A stretch of DNA of 64,000 nt from a virus, in the IMG/VR virus record IMGVR_UViG_3300031994_000007; one strand, 5' to 3'. How positions within the stretch are numbered: the first letter of the stretch is position 1; the number at the start of each line of letters is the position of its first letter. The notes under the pieces are model-generated. The model ran no database searches. It was not told where the DNA came from and saw nothing but the letters and a program-made list of their open reading frames with translations. The translations under genes and the position numbers were made by a program. Of this stretch, positions 1-64,000 are shown in pieces.

Positions 1-2638
1 AGAACCAGCCCCAATCACTATGGCTTACTTTATCTGCATCTTTTTTATTTGTTGCTGACTTAAATTTAGTTTTAAAATTTCTACGAGGGTATGCCTAAGA
101 AGATGTGCCCTATACATTAATTCCAACACCAATAGCAACATAACTTGGGGAATGTGTTTTATAAAATTGAGCTGAAATTAATCCTTTTTCATAGGCACGA
201 TCTAAAACAGGATTTGTAAAAGTTATTTTACAATATCTGTCATTTCCTTTAAAATAAGGTAATTTATCATCATTTTCAGCATGTGGGCCTTTATTTGGAT
301 CATTAAAACCAGAACCATTATCAATAATTTCCCATACAGCATATGGCATAGATGGATTATCTGGATATAATTCATTATATTTTAATAATTTTGAATATAA
401 TAAAATAGTTCCATCAGTTTCATCTGTTAACTAATTTTGATCATATAAAGCTACATCATGAATATCAGCAATATAATTATGAATAACATCTGGCATTGAA
501 AGTTCAGTACGATATATTCTAAGTTTAAAGATATCAACATCACAAAATTCAGAATTAATTTCAAATTTATTATTATCCATTTTAAAAGATGGAGTAGAAC
601 TTAAATCTAATGCGCCACTTAAAATACCATTTAAATAAATGGATAATAAATTACTTGATTTAGAAATTACAAAACCTAAATTAATAATTTCATCTTCTTT
701 ATATCGGACATTAGCAATTGCCAATGGTGTACGAAAATAAGCTTCCTAAGTACCAATACAAAAACCAAAACCTTGATTATTTAAATATTTAAAAATAACT
801 CCGGCTGTGTCACTAATTGTTTTTGGGGATCCTTTATCCATTTCTGGGTTGCCATCTGTATCTACTTTTATTGTGTAATGATTTGCTGCTATCTCAGCTA
901 ATGTATAAGAATTAGTGTTTTCTTCTACATAATAATAAGGAATTGTTTTAATTAAAGTAGAATATTCTTGAATATTTCTTACTCTAAATCTAATTTCAAA
1001 AGAATAATTATTTTCATTACCACTTAATGTAAAAGTATCTAAATTAACATCTACGCTCGCTCCATTAGATACTGATAAATAAGAACCATTTCCATCATCA
1101 TCATTTAACCAACCATTATTATACCAGTTGAAATTTTTAAAAGTAGTATTATAATTATTGAAACTCCAATTGTTACGAGAAGTTGTTGTTTCATTATTTG
1201 ATCTACCAGTAGAGTTTAGATTTAAAATTAAGCTATTCTTATTTACTAAACCTAAATCACGAGCTCCTTCAGTGGTTACAATAATACTTATATTTTCAGT
1301 AGTACTTCCACAAGTAAAAGTAAAAATATTTTCTTTTTCTGGATCAACACCTTCGCTTGCTTCATATAAATTAGTGACATCTAATTTTATCCAAGTTGAA
1401 GCATTATAAGAAACTTCCATCGGCGAAGCAGGAATTTGACTACCGTTTTTATAGATATAAACTTTAGATTTAGTTGAATTAGCTTCTTTATCAGGATCAT
1501 AAATCATGAAAGGAATAACACATTCATTATAATTTATAACCTTTTTTTCATATTCCCCAAACCAAATAATAGGGACTTTTGAATTAATATCACGCCAAGC
1601 TAAATCATAAGAAATATAATCAGAATAAAGATCTACCCCACTAATTTTAGTAGACATTCTCAATTTAATATTATGTGCTCCATGAGTTTGTTCTGGAATC
1701 ATAACAGTATAAGTTGAATTTCCAGTAGGTTTAAAAGATATAAATTGCTTATTTCTTTCATCACTCGTCAATTTTAACTCACGATCATCATCAATTAATA
1801 CATGTAAAGTCTAATTTAATCCATTATAAACTGGAATAAATGAAATTCCTATTTCTCCTGTCCTAATTGCAGTTGGATTAAAAGTAGAATCTTTTTTAAT
1901 TCCAAGCTCAACAGTAGAAATATCTCCTAAAATACGTCTAATACGAGAATCATTAATTCCCATATTAGAATTAACAGATGATGCTCTAACCGTAATAGTG
2001 ATATCATTACCTTTTGGAAGACGAGCCGTATCAAATAAATAAGTTTCTCCGCTATTTATTTTTTCACTAAAACTTTCATACTGTTCTCCTTTTTGGGTAA
2101 TAACAAAAGTTAAAGTAATTTGAGTATCAACATCAGATGTGGCAGTAAATTTAGCATATGAAGTTTGACCATAAATATATGTAAAACCAGAATCAATACT
2201 TGTATTGTCATAAGATAAATAAGTATCCTAAGATGATACGTTAGTTCCTCCGCCACTACCACTGCCACTAACAGCAATTAATTCTCCAATTACATATCCA
2301 TTATCTATTTGCATTACACGGAAAAAACGTCCATCGGAATTTAAAATTAAGGCATCTTTTTTTGGTAAAATTTGGTCATCAAAAGCAGATTGCTAAATAT
2401 TATAAGTTTGATCAGCATCGTCATCTGTTGCTTTAGTAATAGTTTCATCTGTCCCATGAGCCCAGATGAATCCAGTAGAACTATCAGAATTCCCACCATT
2501 ACTCATAAGATAACGACCGCCAGATTTATCTAAATAAATTTTTCCAGTATCATATGCAAAATAAATATATCCTTCATTAATTGGCATCTATTTAATTTTG
2601 CTTTCAGTCCCTCTCACTGGTTGAAAAATTTCTGCCAT
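1..2638 (-). CDS. tail fiber / receptor-binding protein C (partial, continues beyond window start); concanavalin/LamG-like domain near C-terminal part; requires read-through of in-frame TAG
   Basis: RBS GAGAAAGGAG 7 nt upstream of ATG at 2638. N-terminal motif (IYFAYDTGKIYLD) shared with fibers A and B. Single frame with TAGs at 2585, 2393, 2228, 1811, 746, 431, 110. LamG-like 'LSIYLNGILSGALDLSS...FKLRIYRTELS' at 431-724. Confidence 0.6.
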
Positions 2639-2674
2639 TTGTAATGCTCCTTTCTCTAAAAATATAATAAAAAT

Positions 2675-2707
2675 AAGGGAAAGAAATATTAAAATTTTCT
2701 TTCCCTT
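2675..2707 (-). terminator. intrinsic terminator hairpin between fiber B and fiber C
   Basis: AAGGGAAAGAAA-loop-TTTCTTTCCCTT 12-bp stem. T-rich on minus strand side after fiber B stop (2783). Confidence 0.5.
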
Positions 2708-2782
2708 TATATAATATTTCCTTCGCTAAAATATGAAAATTTGTTTTTCTATTTTAAAGGAAGTTGTCCTTTTTATAAGGTA

Positions 2783-4528
2783 TTAAGCAAAAGATTCCCA
2801 CTCTAAATTCATTTTTAAAGTATTATCAAGATCAGAAGTAGTAGAAGGAGTTACTCTATATAATTTTAAATTATCAGAAGTTAATCTTAAATTTAAATTA
2901 ACAGAATTACCTTCTTGTTCTGATAAAGCAAAATTAGCACCATAAATACCCATATTATCTGCAACAGTAGAAGTATATTCTAAGTCTTGTAAAGTGGGAT
3001 GAGTATCTTGTACAGTATATTCAACAGTACTAATTGAAGCAATATGTCCCTAAGGATCTAAACTAATTGCTGAAATTGTTGGAATTGTTAAAGAACCTTT
3101 TTTACTCTGTACTCTTCCATTAGTACTAGTAGCTGCTTCATAAGTACGAGCTGTCCCAGTCCCAGGAGCACCATGAGTAATTTGAAAATTCATTTCAGCA
3201 TTGTTAGTACCTGTACCAGTAGCTGTAATATTAATTTTAGCATTATTATTATTGCTATCTTCAGTAAAACTAATACTACTTAAAGTTGCATCACTATTAT
3301 AATGGTCTTCAAAAATTAAAGCTTTATTTGCTACATTACCAGTGAATTTAATAAATTGATCGTCACCAGAAGGAATAACTTTCCAAACAATAGTATCATT
3401 TGTTTTATCTTCTTCAGCAATAATTAAATCACCAGTTTTTGCATTTACCACACCAGTTAAATTAATATCACAACCAGCTTTATATGTGTAACCTGGTTTA
3501 TTTGTTCCAGTAAGGGCATTAGTTGCATCAGTTAAATTTTCTAATACTCCTTTAAATTTCATGCCATCGAATTCAGCTTCTTTAGCATCAAAAAGAGCAT
3601 CAATTTCAGCTCTAGAATAAACGCTCAAATGAGCAGTAGGATCTTCTCCAACAGCTCCAATAAACACTTTAGATTCTAATTTAGCGCCCTCACCATAGGT
3701 AATAACTGGAGTAATTCCTTGTGAATCAATATCACTTTCTCCGCCTTTAAAAGAGATTTTGCTAGAAAAGACTCCTTGATCAGAGAAATTATTTGTAATT
3801 GATTGAATATCAGAATGACTAGTAATATTGATATTTCCATTTGCATCACTTGTAATATGGGTGCCGCCACCGCCATTAAATGTTACGTCATCTGTGTCCT
3901 TTGATCCCTATACGCCTAAATGTAAATAACCTGCATTTTGATTATTTTCAGTTGCGGTAGTAGACATAACATAAACTGTAGCATGGTCATTATCTGCACT
4001 AATAACAATTTCATTACCAGCATTCAATGCTAAATGAACATTAGCGCCACCTTTTAAAGTAAAATTACCAGTAGCAGAACGAGATGCATTTTTGCCAGCT
4101 TCCTCTACAGTGGTAGTAATTTGAACTCCATATGTTTCAGCATCGCCGCCGTCAGAAGCCTCAACAGCTTCACTAGAGCTTTTTAATCTTGTATCTGGAT
4201 TAATTTGAATCCATCCATTAGTATCACCAAGTCCAGTATAAACAGCTAAAATATTCTGACTAGACCAATAATAAAAATCTCCAGTTTTTAAATTAGGATT
4301 TGTTGTGCTATCTGGTAAAGTCTCACCTTGAGGAACAATATGAATAAATTGATTTAATTCAACTAATTTATTATTTGCTTGAGCAAAATATAAACGATTT
4401 GTATCTTCAGTTAAATAAAAAGCACCGGCTTTAAATACACCTTGAGCACTACTAGCATTATTAGTTATTAAAGTATCTAATGCACTTTGTGTGCCTCTTT
4501 TAAAATATACATTCATAGGATTAGCCAT
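2783..4528 (-). CDS. tail fiber protein B (581 codons, TAG read-through required)
   Basis: RBS GAGAGGAGA before ATG 4528. N-term 'YFKRGTQSALDTL...GAFYLTEDTNRLYFAQ' resembles the phage hyaluronidase/tail-fibre N-terminal motif. Frame continuous through TAGs at 3908, 3050 and others. Terminal TAA at 2783. Confidence 0.65.
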
Positions 4529-4556
4529 TTAATAATATCTCCTCTCATTATAAATA

Positions 4557-5612
4557 TTATCCATTATTTTCTTCAGAAGAACCATTTTCATCTAATTCAG
4601 CCCATTTTAATTCTTCTTTTAAGCTAATAATTTCATCAATAACAGTAGTGGTTTCTTTACCAGTAGCATCAAGTAATTTAGATAAATCTCCTACTTCATT
4701 GGTATAGCGTTCAATAGTTAAATAATTATCAGTAATACTTTGTAAGTTGTTTGATAAATTATGTAACTAAGTATTTAAATCACCAACTGCATTGTTAAAA
4801 TTTTCAGTTGTGACATAATTATTTAAATTAATGTCAGAGCCGCCTACTTTTTCATATTTCCCATTAATAACCATATACTCAGTATATGAATTATCTCCAT
4901 CTTCATTATCATTAGGAACTAAGAAAATTGTATTATTTAATTCACCAACATCTTCGATCTCAGGTAAAGTTGGAGTAATTTCATACTGACGCTAATTGAC
5001 TCCTTTAATGGCAGCTGCAATTTTTCCATCAACAGCTTCTAATCCATCCTATAAATCACTAATATTGGTTTTAATTGTTGTAATTTCATTTTCAAGTGAT
5101 GTTACTCGATTATCAATAGATTCACCTATTAATAATTCCCATTGCTCCCCATTATAAAGATAAGGGACTCCATCAACAAATGAAATATCTCCAGCGTTTG
5201 GAGAACTATTTATTCTGTTTAAACACTCATTTAAAGTTTCATCTTCTTGCTATTGAGTATCTTTAATAATAATAGACCCAGCATTAGGGGAGAAATGCGC
5301 ATCTTTAAGAGCCTGAACAAGAGAAGTTGAAACCCATTTATTCTCTGTTATATCATATTGTAAAATATAACCATCTGCTAAATCATTTGTGATATTTAAA
5401 TCACTTAAATTAGATAAGGTTAAATTTTCTAATACATTGTTTATTCCACTAATTAATGTTTTCCCTAAATATAAAGAACCATTTTTTTCTAAATTATTAG
5501 GGTCTTGAATAAAATATAAAGCATTATCTTCTAAATGATTAGCCGCTTTTAATCTATCATATGCAGCTTGAGAACCACGCTAAAATTTTACATACTTATT
5601 AATCTCCGCCAT
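4557..5612 (-). CDS. tail fiber protein A (351 aa, 5 in-frame TAG)
   Basis: RBS AAAGGGGT. N-term 'MAEINKYVKF*RGSQAAYDRL' parallels fiber B 'VYFKRGTQSALDTL', so TAG aligns with K/Q. Terminal TAA 4557-4559. Confidence 0.6.
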
Positions 5613-5647
5613 TGTACTTTTTACCCCTTTCTTTTTATTTTATTTTT

Positions 5648-5686
5648 CCTATAATTAATTAAAAAAAATTTTTAATTAATTATAGG
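5648..5686. repeat. perfect palindrome / bidirectional terminator-like hairpin
   Basis: CCTATAATTAATTAAAAA|AAATTTTTAATTAATTATAGG inverted repeat between the 1605-aa gene and fiber A. Confidence 0.5.
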
Positions 5687-5776
5687 AACATGGCCAAATC
5701 AAGGGAAGTCCAATGTGAATATCTTTTGTTAGTTCATAATATAGATTAATTACATCTACATTTTTAAATGTATTAT

Positions 5777-8700
5777 TTAAGGATTGTCGCTATCAGTATT
5801 ATTAAAATAAAATATAATTGTTTTATCATTATAACCAGTAAATTCAAATAAAGATGTTTTTCCAGCTAATAAACTATCTGCATTAACCCAATATAAAATA
5901 TGTCCTTGTTTAAGATTGAAGCTTGTAGCAATATCAATATCTTCAACTTTTAATTCAATATTATTAAAGTTCATATCTTCAATAGAATATAATCCAGTAT
6001 TAATATCTAATAGAATCCACTTGCCCTCATCTGCTGGAATCTTTTCATTACCTACAATTAAAGTATTTAATGCATATTTATTTAAAGAACTATAAGAACC
6101 AGTTAATGTAATTTCATTATTACTTTGACTAATAATAATATTATCCTAATTATCTTGAGCTAATTTAATAATTTCAGTATTATCAGTTAATAAAGAAGAA
6201 GACACTGTAGTAACTTTTTTAACACTAATATCCATATCTAATTTATTACTATTTGTATTAATAGCTTGTAATAAAACTTTAGTTTCTTTATAACCAAGAG
6301 CATTAATTGTTAATACTTTCTAACGGAATAAATCTTCAATAGCATACCATAATATAACGCAACTTTTTGGTAAAGAATATTCGCTAGTAAAATCTTCATC
6401 ATCTTTAGTTAATATTCTATCATTAATACTTACTCCAATAATAGAATCAAGACCAAAGTCAATTGTAATACCAATCCACCTATAAGGAGCATTATTTTGA
6501 ATATCATTATCAAAAACATAAGGAGTAAGATTCTAAAAATTACCTTCGATAATAAAGCTATTAAGATTTTCATTTTCTTTTCTAACTGTGATACGATTCT
6601 AATTCTATTGAGCGACCTAACTATTAATATTATTATTAGCAATAAGATTAACTCTTTGAACATCAATATCTAAAGTATTCTATTTAAAACAAAGATTTAT
6701 AGTTTTATCATAATAATTTTCACTTTCTAAAATAATAGTTGTACCATTTAAAATATCTTCAGCATTAACCCAATAAGCAATATGCCCATTATGAAGCCCA
6801 TAAGCAATAGCAAAATCAGCATCTTCTTCAGTTAAAACTGTCCCATTTATTTTTGTTCCAACAATAGTTGGTAAACCAGTATTAATATCTAATCCAATCC
6901 AAAAACCTTCAACCTAATCTAAGTTAGTAGGCGTAAATTTATTCATGGCTGTTAAATCACCAAAAACAACAATATCATTCTCAGTCTAAGTAACAGTAAT
7001 TAAATCCTAATTCTACTATGACACAATTTGATTATCATCAGCTAAAGAAGTCATGATTTTATTAATAACTACATTCATTTCATTAATATTATTTGTTGTG
7101 TCAACAAATTTTAACATTAAATAAAAATCATGGTATTTATCAGATTTAACAACAAAGGTATTCATCGCTTCACCATTTAATTCTTCTATATTAACCCAAA
7201 GCAACAAATGTTTTTCGTCTAACCCAGCTGCAATACTCTATTGAACATCATCTTCTGTATATACTTTCTCATTAATTGTCGCATCTTTAATAGTTAATAA
7301 ATCTGTTTCAATATCTAATAATATCCATTTGCCAAGTCCATAATCTGATAAAGTAAAATCATTTAAACGTTTTAAATCACCAATAATTAAATAATCAGTT
7401 GAGTTATATTTTACTACATCTGTTAATCTCTAATTTTTCTAAGATTTATTATAATTTATATCTGTTTCTGGTAAAATAGTATCATTAATTTTATTAACCT
7501 AGATTTTCATAACTCTAATATCATTAAATTTTATTAATAAAACATAATCACTAAAACCAGAAGATTTAATCAAATAACTTTTTGTATTCTATAAAACTTT
7601 AACATCTTCCCAAATCACAATATGGCCCGCTGGTAAACCTAATGCAGTGGCTTCAGACTCATCTTCTTCAGTAAGTTCTTTATTATTAATTGATGCTCCT
7701 ACAATAGTGGATAATCCAGTATCAATATCTATTCCAATCCAATGGCCAAAAGAACTTGTTTCTCCATTAGGAGTTATATCATAAAGATTTAACTTATCAA
7801 GATTTCCTTCGATTAATACAGTTTTTCCATCTTTTGGATCTAAATAAGTATTGACTATTTTCTAATTCTCTAAAGCTTCTTCCATATTTTCATTATTTGG
7901 AACAGTTGTTAAAAGATTAACTCTAACATTCATTAAAATATCTGAAATATCATTAATACTATTAAATCTAACATTTAGAGCTATTGGATCATATCCTGGA
8001 ATAGAAAAATTAATTTTTTGTTCTGTAAGATAATCAAAAACTTTAATCCATAAAGCAATATGACCTGGAATTAAGTTTGATGCTGTGGCTTTAGCCACAT
8101 CTGTATCATCTAACTAACGTCCATTTACTATTATATTTTTTATATCTCTCTATCCAGTTTTAATATCTAATCCTACCCATTTTGATTCAACCTCATCTAA
8201 AGAGAAACTTCTTAATTTATTGATATTACCATATATTAATATATCATTATTATATTGAGAAATAGAAATACTATCTTGATTCTATTTTGATGCTCCAAAA
8301 TTCGCATCATTAGGAACTACTAAAATTTTATTAACTTTTAGATTTACAGTATTTGTAAGATCAATATTACCTTTAGAAGTATTCATTAACTACCAAGTAT
8401 CAAAATTAATATTATAATGTCCATCAATAAAATCTGAAGATACTTTTGTATCTGTATAACTATATGTTGTTTTAGCTTTATTAACAGCTATGGCTCTACC
8501 ACGTTCATCTACCCAATAACCGCCAGATAAATCAGCCAATGATTCATTTGGATAAGTTATATACTTAGTTGCATAGCCACCGACAGTATAAGGTTTGTTT
8601 AAAATCATTGGAGTATTGGTATCGCCATTATTATCAGCAGTCCAATCATTATATAAATAATAACTAATTTCTCCTGTTAATGGGTTAGTTTCTTTAAACA

Positions 8701-10594
8701 AATCAATTAGAATATTAGCTAAACCAATTGAGTTATTTTTTAAGACATCTTGTAGTTCTGGGACCTAATTCATCCAATCTAAATTAGGATCATCTTCCCC
8801 ATTTGGAATTCTCATAGTCCATGTAATTGGTTTTCCTTGTCTTATATCATACAAAAAAGCATATCCATCATTGGCATTAGGTTCTGTTGTTGGAAGATCA
8901 ATTATTCTATTATCATTCGTGCAAAACTTAGCGACAATAAAATTTGGGCTTATTTTTTTGCCATATAATAAAGACCAAGGCTTAATAATCTAGTTGAATT
9001 CAGTAGCAGACCAAGTTCCATCCTAATTTTCTGATTCTAAAGTACCTGATATTTCAATTTTTTCTGGGAGAGCGTTAGGATCATTTCTATTTTTTAATGT
9101 TACATATTCATCTTCACCATCATTATTCACTACAGTAAGATAGTTATGAAATTGTGTTGTTCTAGAAAATTTTCTGAAATAAGGACGTAAAATTCCTTTA
9201 CGAAGATCTTCCTCGTCTTCTGGTTCAGGAAAACCATAAATTAAATCATACAAAATCTTCATTGTATTCCCAATAGACGGGAAATTTAAATATAACTGTT
9301 TGCGATTTACATCAGTAACTGATTTTAATCTAGCTAATGTATTGCCCAAAGCATCTTTACTTTCAACAGGCTCTAAATTTGAACCTAATGTTAATATTTT
9401 TTCATAATCATCTAATCCACTTGGAATAAATGCTAAAGCTGTTTGCCCATTATCTAAATTATAACTATAAGCCATATTGAAGCCATTTTTATTATAATTT
9501 ACAGTATTGTTGCTAGCTTCTACCTCTAAAAGATGCGGATAATGCATTAAAAATCTTTGTTCAGTATCCATAACTGAATCAAAATAAGCTTGATTATATT
9601 TTTCTTTAGCATTTACCAATTTAACAATTTCAAATTCATTTGTTACAGGATCAATTCTTCCTGTAACGATTCTATCGTCAGCATCAACACCATCATCAAG
9701 TTCATAAGTTAATGGCGCTTCTTCTTTAAGATCAAACTATGGAGCTCTAGCATTAAGTTCAGCTACCATAATATATTTATCAATAACAATATTTCCTTGC
9801 TAAATATAAGTTTTTTGCCATACAGTAGAATCGTAAGTTGCTCCATAGTAAGTTAAATCTGTTCTTTCATGGGCTCTAAAACTTGAATTTTCTTGAATAA
9901 TTGAATTTTTAAAAGCATCCTAATAAGCCGGTGGCCCAGCCATAGTTTTATAATAATCAGAAAATTCTGCATTTATTTCATTTAATTTACTAAAAATTTT
10001 ATTCTAAAAATAAGTTTTAAATTTATCATAAGATCCATCGCCATTAATAATTAAATTTCTTAAAGAATTATTTAAATTATTAACAGTAAAAAAATCTTCA
10101 AAACTATCTCTTGTATATACATTGCCCTAAAGGACATAATTTTCCCATTCTTCCTAAGATAATGGTGTAAAACGAACATAATTATCATTATACTTAATAT
10201 AATATATAGTATTAGCGCTATATTCTCCAACAGTATATACACGATTATAAATAGTTGGAAAAATCTCTAATAATTTATCATAACTGTCTTTGCCAACAAT
10301 ATTATTCTCTTTTGTCAACAGACTAAATGTTTCCTATAATTCAATTACATCTTTAATTTTATTATAATATTTCTATTTTGCCTCATCTAAGTAACTATTT
10401 AATTTATTAATATAAGTAATAGAACTTCCAGGTGATGTATTTTTATAACGTTCACCATACTCGACTAATACATAACGACCAGCATAAACACCATCTGTTT
10501 TAGCAGCCTCATCCATTTCTTTTCTAGTGCTATAAACACGATCAAACTAAAAAGTTGCTGCTCCAATTTTTTTTATATTTCCATATAAACTCAT
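5777..10594 (-). CDS. large tail fiber / receptor-binding protein (1605 codons) containing ~7 tandem ~160-aa repeat domains
   Basis: RBS AAGGAGA. ATG overlaps TGA of the upstream gene (ATGA). One frame through the TAG-bounded fragments 9023, 8390, 7862, 7016, 5777. Repeated motif 'W(I/V)G(L/I)DI(D/N/K)TGL.(T/S)I(V/I)G..IN...LT.EDE..A.A.GL..GHI..W' recurs about 7 times. Terminal TAA 5777. Confidence 0.6.
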
Positions 10595-10938
10595 ACATTC
10601 ATCTCCTTTTGCTCTTCATAAACAATATCTATAATTAAATAGCCATTTGGAAGATTTTTTAATAATTCCATACTGTCCTAATCAATTCGTATATTGTTAA
10701 TAGTAGCTGATGTATTTTTTACATCTAATTCAAAAATTCCTGAATTTCCTACTACAACAGGTTTTAAACTACTATTTAAATAAAATTTTGTTCCAGGAAT
10801 AGTCTAAATACCTAAAGAAATAATTGGAGAATATTTTTTAAAGCTTTCAGAGGTGCAATACCTAGTCCAAGTCCAATCTGGGAAATTATTAGCCGCACCA
10901 TCTTTATAATATCGAAATTGTGCCATTCTTGTTGCCAT
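10591..10938 (-). CDS. hypothetical virion protein (115 aa, 2 in-frame TAG)
   Basis: RBS GGAGGA. ATG 10938. TGA at 10591 overlaps the next ATG. Confidence 0.45.
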
Positions 10939-10955
10939 AAAGGTAATCCTCCTTT

Positions 10956-13900
10956 TTAATTTTTATAAATAATAGTAATAATCAAAAATCCATTCTCTAA
11001 AACATCTAATGTTTTTTTACTATTATCATCTATAGTTAAGCCAGTAACTGCTAATAAATTACTATATTTTTGAGTTGTTTTAAGAATTCGATCTCTTAAA
11101 ACTATATCAAAATTTCCAGTAGGCCCTATAATAAATGGTAACATTTCATGATTGGCACTTGATTTTTTGTCCTAATTGATATATAGTTTTAATCCAGGGA
11201 TCGTCTAAATATGAATAGATTGTATATTCTTATATTTCTCAAAAGTCCATCTATATGGGAACAAAGAAGCTCCATAATTATCTGCATAAATATCTGTAAC
11301 TACTGGAAAATTATACTTTTTTGCGTTAGGATTATTTGCCCCATAATATCTAAACTATGCAATTTTTAAACCCATAATAATATAATAACCTCCTTAATAT
11401 ACACGTTCTGGGACTCTAATCGCGTTAATTGTCATTATACCAGAATAATCTAATGGTAAATTAATTTTATCAATAATATAATAACCATTAATTCCACGAT
11501 TTTCATCCTAAGCAGAAATTAATGTATTTGGTTCTAAATAATAAATAGGAGTCGCAGATAATGTAATTTGTTCATTGCAATAAGCATTATTGTATAATAA
11601 ATCGTCAATAATTTCTTGTATAGTAATACTTCTTGTACTAATACGTATTCTATCATCTTCTATAAACTATGAAAAAATATCTGTATTTATTAAGTAATTA
11701 TACCCAGTTAAAAGACGACCTTTTTCTTCATATTCATTATATAATTTCTAATCTATAAAAATAACATTTGGTACTGAATTATAAATAATAGCTTGACTAT
11801 TCTCATTTTTTATATTTTTTGGACGATCACCTATTGCTGTTACAGAAAATTGTCCTAGTCCTAATGAATCAGCATCAAAAAAATCAAACCAAAAAATTAA
11901 ACTTGATGGATCTAACAAAATATTTTTATTCCATGGCCCTGAATATTTTGTTTCAACAATTTCATTTCCTATTTTAGTATATGTCTCAAAATTCTCAATA
12001 TCAATACTCTAATAACTATTAATACTTGTATTTTTTTTAATTTCAAGTAACTCATCTTCTGGCATATATAAAATACGCCAAAAACCATTTATATCATGAT
12101 AATATTGTTCATATCCAGTTTTCCCTTTTTCATAAGGGCGAACACTTACATATTTATTCATTTTTTTAAAAAAGAATTTTTTATTATTATTACGTTGTAA
12201 CTATGCACTATAATCATCATCATGGTTATGCTAATAATAGTCTTTTGCCATCTAATAGATAACTTCTCTCCAATCTACTAATTTAAAAACTTCATTATTT
12301 AAAATAATATTAGGATAAATATTACTATTTAATGGTAAATCTTGCGTTAAATCTAAGTCTTTATCATTATCATTCTCTATTTCAAAAGAATATTCTAAAC
12401 GAATTGTATCATTAAAATAGTTAATACTCATATAATTAGTGCCATTGTAAGCAGAATAAAAACTAGGTTTTTTATCAATTGCATATCTCGCATGTATAGG
12501 GACTTCTAAACCTGAAGATAATTTTTTTATGCCCCACACGGTAAAATCATTTTTTATTTTTCCAATCTATGGGTTGCTTGAGTAAGTTGTAATAGTACGG
12601 CTTCCTTCAAAATGGTATTTTACATTTGAAGAAACATTATATGGTTCTATATAATACTCATTACGTCCTTCAATATCAATACGGTTATCCCAAGATGTAT
12701 TAACATATGTTTGTTTTGCCTAAAAAATAAATTGTCCTTGAGTATTATAAAAATATTCAAAAATACCAAAAGTTTTAATAATTTTATCTAATATAGAAGT
12801 TACTGTATCTCCTACACCAGCTATTAATTCATCTGGGTAATAAGTTTCAGTTAATTCATATCCAATATCTTCGCCATCAGCAATCTAAATCAAAACATAA
12901 TTACCTTCATAAAACTCTGTCTACTGACCAATATTATTCTCTTGTAAAAAAGTTTGAAAATTTTTTATATTATCTTTTAAATGATACATAGTATGTTTAA
13001 TAAATAAATCATCTTTAAATCCATAAGATAATAAAATCTAATATTCATCATATGAAATAATTGATTCAATTCCAGTGATCTATTTTAAAACAGCTATTAA
13101 AGCTTCATCTTGAAAATTTATAATTTTTTCATCTATTACAATATTATTAATTTTTAAAAAGTTTTGAAAATCTTCAAAAGAATTTATTGTATAAATAATT
13201 TTACTAGTATCATCAGTTTCTATAAATAATTCATTATCTACATTATATTTTAATAATATTTGATAATCATCTTCTGAAATTAAACTTTTTTCATTTTCTA
13301 TTTTTTTTAAAATTTTTGGCAAAGTTTCATTTTCCATTAATAAAAAAGTAGGATGAGTAAAATTGTCAATTAAATTATTATTATCTTCTCCTACTCCAGA
13401 CTAAAAGATAAATCCTTTTTTAAAAATATTAAAATTTACTAATAATTCTGGCTAATTTTTATAATAATATTTATATTTGGGCATAATGGCCCCATCGCTA
13501 GCAAGATCAACAATTTCTTCAGTATCATAATTCTAAATGAAATAAAATGTATTCCTACTATTATTAGTTAACATCTTTAAAGATAATTTGTCAATATCTT
13601 TTACTATAATATTTTGAAAATCTTCCTAAGCATAATGATGTATCATTTCTTTAATAATATAAGATAAAGGTTTTTTTTGATCAACAAAACTTCCATCAGC
13701 ATTAAAAATACGTTCTACATCAAGCTATGTTTCAGTATTAAAAATTCCACCAATATCTCCATTTAACAGACACATTTTATCTTTACCAGTTAATTTAATT
13801 GTATAAGAACTTACTGAAGCAGATGAACGAAAATCTGTTAAAATAAAAATACCCTATGGAAACCAAATAATATCTGGGTACATCTAATAATAATTAGTAA

Positions 13901-14222
13901 TATTATAATTAGTTTTTTCTAATTTTGCAGTTGTAATATTATTCTCAATTCCAATTTCAATTTTTACTCTTGTGGTTAATGACCAATAAATATTATTTAT
14001 ATTTAAATTATTAGTTGTTAAAGTCAAAGAACAAGTACGTCTAACACAGGAGCGTCCATCTAAAGAGATGGACCCCCCTGTAACAATTCCTTCAATTCTT
14101 TCAATAGGATAATTATCTAAAGTTAAAGAGGTAATGCGAGCATATGTTATTTTATTTCTATTTTGATCTAATTGATATAAAAATTCAAAATCTTGCAATG
14201 GAATCTATCTTGCTTTTGTCAT
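10956..14222 (-). CDS. large tail/baseplate protein with distal-tail-protein-like N-terminus (1088 codons, many in-frame TAG)
   Basis: N-term 'ITSLTLDNYPIERIEGIVTGGSISLDGRSCVRRTCSLTL' resembles siphophage tail-component (Dit-type) N-domains. Single frame across fragments 13884, 13080, 12252, 10956. Length is a multiple of 3. Terminal TAA. Confidence 0.5.
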
Positions 14223-17200
14223 ACTACGCCGTATCCCCTTTCTATAGTATCAATATAAGTAATCGTTAACATATATAAATATTCAGCAAACTTCTAATAA
14301 ATTTCTTTTGTTAATCTTTCTTTATCAACTTTAATTGTTGTTAATTTATTTAATAAATTCTATATTTCAGTTAATCGTGTCTCATATTCATATTTTAATT
14401 CTCGCAAATCTTCTTCTGCCGCTGCATCTCCACGTATCTGTGTTAATAATTTATGATATAAATCTAAATTCTCAAAATATGCTGTCTCAATATTATCTAA
14501 ATATGGGTTTGATCCAAAGCCTATCCCATAATACAGATATGTCCAGCGCATACCAAGCATATCATGGAATATACGACGTAAACCACCATTTCCCTAATAA
14601 TATAAAGATGTTTTTTGACGTTCAAAATCATGTTCATTTTTAACATCAGCAGGAACATAACCCTAATTAGGATCTCTTAAATAGTAATTTTTATTTGAAT
14701 CATAAACTTCTAAAGTATTATCAGCATTGACATGGAAATATTCATGATAATTTATAAAATCAATACATAATTCTGGATAATTTGTAAAATAAAGATCTAA
14801 AGTCTACAAATCTTTTTTCCAATTTTCTTTATCTAAATATATATAAGGCACATAAGTTTTTTTGTCATCTGCTTTAATGAAATAACAACCTTCTTTATAT
14901 GCTACATCTGTAGATGTCACTTTTTCAATCAATGGGAAATTTTTATAAAATTTATCTTCAAAATCTCTTGCTTTTTGAATAATTGCAGAAAAATCAACAT
15001 GAGAATAACGGGCGTCACCATAAAATTTCTTATATTTTTCTAAAGAATAAGCAATTCCAAAATTATAAATTGGTGTTTCATTATTATTAATATGTAAAAT
15101 TTCTTCACGAGAAATAATATTCTAATTAATACCAACTCCAAAAGGTGCACGATTAAATAATAATTTTAAATAATGGTCACATTTTTGACGATAAATACTA
15201 CAATTCTAATTAGTTTTATTAATTAAATTAGATAAATCTCTTCCAATAGCTCTACTTGCCTATTTTGCTAAAAAATAATCTTTTAAAATTAAATTAGTAC
15301 TAGTTAATGTATCAATTTCTTGTTTCCATTTAATAATAGCCTTAGTATAATAATCTTTTTTTTGACGAGCATTAGTAATAATATTTTTTAATTGTTTCAT
15401 TTTACCGTCATTTTCTTTAATACCTTCTAAACGATAACCAGCTAATGTAAATTCACTTTGACTAACTACTTTTTCCCAATGAGCTTCCTAGTCCTAGAAA
15501 TCTGCCAATTTCGTTTCTAAGTTAACTAAATAAGTAATTAAATTTTTTAGATTTTCTTTATCATCAGGATCATCAACTTCAATATTAGCATTTAAATATA
15601 CAGATTTATTAGCATGAAAATAAGCTGCTATTAAATTAAACATTGTCATGTTAGCTTCTAAAATACCATAAAAACTGCCATATTCTTCAGCAAAAGGATT
15701 TGTTCTCTAATCATTTGGGATATCATGAGTAATTTTCCCTAAAAAGTTCTTTAAATAATTATATTTTTTAAGAGGGGTTATCAATAATTTATCATTTTCA
15801 TTAATTTTTAATCCTAAATTGGTATAATAATCTAAATTAGTAATTTTAGAAATATTTAATTGTTTTACATCCCAGTCATATAAGAAACTATAAAAATATC
15901 CTGAACAAGTTATTGGAGCACTATCAGTTAACCAAACTAACTTTTTACCTATCGAAGCATAATATTTTACTGTAGCATCAAATTCGTTATCATCCATATC
16001 TTTATAATCAAAAGCTAATACCAAATGATTAATAGAACTGCCTTTTATATAAATTTTAGTATCTCTCTAAAAAGGATTTTTATAATAAACTCCATTACTA
16101 GAAATATTAACATCTATAAAACTTCTTTGATTTTCTTCAATTGGAGCTCTTAATAACTAATAACCAGAAGGAATAATTCTGGCACCTTCTGCATAACCTG
16201 TAGTAATTATCTATGAATTTGGACCAATAGTGCGAATAGTTGGATAATAATATGGCTCGAATAGACTATTACTAGACTATTCTAAAATAACCAATTTATC
16301 ATCTAATCCATCATCTGATAAAAGCATTCCTAATGTACAACTTCTAATTGAATCAGAATTTCTTTGTCCTGGTCCATAAAAAATATTAGCCATATGAGCC
16401 TCAAGCTATTTACATCCATTCTAACGTGTTTCTACTTCCTCTGATTCTAATAAAGTTAAATAATTCGCAGCATCTGGATCTGTTTCTTCATCTAAAATAT
16501 ATAAAATATTTTTATAAACAGATAAGAAATAATGTGATAAATCAAACTAAAATTTATCTGTGCCTGGAGAATACGCTGGGTTGGTTGTTTCTGGATCGTC
16601 ATAACCATGCTATAAATCTTCTTCAATAGAATTGTATTTATGTAAAAAATCAAATGCTTCTAATTCATAAATATCTATATATTCTTTTATAAAATTACCA
16701 TACTCTTCTCCGGTATGAACAGTATTATCTAAATGTCCTAATTGTTGAATTAAAGCATTCTAATTCTAATAAATCCAGTTAACATAAGATGCCAAAGTCC
16801 TGAAATTATCTAATATAGAATCATTATAAACTAAAATATCATAAAAGAAATGTCTAGACTCTAAAACATCATTCAATTCATCAGCCAATAATAATTGATT
16901 TAAAACAGTACTATACTAATCTCTTACAGCATTTTCTTTATTATGCAATTCATTAATAACATTATCTAAATTATCAATTTCATCTTGAATAAGCTATTTA
17001 TTTTTAAGATAAATATTTTTGGTTTTATCTAATTTTTCAATACGTTCAGCATATAAAGTATCTTTATGCTTAATCTATTGTACAAGCTATTTAGATTCAT
17101 TTTCTACGTCAGCTGGATAATATTCATTTAAAAATTCTTTAATAGAAGTAGCCTAAGACTAATTAATTTTATCAGTGAATAAATTTAAAATAGCAAAAGC

Positions 17201-20200
17201 TTTATCATTCGCTTCTATTTCTTTTGTAAAGAAAACTAAATTCTTTAAGTCAAAAGGATTAGATACTAACCAATCATTAATTGCTCTTTCTGATACTGTA
17301 ACATATTCATCTCTAATTTGACTAATTTTATTATTAAAGGTCTATTCTACACCTCGATATGGATAATTATAATTTTCATATCTAAAATTATAATTACGTC
17401 CCTCATTACCAGGATGTTTTTTAATATCTTCTAAAATTGATATAGCATTAGTCCAAATTTTTTGTTCTGCTTCGATTTCAGCACCATACAAAGAATAGGC
17501 TTTATCATAAGCTGAAATAGCACTAAATTGCATACTTAAATATTTCTTTAAAGATCCGTTTGCATTATTCTTAATTTCATTATATAACTGCTCTAAAGTC
17601 TTTTTTGGAGTAAATAATTCACAAATCTACTCATATATTTTTTCATCTGTATTATCGACATAAGTATATTTAATTTCATTTTGAAGATCTAAACTAACCT
17701 GCTATCTTATAATATCTGTAGTAACAATTCTATCTTCTTGTAATATTTCCATTAAAGAAGCTAACTAATTAGCGTTTAAAATATTATTGCTATTAATTTC
17801 ATGTCCAACATCTTTTAAATATAAAGCTTTTATTCTATTTAATTTAGATGTAGCATGATTATTATAAGCAGTTAATAAATCAATAAGTGCATCAGCATTC
17901 TTATATAAATAAGTAGCTGTCGCATTTTGAATAGTAGTTAATAAATTCCCAGCTCTATCAACATTTAAAGATAACAATCTATTGACTAAATCAGCTTTCT
18001 GTCTGCTAATACGTAATAATTCATCAGCATATTTTTTATTTAATTTATTTAATAAATAATCATAATAAATAATAGTATGTTCAGGAGGTGGATTAGAATC
18101 ATCATAATCAGCAATATCAAAACCTCCAATTAATTCACCCTACTAAGCTTGAAGTTCAGCAATTTGCTATTCATAGTTATTAATAGTAGCTTCATGACGC
18201 AATTTTTGTTCTTTATAATAGTCAACATCAATCTAATAACTATCATGAATATAATCATAAAACTTATCTCTATTCTAAACAATAGTTACTGGTAATTCAT
18301 TTAAAAATAAACCACCAACTGTTTCAGCAGAAAAAATATCTTGCTATGTAGCTCTTGAAGATGATAAGTTAGAAATTCTTTTTTCAATTTCATTTCTATA
18401 ATTTAAAATAGTTTCGTTTCCTGATGTCTAATTCATATAACTATTGAAATCTTTTTCAATTTTTTGTGCAGCTGTTTGCTATTCTAATAATGTTTTATAA
18501 TGACCATCTTTAATTAATGTTGTTTTAGCTGAGTTTAATTTTGCTTTTATTTCAGAAACATTAGAAACTTTTCCATTTGAATCAAATTTTATTTCGATAT
18601 CTAAATAACCCAATTGTTTAGTAATCATATATTTATTCTATACTTTAATTAAGGTATAATCATTAAGACAATTAATTGGTGGATCAATATCTATATCAGT
18701 ATATAATGTATATAACTATAAAAAATAAGCAATTTCTTGAGCTATTTTTTCTCTATGATCCCATAATTTAACTTTCTATTCAACAATCTATTCATTAACT
18801 GCCTCTTGAACTCCCTTATATATTTCAGCATGAGAAGTAGATTCTAACTAATAGTTAATAATTTTTAATTTATCTTTAAGAATATCTCGTTCAGATTCTA
18901 ACTTATCAGATTCGCCTAGAGCATCTAATACACTATCCAACTATTTGCCATAAGTTCCAGCAACAGTTAAATAATCATTTTTTGCTTGTCTAACTTCATA
19001 ATTAGTTTCTTCTAAATCATAATCTACAGTACGTTTCTAATAAGTAATATTTGCTACAACTCCATTACCCAATCGGATTAAATCAATATCATCTAAATTA
19101 TACATTAATAATTCATTTATATCATTTAAATAAATATTATTATCACCAATAATTTCTGGATCAGAAATTTCTTCTCCTTCTTCAGTTTCAGGATTATAAT
19201 AATATGATTTGAATGTCTATAATTCATTAATAGCAAAACTAGGATCATATTCAGTATTTCCGCTCCACCAAGAATTAGTATAATTGTCGTAATATTTATA
19301 TCCTGGTGTATTAGAAGGTTCCCAATCCTATATATCTGGGTTCCAAATAAATACCTAAAAAATGGTCAATGAATTCTTCTATCCAGTAACAGCACCAAGA
19401 GTAACAATATCGTATACACTAACATTTCCACTATCCTAAAAATTATCTTTTTCATCAATCTCAATAACATCTTCATAAGATGTTTCATCTTTTTTCTATA
19501 CATATCTCATAGTCTAAGTGCCATTTTCTAAATAATCTAAAATTTTCTGATTATTTACATATCCCTAATAAAAAGGAGTTATCCCGAACATTGTATTAGG
19601 TCCGATTGGTTCAGTTTTATAAGCAAAAATAGGAATAATATCTCTTTTTTTGACATGTAAAATTTCTATTTTAGTAGCTTTATATTTTTCAACAACTACT
19701 TTATCATCCTATAATGATTCAATATTATAATTAATATGATTATTTGATAATAAATCATCATAAACATGTTTTACGCCATCGGCTTTTCTCCAACGATTTT
19801 TTACAACTCCATCAGCATTTGGGATACCATAACAATTTAATCGTAAATCAAAAGGTTCTAATAAATTATTTTTTGGTCCAACATATTGCTCACCAGCTTC
19901 TGTTGATAAATTAATACTAGCAATAGCATCAAAACGAGTTAATGTTAAAGTCTAATAAGAATAAATTAATTCTCTCTCAAAATCATTATATGTATTTACA
20001 TATGGATTAACTTTTATCCAAACTTTACTGATATGTCTTCCATCGTCATTAACTTCTAAACTACCAGTAACTCCAATAGTATAATAAATTGTGCCAGTAT
20101 CCTAATCGCCAAGAGAAGATTCATCATATAATATTTTTACTTCATCCCCCGGAGCAAAATGCTAAATCATAACACTATTTATGCTAATTCCTTGTGGAGT

Positions 20201-22348
20201 CATTAATACAAATCCTTGATCATCAATAATATCTGCATAATCAGGATTTTTAGCTAGCTAAATCATTTCTTGTACATTAACAATATTCCACTATTCTTCA
20301 TAACTACTAACACTTTTTGGTGTAACTAAACCATATTTAATTAAATTTTCAAAAGAAATTTCATCAATTTCATCAATCGTAGCCGATACATTATACAATA
20401 AACGACTAATACGTTCTTCCGGCGTCATAGACACGTTTAAAATACGAACTAAATAATTTCCTTCAGTTGAAGATCTAAATAATTTAACTTTTCCATCATT
20501 CAACCAATCTAAAACTTTTAGTCTAAAATAGCGTTCTCCAGAAAAATTCTCACTTGTTAAATTTGTATCTGTTCTTACATAAGCAAATGAATCACTATCT
20601 TCTTCTGGGACATCTCGTGTTACATGGCCATCTGTATACAAATTTAATAACCTATATCTAAATTTTTGCTAAGGTTTGCGAACCATAACGTATCTGACTT
20701 CAGTATATAATAATTGTTTAGTATAAGGGTCATAAACATCATTTTCTTCTTTTACAAAATATACATTTTGTTCAACTGAATTTTCAATTTCTTTTGTTGA
20801 ATAATAAATATCTTTTGATGAAATTCCTCTATATTTTGTCTATTCTAAAATGCCACTTTCTTTTAATTCATCCTAAGACAAAAACAACTATGCTGTATCA
20901 CTTTGATAAGAAATTAAACCAGAAATACCAAATTCTTTATAAGATACAGAACCATTTCTAAAAATAAAAGGATATTTACTTCCAATTGTTTCAATCTTTT
21001 TTTCTGGAATAGCTGTTTTAAAAGATTTAATTTTTGAATTATAACTAATTTTTAACTAACGAGTGCCATCACTTATAAATATATGTTCAAAATCTGCAAC
21101 TACAGTATCTTCTATTTCTTCGGTATCCCCATTGGCATTAACAATAGGATGGCTCTAAAAAGTCATAGCTGAATATACTTCATGAATATTATATTGCTAA
21201 AGGGCATATTTATATTCAATACCTTGCTAAACAGTTTGATCTTTATGATGAATAGTAGAAGGTTTTTGGCTCTATATAGCAAAACGAGATACTTCAACCC
21301 ATTCTGTAAAATTACTTTCAGCCGAACTTCTTTTAATTACAAAATTTCCAGTATAAGCAGCTTCGCCATAAACTGCTGATTCAGAACGTATATATAAAGC
21401 ACGTTCTCCCATTAAATATTCCCATTCTTCTAAATTCCCATCAAATTCTATAAAATTTAAATCCTATTTTCTAAAATAAATTACTTCATCATCATAATCT
21501 TTAGTAGGATCAGCAAGCTAATAGTAACGCTGCCTTAATTCCTCATTTTCTTCAAATTCTCCCTCTAGACTTACATCAATATAACCATTTTCATAGTTAT
21601 TTTTTGCTCGTAATTTTATTTTATATTCTGTAGGGACAGAAGCTATCTTCATAATTTTATATCTTGGACTTGATACAGTAAATCCATTTAAAGTAGTAAC
21701 TATATATTCTAAATAATAAGTATCTCCTGAATTAAATTCACTATAAATACGCCAAAAATCCTATGAAGTATCACTATTTGTATCCTAAGTAGCATCATGG
21801 ATATTTTCATTAGAAGTTAATTTTAAAACTCCATCCATATCATATATATTAAATATATATGAATATGCTTTCTCAGTACTGTCACCATAAGTAGTATCTT
21901 GTGAATAAACACCATAAAAAGAATCATTAAACATATTAATATTACCTGATGTATATCCATTAATAGATGCAGTTGGCGCGGCAATACATTTTATAATTCC
22001 AACAGTAGAATAATATCCAACATTATCATTATGATCGACAAAAGCAATCTAAACACGATAATATTGACTTTCATTAAATAATTTCTTTTTTTTATCAAAT
22101 AAAAAAATAGCATTACCTGTTTCTAAGTCATGCTATGTATCTATATAATCAGATACTAAAAAAGTATTTGTAGATGTAGTTCTAATCCTTATTGCGATAC
22201 CTTTAATAGAGTTAACACTAACAGCACGATTTAACCCAAAAGGAATTTTTAAAGTTGTTCCTAAAAAGTTATTATTATTATTAATATCATAAGTATTAAC
22301 AAATGCTGGTAAACTCCCCTCTAATTGAGGCGGATAAAGTTTAGCCAT
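14219..22348 (-). CDS. giant virion structural protein (2709 codons; tail/baseplate-associated, dozens of in-frame TAG)
   Basis: RBS AAAGGAGGATG before ATG 22348. All >=60-aa fragments (22133, 20291, 17765, 17342, 15707, 14360) share one frame separated only by TAG. Ends TGA 14219 overlapping the next ATG (ATGA). Confidence 0.5.
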
Positions 22349-22393
22349 ACTTATACATCCTCCTTTAACTCTTAATATATATTAATTACTATT

Positions 22394-22972
22394 TTATATT
22401 TTAAGTTTATCTTTAATAGACACTATATCTGCTTTTATTGATTCAAGTTCTCGATCAATAGTATCTATTTTTTCATTAATAATACTTATATCACTTTCAA
22501 TAACTTCAATTGCTTCTTCAAAGCTATTCTTTAAAGTTTCAACATAGTTATGTTCATCATTTATTAATTTTTTATAATCTTTTTGTATATAATCATGTTC
22601 ATAGGTGTTAGAACGTTTAATTGTATTAAAATCATCTTTTAATAGTTCTACCTATTTTATTTTAGTCTCTTGGACTACTGTATTTTGATTATCAGGGATA
22701 TATCTATCCATAATAACTTTTTGTTTAGTATAGTCATTATCAGGAATTCTAATATACACTTTATCTCCAATTCCATATGTAATAATATCCGAATATGCTG
22801 TAAATCTAATATTATTATCAGTAGTTACCTAATAACGACCATAATTAGCTCGACTATTATCAGTAATTGTACCAATAATTGTTTTATCAAACTATACATT
22901 TTCCAATCTTTTTGTTGTAATAGCATCAATAGCTTCAAATAACTGCTAAACAATTTCATTTCTATCTGCCAT
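22394..22972 (-). CDS. hypothetical tail protein (192 aa, 4 in-frame TAG)
   Basis: RBS AAAGGAGAA. Coiled-coil-like C-terminus. TAA at 22394. Confidence 0.5.
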
Positions 22973-23047
22973 TTTACTATTCTCCTTTATCTCAAAAATC
23001 TTCTATATAGATTTAAAAACAAAATAAATAAAATTACTAATAATTGT

Positions 23048-23095
23048 CCAAATAAAAAAAAGTACAAGTTTTTATAAAAAACTTGTACTTTTTAA
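23048..23095 (-). terminator. strong bidirectional intrinsic terminator downstream of tape measure gene
   Basis: AAAAAAGTACAAGTTTTT-ATAA-AAAACTTGTACTTTTT perfect inverted repeat flanked by A/T runs. Confidence 0.6.
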
Positions 23096-23191
23096 TTATA
23101 TCTTTCTATTTGCATATTGAATAGCTCGATTTACTAAATTATCAAAAGCTTCTTCAATTTCATTATGGTCTGTAGCATCTGGAAATACTGC

Positions 23192-26100
23192 TTCAATATG
23201 AACTTCTTGCTATAGTGTCTATTCAAAACCACCAATAGATGGTGAGAATAAATTTCCTAATCCCTATGCCATAGACATTGCTGATATATCAATTTGACGT
23301 AAAATAGTAGCAGCTTCTAATAAATTATTAGTATCATTTTCATTAAATATCTATTCATGTTCATGAAGCACTGCTATCTTTCCATCTGGTCCCCAACTAC
23401 CAGTATAACCACCAGTATCTAATGAGGTGGCTTCTCGTAATTCAGCATCAAATTTATCAGAAATCGCCTTAAACTATTCTTTATTTATTTTACCACCAGA
23501 ATAATTTCTAGAAGCAGTTAAGTAATCATCTAAAGAATCGTGCAAATGATTATATGAACGTAATGTTCCTAAAGTTGCAATTAAATCATTTAATGAGGCG
23601 ATCATTTTTTCATTTTGCTAAGTCATTTCTATAATTCCATTAGCATATTCTTTTTCCCAACTTACTGCTTGGGCAAGAGCATCACTAAATTTTTCATTTA
23701 ATAAATTTGATAAAGCAAAAACTTGATTTTTTGTTTCTTCAGATGCGTCACCTATATTGGTTGTTACTGATGATACCTAATTAGCAAACTACGAAATACT
23801 AGCCCCAGTAAGCTCTAAAATACTATCTAACATTTTTTTACGATCATCTAATGCATCAGACATATCATATAAAAATGAATCACTAGCTGTTATCCAATTA
23901 TCCATATAATCTTGGATACTATCCATACCGGTTAAACTTGCTAATTTTGTTTTTTCCCATAAATCTATTAAATCAGCTCCAGTAGCCTAATAAACACCAA
24001 GCATTCTATCCATAGTATCAGCTTGATTATTAAATGCGTTTAAACTCTAATCATTAAAATAATTCTATTGATTAGCTAACCATTCATTTAACTCTTCAAT
24101 TCGTGCTCTTCGTTCCTAATCATCTAAAGTGGTATCTTTCATAATTTCAGCAAGAGTTTCTCTATAAGTTGTCTACACTTCTAAAGCTTTTTCCTATAAT
24201 TCTTGAATATAATTATCATTTAACTCTTGATAAGCATGGAGTTTATCTTCGTATTGCTATTCAGCTTGAGCAATTTCTTCTTGATTTGCTGTATAAATAT
24301 ATCCCCAATTACCTTCTGCATCACGAGATAAACGAACAGTATGTTTAGCATCTTGTGCAATCTATAAATCATTATAAGCCTGTTGCATTTCTAATTTAGC
24401 TCTTAATGCATCTAAATCATATTGACTTAATTGCACGCCTTCTACTTGATATTCATTTATCTAACGCTAAATTTCAAGTAATTCTTTTCTATTTGTTACA
24501 CCACGAGTATCACTTAATGTTTTATTTAAGTCTCTCTGTAATTTATTCAATTCATATAATTTATCATAATCTTGCAAATACAAATCTTCACTTTCAGATT
24601 GTCTACCAAAAGCTTCTTTTAAATAATCTAAACTACCAAAAGCACCGGACATAGCTTCATCAAATTTATCAGTAATATCCTCAATCATCTATTCAAAAAT
24701 AGCCTAAGCCTATTCCATAGTTTCTTGCCAAGAACTAAGATATTCTTCTTCAGAATCTTTTATCTCAGAATCTAATGTTTCTAATAATTCTTTATACTCT
24801 CTGGCCGCATCTTCTCCGCCTTCCGCTAAGGCGGTATCATATAGAGCTTGAGCTTCTGATCTTTGCATTACTAAATCTTCATAACGTTTTTTAGCAGCTT
24901 CAATAGTATTCTTAGAATTTTCTAACATAGCATTATTTAAGTCAGAAATTAACTTTTTCTATTCTTTATTAACTGAATGTCCCATTAAATCAGTTATATC
25001 TTTATACACTTGTAAAGTATTTTTATAATGAGAGAATAAATCATATTGAGTTTGGATTTTATCATTAAATTCATCAAAAACATTTAAAATTTTATCAGCT
25101 ATATTGCCGCGCATTTCTAATAACGCTTGATTTGCTTCCAATATACTATCTCGCCAATCTCTAATCTATTCAACTTGATCTCCTGTAAAATCACCATTTT
25201 CAATTAAAGCTTTAACTCTTTCATCATCTAAATTAGATAAATCAGCCATAGTCATACCTTTTGACTTTAATAAATCTATTAATCCTGTTTCATAAATCTT
25301 TATTTTATCTAAAGTATTAGTTGTCTATTTCCCAAAAATAGAAATAGCTTCAGCTGCTTTATAAGCATCATCAGAATATTTTTCTAAGAAATATTCTAAT
25401 AATTTAGCTTCATCATCTGCTATACTAATCTTTAATTCAATTTTAGTAGTAATTAATTCAAAGAAAGCATCGTTTAATTCATCAATACCTGTTGCAGTTG
25501 AATAAATTTGATCTTCTAATTTACCTAAAGTCTCTTCATACTAAGAAATTGCTTTTTTAGCATCTTCTAAAGCGGTTTTTTGCTCATTAATAGAATCTGG
25601 AATTTCATCACCTGTAGCATTATAGCTATTTTCTTCATCAATAAGAGCGTTTTCCATATCCAATAGAGCATCTTGAATTTCTTGATAATTAGAGATAACA
25701 CCATCTTTATCAATCTCAACTTTAATTCCAAGACTACCCAACTATGACATCATATCTGATTTATCTTGAGAAAGAAATTCCTAAATTTCTTTCATATAAT
25801 CAGATTGAAGCTCTAAAGATTCTTTCCTTAAAGATATTTCTTTTTCTAATTGAGCAATTTTTTCAGCTCCAAATGCTCTCTCTTTACGTCTAGCAGCTTC
25901 GTCCTAAGCTTTTTTAATATTATCAAGTCGTTTATTAACAGTATGATAACGCTCACTAGCATCAGCTTTGACATGAGATGTTAAAGAACGAGGTTTCTTT
26001 TCAGAGCCAGATGAACTACCTCCGCCGCCACTAGAGCCACTAGATTTACTGCCCCCAGTACCACTACTTGTATTACTTAACTTGTGGTGACTAATATTGC

Positions 26101-29100
26101 CACCCTAGGCCCCTGTAGCGGTAATTGTTTCTACTTTTAAAGCATGCCCTCCTGGCTTTGCATCAATCATTTTAGCAGGTTTAGTTTCCATATGACCTGG
26201 TTCTGCTATTTCCATATAACTGAAATCTCTTGTTCCACCTTCTGCACCATTTGATAGTTGCTCTGTTTTCATAATATAAGTAGCTGGAACAAAATATGAA
26301 AGTTCACTTGGCACCTCTTCTACGCCAGGATCTTCATCAGAAAAAGTAAGATTATATCCCATTTTACCAAAAGCTTCATTAGCTTGTTCGGCAGTCCATC
26401 CTGCTGCAGCAATAATTTCATTACATTTCTCTAATAATGGACCAGTATCAATTACATCGCCTGGGTTTAAATGTAAATTATATAATTCATCCTATAATGT
26501 ATCCATAGCAGAAAGAATATCATTAGTTAGAGCATCAAAATCCATCATAACATCTGGACCAATATCAAAAAATTCTCTGATACTGTCCTAATTAGCTTCT
26601 ACTTGTTGTCTTATTTCATCAAAAGAATTATAAATTGTATCATCAGTAGCTCTCTCAACCAATGTGTCATAAGCAGTTATATTTCCATCTAATGCTTCTT
26701 TCATTAACCAAGCATTTTCAGCACTTTCTAAAAATGATTTTGATAAATGAGCATCTTGACTTAAATTCAATAAATCACTATATGTATTTTCTAAGTCCTG
26801 TAACATCTATATAGTGATTTTTCCAGACTAGAATCCTTCTAACCAATTTTTCCAACTAGACTAGAAACGTTTTGCAGCTGCTTCGGCACGAAGAAGTTCT
26901 TCGGCTATTAAACGTATTATTTCAGGATTATTTAAAGCTTCTTTATCAAGATCATATAATTCTGCTCCATACTCTTTCAAAAAAGCTATTCTTTCTTTTA
27001 GAGCATCATTACTTATATCAGGATCTAATTCTTTAAGTTTTTCAGTATTGATGCCATCAACTGCTTCTTCAAAATTATGAATAGATTCTTCATAATCTTC
27101 AATTTCTTGCGTTAATTCAGGATATAAATTTTTTAAAGATTCAAATATTTGTAATAATCTTTCATAAACTTCAGGATTAGCATTTTTAAATGCTTCTATT
27201 CCTTCAATACCTTGGTATGAGCCACTATTCTAATTATATAAATCTTCAGCTATTTTTATTTCTGGAGATTTATTTTCCCCTTGAATTGCTTGAATAAAAC
27301 TTAACATACCTTCAATGCTTTCACCGGCTTGATTATATTTTTCTTGATAACCTTCTGCAGTGTCAGCAATTTCTTTTAATGCATTAAAACTTTCAATAGA
27401 ATCTTGTAAACCTTTATTAAATTCTTCTAATACAATCGTATTAAAGATTTCCTAAAATTCTTCAGCGTCTCCTTTAAAGCTATAATCCCCAGTCGCTGTT
27501 CTTGAAAAATAATGCCTTAATGTATCAAATTCAAATTCTGATTCATGAGCAGCTAAATACTCATTAATCTAATCTTCATACTGCTATAAATAGCCATAAT
27601 CATCTGAAGAAATCTCTTCCCCATATTCTAAATTAGAAATAACTTTTTTTGCATTTTTATATCTTTCAGCCGCTTCATCAAATGTAATTCCAGCAGCTTC
27701 TTTCATTAACTCAATAATCTTTTCTAATGGTACTTTAAAGTCATCAGCGGCAAAACCAGCAGCGATTAATTTATCAGATAATTTACTAACTGTTGTAGTC
27801 TGCCAATCGACGCCATCTAAAACATCACTTAGTTCGCCGGCCCTATCACCAGCTGTTTCAAACATTTCTTTTAAGCTTTTAAAACTTGTTAAGTCATTAC
27901 CCAAACCAATTGCTTCTATTAACTACTCACCAATTCTTTTATACTAATCAGGAGAAATAGTATCAAATTTGGTTAGATTCGTCATAAAATCTTCTAAGAA
28001 TTTTTGAGTATATTTAGGTAATTCTTGGAATATTTTACTAAAAGTATTTTCCCAATCTTGGGTAACTCCATCAAAAACTTCTTCAGCTTCTAATCTATTA
28101 GCATATCCTAAATTATGAGCCTGTCCAACAAATTTTTTACCAAAAGTTTTTAATTCTTGTCGATTAAAACCAGATAAATCTGGATTCTAATTTCTAACTA
28201 TCGCAATTATAGCATTTAGCTAATCTTCATTATTCTGAAACTATGCTGCTAATACATCTGCTGCTTCTACAAAAGACTATGCATTTAAAATAATTTGTCT
28301 GACTTTTTCAACATCAGCTTCTGGTCCACCAGCTTTAGCGATATCAACATCCATTAATGCCGCAGCTAAACCAGCATTATCACTTTTTAATTCCTAAGCC
28401 ATTTTAATAACAGCTGAATTTACCTAAGTACTATAAGCGTTTTCAGCAGTTGAAAATTCATCTAAAGCTGTAATAATTGGCTCTAAATCTTCCATTTTAG
28501 CAGATAATGACTCAAAAAAGTTAATTATTTCTTCATTATCAAGCCCACTTAAAAAATCTTTATCAAAACCTAGTCTATCTAATGTATTTCTATATAAAGA
28601 AACCTCAGCTTCGTCAGCTGCTTCTGCTGCTCCCAACTTGTCATAAGGATTTACATTTAATGCTTTATCAAAAGCTTCAGCACGAGCATCTTTGATCTCC
28701 TATCCCATCTTTGGAAAATAATATTTTAAGAAAGTGCTTAACTCTTTATTATTTTTAAGAGAATTAATAGCATCATTTATTTCTTCTTCGGTATATTTAC
28801 GGAGCCCAAGGAAACCACTCTAAACTACTCCCTCTATAGCACTATCTACAGCAAGTTCTTTTTCTAAATATGTATTTCTTGCTAGCTCTACTTGTTTTTG
28901 AACTTCATCAATTCTACTTGCTCGCTAAGCTTGTTCTAAATCAGCTTCTTCAAAAATTAAAGCTCCATTACTATTAATTTTTACTTTTGAAGCCAATTCA
29001 GGCCATAACTCTATTAATTTTAAAGCTTCTTCATTCGTTTTCTCAATAGCTTCTCGCCATTCTTTAGTGCCTTCTGTTAGCTAATCAATACTATTTCTTG

Positions 29101-32100
29101 CTTCAGTATAATCTTCAATAGTTGACTTTAACTAATTATATGTTTCAGTAGCTTTTTCAAACTCTTCTTTAGCTTTTTTAGTCGCTTCTACCTATTCGGC
29201 ATAAGCCTATCTTGCTTTATGGGTAGCATCATAAAAACTTTTAATAGCGATAACGACCCCTGCAAGTATTGCAATAACAATTGTTGCTGTAGCTGCAAAG
29301 GTAGCAATCGCTGCTCCAGCTTCACTCAATCCAGCTGTTAAAGCACCAATAGCTGGCACAGCACTATTGATACTAGTACCAGTTTTTATAGCAAATTTTC
29401 CAATACTTTCAAATAATTTTGGTACAGCATTGGCCCCTTTTATCATACGGTCTAAACTAAACATCAAAGTGCCCGATGCCGCCGCCGTAGATAACATTTT
29501 GTCTGACATACTCTTGGAAGTATCATTCCAAGTTTCTTTTAAACCTTTAATAGTATTTATAAACGAAGCTAATGCAGTTAACCCACTAGCAACTGTTGTT
29601 AAGCTTTGCCCAATACTCTATAACTCTCCTTTAACTTGCTATAAATATTCTTTTAAAATAGCCGCAGAAGAAGACATGTTAAAGAAACCTGTTGTGACAT
29701 CTTTACTTGCCCCTTGAACATTATTAAAATGATCCTCTAAAGCTCGCATAGCTCCATCTACATCAGTAGTAAAAGGTTTAATTATGTTTCTTATTGTCTC
29801 TAAACTTGTTTGAATATCAGTATTTAATTCTCCGCTTCTACCTTGTATCTTATTAAAAAAGGCTTCAGCAGCCTAATTGACTTCATCGAATCCTTTACTA
29901 GGATCCTTTATAGCCGCTTCAAATTTAGCTTTAAATTCATCAAAAAGTCTTTGAGTATTTGTTCCATATACCTCTTCAACTGTATGGCCAAACTATTTTG
30001 TAGATTGCTCTATTCCATTTATTATAGCCTCAAATGATGTTAAATTATTTGTATTTTTTGAAAAATCTATTTTGGTAAATGACTACATAGTTGTTTCAAC
30101 TATAGCCAATTCTTTCGCATATTTTTGTAAATTACTTATCTAAGTATCATATTTAGTTTTATCAAATTCGTTTGAAGTATTTTTTAATGCAAGAAAACGA
30201 TCTACTACTTTAGCCGCATTTGCTTCAACTGATTTAAGATTATCTTTTACTCCAGTACAAGCTGTTTGCAAAGTCTAAAAAGCTTTAATGGCTTCACTTG
30301 AGTATCCTTTTCCTTCTAAAAATTTTTCTACTGTCTACTTTCCCGAATGTGCTGCATCTTCAACTGCTTTAATTTCTTGTTTAAGTAATTTAAATCCTTC
30401 TTGAGCTTCTTTAGTGTCAACACTTGTTAATTTTCCTAAAATATCATCAAAACTACTACTACTATCCCAAAACTACTTATCATTAACTTCTACATTATTG
30501 CTATGTCTCTAAGCTGCATTAGATATTCGAGCCTTTTCTATTCCAAATTGTTCTTGTGCTTTCTATAACTCTTTACCAGCTTCAATTGTATTCTATACTA
30601 AAATATTGTGCTATTCTTGTAATAATGTTACTATTTTAGCTTCTTCTGCTGATAACTATTTCTTTTTATTTAATTGCTATTCTAAAATTATATTAGAATA
30701 AGCCGCCTATGACTTATAAGCGGTTCCTGCAACTTGATCTTTTGTATGAGTAGCCCCTGCATACATATTAGCTAATTGATTATTAGCATCCTATTTCATA
30801 GCAATAATTTCTTTTTGAGTATATCCAAAAAAGAATCTAATACGCTATATTAAATTATCAATACTAGAACTTAATTGTGGTCCAAAAATAGTAAGAAAAG
30901 CAGTGCTAACGACAGATAATACACCGGGCAATCCGCCCAATGCTTTAATTAAATTATTAATACCATCAAGATTTTTTTCTATAAAATCATTAACATCAAT
31001 AAAAAAATCATCATTTATTAATGATGAATAAATAGCTTCAGCAGCAGCTTTTACTCTATCTCTTGCTGCTTCCCAGCCTTCAGCATAAATTTCAGCTTGT
31101 TTATTTAAAGTTCCCTCAGAACCTTCAGCAATTTGTATATTATCTTTAAATTTATCAAAATTATCAAAAAGTGCAATTAAATTAGTATATTGACGCACAC
31201 CACCAACAGTGTTTGCGACTGTGATTCGCGAAGTTTCATCTAATGTCTACCATTTCTCTCCAATATCAAATAAAATAGTATCCATTTCTTTTAACTTTCC
31301 ATTAGCATCTAATACGTTAACACCTATTTTAGCTAATGCTTCTGTGTATTTAGTTAATCCTACGCCATCTTCTAATGTTTTACCAAGTTTCAAACTTTGT
31401 AAACGAGCGAAAATAGTCCTTAAACCAGTACCTACAGTATCAGCACTCTAACGAGTCTATGCAACAATAGTTGCTAAAGCAGCAGCGGCATTTTCATAAC
31501 TTAAACCTACTGTACTAGCAACTGATGCAAATTTTTCCATACCAACAGCAATTTCAGCTTGGCTGGAAGCAGTCGCCGCACCTAAAGCAGACATAACATC
31601 AGCATAATATTCAAGTGATTTACTTCCATCATCAAAATTATTCCAGACAGCTGTCATCTAATCAGATACAGTTTCAGCTGTCTATCTAGAAACATTTGCC
31701 AATTTTAAAGTTGCTTCAGTTCTACGTGCTACTTCTTCATCAGTTAAACCCTATTGATAATAAATTAAAGAAGCATTAGTATAATCTAATGTAGTAGAAC
31801 TTAAACTACGCGCTGCTTTATTAGCACGATCAGCAAATAAAGACATTTCTTCGGCTGACTAATTAGTAACAATACGAATATTATTTAAAGATTCATTTAA
31901 ATTCTAAGCATATCCATATGCACTGGAGATCCCACCAACTAATGTGTGGATAACACTTGAAGAAATCTAAAATCGTGCGACATTCTTCAATGTAATCCAC
32001 ATTTGATTAATCATACTATTACTACGTTCTAAAGAAACATTAGCTGTACTAATAGATTGAGTTAATTGCAAAAATGCCTATTTTCCATTTGCACCTAATT

Positions 32101-32398
32101 TAGATAAGGCAGAGCCATAATCCCCCAATGTTTTTCCACTAGTTTTTAATGAATTATTAAATTTTACTAAATCTAATGATCCATCTGTCCGCATAGCATC
32201 CTGTAATTTTACTTTTAATTCAGTGGCTGCTATTTTTGCTTTATTAATTTCAGCACTAATCCCAGAACCACCTAATCCAATAGATGGCTAGTTTAAAGCT
32301 TTATCTAATAAACGATTTAATTCTTGAATAGAATTTTTTGCCTAACTTGTATCAGCAGTAAATCGCATATCAACATTTAAGTGTTTTCCTCCACTCAT
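23192..32398 (-). CDS. tail tape measure protein, TP901-family core (about 3068 codons; about 45 in-frame TAG)
   Basis: RBS AGAGAAAGGAG before ATG 32398. N-terminal 'NIRIVTN*SAEEMSLFADRANKAARSLSSTTLDYTNASLIYYQ*GLTDEE' matches the conserved TMP core. All fragments from 31457 to 24467 are in one frame broken only by TAG. C-terminal 'GGYTGSWGPDGKIAVLHEHE' motif. TGA at 23192. Internal TAA/TGA not exhaustively excluded. Confidence 0.75.
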
Positions 32399-32551
32399 TG
32401 GACTAAAACTCCTTTCTCTCTATAACATTATATATAAAAAAGAAAAACGGATTATTACCCATTGTAAAGAATAATAATCCGTTTATAAAAATCATATTCT
32501 TCTATTAATAAATAATAAATATATTAATAGAATTAATTTAATTAGGCCATT

Positions 32552-33079
32552 TTAAGTTGTCTTATCAATAATTTCTTTTAATTCTTTTATATTATTATCA
32601 TTTGCTATTTTATCTTTTATAGTATCTATATCTAAATTTAAATTACTATAATCAGTCTATAAAGAATCTAAAATGCCATAAACAGAATTGCGATATTCCA
32701 TAATACTAATAATACTAGCATTAGTATGTTTTTCAAACCAATCACAATCATCTTTTGGAATTAAATCCCAAATCTATTTCATTAATCCTGAAGCAACAAA
32801 ATTATCATATAATTTCATTGGATTCTCTTTTTGTTTATCTGTAAACTTAATATTAGTATAAGCATATAATACTTCCATTTTAATATTAAAATCAATGCGA
32901 GCAGTATTATAAAATCCTCTTTCATCAATAGAATTATTAATAATATTTGTTAATACTTCTAATTTCTTTTCTAATGGAAGAAATTGCTTTACTTCAATTT
33001 GTTCATTGCCGCAATGAATAATAGCAATTTCATCAAAGTTTGGTTTTAAGCCTAATTTAGTATATGTGACTTGTGCCAT
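32552..33079 (-). CDS. putative tail assembly chaperone (175 aa)
   Basis: Immediately upstream of the TMP. RBS AAAGGAGG. 3 in-frame TAG. TAA at 32552. Assignment by position only. Confidence 0.35.
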
Positions 33080-33148
33080 TATTTTTAGCCTCCTTTAACT
33101 CTTCTTTATTTTTAATTATAACATTTTTTTTTAATTTTTGCAATTTTT

Positions 33149-34324
33149 TTAATCTGTATGTGCCATCATTGCCACTGCACCACTAGAAATAGGACCATCT
33201 TTTGGTTTATAAAAAGCTAATACATATGACTAAGCCTTAAATTCAGCTAATAATTCTGATGTAAAATAAATCTAATTACCTGTACTAAAAATAAAGTTAT
33301 TTTTACCAATAATATTTATCAAATTAGACATAGCAGCATACATACCTGCATGCCAAAAATATTTTCCATTTCCTTCGGGGATAAAATTAGCATGTGATCC
33401 AAAATCAAGAAAATATCTATTTCCTCCATATCCAGGTGACCAAGGAGTCATCCAACTTTTTGATTGGATACCTCCTAATAATTTTTCCTAATCATCTGTT
33501 GTAATAGTCTAATGAGATGCAGCATTCCCTAAATTCTCCATTTGATTTATAAGTAATGATAAATTATCTTTATCATTACTATTAACATTTATGGTTCCTA
33601 AAAGTATATCGTATTGAATTTGCTAACCTTTTTCATTTCGCTAAGACCCTGATGATATTGCCTTTATTCCATACTATTTTAAAATTTTTTCTAATGCTGG
33701 GACTAATAATTCTTCTTTATAATATCCTTTTAAAGATTTCTTATAATTATCTATCCTATGAGCAATAATTCCAGTTTGTAATTGTTCAAGTATTAATTTT
33801 CTAGCATAACCAAATAAATTATTCTAAATATCAGTATTTGTAGTATGACCTAGTTTGGTAATAGAAGCTACATGAGAAGCAACCATCTAACGAGTAAAAT
33901 TATTTGATTCTAAAAATTTTTCTATATCTTTCGTTATATTTTCTGCTAATCGTTCTGGTTTAATTTCACCAGCTTCTCCTCTTCTAATTAAGTCTTTATA
34001 CCGATTAAGTAAAGTATTATAACTAGCAGTATTCCCTTCCCCGGAAATTGTTTTTATCATAAAATCTTCCATTAATTCTTTAATAGCATCAAAAGCTTTA
34101 TTAAATGTTTCATCCAATTCATTATCAGTTTCCTATTCCAATGCTTCATTTAATTTATTTAAAAAGTCTTTAGCTGCTCCTTTTTGCTATAATTCTAACT
34201 ATTGTAAGAAATTTCTTTTCTGTTCTTTAAAATTATTGATTGCATTATTATAAGCACTATCAATAATACTATGAGACTAATTTTTATAATATATATACCA
34301 AGGATTATTTAATACAGGACTCAT
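33149..34324 (-). CDS. hypothetical tail-module protein (391 aa, about 12 in-frame TAG)
   Basis: RBS TTAGGAG. Single frame across TAGs. TAA 33149. Confidence 0.4.
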
Positions 34325-34412
34325 AATATAAACTCCTAAAAAAAAAATAAGGAGAGAAATATTTATATATCTCTCTCCTTTAATTTAATTAACCATTAGC
34401 GTTTTCAATTCT

Positions 34413-35447
34413 CTAACTAAGTAAATCCTCGTGAGGATCAACACCAGTTGTAACACCATCAACTGCATAGACACCATTAGGTGTAGCACCACGGTGGAGC
34501 TCTTGAGCACTTTCTTCTTCAATGATTTGAACAACAGCAAGAACTTTCTTACTATGATCAAAACGAGTGTAATCAGGGAATGCATCCATAGTGAAAGTAA
34601 AGCTTGATGGATCACCAGAAGATGCCATAGTAAATGTAAAGTTAGATTGAATCTTGCAGTTAGGAATTATGAATTCAGCAGGCATATCTACACCAGCTTC
34701 ATTACGGAAGAGGGTAGAAGCTTCAAGATAGAAGTTACCACCAAATTTATCGGGGGTAATTTCAATTTGTTGTGCAGCTGCTTCACGAGCTACATAGAAA
34801 TCAACAAGAACACTATCAAACTTAATATCATCAATTTGACCAATCTTATATCCAACATTATCATTACCGGTATGAGTATCATCATAACAATTATGCTCAG
34901 CAATAGTAATAACATATTTTCCATTTTCATCAGGAGTAATTGCTCCATGAACTGGAATGTAAGGCTCAGTTACGATAGCGCCATCACGCATAAACATAAC
35001 ATAAGCAAAGTTCTCACCCTTATTTTCTGGTAAATAAGGTTCCTAAGATAATGGAATTGTAACTGAAGAACTAGTACTATTACCTTCAGCGATAGAAGAT
35101 TTTAAAACATCACCAGCATCAATAGTTTCTGTAACATGTTGATAAATTGGTTTCCCAGCTGTAGCAGTTACAAGACCAGCACCAGAAAGAATCATAAATC
35201 CTTCTGGAGAAATAAGAGCATCTTCCATAGTGAAAGTTACAGTTCTTTCACCTTCCCATGCTACTAAACGAGCATTACCACGTCCACCTTGGGCATATAC
35301 TGTAGTAGCTGCACCCTCGAGACTAGAAGTTTTTAAAGTATCAAAATAAATAACCGGTTCATTTTTATAGAAAATTTTATTGCCAACTTGCATACGGTTC
35401 TTTGCACGAAGAACTACATCACAAATCTCACGTACACCAAACTTCAT
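34413..35447 (-). CDS. putative major tail protein (344 aa; a single in-frame TAG at 35043)
   Basis: Two track ORFs (35043..35447 and 34413..34997) are in the same frame, separated by one TAG. Position upstream of chaperone/TMP. GC noticeably higher than neighbours and nearly TAG-free, which suggests high expression. Confidence 0.45.
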
Positions 35448-35466
35448 AATGTGTTTTCCTCCTTAA

Positions 35467-35997
35467 TTAATTATGAATATTTTTCATCCAATTGTCGGGC
35501 TTAGAGTCTGGTTTCCCGCCGGCCAAACGGCTACGGATATCTAAATCCCAATTAATCCATAAATGGTATCGTTCAATTAAATCATATAATTGAAACATTG
35601 TTAAATTTATCAATTCGTGCAAAGGCTAATATAAAGCCACTGCTAAAATTGATAAATACTAACTTAAAACACTCGCATTCTTTGCACCTGACTCAGCGGC
35701 AATTCGTTCTCGTCCTCGCTATAATTTTCTTGCAATTTCTTGAGCCTTTGCCCCACCAGGATTAAATGCTTGCTAATCCATAGGACCATTACTAACGCAA
35801 AAAATCTAACGCAATATTATCTATAAATCTTCAAAATTCTCAACATCTACAATAATATTCTCTCCCTATCCATCGTTTGGACGAAATAATAAAGAATTTG
35901 GAGTAAATAACACCTAATATTTAGGAAATAATAATAATAAAACCTATTGTACAGCCTACTTTTTATCTTGCGCTTTGGTTTCTTGCATTATTTTCAT
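35467..35997 (-). CDS. hypothetical protein (176 aa) with about 11 in-frame TAG (~6% of codons)
   Basis: ATG 35997 and TAA 35467 are in frame. The translation reads coherently only if TAG is sense ('...VLS*YLSILAVALY*PLHELI...'). Confidence 0.45.
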
Positions 35998-36166
35998 AAA
36001 TATTTGAAAATTATTTATTGTTGATAGAAGATTTTTGTCCTAAACAAACATAGTTTTATATAAAGAAAGACATTGAGCTCCAGTAAAATATACTTGCTCA
36101 CCAAGCATAGAAATTTCTTTAATTGAAGGCTAATGAACCACTAATTGGCAAGCTGGAATTGGGATA

Positions 36167-36808
36167 TCACTCCCGCACATTAAGGCTAGCCTATAATCCA
36201 TTAGGATATTCCTTTTCCTACTCTTTCTATGCCAAAATCATTTTTTTATATTCTTGTTCAAACTATTCTTGCTCATTCGGATTAGGCATTCTCTTTTTAT
36301 CTTCTTCTCCATGATAAGTTCTATACATTAAACATAATCCAGCAAATTCATCATTTAAAATAATCTAATTTGCTCCTAAAAATTCAATTTTCCCAATACC
36401 AGTTAATTTCTACTAATTAAGCATTGAATCAATTTCAGCTGCAATACGATACGGACGTAAATTATAGTCTTTTAATTGCCATTGATCAAAATGACAAATA
36501 ATATCAAATTCAATAATATTATCTCTAAATTCAGGATTCTCTGATTCGACAAAATTATCAAAACTAATAATAATATAATTCAATACGCTTTTATCTATAT
36601 ATAACTTAGGAACATTTTTAATTTCTTTGCCAAACATTTTAATTTTTTCATTATCAGAAAGATTTGGCTATTCAAGAGCGTCTCTTGTAGTACGACATAA
36701 TAATTTACATAATCTGTCATTGCTTAAAAACTTATCTATTAGTAATCTCATATCTTTATTAATAGATAAAAAACTACTTTTTGGAGGATGATAATTTTCA
36801 ATTTTCAT
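36167..36808 (-). CDS. hypothetical head-tail joining region protein (213 aa)
   Basis: RBS AGGAGAAAG before ATG 36808. Frame followed codon by codon through 9 TAGs to TGA at 36167. Confidence 0.4.
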
Positions 36809-36836
36809 ACTCTTTCTCCTTTTACTCTTATTTCAA

Positions 36837-37967
36837 TTAAAACAATGATTCAACAACAATTGTTTTTGAGAAATTTTTATCATGGCCAATTTCTTTATTT
36901 CCATACCATAAAGTAAATTGTCCACTATAACTACTATTCCATTTAATTTTAATTCCAGGAATACCTTTTTCTGTTTTAAACTTTTCTAATAATACAGGAA
37001 CACGCGGTCCATCTATATACCAATCACCATTGCTATTTTTATCAGCATTTACAAAATATTGATATTCAATTTTTGGTTTAATAAATGTTGGACCAATAAT
37101 ATCTTCTTTTCGATTAATTTCAGGTTCTATATTCTTTTTAATATAAGCTCCTACTAATCCATCCTAAATATTATCTTCAGTCTCATTAGCAAAGTATTCA
37201 ACAGCTGTAATTTCAAAAATCCCTTTTGTACTAATTGAATCAGTTGCTTCTACTCTCCAACATATATTATTATCTGGAGAATCAGCATCTTTTAAATAAA
37301 ATTTTTTATATCTTTGAAACTATTTCATAACCTATTCATTTTTCGGTAATAAAATATGTAGACTATGATTTGGTTCATCAATACTAATACCGTGTTTCTA
37401 AATAAAATTGATTTTTGTTTCTACTGGGCCTCTAATTGCTGCATATGTGCTCTATTCATTTCCATCTTCATCCAGCCAATTAATTTCATAATCACAACGA
37501 CGAATTTCAGCTCTGAAATAAGCAATTTCATCTAAATCCTATAGAGTAATTAACCAATAACTATTGGTACGACACCACTCAAATATATCGCCAACTTCAA
37601 AACCGTGCTCAAATCCAATAGAAATAATTTTGTCATCATAATCAAATTTATTTTTGTCAGGGTTGATAAGTGCTCGCACCGGAGCCGAATGTTCAGGCCC
37701 GTGCTCTAAATTTTTTACTCCTTGGATTTTTTTTACCCAAGCTCCTTGATAAGAATACAATGTTGCTTTATCTAATGACTTTCTTTTATCCCGAATCATT
37801 CGTTCCTATTGCGGGAAGCCTCCTCTATAACGCAACTAGTCAGCTATCGTATTGGCGCCTTCTACTGTGTCTTTGTAATATTTATGAGGTTCTAAATTCC
37901 CAAGTCTTGCCCCCATTAATTTCATAGCTAAATTAGCGCCAATACCAAAAGAATCATTTTTATTCAT
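36837..37967 (-). CDS. hypothetical virion protein (376 aa)
   Basis: ATG 37967. Same frame as fragment 37539..37799. TAA 36837. Confidence 0.4.
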
Positions 37968-38182
37968 TCTTTTGTATCTCCATTAAACTCATTAATTAAA
38001 TTAATGCATTCAAATACTGTTTTTCTATAAATAGAAAAATCTACATCTACTACACGCAATCCCTCTAATTTAGATAAAAGCTATAAAAAACATGAATTAT
38101 GAAGAAAAATTTGATCTTTCCCAGCAATATCAATAATTACTGTTTCTAACTATCTATCCCAGTCTTCCCCATTCTCCCTCAT
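37964..38182 (-). CDS. small hypothetical protein (>=72 aa; start uncertain)
   Basis: ORF ending TGA 37964 overlaps the next ATG (ATGA). The first in-frame ATG is at 38182. Confidence 0.25.
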
Positions 38183-38271
38183 AGGAATTAACTTCCAAAG
38201 CTAATTAGTTAATCTAATAACTTCTTTTTTTATATCTTCTTCTCTAAAAGCAAATTTATATTTACTTGAAA

Positions 38272-38856
38272 TCAATAATATACACCATGACCCAAAGCAT
38301 TTTTCCAATTAGACTAATATCTTTGGTCCTCTCTATTGATCTTGCGGCGTTTATATAAACGCTACATATGATGAGATTGACGCTGACATTCTGACAATAA
38401 AGCTAATAATTTCTATAAATGATTAGCCTATGATGTCATTTTAAAATCAGCGCCACTATATTTCATGCGTGTACTTTCGATAGATGTTACCTGTCGTTGA
38501 ACCCAAGCAATCATCATTAAAATCGCTAAAATATTAATTTCCTCTGAATTTAAATCAGAGGAAAAAGTAGATTTTTCAATTAATGCTAATGGAGGTCTTC
38601 CAAAATCATTTTCATCAATAGTATCGTCCCATAGAACACCAATTAAAAAATCATCTTCAGTTACTTCATTTTCTGGCTTAATTTCTTGATCTATAGTATA
38701 ATCATATAAATTACATCTTGGAAATTCAAAACCAGGAATAGCATCTATTAACATTTTTCTTAAATCTTTAATAGTATCCTATGGAGTTAATTCAACATAC
38801 ATGTCATCAGTAATTTTACCAAGAAAGCGGTTATAAATATCTGTGAATTTAGTCAC
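38272..38856 (-). CDS. hypothetical protein (194 aa, GTG start)
   Basis: AAGGAGG 8 nt before GTG 38856. Frame traced through TAGs at 38428, 38413, 38362, 38314 to TGA 38272. Confidence 0.4.
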
Positions 38857-38877
38857 AAAATACGCCTCCTTCTTTAA

Positions 38878-39429
38878 TTACCCCTAATTAACAACCTTAT
38901 AATTAGTTTGAGTTCTACGACCAGTTACTGGAGTATCAATAGCTTTTTCGACAGCCTTTTCAGTTTTATCGTCAACTTCTGTACCAGAATTAGCAATCGC
39001 TTTATCAACATCAAAACCGGTCTTTTTCTTTAAAGCCGCACGTTTTTCAAAGTCAGTTAAAGGTAATTCTACAGCAAACTTTTTAACTAATTCCAAGACG
39101 CCCTCTGGAGCATAGTCTAAACAATCTAAAAAAGCTGGTAAAGTTCCAGTCTTTAAAAGCTCAATAATCTGCGCTTCTGACATATAATATTCTGGTTCAA
39201 CATTAAGTCCAAGACTTTTAGGGACGCCTTCACTCTAAATCTATAAAAAATTAATCATCATCTCGCGGCCACCTGGCTGATAACTTAAATGCAATAATTC
39301 TTCATAAGAAATACGCTTTGTCTCACCAGGAGTAAAACGTCTTACAATATTATCTTCTGGAATTGTATATTTTACAATACCAGCACTACGATTTTTTACA
39401 TTATAAAAATATTTTCTTTGTTCTACCAT
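38878..39429 (-). CDS. hypothetical head completion / connector-region protein (183 aa)
   Basis: RBS AAAAGGAGA before ATG 39429. Fragments 39241 and 38884 in the same frame. TAGs at 39241, 39232, 38884. TAA 38878. Confidence 0.45.
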
Positions 39430-39465
39430 TTTTAATAAATCTCCTTTTACTCATAATAAAAAATA

Positions 39466-39494
39466 GGAGAGCGGGAGATTTACTCCCTCTCCCC
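39466..39494 (-). terminator. intrinsic terminator after major capsid gene
   Basis: On the minus strand GGGGAGAGGGAG-loop-CTCCCGCTCTCC followed by TATTTTTT. Confidence 0.55.
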
Positions 39495-39527
39495 TTTATC
39501 TCAAAAATTATTTAATTAATTTTTAAA

Positions 39528-40751
39528 TTATGGATTAGTTGTGCCGCCTTGGGAAGGAGTTGTATTTTCTCCGCCTTGTGCAGGAGTGGTATTTCCACTA
39601 TTAGTACCGCTATCAGCACTAGAACCATCCTCATTCACAGCACCATCAAATTGACCATCTTTACGGCCATCATAAGTAATTACATTACCAGTAACTCCAT
39701 TAAAGTTCCAAGTATCCATTTGTCCCATAAGAGAAGTGTCAACATAGCAACAAATATCATTAGTTAACATAGCAACTACGCCAACCTTACGATATACATG
39801 AATTTCTTTACTCCAAGTACCACGATTATCGTCTTCACGTACAAGAGTATTACCCTCAAAGGCAATCTTAACAGGCTTGCTATTAGCTCCAGCAGGAATA
39901 ATCCAACAATAACCTGGATCAATAACCTTACGGCTATTAGTTTCATCTTCAAAGCCTTGATCAAGAATAGTTACAGTATGACCTTTATAATTAGCAAGAC
40001 GACCTTTTTCCCAAAGTTCTTGCTTCATACCATCAGTATAACGCCAAGCTTCTTGAGGAATCATTTTAACAGCAAATTCATAAGTACAATAAATAGCAGG
40101 AGTACCATAAGCACTTGCAATATAAATTAAACGATCAAACTCAGTTTCATCAAAACCATTAAAAGCAACACGATTTGCTGGAGGAAGTTGATTAATAGAA
40201 GCTTTAAGAGCATGAGCAACTTCTTTTGCAATTAATTCTTCCATACCCTCGTAAATAATACGAGTTACTTCAGCAAAATCAACACGACCATCAAGGAACT
40301 CTTCAAATCCAATTTGAGCAGCTCCGCCAATAGCACTAGTGCGAACTTCGAAAGCCTCTTCAGCTTTACCAAGCTTAAAGACTTCATATACACCAGCAAG
40401 ACCAACACGAGTAATGAATTGTTTTGCACGGTTATTTGAATTGAGCTTACGACGGAAAATAGGTTTATCACCTTGACCAAAGGTCTTTACTTCAGCAAAT
40501 TGCATATAGGTTTCAGTAACCTTACGTGGAAGCACTTCATCAAGAGTTTGTTCAATAAGAGTAAAAATAGTATTTTTATTTTCACGATATGCAGCATTAG
40601 TGCCACAAAGTTCATTGAGTTCTTGGCGAAGAGTTTCATTTAAAACATCATAACTAAGATTCTGTCCATTAAAACTATAAGAAGTAGGAGCAGAAGCATT
40701 AGCTTTAGCTGTAATCTTCATTAATTGAAGTAAGTTATTAAAATCCAACAT
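39528..40751 (-). CDS. putative major capsid protein (407 aa; no in-frame TAG; ~45% GC)
   Basis: Uninterrupted ORF with RBS AAGAAAGGAGAAAG. Located after scaffold and decoration genes (SPP1/lambda-like order). Followed by a strong terminator. Compositionally distinct from TAG-rich neighbours. Confidence 0.5.
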   Translation of the reverse strand: MLDFNNLLQLMKITAKANASAPTSYSFNGQNLSYDVLNETLRQELNELCGTNAAYRENKNTIFTLIEQTLDEVLPRKVTETYMQFAEVKTFGQGDKPIFRRKLNSNNRAKQFITRVGLAGVYEVFKLGKAEEAFEVRTSAIGGAAQIGFEEFLDGRVDFAEVTRIIYEGMEELIAKEVAHALKASINQLPPANRVAFNGFDETEFDRLIYIASAYGTPAIYCTYEFAVKMIPQEAWRYTDGMKQELWEKGRLANYKGHTVTILDQGFEDETNSRKVIDPGYCWIIPAGANSKPVKIAFEGNTLVREDDNRGTWSKEIHVYRKVGVVAMLTNDICCYVDTSLMGQMDTWNFNGVTGNVITYDGRKDGQFDGAVNEDGSSADSGTNSGNTTPAQGGENTTPSQGGTTNP

Positions 40752-40772
40752 TATCTTCTTTCTCCTTTCTTA

Positions 40773-41597
40773 TTATTGAATACGCATTAATTTTACGCCT
40801 GGTTGATGATCTGGCATAGTATAAACTTTAACAACTTGCCATACCATATCAGATGCAGTTGGAGTTGCTTTCTTAGTAAGAATACCCTTATTGTTCTTAT
40901 CAGGAACAAGTTTATCTTTAAGAGCTACAGTATTATCGGCAATCATATTTGTAGTCATAATATCGCCAACATGAGTCTTAACAAGACGTGGAACCATAGT
41001 AGTTCCTTCTGGCATTAATTGTTCGGTGTAAGGTCCAACAATATGGAATGGATCTTCATTGTAATGAAGTTCATACATATCAGGAGCAGCAGTTACATCA
41101 TCAACTGGGAATGACTTTGCATTATCGCCTTCACCAAAAGTAACTTTACCATTAGCAAATTTAATGCTACCATTTTTTGCGTCAACACCATTGCCATTGT
41201 AGTAACGAGATTGTCTATCCCACATTTCATCAGGTTGAAGATTACGATCCTTATCATAACCACCACCAAATGGGCTATATACACGAGCTTGATAATTATC
41301 CTTAATCATTGCGAACTCAGCATCAATTTGATGATCGCGATAAAGTTTAATTTCATTATATACTAATAACCATTCGCCAGGACCAGTAAAGTCTACAACG
41401 CCCTCAGCATAGTCATACTTTGCAAATTGACCATTTTCAAGAATTTGAATATCAGCAGCGGCTGGGAGTTGAGCATATACCTCTTTAGTAGCTTCACCAG
41501 AGAGGTGGTTAGCTTCAACTTGACCGTATCCATAGCCATTAGTCTTAATATATCCAGCTTGGCTTTCAATATTTTTCTTTAAGAAATCACTAAGCAT
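40773..41597 (-). CDS. putative head decoration / abundant capsid-associated protein (274 aa; no in-frame TAG)
   Basis: Uninterrupted ORF. RBS GGAGGA. Lies between the scaffold and major capsid genes. Confidence 0.35.
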   Translation of the reverse strand: MLSDFLKKNIESQAGYIKTNGYGYGQVEANHLSGEATKEVYAQLPAAADIQILENGQFAKYDYAEGVVDFTGPGEWLLVYNEIKLYRDHQIDAEFAMIKDNYQARVYSPFGGGYDKDRNLQPDEMWDRQSRYYNGNGVDAKNGSIKFANGKVTFGEGDNAKSFPVDDVTAAPDMYELHYNEDPFHIVGPYTEQLMPEGTTMVPRLVKTHVGDIMTTNMIADNTVALKDKLVPDKNNKGILTKKATPTASDMVWQVVKVYTMPDHQPGVKLMRIQ

Positions 41598-41612
41598 TTT
41601 ATATTATCCTCC

Positions 41613-43226
41613 TCAATCAAAATTTCCTTCATTTTTAACTTCAATAGCACGAGCAACCCAAGCGGGCATATTTGCATAAGCATCATCTGTAGTGCTATCA
41701 AGATTATAGGTAGTAGTTTTAACTTCTTCTTCTTTCTTTTCAGAGTCATTTAAATCAAAACTTACTTTATTACGTACACAAATTACTGATAATTTAGCTT
41801 CAATTTCATCAAGGCTATATTTATCAATATTATCTACGCAATCTTTCTTTTGCTCACTATTAAGCATAAAGAAAGAATCAATTAATGCTTGTTTCTTTTC
41901 TTTATCAATACTATTCTTAAAATCACACAATTCTTTATTTTCATTAACTAATCGTGTAATAGTAGTATTTAATTCATTTACTTGAGCTTCAAGAGCAGTA
42001 TATTTATTTAATAACTCTTGATATTCAACTACTTCATCAAGACTATATTTAGTCTTGTTCTTTTTCTTTTCATCTTCTAATTCATCATTATTAGATTTTT
42101 TTTCATCGGCAGGGGTTTCTTCTTTTTTAGGGTCTTCTTTAGGAGACTATGAGTCTTCCTTCTTTTCAGGCTTTTTCTTCTCTTCAGTCTATTCTTCTTT
42201 AGATTTCTTTTCTTCTTCATCATTCTTTTTCTGTTTATATTCAATCTCAAAAGAATTTATATCTTCAAGAGTGAATTGAGAATTATCAAAAGAATCAGAA
42301 GAAAATTGAATAAGTTCGTCAGCAGGAATAAATTCTTCTGTGTCGGTTAAAGAGAAATTTAAACGAGAATAAGTAGAATCTTCACGATTTTGAAGAACTG
42401 CAAATTTTTGACCTTCAGTTTCCTCATAAACACCAACTAAACGATAAATTAATTCATCATTAGTTTTATAATTATTCCACATATAATCGTAAATTGCGTC
42501 CCAAAGACGACCACCAATTTCAACAGCATAAGTATTAAACACTGGTGTTCCTCCTTTATCATTACTCAAAATTTCTTTCATTGCCTCAATTAATGAGAAC
42601 AATCTTTGCTTAAAATTATCTTCAAAAGAAAATTGTACTTTAGAAATAGATGCTCCTTCAAAGCAGGGTTCAACATCTTCTCCTAAAACACAAAGCTTTG
42701 ACATAATTGCTTCATTAATAATGAAAAACTACGGCTTTCCATTATTATCTTTTGTCCAAAATGCATCTAAAGTATTATCATCTAATTCCATAGATTGATT
42801 ATTTCCATGTTCTATAATTCTTTGAGACTCTGGATATTGTCCAGTCCAAATATATCCCTCAGTTACTAAATATTCATGAGGTACTCCATCATCTTCAAAC
42901 CACTAAAACCAAACTTTAGCATCCATTGAAACAAAGCCATAAGGTCTAGTAGTATCTTTAATCTATATAGTCCCATTTGAAATTTCAATTGTTCTATTAT
43001 GTTCTTCAAAATCTTTTTTTTCAGAATTATAATAACCAACGATTGGGCAACCTGGAATAGAATTAGCGAATTCTTTAGCTACTTCTTTTGTAATTACACT
43101 TCTATTACGATTAGCCTATTGGCCTACATAGCATACTTTTATTTGACATTTTGAAATAAGAGGATTAACAGGTTTTATGTCTAATACTTCAATAGGCATA
43201 TCTACCATGTTTATACTAACATGCAT
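41613..43226 (-). CDS. putative capsid scaffolding protein (537 aa)
   Basis: RBS GAAAGGAGGA before ATG 43226. Acidic/Lys-rich coiled-coil C-terminal half. Position between portal and capsid genes. In-frame TAGs. TGA 41613. Confidence 0.45.
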
Positions 43227-43241
43227 GCTTGTCCTCCTTTC

Positions 43242-44873
43242 TTAGCTCATAGCTTCTTTATTTTTAATAGTTTTTTCAGATTTTTCATCATCTGGTTTTT
43301 CTGGTCTACCACCAGTACTTTTACTATCTGATATTTTTTGAGTTTTATTAGAATTATTTTGATTTTTTGTGCCCAAAATATCTTGTCCACTAACAGTATT
43401 ACTACTCAATGGAGGAATCATCAAGTTAGGCAAATCAAGTATTTCATTTTCAAAATATGCTAAATTAACAACTGAACTCTATGAATGACCAAGAGCAACC
43501 ATAGGTAAAAATTTAGACTAACCATTAGAAGTTAAATCTTTATACATTTTTGAAATATCTTTATAATTATACTAAGTGGTTTCAAGCATCACAAAAGTAA
43601 AATTAAACTTTTTATTACTACTTTTTTTATCTACTAATTTATTAAAAAATATATCAAACTATAAAATTAAATTGCGCATAGTAGATTCATCATCTAAAAT
43701 AGATTTTTCTAATGATAAATTGCCATCAGTATTAAATAAATTTCTTGAAATACCAAGAGCATCATATAAAGCTCTTTCAACTTTTGCTAAATCATCAGTT
43801 TTAGTAGTAGTATTCTTATCACTAATATCAATAGATTGTACATCAGCAAAAGTAGTTACTACATCAATACCGATAGCTTTACTTAACATAGCAACCATAG
43901 TATTATGTATATCTCTTGCTTCATCAACATCAAATATTAAATCACCATTTTTATCCATAGGTAATTTCTGTACTAAAATTTTTAAAAGCTGTTGCATCTA
44001 TTTCTTTCTATCTAATTCCTAAGCAGCATCTAAATCAATAATAGCAGGAATTGCATTAAAGAAAATAGGGAAATCACTTCCATTAATATTAAATTTAACA
44101 GTACTGCCTGGATCTAAAAGATACCAACCTTGGCGTCCTTGATAAGTCCCAGTATTATTATCTGTCCAATCTATTTCAGTATTTGTAAGTTTACCCTATT
44201 TATAGAGCATATATCCTTTTGCAAATTCTTCTGGGAACATTCTTATAACTTTTATTCTATAAGCTGGATCAACAAATTTATCATCAAAAAATGCCATATT
44301 AAATTCAATGACTGGAGCACCTTCAACATTGAATCTGGAACGACAATATTCTAATGGAAGTTCTTGCAATACAACGCCTTTTGCACTATTAATTATATAT
44401 CCATAATAACAACCATGTTTTACGACTTTAAGTGCTATATCGCCACAAATTTTTTTAATATAAGAATTATCTAAATATGATAAAATCTTTACATATTCTT
44501 CTAATACTTTATCAGTTTTAGCATTCTCTTTAACATTTTCTGGATAAATATACCAATCATATCTATAAAGAAATGCAAAATAATTACAAACTGTCTAATA
44601 AATACCACTAGCATTATAAAAAAAATCTGAAATAATTCTCATTTTTTTATAATCCTTCTTAATAATAGTTGCTAATATTTCTTTTTTATTACAAAAAGGT
44701 AATTTAGCTTCTTTTAATGTACCTAAATCTAATAAAGCATCTTCTAATACTTTTACTCCAACTTTTATTTTTCCATAATCAGTAATATTTTCATTATTAT
44801 CTCCTGTGGGAAAACCAAAATCAAATAAATCAAAGCCTTTATTATGGATAGCTTCTTGTCTTTCAATATCCAA
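43242..44873 (-). CDS. putative portal protein (543 aa, TTG start)
   Basis: GGAGGA 8 nt before TTG 44873. Fragments 44595 and 43242 in the same frame. Size and position (downstream of the large terminase) typical of a portal. TAA 43242. Confidence 0.5.
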
Positions 44874-44887
44874 AATACTATCCTCCT

Positions 44888-45244
44888 TTAATAGCCAGCT
44901 TTATGCATTATATAATCATAAGTAATTAAATTTTCTTCAGTATAAGGAATTTCAATTAATTTTAAATCATGTAATGCACAAAATCTACGCTTCTTATTAT
45001 CATTATATTTTTGCTAATAAAATCCTTTTTTCCCACCAAATTTCGCAGTAGGTTCATAATGCTATTTTCCTTGATATTCAATAATAAAATCAATTTTTCC
45101 ATCATCATCAAATATTACGAAATCAAATCTAAGTGGACGGCCATTATCACTTCGGAGTTCTGGAAAAATATATTCTTCTTCAAAAGTTAATCCAGCTTCA
45201 TCTAAAATTTCTTCAATCTTTATTTCACCTCTACTAGATCGCAT
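44888..45244 (-). CDS. small PD-(D/E)XK-nuclease-like protein (118 aa)
   Basis: Motif 'RFDFVIFDDDGKIDFIIEYQGKQH' resembles the Vsr/DUF559-type restriction-endonuclease fold. One in-frame TAG at 45062. Inserted between terminase and portal. Confidence 0.35.
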
Positions 45245-45258
45245 TTTCCTTTCCCCCT

Positions 45259-47016
45259 TTAACTTATAAACATCATATCAGTAACTTTAAATTTTTTCTT
45301 TTTCTTTTTACTATCTTCTTCAATTTTTATATAATATAAACCATATTCTGCCGCAGAAAATTTATCTTTCTTAATTCCTTTATTAGCCTATTTTAAAATA
45401 ATATTAACCCCTTCATTCTCTTCTCTAAGATTCATCATTTCCTCTTTAAGAATGGAAGTTAAAGTAAATGGTTTTAAATATTCTGCCCTCTTTTCAGGAG
45501 TCATTTTCTATCCAGCTTTTGTATTTAATAATTTAGCTTTAGCTACTCTTTCATCAATTAATAATTTAATTTTTCCAGCATTTAACATTGTCTAAAAATT
45601 AGCATGAGCTTCAGTATTTTCTGGAGCGTGAGCTTTCATTAAATACATAGCTTCTTCTTCTGTCTCATTAGTATGAAATTTTTTATATTCATCAATAGCG
45701 TCAGCCTAAGTTCCCCCATAAACTCCGAAGTCGGGAAAATCTTCTTGCGTTTCATTATCATGCTATGGTTTAACCATATAATCAACAAGACCCATACCAA
45801 TACCATTAGCATCAATAACAATTCTACGAGCTTTATATTTATAATAAAGTCTTTTAACTTTAATAGCCTAATCCTCCATATGGGTATCTGCCATTGTATA
45901 AATATTTACTAATGATTTAATTGATGGCCCCATTGACTATGGAGTTACTTTCCAAACACAAACAACACTATCACATCCTTTTCTACCAACGTCCATAGAA
46001 AGGATATAATAACTTTTTGTTGACGAACGACCAGATGATTCATATTCTGGTTGATTTAATATTCTATGTTTATCAAAAGTTTCTCCATTAAAGAAAGCAT
46101 TTTCTGCTGTACCGCTCCATTTACTTTCATATTCACGATCAAATGAAGCTTCATTATAAGTACCATCTCGTTGTAAATCTTGTAGAAATGTTCTATCTAA
46201 TAATTTCATTAATACTGGTATTCGCCAAGTACCACCCATAATAAATGCTTTTTCTGGTTCAGTTATCATCCAAACTAATAACTAAATTAATTTATCATAG
46301 GCAAAAGTCCCTTTCCAACCAGCAGTAGTAACATATATCTAACTTTTATTTAATGTTTCTTCTGGATATGACTATCCATCCATTGCCAATCTTGAAACGT
46401 TCATTGTAGGAATAATAACTTCTGAAAGAATTTGTCCATCAACACCAACACATTCTTCTATTAATCCGCCATGACGACGTTTACCACGAGACTTTTCTGT
46501 AGCGGCAATATTATCAAAATATGAACCATTTTTAAACATAAAAATACAATAATCTTTACTTATTCGTGTTTTACCAGGCCGATGATCTAATTCTTTATCT
46601 AAAGCTGGAATTAATCTACAAAGTTCATCTACTTTTTCTTTAATAATACCAGCAGCCTATTCTTTACCACCAGAAGTAACAAATAATTTTGCTCTTGGAT
46701 AAAGAATACAACGAATCATTAAAACTAACACAGAAAGAAATGATTTTGAATATGCACGTGGGAATACCATATAAACATATTTATACCGCATAGCCGCACG
46801 TAAAAATACTCTTTGATAAAAGAAAAAATGTAATCCATCATCTGGAATTTTACCATCTAATCCAGTCTATAAAAAATCAACAAACATATCAGGATATTCA
46901 CGCCAATAACTTACATACTATCTAATGTAAGGTTTTAATGGTGTAATACGCTCTTCTGATATACCAATTTTTCTAGTACTAGATGATGATAAATTTAGTA
47001 AATCTTGTAATGCCAT
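45259..47016 (-). CDS. terL: terminase large subunit (586 codons)
   Basis: Walker-A-like 'PRAYSKSFLS', nuclease-domain-like 'IVIDANGIGMGLVDYM'. Start and stop in frame with fragment 45937..46269. About 14 in-frame TAG. TAA 45259. Confidence 0.7.
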
Positions 47017-47017
47017 T

Positions 47018-48244
47018 TTAGATTAAAATTTCATCATTGTCAAGTAATGATGCTATATATTCTTCATCATCAATAGCTTCATCATCAACAAGTTCTTTCA
47101 ATTGCTAAAAGTCTTCGTCATTTAAGAAGGCTTTTTCATCTTCATCAAAGAGTTCGGCTTCAAATGCATCATCATCGCCAGCAGCATCAGCATCACGCAT
47201 TGCTTCTTTTTCTTTATCTAATTGAATTTGTTTGACAGCACCTTCAATTAAATTACCAAGATTCATTTCTTCTGTTATTAATGTTCTAGTATATTTCTAT
47301 AAATCCTATAAAGTTCTATCTACTTTATCTTGAGGGCCATCTGTATAATAGCGAGGGAAGAAGCCATCTCGTTCACACATGGCAATTAATTCACTGATAG
47401 AATCAACCGCATTGCCACTATCAGTTTTATTTTGAGCCGCAGTAAATTTACCACTTTTCATTAACATATCATACATTTTACTAGCCTTCTGGGCGCCATC
47501 AATATCGCCCATATCTAATAGCTAATTCGTTTTTAAAGATGTTTTACAAATCATTTTTAATGTATCAATATGTCCAGCAGATTGGATATCATAAGACTCC
47601 ATCATATCATTATAAAGTTTTTCTAAATAAATCCATTCGTCTGGTTTATAAGTTTTACCCCATTTTATTTTAAGTGCTAATTTTTCTTCATCGGTCAATG
47701 AATCAACTATTACATCATCATCTGATTCATTTGGCTCGGTTATCTCAAAATCCTAATATACTGGTGGGGGAGATGGAGCATTAAAATTTTCTTCCTCATC
47801 TTTATTGATTAAACCAGCTTCTGCTACTGCTTTATCAATTTCTTGAATATCATATCCTTGGCGCTTCATAGCTTCTTCAATTTTATGAGCGGCTAATTCT
47901 TGAAGATAAGCAGTATCTTTCCATCGATATTGCTTAAACTATTTAAGTTTCATTTTAGAAATATAGCGGCCCATAATTGTAGTTCCTGTCACAGACGCTT
48001 TATCTCTACCATATGAAAGTAATAATTTATTCCATTCTTCTGGAACATATGGAACATCACATTCTTGCAATATCCATAAAAATGTATCCGGATTCCAATT
48101 ATCTACATGCATAGTAATACAATCTTTACACATATTAAGTCGGCCTGCCGGATATTTAATTAAATCATTTGAAGTATAAAAATTATCTTCATTTTTTGTT
48201 CTTTTGCACTTTTCACAAAAGCGCTATTCTTTTGATCTTGGCAT
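47018..48244 (-). CDS. zinc-ribbon protein with acidic C-terminus (409 codons); possible small-terminase/packaging or late regulator
   Basis: RBS AAGGAGG before ATG 48244. N-term 'CEKCKRT...FYTSNDLIKYPAGRLNMCKDC'. Stop is 1 nt before the terL ATG. Paralogous to the 48321 and 48702 genes. Confidence 0.45.
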
Positions 48245-48320
48245 AACTCAGCCTCCTTTTATATTCATCACAAAAGGCTGGAATTAACTAACAACTTTTG
48301 CCCTAAAAAATTTTTTTTAT

Positions 48321-48626
48321 TTATTTTTCATTAAAATAAATACTATCTTCAAAATGAAATCCAATAAATCCTTTTAATTGCATTTTACTTACATATCTTC
48401 CAATATTAATAGTATTTGGGTGGTATTCATTTAATTTATTCCATTCTTCTTGTATAAATGGAATATCTAGTTCTTTACAAATTTCTAATATATTATCTTT
48501 AAAATTATTTTTTATACATTCTTTACAATAATGGCTACTTCTAATTAAATGTTTACCTTCAGTATAATGTAAATAAAAATCTTTTAAATCTTTATATGTA
48601 TTACATAATTTACAATATTTTTCCAT
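48321..48626 (-). CDS. zinc-ribbon protein (101 aa), paralog of N-terminal domain of 47018..48244
   Basis: Uninterrupted ORF. 'CKLC...FYLHYTEGKHLIRSSHYCKEC' plus a shared 'EEWNKL...GRY(I/V)SKM(K/Q)LK' motif. Confidence 0.45.
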   Translation of the reverse strand: MEKYCKLCNTYKDLKDFYLHYTEGKHLIRSSHYCKECIKNNFKDNILEICKELDIPFIQEEWNKLNEYHPNTINIGRYVSKMQLKGFIGFHFEDSIYFNEK

Positions 48627-48701
48627 AAAAAAACCTCTAATTAAAATTTTTCTTTTAATTCACTTAATAACTTTTGCCCAAGCGCATCTTTATTCCTAGC
48701 C

Positions 48702-49760
48702 TCATTTTTTCTTATTTCGGCAGCATTTACAGATGGAATAAAAGCCATCCTTACTGGTTTTATTTTTACTAAAATATTTGTTATGCGCCAATTTAACTTG
48801 ACCGCATCTACTGCATCGTTTAAATTTTCCGGGTTTTACTTGGGTATAATACCAATTTAAATATTCATCCTCAGCAGCGGATGCTATTAATGTTGGAATT
48901 TTACGACGCCATAAACTGGAAATATATTCAACGCTATGTTTTATACCGAATTCTTGTTGGAGAGCTATTTGAATATCTATATTTTGCATTCCATCAATTT
49001 TATATTCAACAAGTCGTTTATACAATGGATAAGCTTCTAATGCTTTGTCGCATATCTATTCAAAATCATAAATTAAATACCACATATCATTTTCAAAATA
49101 ACCCCAGCTATCTTCTTTTAGTTTTGAATAATTACATAAAATACCAGAACAAACAGCTGGGTCTATTAAAGTAATTCCTTTAGAAATTAAATTATCATCA
49201 TTATCAATTTCTATATCTCCTTCTAATGGAATAACATTTTTTGAATGAGTAATTTTTGTAAGAGTAATTGGTCTACGATATGCATTTTTAATTATATATT
49301 GATCTTTACGCAGTTCAATTAAAGTAGATTTAATAATATAAGCCTATCTACCTTCTGCTGTTTTTAATTTAGTTTCCCAAATATTTATGGCTTCTTTTAA
49401 TTGTTGTAAAGGTTGTATTTCTTCTATATCTTTTTTTGTTATTGTTATTTTTGGCTAAAATATAATATTTTTATTTTCTGTTATTAAATTATAAATTCCG
49501 TCTTCGCCATTTTCAAATTGGGACACAAGCCCTTCAAAAGAGGTTTCTCGTTTATTTACAGTAGTCATACGGTTGTCAGTTAAAATTTTTCGTTCTTTAC
49601 GCTCTTGTTTCTCCATACATAAAATGAGATAATCAGCCATAATTTCTAAGTATTTTTCTCCTGGGTCTGGATTTTCTTGTAAAATTTGTTTGATTAATTC
49701 ATTTCTATCTTCTGGGTTGTCAAGCGTATAGTCTAATTTAATCAAATTATCAACCTCCAC
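48702..49760 (-). CDS. hypothetical protein with C-terminal zinc ribbon (352 aa, GTG start, 3 in-frame TAG)
   Basis: First gene of the minus-strand late operon. C-term 'CSRCGQVKLAHNKYFSKNKTSKDGFYSICKCC'. TGA 48702. Confidence 0.4.
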
Positions 49761-49781
49761 TTAACGATTTCTCTATCATAG

Positions 49782-49811
49782 ATTATACTAAAAAATTTTT
49801 TGTTTGACAAA
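49782..49811 (-). promoter_or_regulatory. minus-strand promoter for late operon (TTGTCA-18-TATAAT)
   Basis: Its -35 overlaps the -35 of the divergent plus-strand promoter within the palindromic TTTGTTTGACAAATTT. Confidence 0.45.
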
Positions 49812-49832
49812 TTTTTAAAAAAATTATATAAT
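49804..49832 (+). promoter_or_regulatory. plus-strand consensus promoter TTGACA-17-TATAAT for the abrB-like/DUF488 unit
   Basis: Perfect hexamers with a 17-nt spacer. Confidence 0.6.
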
Positions 49833-49871
49833 ATTATTAGAAAAAATATATAAAAAAGAGGTTAAAAAAAA

Positions 49872-50126
49872 ATGAAGTTGATAAAAGAAAATACTACTCG
49901 TAAAGTTGATACTCTCGGCAGAGTTAGTATTCCGAAAGGAATGCGAGATAGACTTGATATTAAAGATGGCGAAGAAATGGATTTTTATTTATTGGAAGAT
50001 GATTGCGGAAATCAATATGTTGCATTAACAAAACAAATTGAAGATAATAATAAATATATTGTTGCCGCAAATGTTTTAAAAGAACTTAATTTAGAAGTAC
50101 CAGAAAAACTAGAGGAATTAATTTGA
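49872..50126 (+). CDS. AbrB/MazE/SpoVT-family transcriptional regulator (84 aa)
   Basis: 'RKVDTLGRVSIPKGMRDRLDI' is a SpoVT-AbrB swapped-hairpin motif. RBS AAGAGG. TGA overlaps the next TTG start. Confidence 0.7.
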   Translation: MKLIKENTTRKVDTLGRVSIPKGMRDRLDIKDGEEMDFYLLEDDCGNQYVALTKQIEDNNKYIVAANVLKELNLEVPEKLEELI

Positions 50127-50467
50127 TTTATACTAGTTATTTTAGTAATTATAAAAATTTTCCTCAAAATTTTATTCCTATTGGAATAACTCGTTATCCT
50201 CCTAAAAATTGGAAAGGAATTAATTTAGATATATTAGCGCCAAGTGAAAAATTATTAAAAATGTACAAGAATAAAGAAATAGATGAATATATTTTTAAAA
50301 AAAGATATTTTAAAGAATTATCTGATAAAAATTTAACGCCGGCAAACGTGCGACAATAGCTTGAAAAATTTGGGAATATTATTCTATGTTGTTATGAAAA
50401 ATCAGATGATTTTTGTCATCGACATCTTTTGGTTGAATGGCTTGGCGAAGGATAGGAGTTACCGTAA
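50123..50467 (+). CDS. DUF488-family protein requiring TAG read-through (114 codons if both TAGs sense)
   Basis: N-term MIYT... and C-terminal 'LCCYEKSDDFCHRHLLVEWL' DUF488 signature. The signature lies downstream of the in-frame TAG at 50357. Second TAG at 50453, then TAA 50465. Confidence 0.6.
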
Positions 50468-50647
50468 AATCGAAATGAAAAATCATTTAGAAATTTTTTA
50501 GGTCAGACCAAATGATTTTGTGTATAAAAAAATTTTTTTATCCTGAAACTATACGCCCCCCATTTTATTCTCAGTAAATATCTACAAAAAGTATTGGATA
50601 TTTTTCTGAAAAAATTTTAATAGTAATGAATGAACACCCCTTATTTG

Positions 50648-50690
50648 CTCGCCCCGCTGACAGCCAAAGCGGGGCGAGTTTCGCATTGTT
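50648..50690 (+). terminator. GC-rich intrinsic terminator at the AT-rich/GC-richer boundary
   Basis: CTCGCCCCGCT-GACAGCCAA-AGCGGGGCGAG followed by TTTCGCATTGTTT. Confidence 0.55.
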
Positions 50691-50699
50691 TCCAGTTCG

Positions 50700-50885
50700 T
50701 AAATTTTTACGCCAAAATGTTACAAAAATGTAACAGACCGTTACATCCTGTAACCAAGAGGACTAAACATACATTTAATTAACTTTTATTACAAAATAGT
50801 TACAATAAATAACTCTATTGTAACCAAGAGTATCAAACACATGTTTAGTTATTTTAATTTACAAAATAGTAACAAATTAATTAAA
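50700..50885. repeat. iteron/operator-like region: GTTAC-N4-6-GTAAC inverted repeats and two ~68-bp direct repeats (GTAACCAAGAG...)
   Basis: gttacaaaaatgtaac and gttacatcctgtaac. Two units both begin gtaaccaagag and end ttacaaaatagt(t/a)aca. A third ccaagagag copy at about 50990. Confidence 0.5.
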
Positions 50886-51215
50886 AAAATGACAAATTAA
50901 AAAAATAAATTCTTTAATACACTAAATCGTAAAAAAGCCAGTCAAATACTAAATTAACATTATTCTTTAACACATTAAAGTAATAAAAAACCAAGAGAGA
51001 TAATAGTAACAATGTATCATCAAATAATTGCGCAATAGGCGAGATAGATAAAGAAGCTTCACAAAGCAAGGCAGAGACATTCGTCAAGCCTATACGTTAG
51101 CATAACACAACAAGACTATGAATAAACAATAAGACAAAAGAGTAGATAAACAACAAACTAAATACGATAGTAATAGTAATACATTAATTATTATAATAAT
51201 TACAAAAGAAAAACA

Positions 51216-51244
51216 TTGACAAACAGCACCACTTGTGGTATAAT
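51216..51244 (+). promoter_or_regulatory. consensus promoter with the -10 region flanked by a 9-bp inverted repeat (GCACCACTT/AAGTGGTGC); drives a short non-coding leader
   Basis: TTGACA-17-TATAAT. No RBS or ORF before the next promoter. Downstream small hairpins and a T-run (51250-51300). Confidence 0.5.
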
Positions 51245-51318
51245 AGAAGTGGTGCCTTGCGATAAGGTAAGCGGCGACCTTTGTTAAAAAAATAACAATC
51301 TTTTTTATAAAAAAACTC

Positions 51319-51347
51319 TTGACATTTGCCCGGGCTTGTGATATTAT
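51319..51347 (+). promoter_or_regulatory. class A promoter (TTGACA-17-TATTAT, GCCCGGGC box in spacer)
   Basis: Sequence consensus. Confidence 0.6.
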
Positions 51348-51396
51348 AATACCAGAAAGAGAGAGATAAATAAATTAAAAGAAAGAGGTAAACAAA

Positions 51397-51624
51397 ATGA
51401 AAGAGATTAAGTACGCAATTCACAATAACAAGAATGAGGTTGTTGATTGGGCTAACACCGAAGCAGAAGCAGAAGCACTTGTCAAGAAAGCCGCTAAAAG
51501 AGGCTGGAAACGCACCATTCACAAAATCGAATGGACGATCAATGAAAACCCTGAAATCTGGGAACTCGAAGGTGGCAAGGAAGATCCCACCAAGGTGGAA
51601 TGGGGCAATAATGAAGAGTGGTAA
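51397..51624 (+). CDS. hypothetical early protein (75 aa)
   Basis: RBS AGAGG. TAA stop embedded in terminator hairpin GAAGAGTGG-TAAAAA-CCACTCTTC+T7. Confidence 0.65.
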   Translation: MKEIKYAIHNNKNEVVDWANTEAEAEALVKKAAKRGWKRTIHKIEWTINENPEIWELEGGKEDPTKVEWGNNEEW

Positions 51625-51655
51625 AAACCACTCTTCTTTTTTTATAAAAAAACTC

Positions 51656-51684
51656 TTGACAGATTGGCACATCCATGTTATAAT
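51656..51684 (+). promoter_or_regulatory. promoter TTGACA-17-TATAAT driving structured RNA copy 1
   Basis: Sequence consensus. Confidence 0.6.
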
Positions 51685-51690
51685 ACAATC

Positions 51691-51738
51691 ACAGGTTGAG
51701 GGAAACCACACGCGGGTAGTCGAGGGGAGAGACTAACT
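51691..51738 (+). ncRNA. repeated structured RNA element, copy 1
   Basis: ACAGGTTGAGGGAAACCACACGCGGGTAGTCGAGGGGAGAGACTAACT. Covarying helices across the 7 copies. Confidence 0.45.
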
Positions 51739-51781
51739 AAATAGTAACAAAAGAAAAACAAAAAGTTTCTAAAAATAGTTG

Positions 51782-51810
51782 TTGACAAATAACATCCTTT
51801 GTGCTATACT
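51782..51810 (+). promoter_or_regulatory. promoter TTGACA-17-TATACT
   Basis: Sequence consensus. Confidence 0.55.
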
Positions 51811-51846
51811 ATAATCACAAAGGGAAGAGAAAAGGAGATAACAAAG

Positions 51847-52155
51847 ATGATTAACATTAGAACTATCAACAAACTCACTGAGAATGATGGACTTACTCTT
51901 AAAAATGGTAAGCTTATCACTTACAAAAGCGGTTGGCAGGTTGCCACCGAGGGCGTAGAGTGCCACACCGCACGGGAAGCCATTAACGCGGTTAAGGCTT
52001 ACGGCGGTAACTGTGGGGTGTGGTTCGCTGGTGGTATCTACTACATCGACAAAAGCCACAGAGTCAATACCAAGCGCGAGGCGCTTGAAATTGGCAAAGC
52101 TCATAATCAAATCTCTGTTCTGGGCTGGCGTAAAATGGTTTTAGCGTACTGCTAA
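51847..52155 (+). CDS. hypothetical early protein (102 aa)
   Basis: RBS AAAGGAGATAACAAAG-ATG. 14-bp-stem terminator (AAAATGGTTTTAGC/GCTAAAACCATTTT) overlapping the stop. Confidence 0.65.
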   Translation: MINIRTINKLTENDGLTLKNGKLITYKSGWQVATEGVECHTAREAINAVKAYGGNCGVWFAGGIYYIDKSHRVNTKREALEIGKAHNQISVLGWRKMVLAYC

Positions 52156-52183
52156 AACCATTTTATTTTTTATAAAAAAATAC

Positions 52184-52212
52184 TTGACAAGTCAATCTAT
52201 CTATGCTATAAT
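52184..52212 (+). promoter_or_regulatory. promoter TTGACA-17-TATAAT driving structured RNA copy 2
   Basis: Sequence consensus. Confidence 0.6.
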
Positions 52213-52218
52213 ACAATC

Positions 52219-52268
52219 ACAGGTTGAGGGAAACCGCACTCGGGCAGGAGAGGGGAAGGACTGACTTA
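52219..52268 (+). ncRNA. repeated structured RNA element, copy 2
   Basis: ACAGGTTGAGGGAAACCGCACTCGGGCAGGAGAGGGGAAGGACTGACTT. Confidence 0.45.
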
Positions 52269-52318
52269 AAAGTAACAAAAGAATGACAAAAAATTTTTCT
52301 ATTTTTTTTGAAAAAATG

Positions 52319-52347
52319 CTTGACAAATCGCCCGGGCTTTGCTATAA
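52319..52347 (+). promoter_or_regulatory. class A promoter TTGACA-aatcGCCCGGGCtttgc-TATAAT
   Basis: Sequence consensus. Confidence 0.6.
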
Positions 52348-52380
52348 TACAATCAGAAAGAACAAGGGAGGACAAAAAAA

Positions 52381-52782
52381 ATGACTTACTACTTCGACAT
52401 GGATGGCGTTCTGGCTGACTTCCACTCTACTTACACTGAGCGCGCACAGGCTTTGAGCCGCGACTATCTTGCCAATCTCGCCCCGTTCGTTGAGAATGTC
52501 AAGACTGTCCGGAACCTCATTGCTCACGGTGAAAAGGTTTACATTCTCACCAAGGCCGCTAACGATGATGCCAAGGCTGGCAAAATTGACTGGCTGGCAA
52601 AGTACATCCCGGAAATTACGGCAGAACAGTTTATTTGCATCGTAGGCTCTGGTCGCAAGGTTGATTACATTCGTGAAGCTGGCATTCTTGTGGATGATGA
52701 TATTAAGAACATTCGGCAGTGGGTCAAAGGTGGCTTTGAGGGCTATCTGGTAGAGACTAAAGGTGCCACGGTTATTCTCTAA
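52381..52782 (+). CDS. HAD-superfamily 5'(3')-deoxyribonucleotidase-like protein (133 aa)
   Basis: N-terminal 'YYFDMDGVLADF' (DxDGV HAD motif I) and NT5C-like layout. RBS GGGAGGA. Paralog at 63036. Followed by hairpin terminator 52763-52800. Confidence 0.65.
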   Translation: MTYYFDMDGVLADFHSTYTERAQALSRDYLANLAPFVENVKTVRNLIAHGEKVYILTKAANDDAKAGKIDWLAKYIPEITAEQFICIVGSGRKVDYIREAGILVDDDIKNIRQWVKGGFEGYLVETKGATVIL

Positions 52783-52916
52783 CCGTGGCGCTTTCTATTT
52801 TGCCCGGGCAAAATCGCCAGCTCCGAAAGGCCCCGGACTTCACCACGCTAAAGTGGTGAAGTAAAAAACGCGAATGATTGTTAAACAAATAACAATAAAA
52901 AATGTCCCGAAACTAC

Positions 52917-52945
52917 TTGACAATAGGCACAATGTGTGGTAGAAT
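52917..52945 (+). promoter_or_regulatory. promoter TTGACA-17-TAGAAT
   Basis: Sequence consensus. Confidence 0.5.
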
Positions 52946-52977
52946 ACAGTCACCAAGAGGAAAAGAGGTAGACAGCA

Positions 52978-53382
52978 ATGACAATTAGATTCGCAACGAC
53001 TGCTGATGCTATCCGCATTATTAGGGCTATACAGAATAAACGCATGGACTACAATACGCCGCAAGATGTGCGGGAAGATGTGAACGCGGGGCGGCTGATT
53101 GTAGCAGAGGAAAACGGCAAGCTTTTAGGGTCTGTAGCTGTCGTGTATAAAGTCCATCGTGGTTATTATGCTATCATGAGAATGTGCGTGTATTCAAAAA
53201 CCAGCAAGGGCAAAGGGGTAGCAAGTGCGTTAATTGACTACGTGTTAGCTCTTGGCCTTGGCACTTATGGTGCAACGCCTTGGAATGACAATCCGGCCAT
53301 GATTCACATTTTTGTTAAAAGAGGTTTTGAGTACCAATACACATTCAAAAATAAATACGATTTTTATAAAAAAGGGGCTTGA
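52978..53382 (+). CDS. GNAT-family N-acetyltransferase-like protein (134 aa)
   Basis: 'LGSVAV...MRMCVYSKTSKGKGVASALIDYVL' resembles the acetyl-CoA-binding motif A. The TGA stop is the TTGACA -35 of the next promoter. Confidence 0.55.
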   Translation: MTIRFATTADAIRIIRAIQNKRMDYNTPQDVREDVNAGRLIVAEENGKLLGSVAVVYKVHRGYYAIMRMCVYSKTSKGKGVASALIDYVLALGLGTYGATPWNDNPAMIHIFVKRGFEYQYTFKNKYDFYKKGA

Positions 53383-53407
53383 CAAGTTCAAGCCCTTATG
53401 TTATAAT
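53379..53407 (+). promoter_or_regulatory. class B promoter (TTGACA embedded in GGGGCTTGA...TCAAGCCC hairpin)-17-TATAAT
   Basis: Sequence consensus. Confidence 0.6.
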
Positions 53408-53436
53408 ACAATCACAAAAGAAAAGGAGATAAAAAA

Positions 53437-53607
53437 ATGTTTAATGTTTACTACATCCGCAATGGGTATGAACTCAACGCTAAATTTGAAAAAAGAGGAA
53501 GTGCTCTTTTATTTGCTCATAATTTTGTATCTATGTTAGGCGGAGATTATGCCGCTGTTACTGATACAGAAACAAATAAAACTATACAAGTTTATAGCAG
53601 ATACTAA
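53437..53607 (+). CDS. hypothetical early protein (56 aa)
   Basis: RBS AAAGGAGATAAAAAA-ATG. Terminator AGGCTGA-TTCAGCCT+T6 at 53608-53640. Confidence 0.6.
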   Translation: MFNVYYIRNGYELNAKFEKRGSALLFAHNFVSMLGGDYAAVTDTETNKTIQVYSRY

Positions 53608-53659
53608 AAAAGGCTGATTCAGCCTTTTTTATTTACATTAAAAAAAATGAAAAAAGTGC

Positions 53660-53688
53660 TTGACAAATCGCCCGGGCAATGTTATAAT
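53660..53688 (+). promoter_or_regulatory. class A promoter driving structured RNA copy 3
   Basis: TTGACA-aatcGCCCGGGCaatgt-TATAAT. Confidence 0.6.
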
Positions 53689-53694
53689 ACAATC

Positions 53695-53745
53695 ACAGGC
53701 TGAGGGAAGCCCCACGCGGGGAGACGAGGGGAGAGACTGACTTAA
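53695..53745 (+). ncRNA. repeated structured RNA element, copy 3
   Basis: ACAGGCTGAGGGAAGCCCCACGCGGGGAGACGAGGGGAGAGACTGACTT (compensatory changes relative to copies 1/2). Confidence 0.45.
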
Positions 53746-53795
53746 AAGTAACAAATTGATGACAAAAAAATTTTTAAAAAAAATGAAAAAAGTGC

Positions 53796-53824
53796 TTGAC
53801 AATTTGCCCGGGCTGTGCTATACT
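53796..53824 (+). promoter_or_regulatory. class A promoter TTGACA-17-TATACT
   Basis: Sequence consensus. Confidence 0.55.
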
Positions 53825-53876
53825 ATAATCAGAAAGAGGGAAGGAAAACCCAAATAAACCGGAAAGGAAGAAAAAG

Positions 53877-53984
53877 ATGGAATTTTACAGTATGGAACAG
53901 TTCGAGATTCTGGGCGACCTGATGGAAGACTATCAGGAGTGGCTGGACTTTGAAGAGGACATGAAAACTAATCCTTGGGGCTGA
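53877..53984 (+). CDS. very acidic micro-protein (35 aa)
   Basis: MEFYSMEQFEILGDLMEDYQEWLDFEEDMKTNPWG. RBS GGAAAGGAAG. Stop within hairpin CCTTGGGGCTGAAAAAAGCCCCAAGG. Confidence 0.5.
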   Translation: MEFYSMEQFEILGDLMEDYQEWLDFEEDMKTNPWG

Positions 53985-54014
53985 AAAAAGCCCCAAGGAA
54001 ATTAAAAAAAGTAC

Positions 54015-54043
54015 TTGACAAGTAAGACAAAGTATGTTATAAT
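54015..54043 (+). promoter_or_regulatory. promoter TTGACA-17-TATAAT
   Basis: Sequence consensus. Confidence 0.6.
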
Positions 54044-54075
54044 ACAACCAGAAAGAAAGAAAAGGAGATAAAAAA

Positions 54076-54246
54076 ATGTACATCGTAACTGCTTACAAGA
54101 TTTGGGAAGAGTTTGAAGACTACAACAAAGCCGAACTGTACTTCGCCGCTTTGAAACATGGTGGGTACAAGTATGTGGAACTGAAAAAGAAAACCACGAC
54201 CGACAAATACGAATACTTTGAAAGTATCAAAATCTTTGTAAAATAA
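54076..54246 (+). CDS. hypothetical early protein (56 aa)
   Basis: RBS AAAGGAGATAAAAAA-ATG. TAA stop. Confidence 0.6.
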   Translation: MYIVTAYKIWEEFEDYNKAELYFAALKHGGYKYVELKKKTTTDKYEYFESIKIFVK

Positions 54247-54259
54247 TTAAAAAAGGGGC

Positions 54260-54289
54260 TTGACAAATCAAGCCCCTATGTGATATAAT
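54260..54289 (+). promoter_or_regulatory. class B hairpin promoter
   Basis: GGGGCTTGACAAATCAAGCCCC...TATAAT. Confidence 0.55.
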
Positions 54290-54321
54290 AAAGGCACAAA
54301 AGAAAAAAGGAGATTAAAAAA

Positions 54322-54471
54322 ATGACTATTCGTGAATTTTATAATTGGGCTGTCGCTAATGATGTTGAGGATTTTTGGTTTGGTGAAATGTTCCCCAATG
54401 GGATTGAAGTCTTTGAAATTGAAGATTTCACAATCAATACTGATAATAATTTTGTTTCTATCAACAATTAA
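54322..54471 (+). CDS. hypothetical early protein (49 aa)
   Basis: RBS AAGGAGATTAAAAAA-ATG. Confidence 0.55.
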   Translation: MTIREFYNWAVANDVEDFWFGEMFPNGIEVFEIEDFTINTDNNFVSINN

Positions 54472-54492
54472 AAAAATAATTAAAAAAGGGGC

Positions 54493-54521
54493 TTGACAAG
54501 ACAAGCCCCTTGTGTTATAAT
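54493..54521 (+). promoter_or_regulatory. class B hairpin promoter
   Basis: GGGGCTTGACAAGACAAGCCCC-TTGTGT-TATAAT. Confidence 0.6.
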
Positions 54522-54553
54522 GTAATCACAAAAGAGAAAAGGAGATAAAAAAA

Positions 54554-54709
54554 ATGAAAATGATTCAGAACATCGAATGCGGTAACATCTTCCCCTATAC
54601 CCTTGAGGGATTGATCGAAATGAGAGAAGAAGCCCGTGAACTTTACGATATTGAAGATCCCACTAATGCGGTGAGCATTTCCGAATACTATCAAATTATC
54701 ACGCTGTAA
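54554..54709 (+). CDS. hypothetical early protein (51 aa)
   Basis: RBS AAAGGAGATAAAAAAA-ATG. Strong terminator TCACGCTGTAAAAAGCGTGA+T9 (54695-54730). Confidence 0.6.
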   Translation: MKMIQNIECGNIFPYTLEGLIEMREEARELYDIEDPTNAVSISEYYQIITL

Positions 54710-54738
54710 AAAGCGTGATTTTTTTTTTGAAAAAGTGC

Positions 54739-54767
54739 TTGACAAATCGCCCGGGCAATGCTATAAT
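54739..54767 (+). promoter_or_regulatory. class A promoter driving structured RNA copy 4
   Basis: TTGACA-aatcGCCCGGGCaatgc-TATAAT. Confidence 0.6.
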
Positions 54768-54773
54768 ACAATC

Positions 54774-54824
54774 ACAGGTTGAAGGAAACCGCACCGGGGC
54801 AGAGGAGGGGAGAGACTGACTTAA
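54774..54824 (+). ncRNA. repeated structured RNA element, copy 4
   Basis: ACAGGTTGAAGGAAACCGCACCGGGGCAGAGGAGGGGAGAGACTGACTT. Confidence 0.45.
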
Positions 54825-54863
54825 TAGTTACAAAAGAAAAACAAAAAATTTCTAAAAAAAACT

Positions 54864-54892
54864 CTTGACATTTGCCCGGTCTTGTGATATTA
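54864..54892 (+). promoter_or_regulatory. class A-like promoter TTGACA-17-TATTAT
   Basis: Spacer tttGCCCGGtCttgtga (one mismatch to the box). Confidence 0.55.
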
Positions 54893-54945
54893 TAATACCA
54901 GAAAGAGGGAAGGAAAACCCAATAAACCAGAAGGGAAAAGAAAAG

Positions 54946-55377
54946 ATGAAAGAACTATACAGAGTGGAGCACATGACCAGAAGTGACTATGATGAATACA
55001 TGTGCGGGGGCTATAACTATAGGGTGCAGAAAATAAATGTGCTCGCGGAAAACCTGCAGGACGCCGCCCAAATCGTTAAAGAAATGTTCCCGTCTCATGT
55101 AATTAATGATGGTTATGTCAAAACTGTCGCTGAACTTGAGGCAGAACAAGCGGCAAAGGAAGCAGAATGGGAAGCCGAAAAAAGGAAAAAAGCAGAGCAG
55201 AAAGCCAAAAAAGAAGCTTTTGAAAAAGCCCATCCTGAGATTGTGGCAGAGCGCAAAAGAAAAGCAAAAATTACCAGAGCAAAAACAACAATTAAAGGAC
55301 TTGAAAAGCAGATTGCAGAAGCTGAAAAGAATCTTGCATACTGGAAAGCAAAACTTGAAGAACTTGAAAAGGGCTGA
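54946..55377 (+). CDS. hypothetical early protein with Lys/Glu-rich coiled-coil C-terminus (143 aa)
   Basis: RBS-proximal ATG in frame with track ORF 54865..55377. Terminator AAAAGGGCT-GAAAAA-AGCCCTTTT+T. Confidence 0.6.
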   Translation: MKELYRVEHMTRSDYDEYMCGGYNYRVQKINVLAENLQDAAQIVKEMFPSHVINDGYVKTVAELEAEQAAKEAEWEAEKRKKAEQKAKKEAFEKAHPEIVAERKRKAKITRAKTTIKGLEKQIAEAEKNLAYWKAKLEELEKG

Positions 55378-55407
55378 AAAAAGCCCTTTTCTTTTTTTAG
55401 AAAAGTG

Positions 55408-55436
55408 CTTGACAAATCCCCCAACCTATGATACAA
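55408..55436 (+). promoter_or_regulatory. promoter TTGACA-17-TACAAT driving structured RNA copy 5
   Basis: Sequence consensus. Confidence 0.55.
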
Positions 55437-55442
55437 TACAAT

Positions 55443-55492
55443 CACAGGCGGAGGGACGCCCCACGCGGGGAGCCGAGGGGGAAGACTGACTT
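55443..55492 (+). ncRNA. repeated structured RNA element, copy 5
   Basis: ACAGGCGGAGGGACGCCCCACGCGGGGAGCCGAGGGGGAAGACTGACTT. Confidence 0.45.
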
Positions 55493-55533
55493 TAGGTTAC
55501 AAAATGGTAACAAAAAATTTCTAAAAAAAGTAG

Positions 55534-55562
55534 TTGACAAATGCCCGGGCTTGTGATATTAT
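55534..55562 (+). promoter_or_regulatory. class A promoter TTGACA-aatGCCCGGGCttgtga-TATTAT
   Basis: Preceded by a GTTAC-N6-GTAAC inverted repeat (55506-55521). Confidence 0.6.
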
Positions 55563-55597
55563 AATACCAGAAAAAGAAAAGAAAGGAAGTAAATACA

Positions 55598-55771
55598 ATG
55601 TATAGAATCAAAATCGAAAGCGAACATGCCCCCAATACTTACAAATGGTATAATAACCCTCAGCAAGCGCATCTTGTAGCCTATACCATTATTAAGAATA
55701 AGGACGCAAATATTGTAACAGTGGAAAACCTTAAAGAAAAAAAGATTGAAAAAATTTATAAAAGGGCTTGA
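55598..55771 (+). CDS. hypothetical early protein (57 aa)
   Basis: RBS GAAAGGAAG. TGA stop formed by the -35 TTGACA of the next promoter. Confidence 0.55.
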   Translation: MYRIKIESEHAPNTYKWYNNPQQAHLVAYTIIKNKDANIVTVENLKEKKIEKIYKRA

Positions 55772-55796
55772 CAAATAGCCCGGCCTATGGTATAAT
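55768..55796 (+). promoter_or_regulatory. class B-like promoter (GGGCTTGACAAATAGCCC)-TATAAT
   Basis: Sequence consensus. Confidence 0.55.
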
Positions 55797-55830
55797 AAAG
55801 GCACAAAGAAAGAAAAGGAGATAAAAGAAA

Positions 55831-55989
55831 ATGAACGTTAACGAAATCAAAGAAAGAATTGAAAAACTTGAACGCTGGTGCTGGTTTGAGCAGATGGCAG
55901 ATTTTATGAACTGGACAGCCTACAACAAAGCACAGGCTGAAATCAAAGAGTTGAAAAAAAAGTTAGCAGAAATTGAAAAAGGGGCTTGA
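55831..55989 (+). CDS. hypothetical early protein (52 aa)
   Basis: RBS AAAGGAGATAAAAGAAA-ATG. C-terminal KGA-TGA inside the next -35. Confidence 0.55.
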   Translation: MNVNEIKERIEKLERWCWFEQMADFMNWTAYNKAQAEIKELKKKLAEIEKGA

Positions 55990-56014
55990 CAAAACAAGCC
56001 CCAGATGGTATAAT
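55986..56014 (+). promoter_or_regulatory. class B hairpin promoter
   Basis: GGGGCTTGACAAAACAAGCCCC...TATAAT. Confidence 0.6.
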
Positions 56015-56048
56015 AAATACAGAAAGAAAGAAAAGGAGAATTAAAAAA

Positions 56049-56333
56049 ATGAGTTATTTTATGGGAAATGGTCGTGCCGATACTTGCCGCCACAACGATG
56101 AAGTTTATAAAGGCAAGGCGGTTGAGATGATGATTGATGTGCTGGAAACCCGCGACGGCTTTGAGCTTCGCAAGGCAAGCGACAGCACTGGAGCGGCGGC
56201 AAAGTTCCGCATCTTTTGGGACGGTGAGTGCATCAGCACCGTCTATAATGAAAAGGAAGCACGGGCACTGTTTAACGACTTCGCCCCAGCGCCCCAGCGG
56301 AAGGCGGGACGCCCTAAGAAGAATGCGGCATAA
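56049..56333 (+). CDS. hypothetical early protein (94 aa), basic C-terminus
   Basis: RBS AAAGGAGAATTAAAAAA-ATG. TAA stop. Confidence 0.6.
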   Translation: MSYFMGNGRADTCRHNDEVYKGKAVEMMIDVLETRDGFELRKASDSTGAAAKFRIFWDGECISTVYNEKEARALFNDFAPAPQRKAGRPKKNAA

Positions 56334-56379
56334 AAAGCCGCTTCTTCATCGCCCGGGCAAAGATTACAAAAGAAAAACA

Positions 56380-56408
56380 TTGACAAATAGCCAAAAGCAT
56401 GTTATAAT
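56380..56408 (+). promoter_or_regulatory. promoter TTGACA-17-TATAAT
   Basis: Preceded by tcGCCCGGGCaaag just after the upstream stop. Confidence 0.6.
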
Positions 56409-56440
56409 GTAATCACAAAAGAGAAAAGGAGATAAAGAAA

Positions 56441-56617
56441 ATGACTTACGAAGAAATGTACGACTTGCTGGCCAATACCCTTGGGATCGATGAGAATGCC
56501 CTTGATTTGGCTTTTGCTGTTGGTGGATGCAATGAAGAAACTGCTGAAAGAATTTTATTCTATTACACTGGCTGGCATTCCTTTGAGGGCTGGTTGGGTG
56601 AGCAGGAAGAGGGCTGA
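56441..56617 (+). CDS. acidic hypothetical early protein (58 aa)
   Basis: RBS AAAGGAGATAAAGAAA-ATG. Terminator GAGGGCT-GAAAAA-AGCCCTC+TTTTG. Confidence 0.6.
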   Translation: MTYEEMYDLLANTLGIDENALDLAFAVGGCNEETAERILFYYTGWHSFEGWLGEQEEG

Positions 56618-56662
56618 AAAAGCCCTCTTTTGCCCGGGCGGAAAAGTTACAAAAAAAAGTCA

Positions 56663-56691
56663 TTGACAAACCAAAAGATGTATGGTATTAT
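56663..56691 (+). promoter_or_regulatory. promoter TTGACA-17-TATTAT
   Basis: Sequence consensus. Confidence 0.55.
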
Positions 56692-56721
56692 AATACCAGA
56701 AAGAGAAAAGGAGATAAAAAA

Positions 56722-56895
56722 ATGAAAGTCAAAGATTTAATGAACATTCTCAGCAAGTATGACATGGACGACGATGTAAGGGTTATTAGTTATGATGATA
56801 ACGCAATAATTCAAATTGGTAATTACAGACCCTCTGCTGGCCCCTATGGTGACAAGTATCCTTTCTTTATTCCGTATGGTGAAATTACTACTTGA
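56722..56895 (+). CDS. hypothetical early protein (57 aa)
   Basis: RBS AAAGGAGATAAAAAA-ATG. TGA stop. Confidence 0.6.
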   Translation: MKVKDLMNILSKYDMDDDVRVISYDDNAIIQIGNYRPSAGPYGDKYPFFIPYGEITT

Positions 56896-56913
56896 AAAAA
56901 ATAAAAAAGGGGC

Positions 56914-56942
56914 TTGACAAAACAAGCCCCGCATGATATAAT
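56914..56942 (+). promoter_or_regulatory. class B hairpin promoter
   Basis: GGGGCTTGACAAAACAAGCCCC...TATAAT. Confidence 0.6.
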
Positions 56943-56974
56943 ACAATCACAAAGAAAGAAAAGGAGAAATAAAA

Positions 56975-57100
56975 ATGATTACTTGCGCTGAATGTCTGTG
57001 CCATAATGAGTGCCCGCTGTATCGTGGTGAAGATACCGACCCCTGTTGGTATGAAAAAATCAGAAAAGAAAAGGAGAACAAAGAAAATGAAAAAGTTTGA
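56975..57100 (+). CDS. Cys-rich micro-protein (41 aa; putative zinc-binding)
   Basis: MITCAECLCHNECPLYRGEDTDPCWYEK... RBS AAAGGAGAAATAAAA-ATG. Confidence 0.5.
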   Translation: MITCAECLCHNECPLYRGEDTDPCWYEKIRKEKENKENEKV

Positions 57101-57224
57101 AGCTAAGATTACCCGCGACAATGCCGAAATCAAGTGCATTGTGGAAGCTATTGACAAAGACCACGCCGCCCGCCGCTTCTTTGAGATTCTGGGAGAGCAC
57201 GGCCTGAAAATCAAGGAACTGTAA
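57087..57224 (+). CDS. hypothetical early protein (45 aa), overlaps previous ORF by 14 nt
   Basis: RBS AAAAGGAGAAC inside the upstream ORF. In frame with track ORF 57006..57224. Terminator GGAACTGTAAAAAGTTCC. Confidence 0.5.
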   Translation: MKKFEAKITRDNAEIKCIVEAIDKDHAARRFFEILGEHGLKIKEL

Positions 57225-57292
57225 AAAGTTCCTTGACTTTTGCCCGGGCGATTTACCTCAAAAATTTTAAGTAAAAAAATTAAAAAAGAGGC

Positions 57293-57321
57293 TTGACAAA
57301 TGCCCGGGCTTATGTTATTAT
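57293..57321 (+). promoter_or_regulatory. class A promoter TTGACA-aatGCCCGGGCttatgt-TATTAT
   Basis: Sequence consensus. Confidence 0.6.
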
Positions 57322-57352
57322 AATACCAGAAAGAACAAAGGAGATAAAAAAA

Positions 57353-57562
57353 ATGAACATGAATGAGAAAATCAAAGAACTGGAAGCCAAAGGGTACAAC
57401 AAGCATGACACCTATGAAGTGGATGAAGCCGCGAATGGTGGATGGGTTATTACAGTTTATACCAGTCTGTGGGGTTTTGAAGAGTATTTGTATGATACAG
57501 ACGGAAATCCCATTGAAGCAACAGAAATCAATCTGTATGGCAAGCCCCAAAAAATTTATTAA
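57353..57562 (+). CDS. hypothetical early protein (69 aa)
   Basis: RBS AAAGGAGATAAAAAAA-ATG. In frame with track ORF 57293..57562. Confidence 0.6.
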   Translation: MNMNEKIKELEAKGYNKHDTYEVDEAANGGWVITVYTSLWGFEEYLYDTDGNPIEATEINLYGKPQKIY

Positions 57563-57570
57563 ATTGGGGC

Positions 57571-57599
57571 TTGACAAATAAAACAAAGCATGTTATAAT
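57571..57599 (+). promoter_or_regulatory. promoter TTGACA-17-TATAAT
   Basis: Sequence consensus. Confidence 0.6.
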
Positions 57600-57633
57600 A
57601 AATACAGAAAGAAAGAAAAGGAGAAATAAAAAA

Positions 57634-57852
57634 ATGAAAGCAATTATGGTTGATAACAAGATTCTGTCTCTGGAAAATGTAAAAGAAGTTGAATTCTATG
57701 AGGGCGGGACAGGAGCACAGCGAAATCCCTTTTATTATGGGGTAGCAATTGATTATATGAATGGAGAGCATTCTTCGTCTGGCTCTACAAACAATAAAGA
57801 AAAAGCCAAAGAATGGTTTAATAAAATCTTTGAAATTATTACCGCTGAATAA
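57634..57852 (+). CDS. hypothetical early protein (72 aa)
   Basis: RBS AAAAGGAGAAATAAAAAA-ATG. Terminator ATTACCGCT-GAAT-AAGCGGTAAT+T6. Confidence 0.6.
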   Translation: MKAIMVDNKILSLENVKEVEFYEGGTGAQRNPFYYGVAIDYMNGEHSSSGSTNNKEKAKEWFNKIFEIITAE

Positions 57853-57914
57853 GCGGTAATTTTTTACTGCCGAAAATACTTCAAAAATTTTAAGTAAAAA
57901 CCGCAAAAAACCTA

Positions 57915-57943
57915 TTGACAAATCGCCCGGGCAATGCTATACT
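57915..57943 (+). promoter_or_regulatory. class A promoter driving structured RNA copy 6
   Basis: TTGACA-aatcGCCCGGGCaatgc-TATACT. Confidence 0.55.
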
Positions 57944-57949
57944 ATAATC

Positions 57950-58000
57950 ACAGGTTGAGGGAAACCGCACTCGGGCAGAAGAGGGGAAAGACTGACTTTA
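57950..58000 (+). ncRNA. repeated structured RNA element, copy 6
   Basis: ACAGGTTGAGGGAAACCGCACTCGGGCAGAAGAGGGGAAAGACTGACTT, followed by a GTTAC-N6-GTAAC inverted repeat. Confidence 0.45.
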
Positions 58001-58049
58001 AGTTACAAAATAGTAACAATAATTTTTTTAGAAAAAATAAAAAAAAGGC

Positions 58050-58078
58050 TTGACAAGCCCGGGCATGTATGCTATAAT
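58050..58078 (+). promoter_or_regulatory. class A promoter TTGACA-aGCCCGGGCatgtatgc-TATAAT
   Basis: Sequence consensus. Confidence 0.6.
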
Positions 58079-58114
58079 GTAATCACAAAGAGGGAAGGAA
58101 AAGGAGATAAAAAA

Positions 58115-58336
58115 ATGGAAAAGAAATTTATTTATGATGTAGCAGGCAACCTTTATGAAGATACCGAAGCCTTTGGCAAGGCTTGGAAGGCCGCAAAGGA
58201 AAAGGCCACAACTCTCCACTGTGCGATTTATCGCACTGTCTGCAAGGGAGAGACAGAACGCCGGGAGGTGTTCTTCAAGGGCAGGTGCTTCAACAATGTA
58301 AAATACGCCACTTCTGACAACGTGATGATTTTCTAA
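58115..58336 (+). CDS. hypothetical early protein (73 aa)
   Basis: RBS AAAAGGAGATAAAAAA-ATG. Terminator CTAAGGGATT-A6-AATCCCTTAG. Confidence 0.65.
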   Translation: MEKKFIYDVAGNLYEDTEAFGKAWKAAKEKATTLHCAIYRTVCKGETERREVFFKGRCFNNVKYATSDNVMIF

Positions 58337-58374
58337 GGGATTAAAAAAATCCCTTAGAAAATTAAAAAAAATGC

Positions 58375-58403
58375 TTGACATGTAAAACAAAGTATGCTAT
58401 AAT
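58375..58403 (+). promoter_or_regulatory. promoter TTGACA-17-TATAAT
   Basis: Sequence consensus. Confidence 0.6.
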
Positions 58404-58436
58404 ACAGACAGAAAGAAAGAAAAGGAGAATAAAACA

Positions 58437-58760
58437 ATGAAAGTTAAAATGAATCAGCTAACCTATCACGCAAAAGAAGAAAGACGCGATAGACGCGAAA
58501 TCGTCAAACAAGTTGGAATTGGTAAACCAATAGCACAGGTTAAAAAATTCAATGACAATGGTAGAGAAAAAATTGAAATGCTCACAGATACAGGGCTGGT
58601 TATTATAATGGGTGATGATAATAAAATCATAACTCTTTACCTTGCGAGTACCGCAAAAGCGGCAGCCATTTATAAATCAGCACACGGCGCAAATGCAAAA
58701 ATGCCTGCACAAATCTTTGAACAAATCAAAATAAATCGTATCATGTTCCCCGCTGATTAA
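58437..58760 (+). CDS. hypothetical early protein (107 aa)
   Basis: RBS AAAAGGAGAATAAAACA-ATG. Terminator TCCCCGCT-GATTAA-AGCGGGGA. Confidence 0.65.
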   Translation: MKVKMNQLTYHAKEERRDRREIVKQVGIGKPIAQVKKFNDNGREKIEMLTDTGLVIIMGDDNKIITLYLASTAKAAAIYKSAHGANAKMPAQIFEQIKINRIMFPAD

Positions 58761-58769
58761 AGCGGGGAC

Positions 58770-58798
58770 TTGATTTTTATAAAAAAAAATGATATAAT
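58770..58798 (+). promoter_or_regulatory. promoter TTGATT-17-TATAAT
   Basis: Overlaps the upstream terminator tail. Confidence 0.45.
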
Positions 58799-58834
58799 AA
58801 ATTATAAAATAAAATAAAGGAGGCCGAAAAAGTT

Positions 58835-58951
58835 ATGGACTTAATGCTTGCCCGGGCACTTTTAGCAATCGCAAAGTATTGCGCTTCTTGTGATGATTGT
58901 GATAAATGTGCTTTACATGAATTCTGCGGGAAAATACCATTAGAGTGGTAA
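58835..58951 (+). CDS. Cys-rich micro-protein (38 aa, C-x2-C-x2-C-x2-C...C)
   Basis: MDLMLARALLAIAKYCASCDDCDKCALHEFCGKIPLEW. RBS AAAGGAGG. Followed by two GC hairpins (58960-59060). Confidence 0.45.
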   Translation: MDLMLARALLAIAKYCASCDDCDKCALHEFCGKIPLEW

Positions 58952-59067
58952 TTAACGCGGCGACCGCACCCAATCGGGGCGGTTCGAACTTTCGCACGGT
59001 AAAGCGTTGAAGAATTTTTCGGCCATTAAGTCGGGCAAAACTTTTAATGTTTTTTGCCCGAAACCTA

Positions 59068-59096
59068 TTGACAAATAAATACTCTTGTGTTATACT
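59068..59096 (+). promoter_or_regulatory. promoter TTGACA-17-TATACT
   Basis: Sequence consensus. Confidence 0.55.
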
Positions 59097-59145
59097 ATAA
59101 TTGTTCCAAGAGAGAACAACAAAAACAAAAAAGGAGAATACAACA

Positions 59146-59328
59146 ATGTATAATGTGCGGTTTACTGACACCATCCATGGTGAGATGGAAGAGAACTTTG
59201 ATAGCTATGATGCGGCTATGGAGTATTGGAATAGCTATGCTGATACCGAGTCTTGTGTGGCTGGTGTCATGATGGATTTGGATAATTGCGAAATTATCTG
59301 GAATTTTGACGACAGGGAGGCAGAATAA
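59146..59328 (+). CDS. acidic hypothetical early protein (60 aa)
   Basis: RBS AAAAGGAGAATACAACA-ATG. In frame with track ORF 59101..59328. Confidence 0.55.
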   Translation: MYNVRFTDTIHGEMEENFDSYDAAMEYWNSYADTESCVAGVMMDLDNCEIIWNFDDREAE

Positions 59329-59589
59329 ATGAAAAAGATTCTTGCTTTTGTCCTTGTTTTTGTTCTTATCCTATCGTTGGGCATAAGCGCTTATGCTTAT
59401 AATAAATCTATCTTTGATTTGAAATACCATTTCAATTATGCTTATGTAGATTTGTTAAATGGTACGACAGTTGAGGGTAAAGTCCAGAGTTGGAAAGACT
59501 GGGAAGATTCAGACATGTTGCAAGTCACTTTTGAGGATGGAGCTACTTATTATTCCCATTCTTCTAACATTATGCTTGTTTCAAAATAA
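59329..59589 (+). CDS. secreted/membrane-anchored small protein (86 aa) with N-terminal signal/TM segment
   Basis: MKKILAFVLVFVLILSLGISAYA... Start immediately follows the upstream TAA. RBS GGGAGG. Confidence 0.6.
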   Translation: MKKILAFVLVFVLILSLGISAYAYNKSIFDLKYHFNYAYVDLLNGTTVEGKVQSWKDWEDSDMLQVTFEDGATYYSHSSNIMLVSK

Positions 59590-59603
59590 TAATAAAAAAG
59601 GGC

Positions 59604-59632
59604 TTGACAAACAAGCCCTTTTGTGCTATTAT
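59604..59632 (+). promoter_or_regulatory. class B hairpin promoter
   Basis: AAGGGCTTGACAAACAAGCCCTT...TATTAT. Confidence 0.6.
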
Positions 59633-59662
59633 AATACCAGAAAAGGAAAGGGAAATAAAAAA

Positions 59663-59842
59663 ATGACTACTTACAGAGAACGCCTGCTTGACCGCATGAT
59701 TGCCCTTTATGGGCTTGAAAATCCAATTGTTATCGAGTTTGCCAATATGTGCGAAAAATATGGGGATAATTCTTGGAATGATGATTTTCTGCGGCTCTTG
59801 GTAGAAGCCCATGAAGCAGACCCAGTTTTTAAGGAAGATTAA
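59663..59842 (+). CDS. hypothetical early protein (59 aa)
   Basis: RBS AAAGGGAAATAAAAAA-ATG. Terminator GGAAGATT-AAAA-ATCTTCC. Confidence 0.55.
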   Translation: MTTYRERLLDRMIALYGLENPIVIEFANMCEKYGDNSWNDDFLRLLVEAHEADPVFKED

Positions 59843-59888
59843 AAATCTTCCTTAATCGCCCGGGCAGAAAAGTGACAAAAGAAAGACA

Positions 59889-59917
59889 TTGACAAACTAT
59901 AAATAATGTGTTATAAT
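59889..59917 (+). promoter_or_regulatory. promoter TTGACA-17-TATAAT
   Basis: Preceded by aatcGCCCGGGCagaaaag. Confidence 0.6.
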
Positions 59918-59948
59918 AAAGGCACAAAAAGAAAAGGAGAATAAAACA

Positions 59949-60386
59949 ATGAATAAAGTTTTCAACAAAATAAAGACATGGGCTGAACCTGTGAGCGATT
60001 GGTGGTTTTTTAATTGGGAAGCTGTTGTAGTTATAATTTTTATAGCGGCTGTGCTTATTGGGCTTGTGGTACTCGCTTTATGGGCTTCTGGTGCTTTTTA
60101 TGATGAAGTCGAAAATTATGACTTCACAGCGCAGGTGTATGATAAAGACCACTATACCACTCAATCAGTAAGTTATATTACTTCTGGTAAAACTCGCATT
60201 CCTGTATACCATACTCATCATCACTACAAAGTAATGTGGGAAGATGGTGGAGAACGTGGTACATTTGAAATTGGTGAAGACCATTATGATTTAATTAAAA
60301 TCGGGGACTTTATCAATGTTCATTGCTCTGTGAGGGCAGACAAGCAGGGTGAACTTCATTATTATTATAGTTTCAAGGGATATTAA
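59949..60386 (+). CDS. membrane protein (145 aa) with one TM helix and His-rich segment
   Basis: TM 'AVVVIIFIAAVLIGLVVLALWA'. RBS AAAAGGAGAATAAAACA-ATG. Terminator CAAGGGAT-ATTAAA-ATCCCTTG. Confidence 0.65.
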   Translation: MNKVFNKIKTWAEPVSDWWFFNWEAVVVIIFIAAVLIGLVVLALWASGAFYDEVENYDFTAQVYDKDHYTTQSVSYITSGKTRIPVYHTHHHYKVMWEDGGERGTFEIGEDHYDLIKIGDFINVHCSVRADKQGELHYYYSFKGY

Positions 60387-60415
60387 AATCCCTTGAAATT
60401 TTTTTCAAAAAGTGC

Positions 60416-60444
60416 TTGACAAGTCCAAAAGAGTATGTTATAAT
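60416..60444 (+). promoter_or_regulatory. promoter TTGACA-17-TATAAT
   Basis: Sequence consensus. Confidence 0.6.
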
Positions 60445-60477
60445 GAAGGCACAAAGAAAGAAAAGGAGAATAAAAAA

Positions 60478-60939
60478 ATGAATAACGAAGTAATTAAGGC
60501 AATGAATAAACAGCCCCGTAAAAAAAGCAATTTTCAAAAGTGGTGGGAACAAAACGATTATAAAGTTTGGCGTGTCGTGCTGTTCCCCATTTGGATTTAT
60601 GTGTGGAGCAGAGAAAAAATTAAAACTTATCTTAATTCCCGTACAGTATGGAATGAAAACAGAGCGAATGAAATACTTAGTTATTACATTCCCCGCTGTG
60701 CTCGTTGGAATAATGAAAATAAAACCTTTTATTATTTTAATAATGGGTATGGATGGGAAATGGGCTTTGCTAAAAAGTATTTGAAAATTAAAGACCGTAG
60801 ATTTTGGAATCTTTATGCGTGTTGGCGTATTCGTGATTATCTTATCAAAAATTTTGAACTGGAAGGGTTCACCAAAGAAATTGGTAACTGCTACGATGGC
60901 TGGACTGAAATCACTTTCAGAATGAAAACAGAGGATTAA
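60478..60939 (+). CDS. Trp/aromatic-rich hypothetical early protein (153 aa)
   Basis: RBS AAAAGGAGAATAAAAAA-ATG. In frame with track ORF 60412..60939. Terminator ACAGAGGATT-A5-ATCCTCTGT+T7. Confidence 0.65.
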   Translation: MNNEVIKAMNKQPRKKSNFQKWWEQNDYKVWRVVLFPIWIYVWSREKIKTYLNSRTVWNENRANEILSYYIPRCARWNNENKTFYYFNNGYGWEMGFAKKYLKIKDRRFWNLYACWRIRDYLIKNFELEGFTKEIGNCYDGWTEITFRMKTED

Positions 60940-60968
60940 AAAATCCTCTGTTTTTTTCAAAAAAGGGC

Positions 60969-60997
60969 TTGACAAATCGCCCGGGCTATGTTATATT
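60969..60997 (+). promoter_or_regulatory. class A promoter driving structured RNA copy 7 (variant)
   Basis: TTGACA-aatcGCCCGGGCtatgt-TATATT. Confidence 0.55.
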
Positions 60998-61003
60998 ATA
61001 GTC

Positions 61004-61050
61004 ACAGGCGGAGGGACGCCACACTCGGGTAGTAGAGGGGGAGGCTTTTT
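61004..61050 (+). ncRNA. repeated structured RNA element, copy 7 (divergent 3' end with T-run)
   Basis: ACAGGCGGAGGGACGCCACACTCGGGTAGTAGAGGGGGAGGCTTTTTTT. Confidence 0.4.
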
Positions 61051-61119
61051 TTATTTGGAGAATGTGGGGGAGGTTGCCCGGGCGGCGGCAAAAGAAAAAC
61101 AAAAAATTACAAAAAAAGA

Positions 61120-61148
61120 CATTGACAAATAACCAGAAGTATGCTATT
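61120..61148 (+). promoter_or_regulatory. promoter TTGACA-17-TATTAT
   Basis: Preceded by gttGCCCGGGCggcggc. Confidence 0.55.
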
Positions 61149-61184
61149 ATAATACCAGAAAGAGAGATAAAGGAGGACAAAAAA

Positions 61185-61373
61185 ATGTATTTCGTTCTTG
61201 ATATTGTCAGTAATAAAACGGTCGCAATGACCGCTTTTAGAGACGCGGCGGAAATTATCGCCGCAAACTTCCCCGCAAAGTGCGTAGTTCGCTACGCCGC
61301 TGAAATAGTTAGCGGGTATTCTAAAGACAGCCTGTTCTTTGAGAATGAGCAGGAAATGAAAAAAGGGGCTTGA
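61185..61373 (+). CDS. hypothetical early protein (62 aa)
   Basis: RBS AAAGGAGGACAAAAAA-ATG. KKGA-TGA stop inside the next -35. Confidence 0.55.
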   Translation: MYFVLDIVSNKTVAMTAFRDAAEIIAANFPAKCVVRYAAEIVSGYSKDSLFFENEQEMKKGA

Positions 61374-61398
61374 CAAAATAGCCCCTTTATGATACAAT
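61370..61398 (+). promoter_or_regulatory. class B-like promoter TTGACA-17-TACAAT
   Basis: GGGGCTTGACAAAATAGCCCC. Confidence 0.55.
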
Positions 61399-61428
61399 AC
61401 CAATAGAAACAGAAAAGGAGAAATACAA

Positions 61429-61548
61429 ATGATGTATGACATTTATCCCTGCGATCTTGACCCATTCGGGGAGTGCCCGAAGCATTGTCAGGATTGCGCC
61501 CATTGCGTGGGCTGGTTCATGGATGAACCAGAGGACGAAGAAAATTAA
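61429..61548 (+). CDS. Cys-rich micro-protein (39 aa; putative zinc-binding)
   Basis: MMYDIYPCDLDPFGECPKHCQDCAHCVGWFMDEPEDEEN. RBS AAAAGGAGAAATACAA-ATG. Confidence 0.5.
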   Translation: MMYDIYPCDLDPFGECPKHCQDCAHCVGWFMDEPEDEEN

Positions 61549-61557
61549 AAAAGGGGC

Positions 61558-61586
61558 TTGACAAATACAACCCCCTGTGCTATAAT
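61558..61586 (+). promoter_or_regulatory. class B-like promoter TTGACA-17-TATAAT
   Basis: GGGGCTTGACAAATACAACCCCC. Confidence 0.55.
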
Positions 61587-61613
61587 AAAGACACAATAAA
61601 GGAGATGAAAACA

Positions 61614-61667
61614 ATGAAAGCACGACCGCCGCCCGCAAGGGCATGTGATTGGATTACTAATAATTAG
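61614..61667 (+). CDS. 17-aa micro-ORF (MKARPPPARACDWITNN) terminated by TAG
   Basis: RBS AAAGGAGATGAAAACA-ATG. The only TAG-terminated ORF in the early array. If TAG is read through it extends 9 codons to a TAA overlapping the next micro-ORF ATG (TAATG). Confidence 0.35.
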   Translation: MKARPPPARACDWITNN

Positions 61668-61687
61668 ATAGTAATGTATAGGAGAAT

Positions 61688-61827
61688 AAACTAATGAATA
61701 GAATTAGAGATGAGACGAAAACCTTTTAAGGTTTTCTAATAGATAGTATAGAATAGAAAGATAATAGAAAATGAGGAAAAACTAATGAATAGAATTAGAG
61801 ATGAGACTAAAACCTTTTAAGGTTTTT
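61688..61827 (+). repeat. tandem duplicated micro-ORF units (2 x ~48 bp, ~92 bp apart), each RBS + MNRIRDETKTF + stop-overlapping hairpin
   Basis: Units at 61688-61735 and 61780-61827 differ by 1 nt. ORFs at 61694..61729 and 61785..61820. Hairpin AAAACCTTTTAAGGTTTT. The surrounding 230 nt is unusually dense in TAG triplets. Confidence 0.5.
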
Positions 61828-61942
61828 GATGAATAGAATAGAATGATAGTAATAAAATAGAATAGAAGTAAGTGCCAAGGGGCGGCTCGGTTGGAGGATG
61901 GAAGTAGCCGAAAAAATTTTTCAAAAAATTTTGAAAAACCCC

Positions 61943-61971
61943 TTGACAAATGCCCGGGCATTTGTTATAAT
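61943..61971 (+). promoter_or_regulatory. class A promoter TTGACA-aatGCCCGGGCatttgt-TATAAT
   Basis: Sequence consensus. Confidence 0.6.
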
Positions 61972-62005
61972 ACAATCACAAAGAGAAAACAAGGAGAAAA
62001 AGAAA

Positions 62006-62119
62006 ATGATGACTAACGATTATTGGGAAGCTCACGAAGCCGAATGGCTTGCCGCTCAGGAGTGCATGGAGTGGCTCCTGTTTGAGGCCGACATGGCCAC
62101 TGACCCCTACCGGGATTAA
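62006..62119 (+). CDS. acidic micro-protein (37 aa)
   Basis: MMTNDYWEAHEAEWLAAQECMEWLLFEADMATDPYRD. RBS AAGGAGAAAAAGAAA-ATG. Hairpin CCCTACCGGG-attaaaa-CCCGGTAGGG overlaps the stop. Confidence 0.5.
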   Translation: MMTNDYWEAHEAEWLAAQECMEWLLFEADMATDPYRD

Positions 62120-62140
62120 AACCCGGTAGGGAGAAAATAC

Positions 62141-62169
62141 TTGACAAGTCCAAAAGTGTATGATATAAT
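62141..62169 (+). promoter_or_regulatory. promoter TTGACA-17-TATAAT
   Basis: Sequence consensus. Confidence 0.6.
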
Positions 62170-62198
62170 TAAGGCACAAAAACAAAGGAGATAAAAAA

Positions 62199-62516
62199 AT
62201 GAGAACTTGTAAAAACTGCGGTTGTTATCTTCCAGATAATTGGACTACTTGCCCCGCATGTTTTATGGATGAAAAGCAAGTTGAACATAAAACAGAAAAA
62301 CAGATTGATTCACACAAAGAGTCTTTTCTTAATAACATTTGCCGCGTTGATACATTCCATAAAAACAATACTAAAACATCAAATGTTTTTGCCTCTTATG
62401 AATACGCTATTAGATTTGCTCATTATATAGCTTGCGAATCTGACATAGCAATGGTTATTGTAACTGACATTCCCAGTGGGAAAATAATTGAAAAACTTTC
62501 TCGTAAAGGGTATTGA
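62199..62516 (+). CDS. zinc-ribbon protein (105 aa; C-x2-C-x10-C-x2-C N-terminus)
   Basis: MRTCKNCGCYLPDNWTTCPACF... RBS AAAGGAGATAAAAAA-ATG. TGA stop inside the next -35 (tatTGAcaa). Confidence 0.6.
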   Translation: MRTCKNCGCYLPDNWTTCPACFMDEKQVEHKTEKQIDSHKESFLNNICRVDTFHKNNTKTSNVFASYEYAIRFAHYIACESDIAMVIVTDIPSGKIIEKLSRKGY

Positions 62517-62541
62517 CAAATCCAAAAGCGTATGGTATAAT
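62513..62541 (+). promoter_or_regulatory. promoter TTGACA-17-TATAAT
   Basis: Sequence consensus. Confidence 0.6.
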
Positions 62542-62572
62542 TAAGGCACAAAAGGAAAAGGAGATAAGAAAA

Positions 62573-62713
62573 ATGTACGAATACGAAATTCGCTATCTGG
62601 CAACTGGTGAGACTGATTTTCTGTATGGATATTCTCGTCAGGACTTGGCAAGACGCTATCCCGAAATCCCAACCGATACTTATGTTATCATCTGCCGCGA
62701 GTACATCGACTGA
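62573..62713 (+). CDS. hypothetical early protein (46 aa)
   Basis: RBS AAAAGGAGATAAGAAAA-ATG. In frame with track ORF 62513..62713. Confidence 0.5.
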   Translation: MYEYEIRYLATGETDFLYGYSRQDLARRYPEIPTDTYVIICREYID

Positions 62714-62794
62714 TGGCTCGCGGTTTTCTATTCATTTTTTTAGAATGGTTATGCATTGTATAAGCATACATTATAAATGAATTTTATACGGGCT

Positions 62795-62835
62795 ATTTTC
62801 GGCGCGCCGCTCCTGGCCGACGCGGCGCGTTTTTC
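62795..62835 (+). terminator. GC-rich intrinsic terminator
   Basis: CGCGCCGC-tcctggccga-GCGGCGCG followed by TTTTT. Contains GGCGCGCC. Confidence 0.6.
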
Positions 62836-62974
62836 GCTGTAATAATTCTGCCACAATTTTGTCATCAATTTGTAACACATTCGCACAAACAGGCAAAGTC
62901 CCGAAATGAATAATTATACAATGAATAATGAATAAAAATTCAAAAAATTTTTTTGAAAAAATTAAAAAAAAGTG

Positions 62975-63003
62975 TTGACAAACGCCCGGGCATCTGCTAT
63001 AAT
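62975..63003 (+). promoter_or_regulatory. class A promoter TTGACA-aacGCCCGGGCatctgc-TATAAT
   Basis: Sequence consensus. Confidence 0.6.
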
Positions 63004-63035
63004 CATAGACAGAAAGGGACAAGGAGGATAAAAAA

Positions 63036-63443
63036 ATGACTAACTACTACTTCGACATGGACGGCGTTCTGGCTGACTTCCACGGTGCTTATACTGATAG
63101 GGCACAGGCTTTTCAGTATGATTTTATTGCTAACCTTGCCCCATTTACCGCAAATGTTGAACTTGCAAAGTCCCTCATAGCACAGGGCAATCGGGTTTAT
63201 ATCTCCACCATTGCCGCAAGTGAAGAAGCAAAGCAGGCGAAAATTGATTGGCTTGCTAAGTATCTTCCGGAAATCCCCAGCTATCGTATCATTATCATTG
63301 TTGGGCATGGTAACAAGGCCGAACACATGAGAACAAAGACCGGAATCCTCATTGACGACAAGCGCGCCAACTGCCGCCAATGGGAAAAGGCCGGACAGCG
63401 TGCGGTGTGGCTGGAAATCAAGGGGGGAGCAATCTCCCTTTGA
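63036..63443 (+). CDS. HAD-superfamily 5'(3')-deoxyribonucleotidase-like protein, paralog 2 (135 aa)
   Basis: Shares 'YYFDMDGVLADFH..Y..RAQA...ANLAPF...AKIDWLAKY(I/L)PEI' with 52381..52782 (~50% identity). RBS AAGGAGGATAAAAAA-ATG. Confidence 0.65.
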   Translation: MTNYYFDMDGVLADFHGAYTDRAQAFQYDFIANLAPFTANVELAKSLIAQGNRVYISTIAASEEAKQAKIDWLAKYLPEIPSYRIIIIVGHGNKAEHMRTKTGILIDDKRANCRQWEKAGQRAVWLEIKGGAISL

Positions 63444-63477
63444 TTCTAAAAAAAATTGTTTTGTAACTATTTTGTAG

Positions 63478-63506
63478 TTGATTTTGCCCGGGCTATTTGT
63501 TATAAT
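63478..63506 (+). promoter_or_regulatory. class A-like promoter TTGATT-ttGCCCGGGCtatttgt-TATAAT
   Basis: Sequence consensus. Confidence 0.5.
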
Positions 63507-63537
63507 TAAGCCAGAAAGAAACAAGGAGGACAAAAAA

Positions 63538-63972
63538 ATGTACGCTATCACTTATTCCAACATCATTCACTGCAAGAAATCCGGCGACACCGCACAGCAG
63601 ACCGCAAACTTCTACCACACCGGACGGACGGAAAGACACGACGATCGCCCCTGGTATGAGGGAAGTGATATTGAAGAAATCGCCGCAAGCGTCAAGTCTA
63701 ATGGTTTTAGTCTTGCTGATGGCCGCACCAATCACGGCGACACGCTGGAAGAAAAATGGAACGATTTTCGTACCCGCACCGCTTCCAATCTCTTTATTTA
63801 TGTAACCAATAATTTTACCGGTTATTACATGAATATTGATGAGTTTGAAGAGTTTGTGAAAATGTGGTGCTATGTTAGCACAGAATCCGCAAAAAACGGC
63901 GGGCGGTCTAAAATTAGATGTAAGCACGAAAGCCAAAAAATGCGGAATTGGTTAGCTCACAGGGCGGGATAA
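63538..63972 (+). CDS. hypothetical early protein (144 aa)
   Basis: RBS AAGGAGGACAAAAAA-ATG. In frame with track ORF 63478..63972. Hairpin GCGGGATAAAAACCCGC after the stop. Confidence 0.6.
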   Translation: MYAITYSNIIHCKKSGDTAQQTANFYHTGRTERHDDRPWYEGSDIEEIAASVKSNGFSLADGRTNHGDTLEEKWNDFRTRTASNLFIYVTNNFTGYYMNIDEFEEFVKMWCYVSTESAKNGGRSKIRCKHESQKMRNWLAHRAG

Positions 63973-64000
63973 AAACCCGCCCAAAACGAAAAAAAGTTCT

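What the first reader, a model, noticed from the sequence alone, without database searches (positions are those of the whole stretch)
1..49760. Amber (TAG) stop-codon reassignment across the entire late/structural module
Every break between same-frame six-frame ORFs on the minus strand that I checked (110, 431, 746, 2393, 3050, 3908, 24467, 24710, 35043, 36413 and others) is a TAG. Reading through TAG restores long, motif-bearing proteins: the TP901 tape-measure core, terminase Walker-like region, tail-fibre N-terminal motifs and the DUF488 C-terminal FCHRHLL. True gene ends use only TAA or TGA. One 176-aa gene carries about 11 TAG codons. In fiber A a TAG aligns with a conserved K/Q (VKF*RG vs VYFKRG), consistent with TAG read as Gln (or Lys). 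No suppressor tRNA or release-factor gene is visible in this window.
Basis: partly seen in the sequence, partly recalled or inferred. Interest (0 to 1): 0.9.

Follow-up and report, generated by a model that had tools for sequence, protein, structure and literature searches.

The report
Phage late genes read TAG as glutamine
The structural genes of this large SPbeta-like phage use the amber stop codon TAG as an ordinary glutamine codon, which is real and striking in the raw sequence but is a well-described habit of gut and rumen phages, including this phage's own wider group.

Summary
All ten listed breaks are in-frame TAGs on the minus strand. Long-ORF coverage of 1-49760 rises from 15% under the standard code to 95% when TAG is read as sense. 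Making TGA sense gives 16%.

I minus-strand late genes. Twenty-five carry in-frame TAG, 332 codons in all, which is 46% of all putative Gln codons. The 27 gene ends inside the window are TAA (20) or TGA (7), never TAG.

TAG means glutamine. In standard-code homologues it aligns best with Q. In 80 related viral contigs the window's TAG sites are CAA, CAG or TAG in 56% of cases.

The phage is SPbeta-like, syntenic with Enterococcus phage VRE9_4 and distantly related to phAss-1 (NCBI "Caudoviricetes code 15 clade").

The plus-strand region 49.8-64 kb holds about 33 small early genes behind about 40 near-consensus sigma-70 promoters. They have no in-frame TAG and no TAG stops. A DUF488 gene (50123-50467) is the exception.

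No CUA tRNA was found in the window or in about 55 kb of flanks from a near-identical contig and from related contigs. No release-factor gene was found in the window.

Verdict: a new member of a known kind, of modest interest.

The parts
1..2638 (-). Tail-fibre or receptor-binding-like gene. Its 3' end is cut by the window start. 879 codons are present, with 8 in-frame TAG.
   Evidence: Homologues of 61% identity and below are 800-1290 aa tail proteins on related contigs.
2783..4528 (-). Tail-fibre paralogue (581 aa), 2 TAG at 3050 and 3908. Its N-terminus reads MNVYFKRG.
4557..5612 (-). Tail-fibre paralogue (351 aa), 5 TAG. Its N-terminus reads VKF[TAG]RG.
5777..10594 (-). 1,605-aa tail protein with six tandem repeats of about 135 aa, 34 TAG.
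10591..11375 (-). Two small paralogous tail genes (10591-10938 and 10956-11375), with 2 and 3 TAG.
11394..14222 (-). 942-aa tail or baseplate protein, 21 TAG. It is homologous to a VRE9_4 tail protein.
14219..22348 (-). 2,709-aa giant tail protein, 75 TAG.
22394..22972 (-). 192-aa gene, 4 TAG.
23096..32428 (-). Tape measure protein, about 3,110 aa, 84 TAG.
   Evidence: PF10145 PhageMin_Tail is recorded on the 3,100-aa product of the near-identical contig L007.
32552..34324 (-). Two genes (32552-33079 with 2 TAG; 33149-34324 with 13 TAG) lying between the tube and tape-measure genes.
34389..35447 (-). Tail tube protein (YomU_Tube, phrog_2729), only 2 TAG.
35467..36201 (-). YomV-like gene. It is the densest in TAG: 12 in 244 aa.
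36167..39429 (-). Five head-tail connector or completion genes: 36167-36808 (YomW-like), 36837-37967, 37964-38182, 38272-38802 and 38878-39429. They hold 26 TAG in all.
39528..40751 (-). Major capsid protein (YonB family), 0 TAG among 16 Gln codons.
40773..41597 (-). 274-aa head gene next to the capsid gene (probably scaffold or decoration), 0 TAG among 13 Gln codons.
41613..43226 (-). YonD-like head protein (537 aa), 6 TAG.
43242..44642 (-). Portal protein (466 aa), 8 TAG.
   Evidence: phrog_2739, E = 8e-83
44888..45244 (-). HNH homing endonuclease between terminase and portal, 2 TAG.
   Evidence: The same position is occupied in VRE9_4.
45259..47016 (-). Terminase large subunit (585 aa), 13 TAG.
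47018..48626 (-). YonG-like gene (47018-48244, 7 TAG) and a small YonG_N-like gene (48321-48626, 0 TAG).
48702..49640 (-). First gene of the minus-strand block. It matches a PHROG annotated as sigma factor and has 3 TAG, the first at codon 62.
   Evidence: phrog_5767, E = 1.7e-44; no Pfam hit
49782..49832 (.). Divergent promoter-like region between the late and early blocks. TTGACA-17-TATAAT lies on the + strand and TTGTCA-17-TATAAT on the - strand.
49872..50126 (+). AbrB/MazE-fold regulator gene. It has no TAG and ends in TGA, which overlaps the next gene's TTG start.
50123..50467 (+). DUF488 gene with in-frame TAG at 50357-50359 and 50453-50455. The FCHRHLL motif lies after the first TAG.
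   Evidence: (DUF488-N3a, E = 1.3e-14, match spans the TAG)
51216..63972 (+). About 31 small early genes, each behind a near-consensus sigma-70 promoter with an extended -10. They have 0 in-frame TAG. With the AbrB-like gene at 49872-50126 the 33 early-gene stops are TAA x22 and TGA x11. G+C is 37-41% against 26-33% in the late block.

Best explanation
The window is the late (virion) half plus part of the early region of a large SPbeta-like siphophage that uses genetic code 15. In its late genes TAG is an ordinary glutamine codon, and only TAA and TGA terminate.

Shown here:
- TAG occurs 332 times in frame in 25 of 28 late genes and is spread evenly along them.
- It makes up 46% of Gln codons.
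- It is interchangeable with CAA and CAG in relatives.
- It never ends a gene.
- The adjacent early genes sit behind about 40 consensus host-type promoters and contain no TAG at all, so they can be read by an uninfected standard-code host.

Inferred from the published model for recoded phages (Borges et al., bioRxiv 10.1101/2021.08.26.457843): early in infection the host machinery expresses the code-compatible genes. A phage-supplied factor, most likely a tRNA-Gln with a CUA anticodon encoded outside this window, then suppresses termination at UAG. Only then can the structural genes be translated in full, and probably the sigma-like first gene of the late block too.

Suppression must be nearly complete. 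With 84 TAGs in the tape measure gene, 99% read-through per site would give only about 43% full-length product, and 90% would give about 0.01%.

The family-wide avoidance of TAG in the major capsid gene and its neighbour suggests that decoding TAG still carries a cost for the most abundantly made proteins.
For: - ORF coverage rises from 15% to 95% only with TAG as sense.
- All listed breaks are in-frame TAGs.
- Full-length PHROG and Pfam matches appear after read-through.
- Synteny with the standard-code Enterococcus phage VRE9_4 runs gene by gene.
- TAG aligns best with Q in standard-code homologues, by likelihood over all 20 residues. At more than 40% identity, 16 of 38 sites are Q.
- In 80 related contigs, codons at the window's TAG sites are CAA 1284, TAG 478 and CAG 401, against GAA 195 and AAA 180. 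In alignments of at least 90% identity, 27 of 31 changes are to CAA or CAG, although TAG to CAA needs two substitutions.
- With TAG counted, Gln makes up 4.4% of late-gene codons. Without it the figure is 2.4%.
- 0 of 60 gene ends are TAG.
- Early genes have 0 TAG in 2,704 codons. There are 25 perfect and 15 near-perfect sigma-70 promoters on the + strand.
- The capsid gene has a TAG share of 1%, against 26-45% in other late genes, across 33 recoded relatives.
- An independent public gene caller already gives full-length products for the 99.9%-identical contig L007.
- The nearest named relative, phAss-1, is filed by NCBI under 'Caudoviricetes code 15 clade' and carries tRNA-Sup(CTA).
- Code 15 has been verified by metaproteomics in crAss-like phages (PMC9523058).
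Against: - No tRNA with a CUA anticodon was found. ARAGORN was run with and without introns, and Rfam was run on the window, L005 (10 kb beyond the window) and L025/L028. The searches covered the window, 10 kb beyond its right end in a 99.8%-identical contig, about 35 kb further in relatives of 88-92% identity, and about 10 kb beyond the left end in more distant relatives.
- The same tool does find the phAss-1 suppressor.
- No release-factor or aminoacyl-tRNA-synthetase gene is in the window.
- The decoding agent is therefore not demonstrated.
- The temporal-switch role is inferred from gene layout only.
- One + strand gene next to the early block (DUF488) also carries TAG, so the early/late split is not perfectly clean.
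Confidence: 0.9

Rival explanations
1. The host itself uses a TAG-sense code and the phage simply matches it. On this reading there is no switch during infection.
For: No phage suppressor tRNA was found in the sampled DNA. TAG is never used as a stop anywhere in the window.
Against: - 33 early genes have 0 TAG among 2,704 codons, while late genes use TAG for 46% of Gln. A host-wide code would not produce such a split.
- TAG-free and TAG-using relatives are interleaved in the terminase tree, with at least 6 switches.
- Borges et al. predict standard-code Firmicutes and Bacteroidetes hosts for code-15 phages and describe matched host-phage recoding only for TGA to Gly (code 25).
- From my own knowledge, no bacterial lineage with TAG = Gln is established.
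Confidence: 0.03
2. TAG encodes another residue, such as Lys, Glu, Tyr or pyrrolysine, rather than Gln.
For: K is the second most frequent residue aligned with TAG in distant homologues. The paralogue pair VKF[TAG]RG and VYFKRG aligns TAG with K.
Against: - Likelihood ranks Q first at every identity cut-off.
- In close relatives 27 of 31 replacements are CAA or CAG, and only 1 is AAA.
- Gln content is normal only if TAG is counted as Gln.
- 332 evenly spread sites do not fit the sparse use of pyrrolysine.
Confidence: 0.04
3. TAG is a true sense codon here, but it is decoded without a canonical phage CUA tRNA. Candidates are a host tRNA altered or re-targeted by the phage, inactivation of release factor 1, or a non-canonical RNA.
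For: - No CUA tRNA was found in 1.93 Mb of window plus fetched loci, most of them from relatives of this family, while the phAss-1 positive control is detected.
- The phage-encoded tRNAs seen in the flanks are only Lys(UUU), Leu(UAA), Glu(UUC) and Asn(GUU).
- Borges et al. detected TAG suppressors in only 40% of TAG-recoded genomes.
Against: - Related contigs are 135-250 kb, so roughly half of the genome was never seen.
- The related phAss-1 group does carry tRNA-Sup(CTA).
- Absence from a partial sample is weak evidence.
Confidence: 0.12
4. The TAGs are damage or artefact, from pseudogenes, assembly error or sequencing error.
For: None beyond the fragmented appearance under code 11.
Against: - Only one of the three stop codons occurs in frame.
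- TAG positions are shared with independent assemblies from other samples: 101 of 132 sites are kept at 90% identity or more.
- The same pattern is seen in 50 related contigs.
Confidence: 0.01

Closest known systems
Code-15 (TAG to Gln) recoded gut and rumen phages, as surveyed by Borges et al. (bioRxiv 10.1101/2021.08.26.457843), with metaproteomic validation by Peters et al. (PMC9523058)
   Same: - In-frame TAG is concentrated in structural genes and aligns with Gln.
- Early genes are compatible with the standard code.
- Close relatives use the standard code.
- Genomes are large, and hosts are probably Firmicutes, judging by the AGGAGG ribosome-binding sites and TTGACA/TATAAT promoters.
   Different: No suppressor tRNA or RF2 gene was located in the sampled DNA. 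Membership of one of their named clades (for example Agate or Sapphire) could not be tested, because their sequences are not held here.
phAss-1 and the proposed Phassvirus group (Babkin et al. 2023, PMC10607447; OQ749652; NCBI 'Caudoviricetes code 15 clade')
   Same: - A siphophage of 130 kb or more with a tape measure of about 3,100-3,200 aa.
- TAG-interrupted terminase, portal, tape measure and fibre genes.
- The same wider lineage, which also holds standard-code Enterococcus phage EF1.
   Different: - Terminase identity is only 43.6% and there is no megablast match, so this is not the same genus.
- phAss-1 carries a block of about 36 tRNAs that includes Sup-CTA. This family's flanks show only four scattered tRNA species.
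Enterococcus phages VRE9_4, H1, EF1 and EF5, and Geobacillus virus E3 (standard-code SPbeta-like siphophages)
   Same: - Gene-by-gene synteny: terminase, HNH, portal, YonD-like, capsid and so on through tube, tape measure and giant tail proteins.
- 45-48% terminase identity.
   Different: They use the standard code, with no in-frame TAG.

Membership tests
Code-15 (TAG to Gln) recoded Caudoviricetes | In-frame TAG in conserved phage genes, with read-through restoring full-length homologues | tested here: met
Code-15 (TAG to Gln) recoded Caudoviricetes | TAG positions correspond to Gln in homologues | tested here: met
   (CAA and CAG dominate; Q ranks first by likelihood)
Code-15 (TAG to Gln) recoded Caudoviricetes | TAG is not used as a terminator; genes end in TAA or TGA | tested here: met
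   0 of 60 gene ends are TAG
Code-15 (TAG to Gln) recoded Caudoviricetes | Phage-encoded suppressor tRNA with a CUA anticodon (frequent but not universal; detected in 40% of genomes by Borges et al.) | tested here: inconclusive
   None in the window or in about 55 kb of flanks from a near-identical contig and from relatives. The positive control is found. About half of the genome is unsampled.
Code-15 (TAG to Gln) recoded Caudoviricetes | Recoding concentrated in late and structural genes, with early genes code-compatible | tested here: met
   332 TAG in late genes against 0 in 33 early genes. One exception is the DUF488 gene.
SPbeta-like siphophages (Yon/Yom virion gene set) | YonB capsid, YonD, YonG, YomU tube, YomV and YomW families in conserved order | tested here: met
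   Pfam families recorded on products of the 99.9%-identical contig L007 and on L010. Synteny with VRE9_4.
Proposed genus Phassvirus (phAss-1, BK046881, BK025033) | High genome-wide nucleotide identity to phAss-1 (80-86% among its members) | tested here: not met
   No megablast match of 9 kb of the head module to any GenBank phage. Terminase identity is 43.6%.
Gemstone clades of Borges et al. (Agate, Sapphire and others) | Placement in their terminase tree with at least 95% bootstrap support | not testable with these tools
Only genome size (related contigs of 135-250 kb) and the probable Firmicutes host are compatible.

The most novel reading that the evidence does not exclude
This phage family decodes about 330 TAG codons per late module at near-complete efficiency without any canonical CUA suppressor tRNA of its own. 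That would imply an unknown route to stop-codon reassignment during infection, such as re-targeting of a host tRNA, neutralisation of RF1, or a non-canonical RNA.
Probability: 0.1. Interest if true: 0.7.

Novelty: new member of a known kind. Interest (0 to 1): 0.3.

Why it matters
Practically, any annotation of this contig under code 11 is wrong. It shatters about 48 kb of virion genes into fragments, and code 15 repairs them.

Biologically, it adds a well-resolved example from a lineage where TAG-using and TAG-free phages are interleaved, with at least six switches among 77 terminases. That makes the family a good natural system for asking how a code change is gained and lost.

Two details go slightly beyond the standard picture:
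- TAG supplies nearly half of all Gln codons, yet it is almost absent from the major capsid gene across 33 recoded relatives.
- The early region is a dense array of consensus host promoters with no TAG at all.

The unlocated suppressor is the only open point with real upside.

Tried and rejected
- **Alternative reassignments.** TGA as sense gave 16% coverage. TAA as sense gave 59%, which is an artefact of removing the commonest stop in AT-rich DNA. Both were rejected.
- **crAss-like identity.** This was my first guess from the composition. It was rejected because the terminase and the Yon/Yom families place the phage with SPbeta-like siphophages.
- **Finding the source contig or the rest of the genome.** Exact 40-56-mers from the window, L005 and L026 found nothing in viral contigs, genome contigs or metagenome contigs. 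Exact-protein look-ups show a carrier contig in the 0.2-1 Mb class, but it is not returned.
- **Walking outwards.** I used homologue searches followed by contig look-ups. To the right these gave L005, L018, L025-L028 and L121-L125; to the left, L118-L120. No CUA tRNA appeared. ARAGORN with introns allowed on all 126 sequences held found only the phAss-1 control.
- A TAG-containing window protein spelled with Q was not accepted.
- **A search that failed.** A viral-contig search with a small flank protein found no relatives.
- **Environment of the samples.** The single paper that mentions one of the sample identifiers says nothing about the environment.
- **Pfam on tail proteins.** This gave no informative domains.
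Full report
**Observation**

The window has 30.7% G+C with a sharp compositional break near 50 kb.

Each is therefore an in-frame TAG of a minus-strand reading frame.

Coverage of 1-49760 by stop-to-stop ORFs of at least 150 aa depends on the code assumed:

| Code assumed | Coverage |
|---|---|
| Standard (code 11) | 15.1% |
| TAG as sense | 95.4% |
| TGA as sense | 15.5% |
| TAA as sense | 59% |

The TAA figure is what one expects from removing the commonest stop in AT-rich DNA.

With TAA and TGA as the only stops, the minus strand resolves into 28 tightly packed genes that cover 97% of 1-49640. Most have an AGGAGG-type ribosome-binding site before the ATG.

- The genes hold 332 in-frame TAG codons in 25 genes, against 353 CAA and 32 CAG.
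- The 27 gene ends inside the window are TAA (20) or TGA (7), never TAG.
- TAG is spread evenly over gene length. Decile counts run from 24 to 39.

- The densest gene is 35467-36201 (244 aa, 12 TAG), not a 176-aa gene.
- Three late genes have no TAG.
- The DUF488 gene is on the + strand at 50123-50467, outside the stated range.

**What the genes are**

After read-through, the products match several families:
- portal (phrog_2739, E = 8e-83)
- terminase large subunit
- tail tube or virion protein (phrog_2729)
- a capsid family (phrog_4088)
- an HNH homing endonuclease
- a PHROG annotated as sigma factor

An exact-sequence look-up of the TAG-free capsid protein led to a 152-kb ENA contig (L007). 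It is 99.9% identical to window 29528-46407.

On that contig, public gene calls already give full-length products. They carry the SPbeta families YonB (capsid), YonD_N, YomW, YomV_2nd and YomU_Tube, and PF10145 on a 3,100-aa tape measure.

The closest annotated genomes by terminase are:
- a 12-kb human-faecal fragment (59.6%)
- Enterococcus phages VRE9_4, H1 and EF1 (about 48%, standard code)
- Geobacillus virus E3 (46%)
- phAss-1 (43.6%)

There is no nucleotide-level match to any GenBank phage. Gene order matches VRE9_4 from terminase to the giant tail proteins.

phAss-1 is filed by NCBI under 'Caudoviricetes code 15 clade'. Babkin et al. described it as a TAG to Gln phage with three tRNA-Sup(CTA) genes. 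It belongs to a wider group that also holds standard-code phages such as EF1 (PMC10607447).

**Which amino acid**

Two independent tests point to glutamine.

*Test 1: standard-code homologues.* I marked TAG as X and aligned the late proteins to three standard-code genomes (VRE9_4, E3, Alicyclobacillus KKP_3916).
- Q is the commonest partner: 43 of 229 sites overall, 28 of 102 at 25% identity or more, and 16 of 38 at 40% or more.
- A per-site likelihood over all 20 candidate residues ranks Q first at every cut-off.

*Test 2: codons in relatives.* A terminase search of IMG/VR gave 80 related loci of 60-97% identity. I compared twelve late genes codon by codon.
- At the window's TAG sites the relatives have CAA 1284, TAG 478 and CAG 401. 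The next commonest are GAA 195 and AAA 180.
- In alignments of at least 90% identity the counts are TAG 101, CAA 20, CAG 7 and all others 4.
- TAG to CAA needs two substitutions. Its dominance therefore reflects synonymy, not mutational proximity.
- Counting TAG as Gln brings Gln to 4.4% of late codons. Without it the figure is 2.4%.

**The other half of the window**

From 49.8 kb to the end, the + strand carries about 33 small genes of 38-153 aa.

| Feature | Early genes (+ strand) | Late genes (- strand) |
|---|---|---|
| In-frame TAG | 0 in 2,704 codons | 332 in 16,126 codons |
| Stop codons | TAA x22, TGA x11 | TAA x20, TGA x7 |
| Preferred Gln codon | CAG (34 vs 25 CAA) | CAA (353 vs 32 CAG) |
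| G+C | 37-41% | 26-33% |

A consensus scan finds 25 perfect TTGACA-17-TATAAT promoters and 15 with one mismatch. All are on the + strand and nearly all have a TG extended -10, roughly one per gene.

Pfam recognises only two NT5C nucleotidase paralogues, a GNAT acetyltransferase and an AbrB/MazE-fold protein. There is no release factor and no aminoacyl-tRNA synthetase.

This is the signature of an early region read by the host's own polymerase and ribosomes.

The exception is the second gene of the first + strand operon, a DUF488 gene.
- It has TAG at codon 79.
- Its Pfam match (DUF488-N3a, E = 1.3e-14) spans that codon.
- The conserved FCHRHLL motif lies after it.

The first gene of the minus-strand block is the sigma-like gene. 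It is preceded by a sigma-70-like site and has three TAGs. I infer, without proof, that its translation depends on suppression.

**The decoding agent**

ARAGORN and Rfam find no tRNA in the window. I extended the search outwards.

- A 25-kb contig (L005) is 99.8% identical to the window's right end and adds 10 kb. It carries tRNA-Leu(UAA) and tRNA-Lys(UUU).
- Relatives of 88-92% identity, on contigs of 143 and 241 kb, add about 35 kb more. They carry Lys(UUU), Glu(UUC) and Asn(GUU).
- More distant relatives add about 10 kb beyond the left end. That stretch is all tail-fibre genes, with no tRNA.
- ARAGORN with introns allowed, run on the window and all 125 loci (1.93 Mb), finds a CUA anticodon only in the phAss-1 control.

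So the suppressor is not shown. Related contigs of 135-250 kb suggest that about half of the genome was never seen.

Borges et al. detected TAG suppressors in only 40% of TAG-recoded genomes. A 2026 survey of jumbo phages reports suppressor tRNAs in 61% of genomes using alternative codes (PMC13037316).

The tRNAs that are present decode AAA, UUA, GAA and AAY. These codons are favoured by the AT-rich late genes.

**Mechanism**

The best-supported reading is the published one. Standard-code-compatible early genes are expressed first. A suppressor, probably tRNA-Gln(CUA) encoded elsewhere on the genome, then changes the meaning of UAG. This allows translation of the virion genes (model of Borges et al.).

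The coding facts are shown here. The timing and the agent are inferred.

A simple calculation constrains the agent. The tape measure gene has 84 TAGs and the giant tail gene has 75. Read-through per site must therefore be close to 99% or better for useful yields.

**Two extra findings**

1. The major capsid gene and its neighbour avoid TAG, both here and across 33 recoded relatives. TAG makes up 1% of their Gln codons, against 32% in terminase, 26% in portal and 45% in the YomV-like gene. This fits a residual cost of TAG decoding in the most abundantly made proteins.
2. On a neighbour-joining terminase tree of 77 sequences, 46 are recoded. TAG-free lineages are nested among recoded ones, and at least six changes of state are needed. 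This matches the published view that code changes arise and disappear quickly in these lineages.

**Comparison and verdict**

This is genetic code 15 in a phage, a phenomenon with a substantial record:
- it was described in 2014 (my own knowledge)
- it has been surveyed widely (Borges et al.)
- it has been verified by metaproteomics (PMC9523058)
- NCBI taxonomy recognises it
- at least one public gene-calling pipeline already handles it, on a near-identical contig

It has also been described in this phage's wider group (PMC10607447). The phage itself is not a member of the proposed Phassvirus genus. Placement in the gemstone clades could not be tested.

The only route to something more novel is the missing suppressor, which the present partial sampling cannot decide.

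Noticed in passing
window 49804-63003, + strand: There are 25 perfect and 15 one-mismatch TTGACA-17-TATAAT promoters, nearly all with a TG extended -10. That is about one per small gene, against 49 weak matches expected by chance over both strands. Many -35 boxes sit in a conserved GGGGCTTGACAA...AAGCCCC palindrome preceded by an A-tract.
   Followed up: partly
window 39528-41597 (-), and L031-L110: The major capsid gene and its 274-aa neighbour have no TAG here. Across 33 recoded relatives TAG makes up only 1% of their Gln codons, against 26-45% in neighbouring late genes.
   Followed up: yes
window 1-49760 versus 49761-64000; L005 14908-16090; L025 7202-10499: Late genes are 26-33% G+C and prefer CAA. 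Early genes are 37-41% G+C and prefer CAG. The phage tRNAs found in the flanks, Lys(UUU), Leu(UAA), Glu(UUC) and Asn(GUU), decode A/U-rich codons typical of the late genes.
   Followed up: partly
L031-L110 (IMG/VR terminase relatives): TAG-using (46) and TAG-free (31) relatives are interleaved on the terminase tree. At least six switches of coding state are needed.
   Followed up: yes
window 45259-47016 (-); L007 459-3258; PHROGs 15503 and 24618: Two PHROG families of 'unknown function' are simply the N- and C-terminal halves of this terminase. They apparently come from Enterococcus phages EF1 and EF5, whose terminase gene is split by an HNH endonuclease. The 152-kb relative L007 has the same kind of HNH insertion, and the window does not.
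   Followed up: partly
window 5777-10594 (-): The 1,605-aa tail protein contains six tandem repeats of about 135 aa, each with a motif like W-I-G-L-D-I-x-T-G-L ... L-T-E-E-D ... G-H-I.
   Followed up: no
window 52381-52782 and 63036-63443 (+): There are two paralogous NT5C-type 5'-deoxynucleotidase genes in the early region. A GNAT acetyltransferase gene lies at 52978-53382.
   Followed up: partly
window 47018-48244, 48321-48626, 48702-49640 (-): A similar CxxC...CxxC zinc-ribbon segment opens the two YonG-like genes and closes the sigma-like gene.
   Followed up: no
L027 19242-20381; L025 19499-20098: About 30-40 kb beyond the window's right end, relatives encode an 815-aa product with a major-vault-protein shoulder domain (PF11978). 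They also encode a formate/nitrite-transporter-like gene on the minus strand that carries in-frame TAG.
   Followed up: no
Exact-protein look-ups indicate that the window's own contig is in the 0.2-1 Mb size class. Relatives are 241-250 kb, so the phage may be a jumbo phage. Other relatives are 135-175 kb.
   Followed up: partly

What the first reader, a model, noticed from the sequence alone, without database searches (positions are those of the whole stretch)
23192..32398. Exceptionally long tape measure gene (~3068 codons) predicts a very long tail
A single TAG-interrupted frame of about 9.2 kb carries the TP901-type TMP core near its N-terminus. At about 0.15 nm per residue this implies a tail of roughly 450 nm. 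A +1-frame ORF (about 23095-23337, ending ...EEAFDNLVNRAIQYANRKI) overlaps the 3' end and may be a frameshift product or a small overlapping gene.
Basis: partly seen in the sequence, partly recalled or inferred. Interest (0 to 1): 0.5.

Follow-up and report, generated by a model that had tools for sequence, protein, structure and literature searches.

The report
Giant TAG-recoded phage tape measure gene
This is a real 3,100-codon phage tail "ruler" gene that only reads through if the stop codon TAG means glutamine; it predicts a tail of about 430-470 nm, but similar genes are already known in cultured and gut phages, and the suspected overlapping gene does not exist.

Summary
The long frame is real. 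It lies on the minus strand, from ATG 32398 to TAA 23096-23098, and encodes 3,100 aa. It has 83 in-frame TAG and no TAA/TGA, where about 207 would be expected by chance. TAG reads as Gln: it aligns most often with Gln in standard-code orthologues (P=1e-10 and 2e-4). The protein passes the curated cut-offs of PF10145 and TIGR01760 (TP901-type tape measure). It sits after a YomU-type tail tube gene and a YomO-like gene, is predicted almost all-helical, and is colinear with the 2,673-aa TMP of cultured Enterococcus phage VRE9_4.

The "+1 ORF ...EEAFDNLVNRAIQYANRKI" is simply the C-terminus of the same frame, so there is no frameshift or overlapping gene.

Calibration with SPbeta (0.140 nm/aa) and the lactococcal 949 group (about 0.145-0.15) gives a tail of roughly 430-470 nm.

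It is not unprecedented. WRP3 has a 3,334-aa TMP, P23-45 has 5,002 aa, and the TAG-recoded gut Phassviruses have 3,149-3,209 aa (published 2023). At least 752 metagenomic clusters carry the same C-terminal module, and most of the best-scoring ones are 2,400-4,100 aa. Verdict: a new member of a known kind.

The parts
23096..32398 (-). Tape measure protein CDS: ATG 32398-32396 to TAA 23098-23096; 3,100 aa; 83 in-frame TAG read as Gln, against 94 CAA/CAG
   Evidence: family assignment
32409..32414 (-). Shine-Dalgarno-like AAGGAG, 10 nt upstream of the ATG
   Evidence: upstream 20-mer GAGAAAGGAGTTTTAGTCCA; inferred function
30890..31939 (-). TP901-type TMP core: TIGR01760 at residues 154-503, with PF10145 at residues 193-400 (31199-31822) inside it
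30719..32398 (-). Conserved N-terminal module, residues 1-560; aligned in 91-117 of 118 long homologues
30878..30952 (-). Hydrophobic segment 1, residues 483-507
   Evidence: Kyte-Doolittle, 19-residue window >1.5
29219..29329 (-). Hydrophobic segment 2, residues 1024-1060; strongest peak 2.67; probable membrane-active hairpin
26099..30601 (-). Sequence-variable, length-conserved spacer, residues ~600-2100; residues 1200-1500 align in only 1-6 of 118 homologues; predicted helical
   Evidence: (low-confidence model on the 92%-identical orthologue: 62% helix, no beta domain)
26100..26629 (-). Mosaic patch, residues ~1924-2100. No blastn alignment to the closest relative, which is otherwise 97% and 92% identical; protein identity drops to 62%
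25961..26362 (-). Non-helical Pro/Gly-rich stretch, residues ~2013-2146. It contains the Gly/Ser linker at residues 2099-2138 (25985-26104). The Gly run and the following RYH motif are conserved across the family
23099..25951 (-). Conserved C-terminal module, residues 2150-3100. On the 92%-identical orthologue, AF2 gives pLDDT 69.5, 79% helix, helices up to 75 residues and no beta
23099..23338 (-). It is residues 3021-3100 of the TMP, in the same frame
32552..33079 (-). Context: 175-aa gene directly upstream (phrog_30570). Its counterpart in relatives has a weak PF27287 YomO hit. It is the candidate tail assembly chaperone, and no alternative frame is open at its 3' end
34389..35447 (-). Context: tail tube protein (phrog_2729), 75% identical to a protein carrying PF27173 YomU_Tube
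14219..22348 (-). Context: orphan 2,709-aa ORF downstream of the TMP, presumed tail-tip protein, separated from it by a 192-aa ORF (22394..22972)

Best explanation
The feature is the tail tape measure protein (TMP) gene of an uncultured, low-GC (30.7%) siphovirus with an SPbeta/EF1/phAss-type morphogenesis module, whose late genes are written in genetic code 15 (TAG = Gln).

Shown: it is one 3,100-codon gene. TAG behaves as a Gln codon. The protein has the TP901-type TMP core, two hydrophobic segments, a long spacer that varies in sequence but not in length, a Gly-rich hinge, and a conserved all-helical C-terminal module. It sits in the canonical position: tube, chaperone-like gene, TMP, tail-tip genes.

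Inferred from established TMP biology (lambda gpH, TP901-1): a few copies form an extended helical bundle on the tail-tip initiator, tube subunits polymerise around it, and polymerisation stops at its end. Protein length therefore sets tail length, here about 430-470 nm. On infection the TMP is ejected, and its hydrophobic segments help form the channel across the envelope.

Also inferred: with 83 TAG codons the protein can only be made once TAG is decoded almost completely. At 99% per codon only 43% of chains would be full length, and at 95% only 1.4%. The gene is therefore locked until a phage suppressor tRNA, not encoded in this window, is active late in infection.
For: One frame with 0 TAA/TGA where ~207 are expected, and 83 TAG where 71.5 are expected from composition, so TAG is used like an ordinary sense codon. 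Allowing TAG as sense doubles ORF coverage of the window, from 35 kb to 75 kb.

TAG positions align most often with Gln in standard-code orthologues: 22 of 94 against cultured Enterococcus phage VRE9_4 (background 4.5%, P=1e-10), and 12 of 56 inside the TMP against standard-code homologue P0052 (background 6.5%, P=2e-4).

PF10145 scores 102.8 bits, TIGR01760 scores 116 bits, and ten PHROG TMP families are hit. A full-length family profile finds solved phage TMPs (Gp14 of 9m8o, 'Tape measure protein' of 9l9p, 'Tape measure' of 8vjh) and otherwise coiled-coil proteins, with no enzymes.

The order of PHROG families from TerL to the TMP matches VRE9_4. The tube protein is 75% identical to a YomU_Tube-family protein and the capsid protein 86% identical to a YonB-family protein. 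The TMP is colinear with the VRE9_4 TMP at residues 20-506, 2149-2776 and 2988-3099.

Ruler signature: the 120 best homologues are 2,726-4,089 aa (median 3,074, IQR 2,979-3,155) although the middle ~1,500 aa barely align.

Helicity: Pro is 1.1%; the C-terminal module is 79% helix at pLDDT 69.5.

Calibration: SPbeta YomI is 2,285 aa with a 320 nm tail; the WRP3 TMP is 3,334 aa and 949-group tails are 470-500 nm.
Against: No virion has been seen, so tail length and siphovirus morphology are inferences.

No tRNA, and therefore no suppressor, lies within the 64 kb window.

No G/GT-type frameshift signal was found in the upstream gene.

A conserved ~130-residue non-helical stretch with a Gly/Ser hinge at residues ~2013-2146 could be a processing site. 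If the C-terminal third is removed before or during assembly, the tail would be shorter.

The model of the middle region has low confidence (pLDDT 39).

The 949-group calibration pairs the WRP3 TMP length with tail lengths measured on related phages (phiL47, 949), not on WRP3 itself.
Confidence: 0.85

Rival explanations
1. The gene encodes a polyprotein or fusion. A ~2,100-aa ruler is joined through the Gly/Ser hinge to a separate ~950-aa C-terminal module that is cleaved off or has a different job, so the tail would be about 300 nm rather than about 450 nm.
For: There is a conserved Gly-rich hinge with a ~130-residue non-helical stretch. Sequence conservation changes sharply at residue ~2150. 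Proteolytic processing of TMPs is known (lambda gpH; my own knowledge). 24 of the 150 best hits to the C-terminal module are shorter than 2,400 aa.
Against: In 126 of the 150 top representatives the module is the C-terminal end of a protein of 2,400-4,128 aa. The one short hit I examined is an artefact of a scaffold gap that splits a longer recoded gene. The module itself consists of long helices with no globular or enzyme fold. It is also part of the single annotated TMP of cultured phage VRE9_4. Total length, not N-part length, is what the family conserves.
Confidence: 0.12
2. TAG is a real stop (standard code), so the region is a string of short genes or a decayed pseudogene rather than one protein.
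For: Under the standard code the region breaks into many ORFs of 60-117 aa. GenBank's phAss-1 record annotates the equivalent region as 17 hypothetical proteins. No suppressor tRNA lies in the window.
Against: There are zero TAA/TGA in 3,100 codons (log10 P = -93). TAG aligns with Gln in standard-code orthologues. Full-length colinear homologues exist both with TAG (L007 has 114, L006 has 85) and without it (P0052 has 0). The same recoding is seen in TerL, portal and the tail genes across about 50 kb. Code 15 has been shown by proteomics in other gut phages (PMC9523058).
Confidence: 0.01
3. The phage is a myovirus with a contractile tail, so the usual siphovirus tail-length reasoning and flexible-tail picture would not apply as stated.
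For: A table in PMC6435515 lists the related Enterococcus phages EF1 and EF5 as Myoviridae.
Against: That table gives no microscopy of EF1 or EF5. No sheath-like family was found among the genes between capsid and TMP. The tube belongs to the YomU family of SPbeta, which has a non-contractile 320 nm tail. Babkin et al. interpret the Phassvirus TMP as siphovirus-type.
Confidence: 0.05

Closest known systems
Phassvirus group TMPs (phAss-1 OQ749652, BK046881, BK025033; Babkin et al. 2023, PMC10607447)
   Same: Human-gut Caudoviricetes using TAG = Gln in late genes. They have a single TMP ORF of 3,149-3,209 aa interpreted as siphovirus-type. phAss-1 is the best annotated hit to our TMP, and its recoded TMP frame is 3,155 codons stop-to-stop.
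   Different: Only 26% identity over 47% of the protein, with no megablast match at the DNA level, so it is not in that genus. phAss-1 carries three tRNA-Sup(CTA) genes; none lies in our 64 kb window.
Enterococcus phages VRE9_1-4, EF1, EF5 and H1 (cultured, ~134-142 kb)
   Same: The same order of PHROG families from TerL to the TMP. A 2,673-aa TMP (phrog_34405) that is colinear with ours at the N-terminus, the C-terminal module and the extreme C-terminus. Giant tail-tip ORFs downstream.
   Different: They use the standard code. Their TMP is about 430 aa shorter. Protein identities are 23-53%. The small genes between tube and TMP are arranged differently.
Lactococcal 949-group phages (949, phiL47, WRP3)
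   Same: Low-GC genomes of ~115-130 kb with PF10145-type giant TMPs (WRP3: 3,334 aa) and measured non-contractile tails of 470-500 nm. They show that a ruler of this size really builds such a tail.
   Different: Similarity is limited to the core (residues 125-520, 21.5% identity). They use the standard code and have a different C-terminal region.
Bacillus phage SPbeta YomI and its morphogenesis module
   Same: TerL (YonF), YonG, YonD and the TMP core are detectably homologous. Relatives' tube, capsid and connector genes fall in the Pfam YomU, YonB, YomW and YomV families. SPbeta is a siphovirus with a 320 nm tail and a 2,285-aa TMP.
   Different: YomI is annotated as carrying a lytic transglycosylase; no such domain was found in our protein. 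It uses the standard code and is temperate.
Thermus phages P23-45 and P74-26
   Same: The record holders: a 5,002-aa TMP with a tail of 800 nm to nearly 1 um. They show that our gene is not the extreme.
   Different: Unrelated lineage. The N-terminal part of the P23-45 TMP is a virion RNA polymerase; no embedded enzyme was detected here.

Membership tests
Tail tape measure protein, TP901 type (PF10145 / TIGR01760) | Matches the curated family models above their trusted cut-offs | tested here: met
   PF10145 102.8 bits against 33.2; TIGR01760 116 bits against 28.8 on the window's own N-terminus
Tail tape measure protein, TP901 type (PF10145 / TIGR01760) | Gene lies downstream of the tail tube and chaperone genes and upstream of the tail-tip or baseplate genes | tested here: met
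   YomU-type tube at 34389..35447, YomO-like gene at 32552..33079, then the TMP, then ORFs with tail-protein hits (phrog_1887 at 11394..14222)
Tail tape measure protein, TP901 type (PF10145 / TIGR01760) | Predominantly alpha-helical, elongated protein with hydrophobic segments | tested here: met
   Pro 1.1% and two hydrophobic segments. C-terminal third 79% helix at pLDDT 69.5. Middle 62% helix with no beta, but pLDDT is only 39. Both models were made on the 92%-identical orthologue
Tail tape measure protein, TP901 type (PF10145 / TIGR01760) | Protein length determines tail length | not testable with these tools
   This needs electron microscopy or deletion mutants. Indirect support: length is conserved (IQR 2,979-3,155 aa) while the spacer sequence is not
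Tail tape measure protein, TP901 type (PF10145 / TIGR01760) | Upstream chaperone expressed with a programmed frameshift (G/GT); common but not universal | tested here: not met
   No alternative frame is open at the 3' end of 32552..33079, and the only XXXYYYZ heptamers are not in the zero frame
Genetic code 15 phage (TAG = Gln) | In-frame TAG in conserved essential genes, with TAA/TGA as the only terminators | tested here: met
   TerL has 13, portal 8 and the TMP 83 in-frame TAG; all minus-strand late ORFs end in TAA or TGA
Genetic code 15 phage (TAG = Gln) | TAG positions correspond to Gln in standard-code homologues | tested here: met
   Gln is the commonest partner: 22 of 94 (P=1e-10) and 12 of 56 (P=2e-4)
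Genetic code 15 phage (TAG = Gln) | Phage-encoded suppressor tRNA(CUA) | tested here: not met
   ARAGORN and Rfam both find nothing in the 64 kb window. The rest of the genome is not available, and some recoded phages lack such tRNAs (PMC10607447)
Genetic code 15 phage (TAG = Gln) | Peptide-level proof of Gln at TAG | not testable with these tools
   This needs proteomics. It has been done for crAss-like phages (PMC9523058)
Proposed genus Phassvirus | Substantial nucleotide identity and genome synteny with phAss-1 (members share 80-86% identity) | tested here: not met
   No megablast match of 24 kb of the module to any GenBank phage. The TMP is only 26% identical

The most novel reading that the evidence does not exclude
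The ~180-residue mosaic patch (residues ~1924-2100) runs into the conserved Gly-rich hinge and overlaps the gene's one non-helical stretch (residues ~2013-2146). It could be an exchangeable cargo or host-interaction cassette carried inside the tail lumen and delivered into the cell with the TMP. That would be a small-scale analogue of the RNA polymerase embedded in the P23-45 TMP, rather than inert ruler material. It differs completely between two phages that are otherwise 92-97% identical across the gene.
Probability: 0.08. Interest if true: 0.6.

Novelty: new member of a known kind. Interest (0 to 1): 0.3.

Why it matters
On its own the gene is an ordinary though very large tape measure gene. 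It has three uses.

First, it is a clean worked example of how standard-code annotation breaks up code-15 late genes. The GenBank record of the nearest named relative still shows 17 fragments in the equivalent region.

Second, it belongs to a very large family (at least 752 clusters at 50% identity) whose total length stays near 3,000 aa while the spacer sequence drifts. This implies that siphoviruses with tails of about 450 nm are a common morphotype in animal and human guts, which has hardly been observed.

Third, 83 TAG codons in one essential, low-copy gene set a quantitative requirement: decoding must be about 99% or better per codon. Any model of how these phages switch code late in infection has to meet that.

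Tried and rejected
1. Frameshift or overlapping gene at the 3' end: rejected, because only the TMP frame is open there.

2. G/GT-type frameshift in the upstream chaperone-like gene: no open alternative frame and no in-frame slippery heptamer.

3. Internal tandem repeats as the source of the length: TRF finds only trivial two-copy repeats of 9-21 nt.

4. Hidden enzyme or cargo domain. Pfam finds only PF10145. A single-sequence PDB search finds nothing. A family profile against the PDB finds TMPs and coiled coils only. Foldseek on the C-terminal model finds nothing at E<=0.001, and the weak hits are SMC, MukB and JetC arms. The middle-region model was too poor (pLDDT 39) to use for a fold search.

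5. Stand-alone C-terminal module: the one short hit I examined is a scaffold-gap artefact. The other 23 short hits were not inspected.

6. Host assignment. Relatives sit in MAG bins ranging from Lachnospiraceae to Methanobrevibacter, many on contigs of 120-165 kb, about phage-genome size. I read this as mis-binning and drew no host conclusion.

7. Measured tail length for the closest cultured relatives (EF1, VRE9): none found in the searchable literature.

8. The Pfam copy available here lacks the PF27xxx SPbeta families, so they could not be scored directly on the window's proteins. I used identity to relatives with precomputed hits instead.

Full report
OBSERVATION. The window is 30.7% GC. 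On the minus strand, the frame covering 23192-32398 has 83 TAG, 0 TAA and 0 TGA, whereas the other five frames carry 87-424 TAA/TGA. Stop-to-stop the frame is 23096..32482. The best start is ATG 32398, with AAGGAG 10 nt upstream; homologues align from residue 3-4, which supports this start. The frame ends at TAA 23096-23098, so the gene is 9,303 nt and encodes 3,100 aa. From the base composition of the gene, about 207 TAA/TGA are expected in 3,100 codons, giving log10 P(none) = -93. TAG, in contrast, occurs about as often as composition predicts (83 observed, 71.5 expected), so it is used like an ordinary sense codon.

The other two minus-strand frames in 22990-23400 are full of stops. There is no overlapping gene and no frameshift.

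IS TAG REALLY SENSE, AND IS IT GLN? Treating TAG as sense raises ORF coverage of the window (ORFs of at least 100 codons) from 35 kb to 75 kb. It yields a continuous minus-strand module from about 50 kb down to 1, covering terminase, portal, capsid and tail genes, all ending in TAA or TGA.

Two independent tests address the amino acid. In the first, window proteins were aligned to orthologues in cultured Enterococcus phage VRE9_4, which uses the standard code. Gln was the commonest partner of TAG (22 of 94; background Gln 4.5%; binomial P=1e-10), and the substitution spectrum (K, R, E and so on) matches that of canonical CAA/CAG codons. In the second, the TMP itself was aligned to homologue P0052, whose gene has no in-frame TAG. 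Gln was again the commonest partner (12 of 56; background 6.5%; P=2e-4).

Close relatives carry the same recoding: 85 TAG in L006 and 114 in L007. No tRNA or other Rfam family lies in the window, so the decoding apparatus must be encoded elsewhere in the genome or supplied by some other route. phAss-1 has three tRNA-Sup(CTA) genes (PMC10607447).

WHAT THE PROTEIN IS. PF10145 matches residues 193-400 (102.8 bits against a cut-off of 33.2). TIGR01760 tape_meas_TP901 matches residues 154-503 (116 bits against 28.8). Ten PHROG families annotated as tail length tape measure protein are hit, the best two being profiles more than 2,600 positions long. A family profile searched against all PDB sequences finds phage tape measure chains first (9m8o Gp14, 9l9p, 8vjh) and otherwise coiled-coil proteins, with no enzymes.

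The gene context is canonical. The order of PHROG families from TerL to the TMP (portal, capsid 4088, then 30998, 3853, 31155, 6123, 4051, tube 2729, 30570, TMP) matches that in VRE9_4. Against a recoded relative with precomputed Pfam hits, our tube protein is 75% identical to a YomU_Tube protein and our capsid protein 86% identical to a YonB protein, and the YomW and YomV counterparts are 68-70% identical. TerL, YonG, YonD and the TMP core also match SPbeta directly. The phage therefore carries an SPbeta/EF1/phAss-type morphogenesis module, and SPbeta is a siphovirus.

ARCHITECTURE (CDS numbering). Gln is encoded by TAG 83 times and by CAA/CAG 94 times, with the TAGs spread evenly along the gene. 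Pro is 1.1% of residues. Hydrophobic segments lie at 483-507 and 1024-1060. Across 118 long homologues, residues 1-560 and 2150-3100 are aligned in about 91-117 of them, while the middle is poorly conserved; only 1-6 homologues align across residues 1200-1500. Total length is nevertheless tightly held: the 120 best hits are 2,726-4,089 aa, with median 3,074 and IQR 2,979-3,155. Conservation of length without conservation of sequence is what a molecular ruler predicts.

A Pro/Gly-rich non-helical stretch (~2013-2146) contains a Gly/Ser hinge (2099-2138). The Gly run and the following RYH motif are conserved across the family.

The middle segment, run as a single sequence, gave a low-confidence model (pLDDT 39) with 62% helix and no beta domain. 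The C-terminal 941 aa, run with a 26-sequence alignment, gave pLDDT 69.5, 79% helix and single helices of up to 75 residues. Foldseek against the PDB gave nothing at E<=0.001, and the weak hits were SMC, MukB and JetC coiled-coil arms. There are no meaningful DNA tandem repeats.

FUSION RIVAL. The C-terminal module was searched exhaustively against 1.84 billion cluster representatives. There were 752 hits at E<=1e-30. Among the best 150, 126 are at least 2,400 aa (median 2,993, maximum 4,128), with the module at the C-terminal end. The one short hit I inspected (P0127) is an artefact: a run of N in a 7-kb scaffold splits a longer TAG-recoded gene. The module is also part of the single annotated TMP of VRE9_4. 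I keep about 12% for proteolytic processing at the hinge, which cannot be tested computationally.

TAIL LENGTH. SPbeta has a 2,285-aa YomI and a 320 nm tail (PMC8270828), giving 0.140 nm per residue. In the 949 group, the WRP3 TMP is 3,334 aa and tails measure 480 nm (phiL47), 500 nm (949) and 470 nm (phage 111) (PMC3888941), giving about 0.144-0.150. P23-45 has a 5,002-aa TMP and an 800 nm tail, giving 0.16, but its N-terminal part is an RNA polymerase (bioRxiv 10.1101/2022.12.01.518664). Applied to 3,100 aa, these give 434-465 nm, or up to 496 nm with the P23-45 ratio.

MECHANISM. Shown: one gene, code 15, TMP family membership, canonical position, a helical ruler-like architecture, and family-wide length conservation. 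Inferred from established TMP biology: the protein forms an extended helical bundle on the tail-tip initiator, tube subunits (YomU-type) polymerise around it, and its end sets the tail length. On infection it exits first, and its hydrophobic segments help build the trans-envelope channel.

Also inferred is a translational lock. With 83 TAG codons, the full-length yield is 0.99^83 = 43% and 0.95^83 = 1.4%. The gene therefore needs near-complete reassignment rather than leaky suppression. This fits the proposal that recoding gates late and lytic genes (bioRxiv 10.1101/2021.08.26.457843). In this window the capsid gene has no TAG and the tube gene has 2. In relative L007 both have none, while its TMP has 114. 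The 52-64 kb region has higher GC and small plus-strand ORFs with no in-frame TAG.

COMPARISON WITH WHAT IS KNOWN. The nearest named relative is phage phAss-1, at 26% identity over 47% of the protein. Babkin et al. 2023 describe the Phassviruses as TAG = Gln human gut phages with TMPs of 3,149, 3,150 and 3,209 aa, and they place Enterococcus phage EF1 in the wider group (PMC10607447). Our phage is not in that genus: there is no nucleotide-level match to any GenBank phage. Cultured precedents of similar or greater size exist in WRP3 (3,334 aa) and P23-45/P74-26 (5,002 aa, the longest known tails). Typical TMPs are far shorter; medians of about 650 to 1,870 aa were reported across 43,468 TMPs (PMC13585406).

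HOST AND ENVIRONMENT. Relatives occur in MAG bins from buffalo, yak, chicken, rumen and human gut samples, assigned to many unrelated lineages including an archaeon. Several sit on contigs of 120-165 kb. I interpret these as phage contigs swept into bins and draw no host conclusion.

VERDICT. The long frame is real and is correctly interpreted as a giant code-15 tape measure gene. Its 3' boundary and the overlapping-ORF or frameshift idea are wrong. It is a new, divergent member of a known and very large kind, and not exceptional within that kind. Interest is modest (0.3). The points that may deserve follow-up are the family-wide length conservation near 3,000 aa, the mosaic non-helical patch before the hinge, and the read-through efficiency that 83 TAG codons require.

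Noticed in passing
window 26100-26629 (-), TMP residues ~1924-2100: Against the closest relative (ENA ERZ27257205 contig k141_6577355) the gene is 97% identical at nt 10-5769 and 92% at nt 6300-9303, but about 530 nt in between do not align at all. Protein identity drops to 62% across residues 1800-2200. This looks like a swapped cassette just before the conserved Gly/Ser hinge.
   Followed up: partly
window 14219-22348 (-): A 2,709-aa ORF with 75 in-frame TAG lies downstream of the TMP, separated from it only by a 192-aa ORF. It has no significant PHROG hit. It is conserved in the close relative (2,712 aa), and its first ~1,140 aa are 30% identical to an 1,823-aa protein in L007. It is an orphan giant, presumably a tail-tip protein.
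   Followed up: partly
window 5777-10594 (-): A 1,605-aa ORF with no PHROG match shows, by eye, several ~150-aa internal repeats (motif ...W.G.DI.TG...I.G..IN...LTEED....GL..GHI..W...). It may be a receptor-binding or decoration fibre.
   Followed up: no
window 39528-41597 (-) compared with the rest of the late module: The major capsid gene and its upstream neighbour have 0 in-frame TAG and the tube gene has 2, while the TMP has 83, the 2,709-aa ORF 75 and TerL 13. In relative L007 the capsid and tube genes also have 0 TAG while its TMP has 114. The most abundant virion proteins seem to avoid the recoded codon.
   Followed up: partly
window 52000-64000: GC rises to 38-39%, against 24-32% in the late module. 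Coding switches to small plus-strand ORFs (70-150 aa) with no in-frame TAG, ending in TAA or TGA. This is probably an early module compatible with the standard code and transcribed divergently from the late genes.
   Followed up: partly
whole window 1-64000: ARAGORN finds no tRNA genes and Rfam finds no families at gathering threshold, even though about 50 kb of genes need TAG decoding. The suppressor tRNA, if the phage has one, must lie outside the window.
   Followed up: yes
window 44888-45244 (-): A 118-aa ORF between the terminase and portal genes is 53% identical to the annotated homing endonuclease that occupies the same position in Enterococcus phage VRE9_4.
   Followed up: no
L001 (GenBank OQ749652, phage Phass-1) 5246-14713: The public record annotates the TMP region as 17 separate hypothetical proteins under the standard code, although the accompanying paper re-annotates it with table 15. 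The recoded frame is 3,155 codons stop-to-stop.
   Followed up: yes
L012-L024 (GTDB genome contigs): Family members appear in MAGs assigned to Lachnospiraceae, Muribaculaceae, Mollicutes, Treponema, Gastranaerophilaceae, Bacteroides and even Methanobrevibacter, several on contigs of 120-165 kb. This probably reflects mis-binning of phage genomes, which could contaminate species-representative MAGs.
   Followed up: no

What the first reader, a model, noticed from the sequence alone, without database searches (positions are those of the whole stretch)
34413..41597. Highly expressed virion genes are compositionally distinct and TAG-free
The putative major capsid (39528-40751), decoration (40773-41597) and major tail (34413-35447) genes are ~38-45% GC and contain 0-1 in-frame TAG. 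Flanking genes are ~27% GC with up to 6% TAG codons. This suggests selection against suppressor-dependent codons in the most abundant proteins, or separate horizontal origin. A strong terminator follows the capsid gene.
Basis: seen in the sequence. Interest (0 to 1): 0.55.

Follow-up and report, generated by a model that had tools for sequence, protein, structure and literature searches.

The report
Abundant virion proteins avoid recoded TAG
In this phage, which reads the stop codon TAG as glutamine, the proteins made in the largest amounts (capsid, tail tube, a neighbouring head protein and probably the scaffold) almost never use TAG, most likely because the recoded codon is costly to translate.

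Summary
The window is a TAG-to-Gln (code 15) siphophage distantly related to phAss-1.

- **TAG use in the window.** TAG supplies 49% of glutamine codons in the other late genes. It supplies 0/16 in the major capsid gene, 0/13 in the 274-aa gene upstream of it, and 2/11 in the tail-tube gene. The tail-tube value is not significant on its own.
- **GC content.** These genes are 36.6-36.9% GC, not 38-45%. The excess is at codon positions 1 and 2, reflecting Gly/Ala/Val/Pro-rich proteins. GC3 matches the neighbouring genes, so horizontal origin is not supported.
- **Relatives.** In 43 recoded relatives the same three families have 1-2% TAG among Gln codons, against 21-54% in ten of the other twelve families and 6-7% in two intermediate ones. 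The difference holds in 28 of 28 lineages.
- **Rivals excluded.** Protein conservation and glutamine content do not explain the pattern.
- **Expression marks.** These genes show a general codon bias that also occurs in standard-code relatives. Conserved intrinsic terminators follow only the capsid and tail-tube genes.
- **Within-gene control.** Inside the 537-aa gene upstream, TAG use falls from 40% to about 5% at a conserved internal ribosome-binding site and start codon. This looks like a nested scaffold gene.

Best reading: selection against TAG that scales with how much protein is made. The "decoration" label for the 274-aa protein is unverified.

The parts
39528..40751 (-). Major capsid protein gene, 407 aa. 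0 TAG among 16 Gln codons; GC 36.6%, GC1 0.54, GC3 0.16.
   Evidence: Counts. It is 49% identical to the phAss-1 capsid gene and matches capsid genes annotated in Bacillus phages Kirov and Thrax3. Best PHROG is phrog_4088. Pooled over the fetched loci, TAG is 7 of 631 Gln codons.
40773..41597 (-). 0 TAG among 13 Gln codons.
   Evidence: Counts. There are 7060 homologues at E <= 0.001, and the 120 listed are full length. No Pfam or PDB match, and no significant fold match except an uncharacterised protein of phage ctxMM9; the model has pLDDT 60. Pooled over the fetched loci, TAG is 11 of 489 Gln codons.
34389..35447 (-). Tail tube (major tail) protein gene, 352 aa. 2 TAG (35043-35045 and 34413-34415) among 11 Gln codons.
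   Evidence: Best PHROG is phrog_2729, a virion structural protein. Homologues are annotated as tail tube or major tail protein. The top 14 PDB fold matches are all siphophage tail tube proteins, E 2.6e-5 to 5e-3. Pooled over the fetched loci, TAG is 3 of 264 Gln codons. Codon 135 is Gln in the family consensus.
39456..39494 (-). Intrinsic terminator directly after the capsid gene: GGGGAGAGGGAG-UAAAU-CUCCCGCUCUCC followed by UAUUUUUUAU.
   Evidence: z = -3.6. A hairpin plus T-run is present after the capsid gene in 30 of 43 relatives, and after none of seven other late genes.
34340..34380 (-). Intrinsic terminator directly after the tail tube gene: 14-bp stem followed by a run of about 10 T.
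   Evidence: Conserved in 14 of 28 relatives.
41613..43226 (-). 537-aa head-maturation gene: an N-terminal domain (phrog_3313) and a K/E-rich coiled-coil C-terminal half. All 6 TAGs lie in codons 37-360.
   Evidence: In the window plus 30 recoded relatives, TAG/Gln is 0.40 in codons 1-220, 0.09 in 221-360 and 0.03 in 361-537 (p = 2e-19). No such positional gradient exists in other genes.
41613..42557 (-). Inferred nested in-frame gene (scaffold-like, about 309 aa). Ribosome-binding site AAAGGAGG at 42550-42557, GTG start at 42540-42542 (codon 229).
   Evidence: SD pairing energy -12.0 kcal/mol. GGAGGA followed 6-9 nt later by GTG or ATG is kept in all 16 distinct sequences, and the residue changes only between Val (GTG) and Met (ATG). 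The nested product itself is inferred, not shown.
39244..42146 (-). Longest TAG-free coding run in the late region, 920 codons. [quoted passage not shown]
   Evidence: The expected number of gaps this long is 1.5e-6.
43242..47016 (-). Comparison genes: portal (43242-44642, TAG 8/18), a small gene (44888-45244, TAG 2/4) and the large terminase (45259-47016, TAG 13/20). These are low-copy proteins with ordinary TAG use.
   Evidence: The terminase is as conserved as the capsid protein (75% identity each), yet its TAG/Gln is 0.33 against 0.012.

Best explanation
The window comes from a siphophage whose late genes are written in genetic code 15, where TAG means glutamine. In most late genes TAG and CAA are used about equally and swap freely during evolution. 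In the proteins needed in hundreds of copies per virion, TAG is removed by selection. These are the major capsid protein, the tail tube protein, the 274-aa head protein encoded next to the capsid gene, and probably a scaffold protein translated from an internal start.

The likely reason is that reading TAG depends on a phage suppressor tRNA. That tRNA is slower, scarcer or in competition with the host release factor. Each TAG therefore costs yield and produces truncated subunits, and the cost grows with the number of copies made. TAG avoidance is one part of an ordinary expression-linked codon bias in these genes. Their higher GC is a side effect of an amino-acid make-up rich in Gly, Ala, Val and Pro.

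Shown: the codon statistics, their conservation across relatives, the codon bias, the terminators and the switch inside one ORF. Inferred: the copy numbers, the cost of suppression and the nested scaffold product.
For: **Code 15**
- Long-ORF coverage rises from 21% to 91% when TAG is read as sense.
- TAG columns align most often with Gln in three standard-code relatives: 248 of 1075 aligned residues, followed by Lys and Glu.
- No gene ends in TAG.
- The related phage phAss-1 carries tRNA-Sup(CTA) genes (PMC10607447).

**Avoidance in the window**
- 0/16, 0/13 and 2/11 against 49% elsewhere; pooled p = 8e-9.
- A 920-codon TAG-free run.

**Conservation across relatives**
- TAG/Gln is 0.012, 0.023 and 0.012 in the three families, against 0.21-0.54 in ten others and 0.06-0.07 in two intermediate ones.
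- The focal genes are lower than the rest in 28/28, 24/24 and 15/15 lineages when collapsed at 95, 90 and 85% nucleotide identity.
- Nearly every TAG column in other genes is polymorphic with CAA, so turnover is fast.

**Not explained by constraint or glutamine content**
- The terminase is as conserved as the capsid protein but TAG-rich; Spearman rho = -0.08.
- Gln content is 3.1-4.7% in the focal genes, similar to the others.
- In the window these genes use CAA rather than TAG, so avoidance is not a by-product of preferring CAG.

**Expression proxies**
- AAG/Lys is 0.47 against 0.11 (p = 1e-10). NNC/NNY is 0.15 against 0.07 (p = 8e-6).
- In relatives, CAG, AAG, GAG and NNC are all raised in exactly these families, including in standard-code relatives. 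Across families, TAG/Gln correlates with these at rho -0.52 to -0.74.
- Terminators follow only the capsid and tail tube genes.
- A 3110-aa tape measure implies a very long tail and hence many tube subunits (inference).

**Control within one mRNA**
- TAG/Gln drops from 0.40 to about 0.05 at a conserved internal ribosome-binding site and GTG/ATG start in the 537-aa gene.
- There is no general 5'-to-3' gradient in other genes.
Against: - No expression or proteomic data exist for this phage; abundance is inferred from protein identity.
- The 274-aa protein has no assigned function.
- The suppressor tRNA is not in the window or within 10 kb of the capsid gene in relatives. Its supply and timing are therefore unknown.
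- A test for release-factor competition was negative. The base after TAG is not distributed differently from the base after other NAG codons in the window (p = 0.13).
- Ribosome-binding-site strength does not separate the focal genes from the others.
- In the window alone the tail tube gene is not significant.
- The window has two TAGs (codons 346 and 360) inside the proposed nested gene.
- In crAss-like phages a tail tube family is reported to prefer TAG (bioRxiv 10.1101/2021.08.26.457843). The rule is therefore not universal among code-15 phages.
Confidence: 0.7

Rival explanations
1. Timing rather than amount. These proteins are kept TAG-free so that they can be translated before, or independently of, the switch to TAG read-through. 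Particle building blocks would then accumulate early, while TAG-bearing genes (terminase, portal, tail tip, lysis) wait for the suppressor tRNA.
For: - The early genes contain no TAG at all.
- The published model for recoded phages is temporal gating of late and lysis genes, with integrases avoiding the recoded codon.
- A sigma-factor-like gene at the head of the late block carries 3 TAGs, which suggests gating does operate in this phage.
Against: - The focal genes sit inside the same closely packed gene strings as TAG-rich genes, with gaps of 15-21 nt, so they are not transcribed earlier.
- The same genes carry a general codon bias that also exists in relatives using the standard code, where no switch exists.
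- A few relatives tolerate one TAG in these genes.
- The switch inside one ORF at an internal start is easier to explain by translation level.
- The two models are not mutually exclusive.
Confidence: 0.17
2. Constraint artefact. TAG arises mainly at weakly constrained positions, so well-conserved, compositionally unusual structural proteins simply offer fewer places for it.
For: - TAG columns in other genes are highly variable, and often Lys or Glu in relatives.
- The focal proteins have a distinct amino-acid composition.
Against: - The terminase (75% identity) and the small 118-aa gene 44888-45244 (77%) are as conserved as the capsid protein (75%) but have TAG/Gln of 0.33-0.35 against 0.012. 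There is no correlation across 15 families.
- The 274-aa and tail tube proteins are only about 60% conserved yet TAG-free.
- Glutamine codons are as frequent as elsewhere and are simply CAA or CAG.
Confidence: 0.06
3. Separate horizontal origin. The capsid, neighbouring head and tail tube genes were acquired from a higher-GC phage using the standard code and have not yet adapted.
For: - Overall GC is 8 points above the neighbouring genes.
- There are no, or very few, TAG codons in these genes.
Against: - GC3 is 0.16-0.21, like the late genes (0.14) and unlike anything at higher GC. The excess is at codon positions 1 and 2.
- Order and presence of these genes are conserved in 46 related loci spanning 59-100% capsid identity.
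- The pattern would need three separate insertions plus half of a fourth gene.
Confidence: 0.02

Closest known systems
Gene-specific bias in use of recoded stop codons in code-15 and code-4 gut phages (Borges et al., bioRxiv 10.1101/2021.08.26.457843)
   Same: Both concern a TAG-to-Gln phage with early genes in the standard code and late genes recoded. Both score gene families for TAG against CAA/CAG, and in both some families deviate strongly from the genome average.
   Different: That work reports enrichment in lysis genes and a crAss-like tail tube family, and avoidance in integrases, all read as timing control. The word "capsid" does not occur in the preprint's main text. Here avoidance marks the highest-copy virion proteins, including the tail tube. 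It goes with general codon bias and changes inside one ORF at an internal start.
Phassvirus group (phAss-1, OQ749652; PMC10607447)
   Same: TAG-to-Gln recoding, siphovirus layout and a tape measure protein of more than 3000 aa. The capsid protein is 49% identical. The paper lists the terminase and tape measure as TAG-containing, and the GenBank capsid CDS is intact under the standard code.
   Different: This window is far from that genus. The capsid region is at most 67% identical at the DNA level, and only to an unannotated 12-kb fragment. GC is about 27-30% against 44.5%. Its closest named relative by the 274-aa protein is ctxMM9. The paper does not analyse TAG avoidance.
Translational selection on codon usage in highly expressed genes (classical codon bias; general knowledge)
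   Same: A small set of the most highly expressed genes shows shifted synonymous usage (AAG, CAG, GAG, NNC) against a strong mutational AT bias. The shift is conserved across relatives.
   Different: The disfavoured codon here is a reassigned stop codon, decoded only by a phage-supplied suppressor tRNA. The penalty may therefore include premature termination, not only slow decoding.
Nested protease/scaffold genes such as lambda C/Nu3 (general knowledge)
   Same: An in-frame internal ribosome-binding site and start codon lie within a head-maturation gene just upstream of the capsid gene. The C-terminal part is coiled-coil rich.
   Different: No protease family match was obtained for the N-terminal domain (phrog_3313 has no function). 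The nested product is inferred from sequence conservation and codon statistics only.

Membership tests
Genetic code 15 (TAG = Gln) phage | Coding density recovers when TAG, and only TAG, is read as sense | tested here: met
   Long-ORF coverage is 21% with the standard code, 91% with TAG as sense and 28% with TGA as sense. The same holds in most of the 46 related loci.
Genetic code 15 (TAG = Gln) phage | In-frame TAG aligns with glutamine in homologues that use the standard code | tested here: met
   Gln is the commonest partner (248 of 1075 aligned residues, against about 4% background), followed by Lys and Glu. Codon 135 of the tail tube gene is Gln in the family consensus.
Genetic code 15 (TAG = Gln) phage | TAG is not used as a stop codon | tested here: met
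   The 26 late genes with a stop codon in the window end in TAA (20) or TGA (6). The 32 early ORFs end in TAA (21) or TGA (11).
Genetic code 15 (TAG = Gln) phage | A suppressor tRNA with anticodon CUA is encoded by the phage | tested here: not met
   There is no tRNA in the 64-kb window or within 10 kb of the capsid gene in 34 related loci. The rest of the genome is not available. phAss-1 carries three such tRNAs elsewhere in its genome.
Expression-linked codon selection | The bias is restricted to genes for the most abundant products | tested here: inconclusive
   The genes are the capsid and tail tube genes (identified), a head protein of unknown role, and an inferred scaffold. Copy numbers are inferred from general phage biology, not measured.
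Expression-linked codon selection | The same genes are biased at other synonymous codon pairs | tested here: met
   AAG/Lys is 0.47 against 0.11. TTC, TAC and AAC are raised. Across families, rho is -0.52 to -0.74.
Expression-linked codon selection | The bias is maintained across independent lineages despite rapid turnover elsewhere | tested here: met
   28 of 28 lineages. Nearly all TAG columns are polymorphic.
Expression-linked codon selection | Measured expression level or decoding rate correlates with the bias | not testable with these tools
   There are no transcriptome, proteome or ribosome-profiling data for this uncultured phage.
Siphophage tail tube protein | Homology and fold similarity to solved tail tube proteins | tested here: met
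   Homologues are annotated as tail tube or major tail protein, E 1e-15 to 1e-19. The top 14 Foldseek PDB matches are all tail tube proteins, E down to 2.6e-5. TM-scores are low (0.24-0.37) because the model is mediocre, pLDDT 62.
Capsid decoration protein | Similarity in sequence or fold to a known decoration protein | tested here: inconclusive
   No Pfam, PDB-sequence or significant fold match. The best PDB match is a phage T1 capsid chain at E = 1.2. The model has pLDDT 60.
HK97-fold major capsid protein | Homology to annotated capsid proteins and a position after the portal and maturation genes | tested here: met
   Matches Bacillus phages Kirov and Thrax3, annotated "major capsid protein" (E 4e-8 and 9e-6), and the phAss-1 capsid gene at 49% identity. 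The gene order is terminase, portal, maturation gene, 274-aa gene, capsid gene. The fold itself was not modelled.
Nested scaffold gene (lambda C/Nu3 type) | A conserved in-frame internal ribosome-binding site and start codon | tested here: met
   GGAGGA followed 6-9 nt later by GTG or ATG in all 16 distinct sequences, with a Val/Met-only substitution.
Nested scaffold gene (lambda C/Nu3 type) | A separate C-terminal protein product is detected | not testable with these tools
   This needs mass spectrometry or N-terminal sequencing.

The most novel reading that the evidence does not exclude
In this large clade of code-15 phages, decoding of TAG is inherently lossy, so TAG density in a gene (or part of a gene) reads out inversely how much of that protein is made. 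From sequence alone, the pattern then ranks virion proteins by stoichiometry and reveals hidden nested genes such as the scaffold. It would also mean that recoding carries a measurable fitness cost. That cost would limit where the recoded codon can spread, setting it against the proposed benefit of timing control.
Probability: 0.4. Interest if true: 0.55.

Novelty: new variant of a known kind. Interest (0 to 1): 0.42.

Why it matters
Stop-codon recoding in gut phages is usually explained as a timer for late and lysis genes. This case shows a second force. Within one late gene block, and even within one ORF, the recoded codon is removed in proportion to the amount of protein made, across dozens of lineages.

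If suppression is costly, that cost constrains how recoding evolves. It would also explain why capsid genes of some recoded phages are found intact by standard gene callers. And it would give a sequence-only way to pick out high-copy virion proteins and nested genes in uncultured phages. It also warns against reading local GC differences as horizontal transfer when they lie at codon positions 1 and 2.

Tried and rejected
- **Release-factor context.** TAG is followed by C more often than CAA is (p = 1e-5). Other NAG codons show the same, so this is a dinucleotide effect and not a TAG-specific signal (window p = 0.13).
- **Ribosome-binding-site strength.** The focal genes have strong sites (-11 to -13 kcal/mol), but so do many low-copy genes.
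- **Identity of the 274-aa protein.** Pfam, PHROGs, tblastn against phages, a PDB profile search, an AlphaFold model (pLDDT 60) and Foldseek against PDB and BFVD gave nothing beyond uncharacterised relatives.
- **General 5'-to-3' TAG gradient.** This would be expected if late termination were more wasteful. It is absent.
- **Suppressor tRNA.** None in the window or in related loci. Rfam gave nothing.
- **In-window correlations.** TAG/Gln against AAG/Lys or GC3 across all 20 larger genes is not significant (rho -0.19 and -0.08). Only GC at positions 1 and 2 correlates (rho -0.62). The codon-bias link is clear only for the focal genes and in the pooled relatives.
- **Promoter-proximal RNA element.** I considered a crAss-like identity for the phage (rejected). 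I also considered that the element is an HDV-like theta ribozyme. Rfam gave no match, and I could not map the element onto that fold by eye. The paper's consensus is given only in a figure.
- **Bookkeeping error.** In some searches the partial gene at the left edge (2-2782) included 47 non-coding codons. This was corrected to 2-2641, with no effect on the conclusions.

Full report
**What the window is.**
- Genes at 1-49640 all lie on the minus strand and are broken up under the standard code. ORFs of 150 or more codons cover 21% of the window with the standard code. They cover 91% if TAG is read through and 28% if TGA is.
- Translated with TAG as Gln, the block encodes a sigma-factor-like protein, the large terminase, the portal, a 537-aa head-maturation protein, a 274-aa protein and the major capsid protein. 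Connector-like proteins follow, then a tail tube protein, a 3110-aa tape measure and large tail-tip proteins.
- The capsid protein is 49% identical to that of phAss-1 (OQ749652), a published TAG-to-Gln siphophage with tRNA-Sup(CTA) genes and a tape measure of about 3150 aa.
- The nearest cultured relatives are standard-code Enterococcus phages (EF1, VRE9, H1).
- No gene in the window ends with TAG.
- In-frame TAG aligns most often with Gln in three relatives that use the standard code.

**Checking the observation.**
- In the 24 other late genes, TAG supplies 329 of 676 glutamine codons (49%), or 2.2% of all codons (328 of 674 after the left-edge gene was corrected).
- The capsid gene has 0/16 and the 274-aa gene 0/13. 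The tail tube gene has 2/11.
- Against all other genes, Fisher p is 4.6e-5 and 3.2e-4 for the first two, so both survive correction for 27 genes. The tail tube gene gives p = 0.07. Pooled, p = 8e-9.
- The longest TAG-free run of codons is 920, from codon 361 of the 537-aa gene to codon 62 of the gene after the capsid gene. The expected number of such runs is 1.5e-6.
The three genes are 36.6-36.9% GC, against a weighted 28.5% for the rest.
The ORF continues to a TAA at 34389.
- The terminator after the capsid gene is real. A second one follows the tail tube gene.

**Where the extra GC comes from.**
- GC1 is 0.54-0.56 against about 0.40, and GC2 is also raised. GC3 is 0.16-0.21 against 0.143.
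- The proteins are enriched in Gly, Val, Ala, Pro and Thr and depleted in Leu, Ile, Ser, Lys and Asn.
- At synonymous sites these genes therefore belong with their neighbours.
- The early region beyond about 50 kb has GC3 of 0.43. That is the real compositional break in the window.
- Horizontal origin is therefore not supported.

**Relatives.**
- A scan of IMG/VR with the capsid protein returned 46 loci with 59-100% capsid identity. 43 of them are TAG-recoded and three are not.
- Pooling orthologues over these loci, TAG as a share of Gln codons is 7/631 for the capsid, 11/489 for the 274-aa protein and 3/264 for the tail tube. In the recoded loci alone these shares are 0.012, 0.023 and 0.012.
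- Two further genes are intermediate at 0.06-0.07. The remaining ten families are at 0.21-0.54.
- After collapsing loci into lineages at 95, 90 or 85% capsid nucleotide identity, the focal genes are below the rest in 28/28, 24/24 and 15/15 lineages.
- Almost every TAG column in the other genes is polymorphic with CAA, so TAG and CAA interchange readily.
- A few relatives carry a single TAG in a focal gene. The codon is disfavoured, not forbidden.
- Database searches found thousands of homologues of the 274-aa and tail tube proteins. All 120 listed in each search align over 94-100% of the query.

**Excluding simple causes.**
- Glutamine is as frequent in the focal proteins (3.1-4.7%) as elsewhere.
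- Conservation does not predict TAG use. The terminase and capsid protein are both 75% identical to their orthologues on average, yet have TAG/Gln of 0.33 and 0.012. Across 15 families, rho = -0.08.
- In the window the focal genes use CAA (37 of 38 non-TAG Gln codons). Avoidance is therefore not a side effect of preferring CAG.

**Signs of high expression.**
- In the window the focal genes use AAG for 47% of lysines against 11% elsewhere (p = 1e-10). They use more TTC, TAC and AAC; pooled NNC is 15% against 7% (p = 8e-6).
- In the relatives the same three families stand apart. CAG among CAA+CAG is 0.60-0.63 against 0.15-0.25. AAG/Lys is 0.55-0.72 against 0.19-0.29. GAG/Glu is 0.38-0.44 against 0.13-0.28. 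NNC is 0.22-0.31 against 0.13-0.20. The two intermediate genes lie between.
- The standard-code relatives show much the same bias, clearest for the capsid gene and less consistent for Lys codons in the other two. It therefore pre-dates or is independent of recoding.
- A terminator-like hairpin plus T-run follows the capsid gene in 30/43 relatives and the tail tube gene in 14/28. It follows none of seven other late genes.
- The 352-aa protein is a tail tube protein by annotated homologues and by fold matches. A 3110-aa tape measure implies a very long tube built from many subunits (inference).

**A control inside one gene.**
- In the 537-aa gene family, TAG/Gln is 0.40 in codons 1-220, 0.09 in 221-360 and 0.03 in 361-537 (p = 2e-19).
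- Other genes show no positional trend. In the window the mean relative position is 0.499 for TAG and 0.498 for CAA/CAG.
- At codon 229 the window has AAAGGAGG followed 7 nt later by GTG.
- In all 16 distinct sequences the Gly-Gly pair there is always written GGAGGA. The codon 6-9 nt downstream is GTG or ATG, and never another valine codon.
- This is the signature of an internal in-frame start. It would yield a separate coiled-coil C-terminal protein of about 309 aa, as in nested protease/scaffold genes.
- A scaffold is needed in far larger amounts than a maturation protease. The same mRNA thus carries a TAG-rich low-output part and a TAG-poor high-output part. That is hard to explain by transcription timing or gene origin.

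**Interpretation.**
- The best-supported mechanism is selection against TAG in proportion to translation output. Each TAG probably lowers yield or gives truncated subunits, because it depends on a phage suppressor tRNA.
- Direct evidence for that cost is missing. The suppressor tRNA is not in the window or near the capsid gene in relatives. A test for release-factor-sensitive sequence context was negative once other NAG codons were used as controls.
- The main rival is that these proteins must be translatable before the code switch. It remains possible and could act together with the cost model.

**Comparison with the literature.**
- The preprint of Borges et al. tested gene families for bias towards or against recoded stops. 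It reports enrichment in lysis genes and in a crAss-like tail tube family, and avoidance in integrases. Its main text does not contain the word "capsid".
- The phAss-1 paper notes TAG in the terminase and tape measure genes but does not analyse avoidance.
- Cook et al. found capsid genes identifiable under the standard code in 57% of code-15 genomes. That is compatible with frequent, but not universal, TAG-poor capsid genes.
- I found no paper describing copy-number-linked avoidance in this clade, but only open-access texts could be searched.

**Verdict.** The feature is real, conserved and explicable. It is a new variant of gene-specific recoded-codon bias, best understood as codon selection in high-output genes. 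It is of moderate interest. The horizontal-transfer idea is rejected and the "decoration" label is unverified.

Noticed in passing
window 51200-63600, + strand: An early-gene array. There are 31 near-consensus sigma-70-type promoters (TTGACA, 17 nt, TATAAT, often with an upstream A-tract), all on the + strand in about 12 kb. Most are followed by a strong AAGGAG ribosome-binding site and a small ORF; there are 32 ORFs of 37-153 aa. No TAG occurs either in frame or as a stop. GC3 is 0.43 against 0.14 in the late genes. This is the largest compositional break in the window.
   Followed up: partly
window + strand, motif starts 51693, 52221, 53697, 54776, 55446, 57952, 61006; also L048 14187 (+) and L049 (5 copies, - strand): A roughly 30-nt conserved element placed 5-7 nt after the -10 box of a consensus promoter. 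It is followed not by an ORF but by an A-rich spacer and the next promoter. Its sequence is AGG-NN-GAGGGA-NN-CC-N-CAC-N-N-GGG-N-AG-N-N-GAGGGG. Four variable pairs are perfectly Watson-Crick in 11 distinct copies and imply a pseudoknot. There are 17 double-change cells against 4.7 in shuffles, and 100% of cells are paired. There is no Rfam match even at E <= 1. An exact-pattern scan of IMG/VR found it in only two close relatives. Function is unknown; it may be a 5' leader, stabiliser or antiterminator-like RNA. I derived the structure by eye from these same sequences.
   Followed up: partly
window 48702-49640, - strand: The first gene of the late block matches a phage sigma-factor family (phrog_5767, E 1.7e-44). 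It carries three in-frame TAGs, at codons 62, 99 and 195. It sits behind a sigma-70-like promoter at 49782-49810. A late sigma factor whose own translation needs the suppressor tRNA would gate late transcription on the code switch.
   Followed up: no
window 32445-32484, - strand: A 16-bp terminator-like hairpin with a T-run lies immediately upstream of the ATG of the 3110-aa tape measure gene (32428). That start has no detectable ribosome-binding site, +0.7 kcal/mol. This may be attenuation of a protein needed in few copies, or the true start or mode of expression may differ.
   Followed up: no
window 2783-4528, - strand: A 581-aa Gly/Thr/Ser/Asn-rich, fibre-like protein with no PHROG match. 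It is also TAG-poor (2/20 Gln codons, p = 9e-4) with raised GC1 and GC2. It could be another multi-copy tail or fibre component. It lay outside the fetched relatives, so conservation of the pattern is untested.
   Followed up: no
window 53363-61600, + strand (for example 54486-54510, 56907-56932): In many early promoters the -35 box is embedded in a G+C-rich inverted repeat (GGGGCTTGACAA..CAAGCCCC), or the spacer holds the palindrome GCCCGGGC. The terminator of one small gene appears to overlap the promoter of the next.
   Followed up: no
L018, L039, L041 (IMG/VR relatives): Three relatives with 63-71% capsid identity have no in-frame TAG in any of 10 orthologous late genes. They therefore use the standard code, so recoding has been gained or lost within this clade. 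Their capsid and tail tube genes already show the CAG and NNC preference.
   Followed up: partly
window 44888-45244, - strand: A small 118-aa gene lies between the portal and terminase genes and is conserved in all 46 relatives. A neighbouring feature in Enterococcus phage VRE9_4 is annotated as a homing endonuclease.
   Followed up: no

What the first reader, a model, noticed from the sequence alone, without database searches (positions are those of the whole stretch)
49872..64000. Late genes are amber-recoded while the early array uses standard-code stops
The roughly 37 plus-strand small ORFs downstream of 51.2 kb end with TAA or TGA and contain no in-frame TAG. The single exception is a 17-aa micro-ORF that ends in TAG. 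The TAG-laden late genes sit on the opposite strand. This fits the model in which stop-codon recoding gates late-gene translation until a phage suppressor is expressed. The plus-strand DUF488 gene (50123-50467) driven by the boundary promoter does need TAG read-through, so it would behave as a middle/late gene or be made as a truncated early form.
Basis: partly seen in the sequence, partly recalled or inferred. Interest (0 to 1): 0.75.

Follow-up and report, generated by a model that had tools for sequence, protein, structure and literature searches.

The report
TAG-free early genes, amber-recoded late genes
This is part of a large gut or rumen phage whose structural genes read the stop codon TAG as glutamine while its block of small early genes avoids TAG altogether, a two-code layout already described for other recoded phages.

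Summary
On the minus strand (1-49760), 28 packaging and virion ORFs carry 335 in-frame TAG in 16,482 codons, and none ends in TAG. TAG aligns with Gln in non-recoded relatives, so this is genetic code 15. On the plus strand (51.2-64 kb), 33 Shine-Dalgarno-led small ORFs (2,600 codons) have no in-frame TAG and stop only at TAA or TGA. About 38 in-frame TAG are expected from their composition, or 26 from the late Gln usage.

The 17-aa TAG-terminated "ORF" is probably part of a conserved non-coding RNA rather than a gene. DUF488 does need TAG read-through.

TAG is one feature of a wider split. The early block has 39 near-consensus extended -10 sigma-70 promoters, one about every 309 bp, and GC3 of 0.44. 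The late block has GC3 of 0.15 and almost no such promoters.

The "code switch" reading is the published model (Borges et al.; Mgcod; phAss-1), so this is a new member of a known kind. Gating itself is not shown:
- No suppressor tRNA lies in the window or in any flank I could reach.
- The major capsid gene is TAG-free.
- TAG positions drift among relatives like a synonymous codon.

The parts
1..49760 (-). Late packaging and virion module read in code 15 (TAG = Gln). It has 28 ORFs, GC 0.23-0.34 and GC3 0.147.
   Evidence: Long ORFs appear only when TAG is read as sense. There are 335 in-frame TAG in 16,482 codons. TAG aligns with Q in 131 of 246 residues of non-recoded relatives, against a 4% background.
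48702..49760 (-). First gene of the minus-strand block. It is labelled 'sigma factor' in PHROGs, ends in a C-terminal zinc ribbon and has 3 in-frame TAG.
45259..47022 (-). Terminase large subunit, 13 in-frame TAG.
   Evidence: phrog_2 and phrog_15503; TAG count.
43242..44900 (-). Portal protein, 8 in-frame TAG.
   Evidence: phrog_2739, E 4.7e-81.
39528..40769 (-). Major-capsid-like protein with no TAG among its 16 Gln codons. The neighbouring ORF 40773-41603 is also TAG-free.
   Evidence: phrog_4088. tblastn hits 'major capsid protein' of Bacillus phages and phAss-1 at 49% identity. Codon counts.
23096..32482 (-). Tape measure protein, 3128 aa, 84 in-frame TAG.
   Evidence: phrog_4211 and other tape-measure families; ORF. 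phAss-1 has a 3149-aa tape measure protein (PMC10607447).
49782..49832 (.). Back-to-back sigma-70-type promoters with overlapping -35 boxes. The plus-strand one is TTGACA-17-TATAAT at 49804-49832. The minus-strand one is TTGTCA-17-TATAAT, running from 49810 to 49782.
49872..50126 (+). AbrB/MazE-type (SpoVT-AbrB) DNA-binding protein with no TAG and GC3 0.15. Its stop overlaps the DUF488 start.
   Evidence: Pfam PF04014, E 1e-7; GC3. Homologs in L007, L008 and L045 contain in-frame stops.
50123..50467 (+). DUF488 gene with in-frame TAG at 50357-50359 and 50453-50455. It has late-type codon usage behind a sigma-70-type promoter.
   Evidence: Pfam PF22751 DUF488-N3a matches residues 18-109, spanning the first TAG. 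Sequence; GC3 0.157.
50470..51200 (.). Non-coding spacer where strand and composition switch. It holds a terminator hairpin at 50648-50678 and two 57-nt direct repeats (50749 and 50819) with GTTACA/TGTAAC motifs.
51216..64000 (+). Early-type array with GC 0.37-0.42 and GC3 0.435. It has 39 promoters scoring at least 11/12 against TTGACA-N17-TGnTATAAT, with mean spacing 309 bp. Each promoter precedes an AAGGAG Shine-Dalgarno sequence and a small ORF (33 ORFs of 35-153 aa). There is no in-frame TAG, and all stops are TAA or TGA. The array continues at least 10 kb past the window end.
   Evidence: 26 of 33 ORFs have translated homologs in relatives. Against L003 there are 285 synonymous and 141 amino-acid-changing codon differences. 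Pfam finds NT5C twice and GNAT. Continuation shown in L082.
51685..51752 (+). Copy 1 of 7 of a roughly 45-68-nt pseudoknotted RNA motif. Each copy starts just after the -10 box of its own consensus promoter. The other copies are at 52213, 53689, 54768, 55438, 57944 and 60998.
   Evidence: Alignments A2 and A3. All 8 proposed pairs form in all 11 copies, and 4 pairs show compensatory changes; 0 of 500 shuffles reach this. No Rfam match. The covariance model finds it only in the closest relatives.
61590..61900 (+). Conserved TAG-rich non-coding stretch downstream of promoter 61558-61586. It contains the 17-aa TAG-terminated micro-ORF (61614-61667) and two identical 11-aa mini-ORFs.
   Evidence: Sequence. 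92-99% nucleotide identity in L096, but the peptide is not conserved. Fold z-score -3.1. 17 TAG in 236 nt against 6.4 +/- 2.3 in shuffles.

Best explanation
The window comes from a large phage (the closest long contig is about 240 kb) of the SPbeta/EF1/phAss-1-related group, and its genome is written in two codon dialects.

A plus-strand array of small genes is built for immediate expression by the unmodified host. Almost every gene has its own consensus sigma-70 extended -10 promoter and a strong Shine-Dalgarno sequence. Codons are moderately GC-rich, and TAG is not used as a sense codon; only one probably non-coding 17-codon reading frame ends in TAG.

The opposite-strand packaging and virion module is extremely AT-rich. 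It lacks such promoters and uses TAG for 46% of its glutamine codons, in effect replacing CAG.

The most likely logic is temporal compatibility. Early genes are kept free of TAG by selection, because they are translated before a phage suppressor tRNA(CUA) and other phage tRNAs have built up. Once suppression is available, CAG-to-TAG changes become near-neutral in the AT-biased late genes and accumulate, except in the most highly expressed ones. Delayed translation of TAG-bearing genes (DUF488, the sigma-like protein, terminase, portal, tail) then follows as a consequence.

SHOWN: the code (TAG = Gln), the partition, the promoter array, the codon split, and its recurrence in relatives.

INFERRED: the timing, the existence and early expression of the suppressor in this phage, and selection as the reason for the lack of TAG in early genes.
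For: - Code 15.
- Partition: 0 TAG in 2,600 early codons against 335 in 16,482 late codons. Gln codons CAA/CAG/TAG are 20/36/0 early and 358/32/335 late. About 38 in-frame TAG are expected from early composition.
- Promoters: 39 on the early strand; only 3 weaker ones in the late block, all at its start.
- GC3 is 0.435 early and 0.147 late; Leu TTA is 12% early and 73% late.
- The phage tRNAs that appear just after the array decode A-ending codons favoured in late genes: Leu-UAA, Lys-UUU and Glu-UUC.
- The same layout occurs in independent contigs. 26 of 33 relatives' loci are recoded downstream of the sigma-like gene, and 22 of those 26 have a GC-richer, promoter-bearing divergent array.
- Homologs of the early ORFs in relatives show 6 stops in 18,900 aligned residues.
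- The highly expressed capsid genes have no TAG among 29 Gln codons, as expected if suppression is less efficient than normal decoding.
- TAG sites turn over among Gln sites. Where the window has TAG, relatives have TAG at 21-24% of aligned Gln codons; where it has CAA, 13-15%.
- In the complete phAss-1 genome the three annotated tRNA-Sup-CTA genes lie on the strand that carries the only sigma-70 consensus promoters. One lies in the tRNA cluster that follows the small-ORF block. TAG density falls from 10-33 per 1000 codons (GC3 0.23-0.29) to about 1.5 per 1000 (GC3 above 0.6).
- Published model: Borges et al., bioRxiv 10.1101/2021.08.26.457843.
Against: - No tRNA at all lies in the window. No tRNA(CUA) lies in the 10 kb downstream or in any fetched locus of relatives.
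- There are no expression data, so 'early' rests on promoter consensus alone.
- Avoidance of TAG as a stop is only marginally below the low baseline of non-recoded relatives.
- The 10-point GC difference is itself unexplained. It could reflect something other than tRNA supply.
Confidence: 0.6

Rival explanations
1. Recoding is an actively selected gate. TAG codons are kept in late and regulatory genes specifically to block their translation until the suppressor appears. The TAG-bearing sigma-like gene, transcribed from a host-type promoter, would act as the relay that turns on late transcription only after the code switch.
For: - The sigma-like gene sits behind an 11/12 sigma-70-type promoter and has 3 TAG.
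- 26 of 33 relatives also have 1-6 TAG in it.
- DUF488 shows the same combination of a host-type promoter and in-frame TAG.
- Late genes have no sigma-70 consensus promoters.
- Borges et al. propose this regulatory role.
Against: - TAG positions in the sigma-like gene are not conserved; they move among Gln sites.
- With TAG at 20-46% of Gln codons, a gene with 17 Gln codons is expected to carry several by chance.
- The capsid genes are TAG-free.
- In phAss-1, TAG density tracks GC3 continuously rather than marking a discrete gene class.
Confidence: 0.25
2. The early array is foreign or mosaic DNA, made of cassettes recently acquired from standard-code, GC-richer sources. Its lack of TAG and its higher GC would then reflect origin, not timing.
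For: - GC jumps by about 10 points at 51.2 kb.
- None of 10 array ORFs tested matches any PHROG family.
- Array genes diverge much faster than the late block: 37% of codons differ from L003, while the sigma-like protein is 97% identical.
Against: - Promoters, 5' leaders and Shine-Dalgarno sequences are near-identical across about 39 units, which argues for in-genome maintenance.
- The same GC and TAG split occurs in many relatives, including phAss-1.
- Purifying selection is evident: 285 synonymous against 141 non-synonymous codon differences.
- TAG is absent well beyond what composition predicts.
Confidence: 0.1
3. Assembly artefact: the window is a chimera that joins a recoded phage to a non-recoded one at about 50-51 kb.
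For: Strand, GC, GC skew and code all change abruptly at one point.
Against: The junction recurs in dozens of independent contigs from different samples. In each, the sigma-like gene lies next to a divergent promoter array; L003, L006, L007 and many 140-190 kb contigs show this. An ENA contig also continues the array beyond the window.
Confidence: 0.02

Closest known systems
Block-wise stop-codon-recoded phages (code 15 or code 4): Borges et al. 2021/2022; crAss-like phages of Yutin et al. 2021 (PMC7886860); Mgcod 'isocoding blocks' (bioRxiv 10.1101/2022.06.29.495998)
   Same: In-frame TAG is read as Gln in structural and packaging genes. The early and replication-side genes are compatible with the standard code. 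The genome is AT-rich and depleted in TAG stops. A model of a temporal code switch through a phage suppressor tRNA has been proposed for these phages.
   Different: - The host is probably a Firmicute, judging from extended -10 promoters and an AbrB-type regulator, and the lineage is SPbeta/EF1-like rather than Crassvirales or Lak.
- The suppressor tRNA has not been located here.
- I did not find the strong early/late GC3 split (0.44 against 0.15) or the one-promoter-per-gene array described in the passages I read of Borges et al. and of the phAss-1 paper.
phAss-1 and the proposed Phassvirus group (OQ749652; PMC10607447), NCBI 'Caudoviricetes code 15 clade'
   Same: - It is the best full-length match among the annotated phage records: capsid protein 49% identical over 83% of the query (a 12-kb unannotated human-gut fragment, MT836163.1, scores 55%).
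- TAG is read as Gln.
- The tape measure protein is about 3100 aa.
- Late genes face a long opposite-strand block ordered early, then tRNAs, then replication.
- The GC gradient and the strand restriction of sigma-70 promoters are the same.
   Different: - The relationship is distant: no megablast match, and protein identity of roughly 50%.
- The genome is probably about 240 kb, against 136 kb for phAss-1.
- phAss-1 lacks the multi-copy RNA motif.
SPO1 host-takeover module (Stewart et al. 1998; summarised in PMC6873191)
   Same: A terminal block of about 12-13 kb holds some two dozen small early genes. They have strong host-type promoters and ribosome-binding sites and are presumed to act on the host.
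   Different: - No sequence homology: none of 10 array ORFs tested hits any PHROG family.
- The array is at least 23 kb with about 60 promoters, close to one per gene, rather than about a dozen operons.
- Terminal redundancy and host shut-off are untested.
Phage tRNA sets matched to late-gene codon usage (known from T4-like and other large phages; from my own knowledge)
   Same: Phage tRNAs for A-ending codons (Leu-UAA, Lys-UUU, Glu-UUC) lie just after the early array. The late genes are strongly biased to those same codons.
   Different: Here the effect is extreme and is combined with a reassigned stop codon. The full tRNA set of this phage was not seen.

Membership tests
Code-15 (TAG->Gln) recoded phage with mixed-code genome | Conserved phage genes are broken by in-frame TAG under the standard code and become full-length when TAG is read as sense. 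| tested here: met
   ORF totals are 3,597 aa under the standard code and 17,991 aa with TAG as sense on the minus strand. Terminase, portal and tape measure are recovered.
Code-15 (TAG->Gln) recoded phage with mixed-code genome | TAG positions align with glutamine in homologs. | tested here: met
   131 of 246 aligned residues in non-recoded relatives are Q, against a 4% background.
Code-15 (TAG->Gln) recoded phage with mixed-code genome | A block of genes stays compatible with the standard code, with the recoded codon concentrated in structural or late genes. | tested here: met
   0 TAG in 2,600 early codons against 335 in 16,482 late codons. The 16 ORFs beyond the window are also free of TAG stops.
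Code-15 (TAG->Gln) recoded phage with mixed-code genome | The phage encodes a suppressor tRNA(CUA) or other code-change machinery. | tested here: inconclusive
   None was found in the 64-kb window, in 10 kb downstream, or in about 120 fetched loci. About 170 kb of the presumed genome was not available. phAss-1 has three.
Code-15 (TAG->Gln) recoded phage with mixed-code genome | The host uses the standard code. | not testable with these tools
   The host is unknown. Only the promoter type and the AbrB-like regulator hint at a Firmicute.
phAss-1-related group (proposed family containing Phassvirus, Enterococcus phage EF1) | Homology of signature proteins (capsid, portal, terminase). | tested here: met
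   Capsid tblastn gives 49% identity to phAss-1 and 39% to the Enterococcus EF1/VRE9 phages. The PHROG families are shared with these phages.
phAss-1-related group (proposed family containing Phassvirus, Enterococcus phage EF1) | Genus-level nucleotide similarity to phAss-1. | tested here: not met
   No megablast match for 49000-64000 in the phage collection, and capsid identity is only 49%. The phage is therefore not a Phassvirus; at most it shares a family.
SPO1-type host-takeover module | A cluster of small genes with strong host-sigma promoters and strong ribosome-binding sites. | tested here: met
   39 promoters scoring at least 11/12, and AAGGAG 8-10 nt before the ATG in most units.
SPO1-type host-takeover module | Sequence homology to SPO1 gp37-gp60. 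| tested here: not met
   None of the 10 largest unannotated array ORFs matches any PHROG family. Pfam finds only NT5C, GNAT and weak DUF matches.
SPO1-type host-takeover module | Early expression, host shut-off activity, and location in a terminal redundancy. | not testable with these tools
   These need infection time courses and mapping of the genome ends.
Phage late sigma factor (for 48702-49760) | Recognisable sigma-70 region 2 and region 4 domains. | tested here: inconclusive

The most novel reading that the evidence does not exclude
TAG is only the visible tip of a two-dialect genome. In this reading the whole late proteome is written in codons (TTA, AAA, GAA, TAG and others) that the host decodes poorly. 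It is unlocked by a phage tRNA set that is expressed from the same consensus promoters as the early array. A TAG-bearing regulator, transcribed by the host polymerase, relays 'translation has been reprogrammed' into late transcription. The early array would also deploy lineage-specific structured RNAs with an unknown role in takeover: a 7-copy pseudoknot motif and a TAG-rich RNA of about 300 nt.
Probability: 0.2. Interest if true: 0.6.

Novelty: new member of a known kind. Interest (0 to 1): 0.3.

Why it matters
The window gives a very clean natural example of a mixed-code phage. The code boundary coincides with a strand switch, a change of promoter class and a threefold change in GC3. That makes it a good test bed for asking whether recoding regulates timing or merely rides on AT-biased drift once a suppressor exists.

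In practice, such genomes are badly mis-annotated under the standard code. The early array is a dense source of orphan host-directed proteins and of two unclassified RNAs. The concept itself is already published, so the finding adds an example and some quantitative detail, not a new principle.

Tried and rejected
SUPPRESSOR tRNA HUNT. All of these failed to find a tRNA(CUA):
- ARAGORN and Rfam on the window.
- The 10 kb past the window end, from an ENA contig; this gave only Leu-UAA and Lys-UUU.
- 45 IMG/VR loci around the sigma-like gene.
- A walk along two 174-175 kb relatives.
- Metagenome loci downstream of the array.
- An exonuclease-based step further out.
- An exact tRNA-Lys search.

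OTHER SEARCHES THAT LED NOWHERE.
- An exact-match search for the window in IMG/VR found nothing.
- Megablast of the early region against GenBank phages found nothing.

TAG SITE CONSERVATION. I tested whether TAG sites are conserved as a sign of selection. They are only weakly conserved.

TAG AS A STOP. I tested whether recoded relatives avoid TAG stops in early arrays more than non-recoded relatives do. The result was 13 of 299 against 5 of 77, which does not discriminate.

REJECTED IDEAS.
- A chimeric assembly is ruled out, because the junction recurs in many contigs.
- The 17-aa TAG-terminated ORF is not a real exception, because its peptide is not conserved.
- I considered a tRNA-like stretch in L082 (about 14634-14715) as a cryptic suppressor. 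It has no CUA anticodon loop, and neither ARAGORN nor Rfam calls it.

Full report
WHAT THE WINDOW IS

The composition changes sharply near 50-51 kb. GC is 0.23-0.34 with negative GC skew from 1 to 50 kb. It is 0.37-0.42 with positive GC and AT skew from 52 to 64 kb.

Under the standard code the minus strand has few long ORFs: 3,597 aa in ORFs of at least 150 aa. With TAG read as sense it has 17,991 aa. These resolve into 28 contiguous ORFs from 49760 down to 1. PHROG profiles identify several of them:
- terminase large subunit (45259-47022)
- a homing endonuclease (44888-45277)
- portal (43242-44900)
- a capsid-type protein (39528-40769)
- a virion structural protein (34389-35462)
- a 3128-aa tape measure protein (23096-32482)

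The best full-length match among annotated phage records is phAss-1 (OQ749652), with the capsid protein 49% identical; a 12-kb unannotated human-gut fragment (MT836163.1) scores slightly higher at 55%. Enterococcus EF1-like and SPbeta-like phages follow. phAss-1 is filed by NCBI under 'Caudoviricetes code 15 clade'. It was described as a TAG-to-Gln phage with three suppressor tRNAs and 36 tRNAs in all (PMC10607447).

THE CODE

I aligned the window's late proteins to relatives that are not recoded. 131 of 246 residues opposite a window TAG are Gln, against a background Gln frequency of 4%. TAG is therefore read as Gln (code 15).

CHECKING THE OBSERVATION

Late ORFs hold 16,482 codons with 335 in-frame TAG (2.0%). 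No late ORF ends in TAG.

In the plus-strand block I find 33 ORFs of at least 35 codons that start at an ATG (one at 54973 has only a weak, close-set GGAG). Most have AAGGAG 8-10 nt upstream. These 33 ORFs hold 2,600 codons with no in-frame TAG. Their stops are 21 TAA and 12 TGA. They carry 47 out-of-frame TAG.

ORFs called under the standard code cannot contain TAG by definition, so I applied non-circular tests:
- Reading TAG as sense does not lengthen any of them. The extra in-frame TAG lie in the 5' leaders.
- Their position-specific base composition predicts about 38 in-frame TAG.
- Late genes use CAA/CAG/TAG at 358/32/335 and early genes at 20/36/0. At the late TAG share of 46%, 26 TAG would be expected among the 56 early Gln codons.

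The exclusion of TAG as a sense codon is therefore highly significant.

The exclusion of TAG as a stop is much weaker. Non-recoded relatives use TAG for only 5 of 77 early-array stops. Adding the 16 ORFs in the next 10 kb of the same phage gives 0 of 49, P about 0.04.

ARE THE EARLY ORFs REAL GENES?

26 of 33 have translated homologs in related contigs, with only 6 stops in 18,900 aligned residues. Against the closest relative (L003) there are 285 synonymous and 141 amino-acid-changing codon differences. Pfam recognises two NT5C-type nucleotidases and a GNAT acetyltransferase. None of the ten largest unannotated ORFs matches a PHROG family.

THE EXCEPTION

The 17-aa ORF at 61614-61667 does end in TAG. 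In relative L096 the surrounding 300 nt are 92-99% identical, yet that ORF stops at a TGA after 10 codons and carries a 1-nt indel. The stretch is predicted to close by long-range pairing between the 'ORF' and a segment near 61880 (z = -3.1). It is more likely a non-coding RNA than a gene.

DUF488 AND THE BOUNDARY

A 12/12 promoter at 49804-49832 drives an AbrB/MazE-type gene (49872-50126) and the overlapping DUF488 gene (50123-50467). The Pfam DUF488-N3a match spans residues 18-109, so it crosses the TAG at codon 79. Both genes have late-type GC3 of about 0.15. AbrB homologs in some relatives contain in-frame stops.

On the other strand, an 11/12 promoter whose -35 box overlaps the first one precedes the first minus-strand gene (48702-49760), which has 3 TAG. 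These genes form a class that is transcribed from host-type promoters but written in the late dialect.

WHAT ELSE DISTINGUISHES THE TWO BLOCKS

The plus-strand block holds 39 promoters that match TTGACA-N17-TATAAT at 11 or 12 of 12 positions. All have the TG extension, and their mean spacing is 309 bp. The whole 49.7-kb late block has three 11/12 matches on its coding strand, all within 2.8 kb of its start. The promoter, leader and Shine-Dalgarno units form large repeat families.

Codon usage differs throughout, not only at TAG:

| Measure | Early | Late |
|---|---|---|
| GC3 | 0.435 | 0.147 |
| Leu TTA | 12% | 73% |
| Leu CTG | 26% | 0% |

The array and its promoters continue for at least 10 kb past the window end in an ENA contig of the same phage. 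There the first tRNA genes appear, Leu-UAA and Lys-UUU. Close relatives add Glu-UUC. All of these decode A-ending codons that dominate the late genes.

RELATIVES

A search with the sigma-like protein returned 80 IMG/VR loci. Of 33 non-redundant loci with enough flank, 26 are recoded downstream, and 22 of those 26 also have a GC-richer divergent array with consensus promoters. In all 26 the sigma-like gene carries 1-6 TAG.

The complete phAss-1 genome shows the same picture as a gradient:
- Consensus sigma-70 promoters occur only on the early/middle strand.
- GC3 falls from about 0.65 in the small-ORF block to about 0.25 in the tail genes.
- TAG density rises over the same span from about 1.5 to 10-33 per 1000 codons.
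- The annotated tRNA-Sup-CTA genes sit on the early/middle strand. One lies inside the tRNA cluster that follows the small-ORF block.

GATE OR DRIFT?

Several results argue that TAG behaves mainly as a tolerated synonymous codon:
- The capsid gene and its neighbour have no TAG among 29 Gln codons.
- Where the window has TAG, relatives below 80% identity have TAG at 21-24% of aligned Gln codons. Where the window has CAA the figure is 13-15%.
- TAG positions in the sigma-like gene are not conserved.
- TAG has almost exactly replaced CAG in the AT-rich block.
- Late genes lack host-type promoters anyway.

Against pure drift, TAG is fully excluded from the early array, which composition does not explain. 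This shows that these genes are read in a cell where TAG is not reliably Gln.

I therefore favour 'temporal compatibility plus permitted drift', with delayed translation as a consequence. I give lower weight to recoding as a purpose-built gate.

THE MISSING PIECE

No tRNA lies in the window. No tRNA(CUA) lies in any flank I could reach. The closest long contig is 241 kb, so most of the genome was not examined.

COMPARISON WITH WHAT IS KNOWN

The two-code layout and the temporal-switch model are published (Borges et al.; Mgcod; phAss-1). The array works like the SPO1 host-takeover module, with small early genes and strong host-type promoters and ribosome-binding sites (PMC6873191). It shares no detectable homology with it.

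VERDICT

This is a new member of a known kind, of modest interest. The promoter array, the GC3 split and two unclassified RNAs are the most distinctive extras.

Noticed in passing
window 51685-51752, 52213-52280, 53689-53756, 54768-54835, 55438-55505, 57944-58011, 60998-61062 (+): Seven copies of a compact RNA motif, each starting right after the -10 box of its own consensus promoter and containing no ORF. The next promoter and gene follow 40-60 nt later. The proposed fold is a hairpin with a GARGGA loop plus two crossing helices (a pseudoknot). All 8 proposed pairs form in all 11 copies, and 4 pairs show compensatory changes. There is no Rfam match. The covariance model finds the motif only in the closest relatives, L003, L097, L099 and L103. 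Its function is unknown; my speculative ideas are a put-like antiterminator, a protein sponge (it has two GGA motifs) or a riboswitch-like element.
   Followed up: partly
window 61590-61900 (+): A stretch of about 300 nt driven by its own promoter. It is much better conserved at the DNA level (92-99% against L096) than the neighbouring genes. It has 17 TAG in 236 nt, mostly AUAG or AUAGAA, against 6.4 +/- 2.3 in shuffles; this is the densest TAG window on the plus strand. It holds two identical 11-aa mini-ORFs (MNRIRDETKTF), and its ends are predicted to pair. A TAG-rich early RNA in a TAG-recoded phage is unexplained.
   Followed up: partly
window 51216-64000 and L082 10153-20153: Extreme promoter density. 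The window has 39 near-consensus extended -10 promoters in 12.8 kb, and about 20 more lie in the next 10 kb. That is nearly one per small gene, and many genes are also followed by intrinsic terminators. The early genes evolve much faster than the late ones: 37% of codons differ from L003, while the sigma-like protein is 97% identical.
   Followed up: partly
window 39528-41603 (-): The capsid-type gene and the ORF upstream of it have no TAG among 29 Gln codons, whereas neighbouring late genes use TAG for 30-65% of Gln codons. This suggests selection against TAG in the most highly expressed late genes.
   Followed up: yes
window 50470-51200: A 700-bp non-coding spacer at the strand and composition switch. 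It has a strong terminator hairpin (50648-50678), two 57-nt direct repeats (50749 and 50819) and repeated GTTACA/TGTAAC and AATAGTAACAA motifs. It could be an origin, a packaging site, a genome end or a regulatory region.
   Followed up: no
window 47018-49760 (-): Three consecutive proteins share a CxxC...CxxC zinc-ribbon motif. It is C-terminal in 48702-49760 and N-terminal in 48321-48659 and 47018-48247. They lie just upstream of the terminase large subunit, and one of them may be the small terminase.
   Followed up: no
L082 10750-12100 and 13990-16200 (10 kb past the window end): Promoter-driven stretches without ORFs, none matching Rfam at E up to 0.01 apart from the two tRNAs:
- a 1.3-kb region with GC 0.52
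- a tandem pair of 34-nt repeats (ACCGAATCTGGTTGAAATAACCCAGTAGTTAGAGA) at about 14485-14565
- a tRNA-like stretch with a 7-bp acceptor-like stem (about 14634-14715) that ARAGORN does not call
   Followed up: no
window 52381-52782, 63036-63443; L082 12751-13194: At least three paralogous NT5C-type (HAD) 5'-deoxynucleotidase genes lie within the early array. Homologs occur in early arrays of distant relatives (L025, L044).
   Followed up: no
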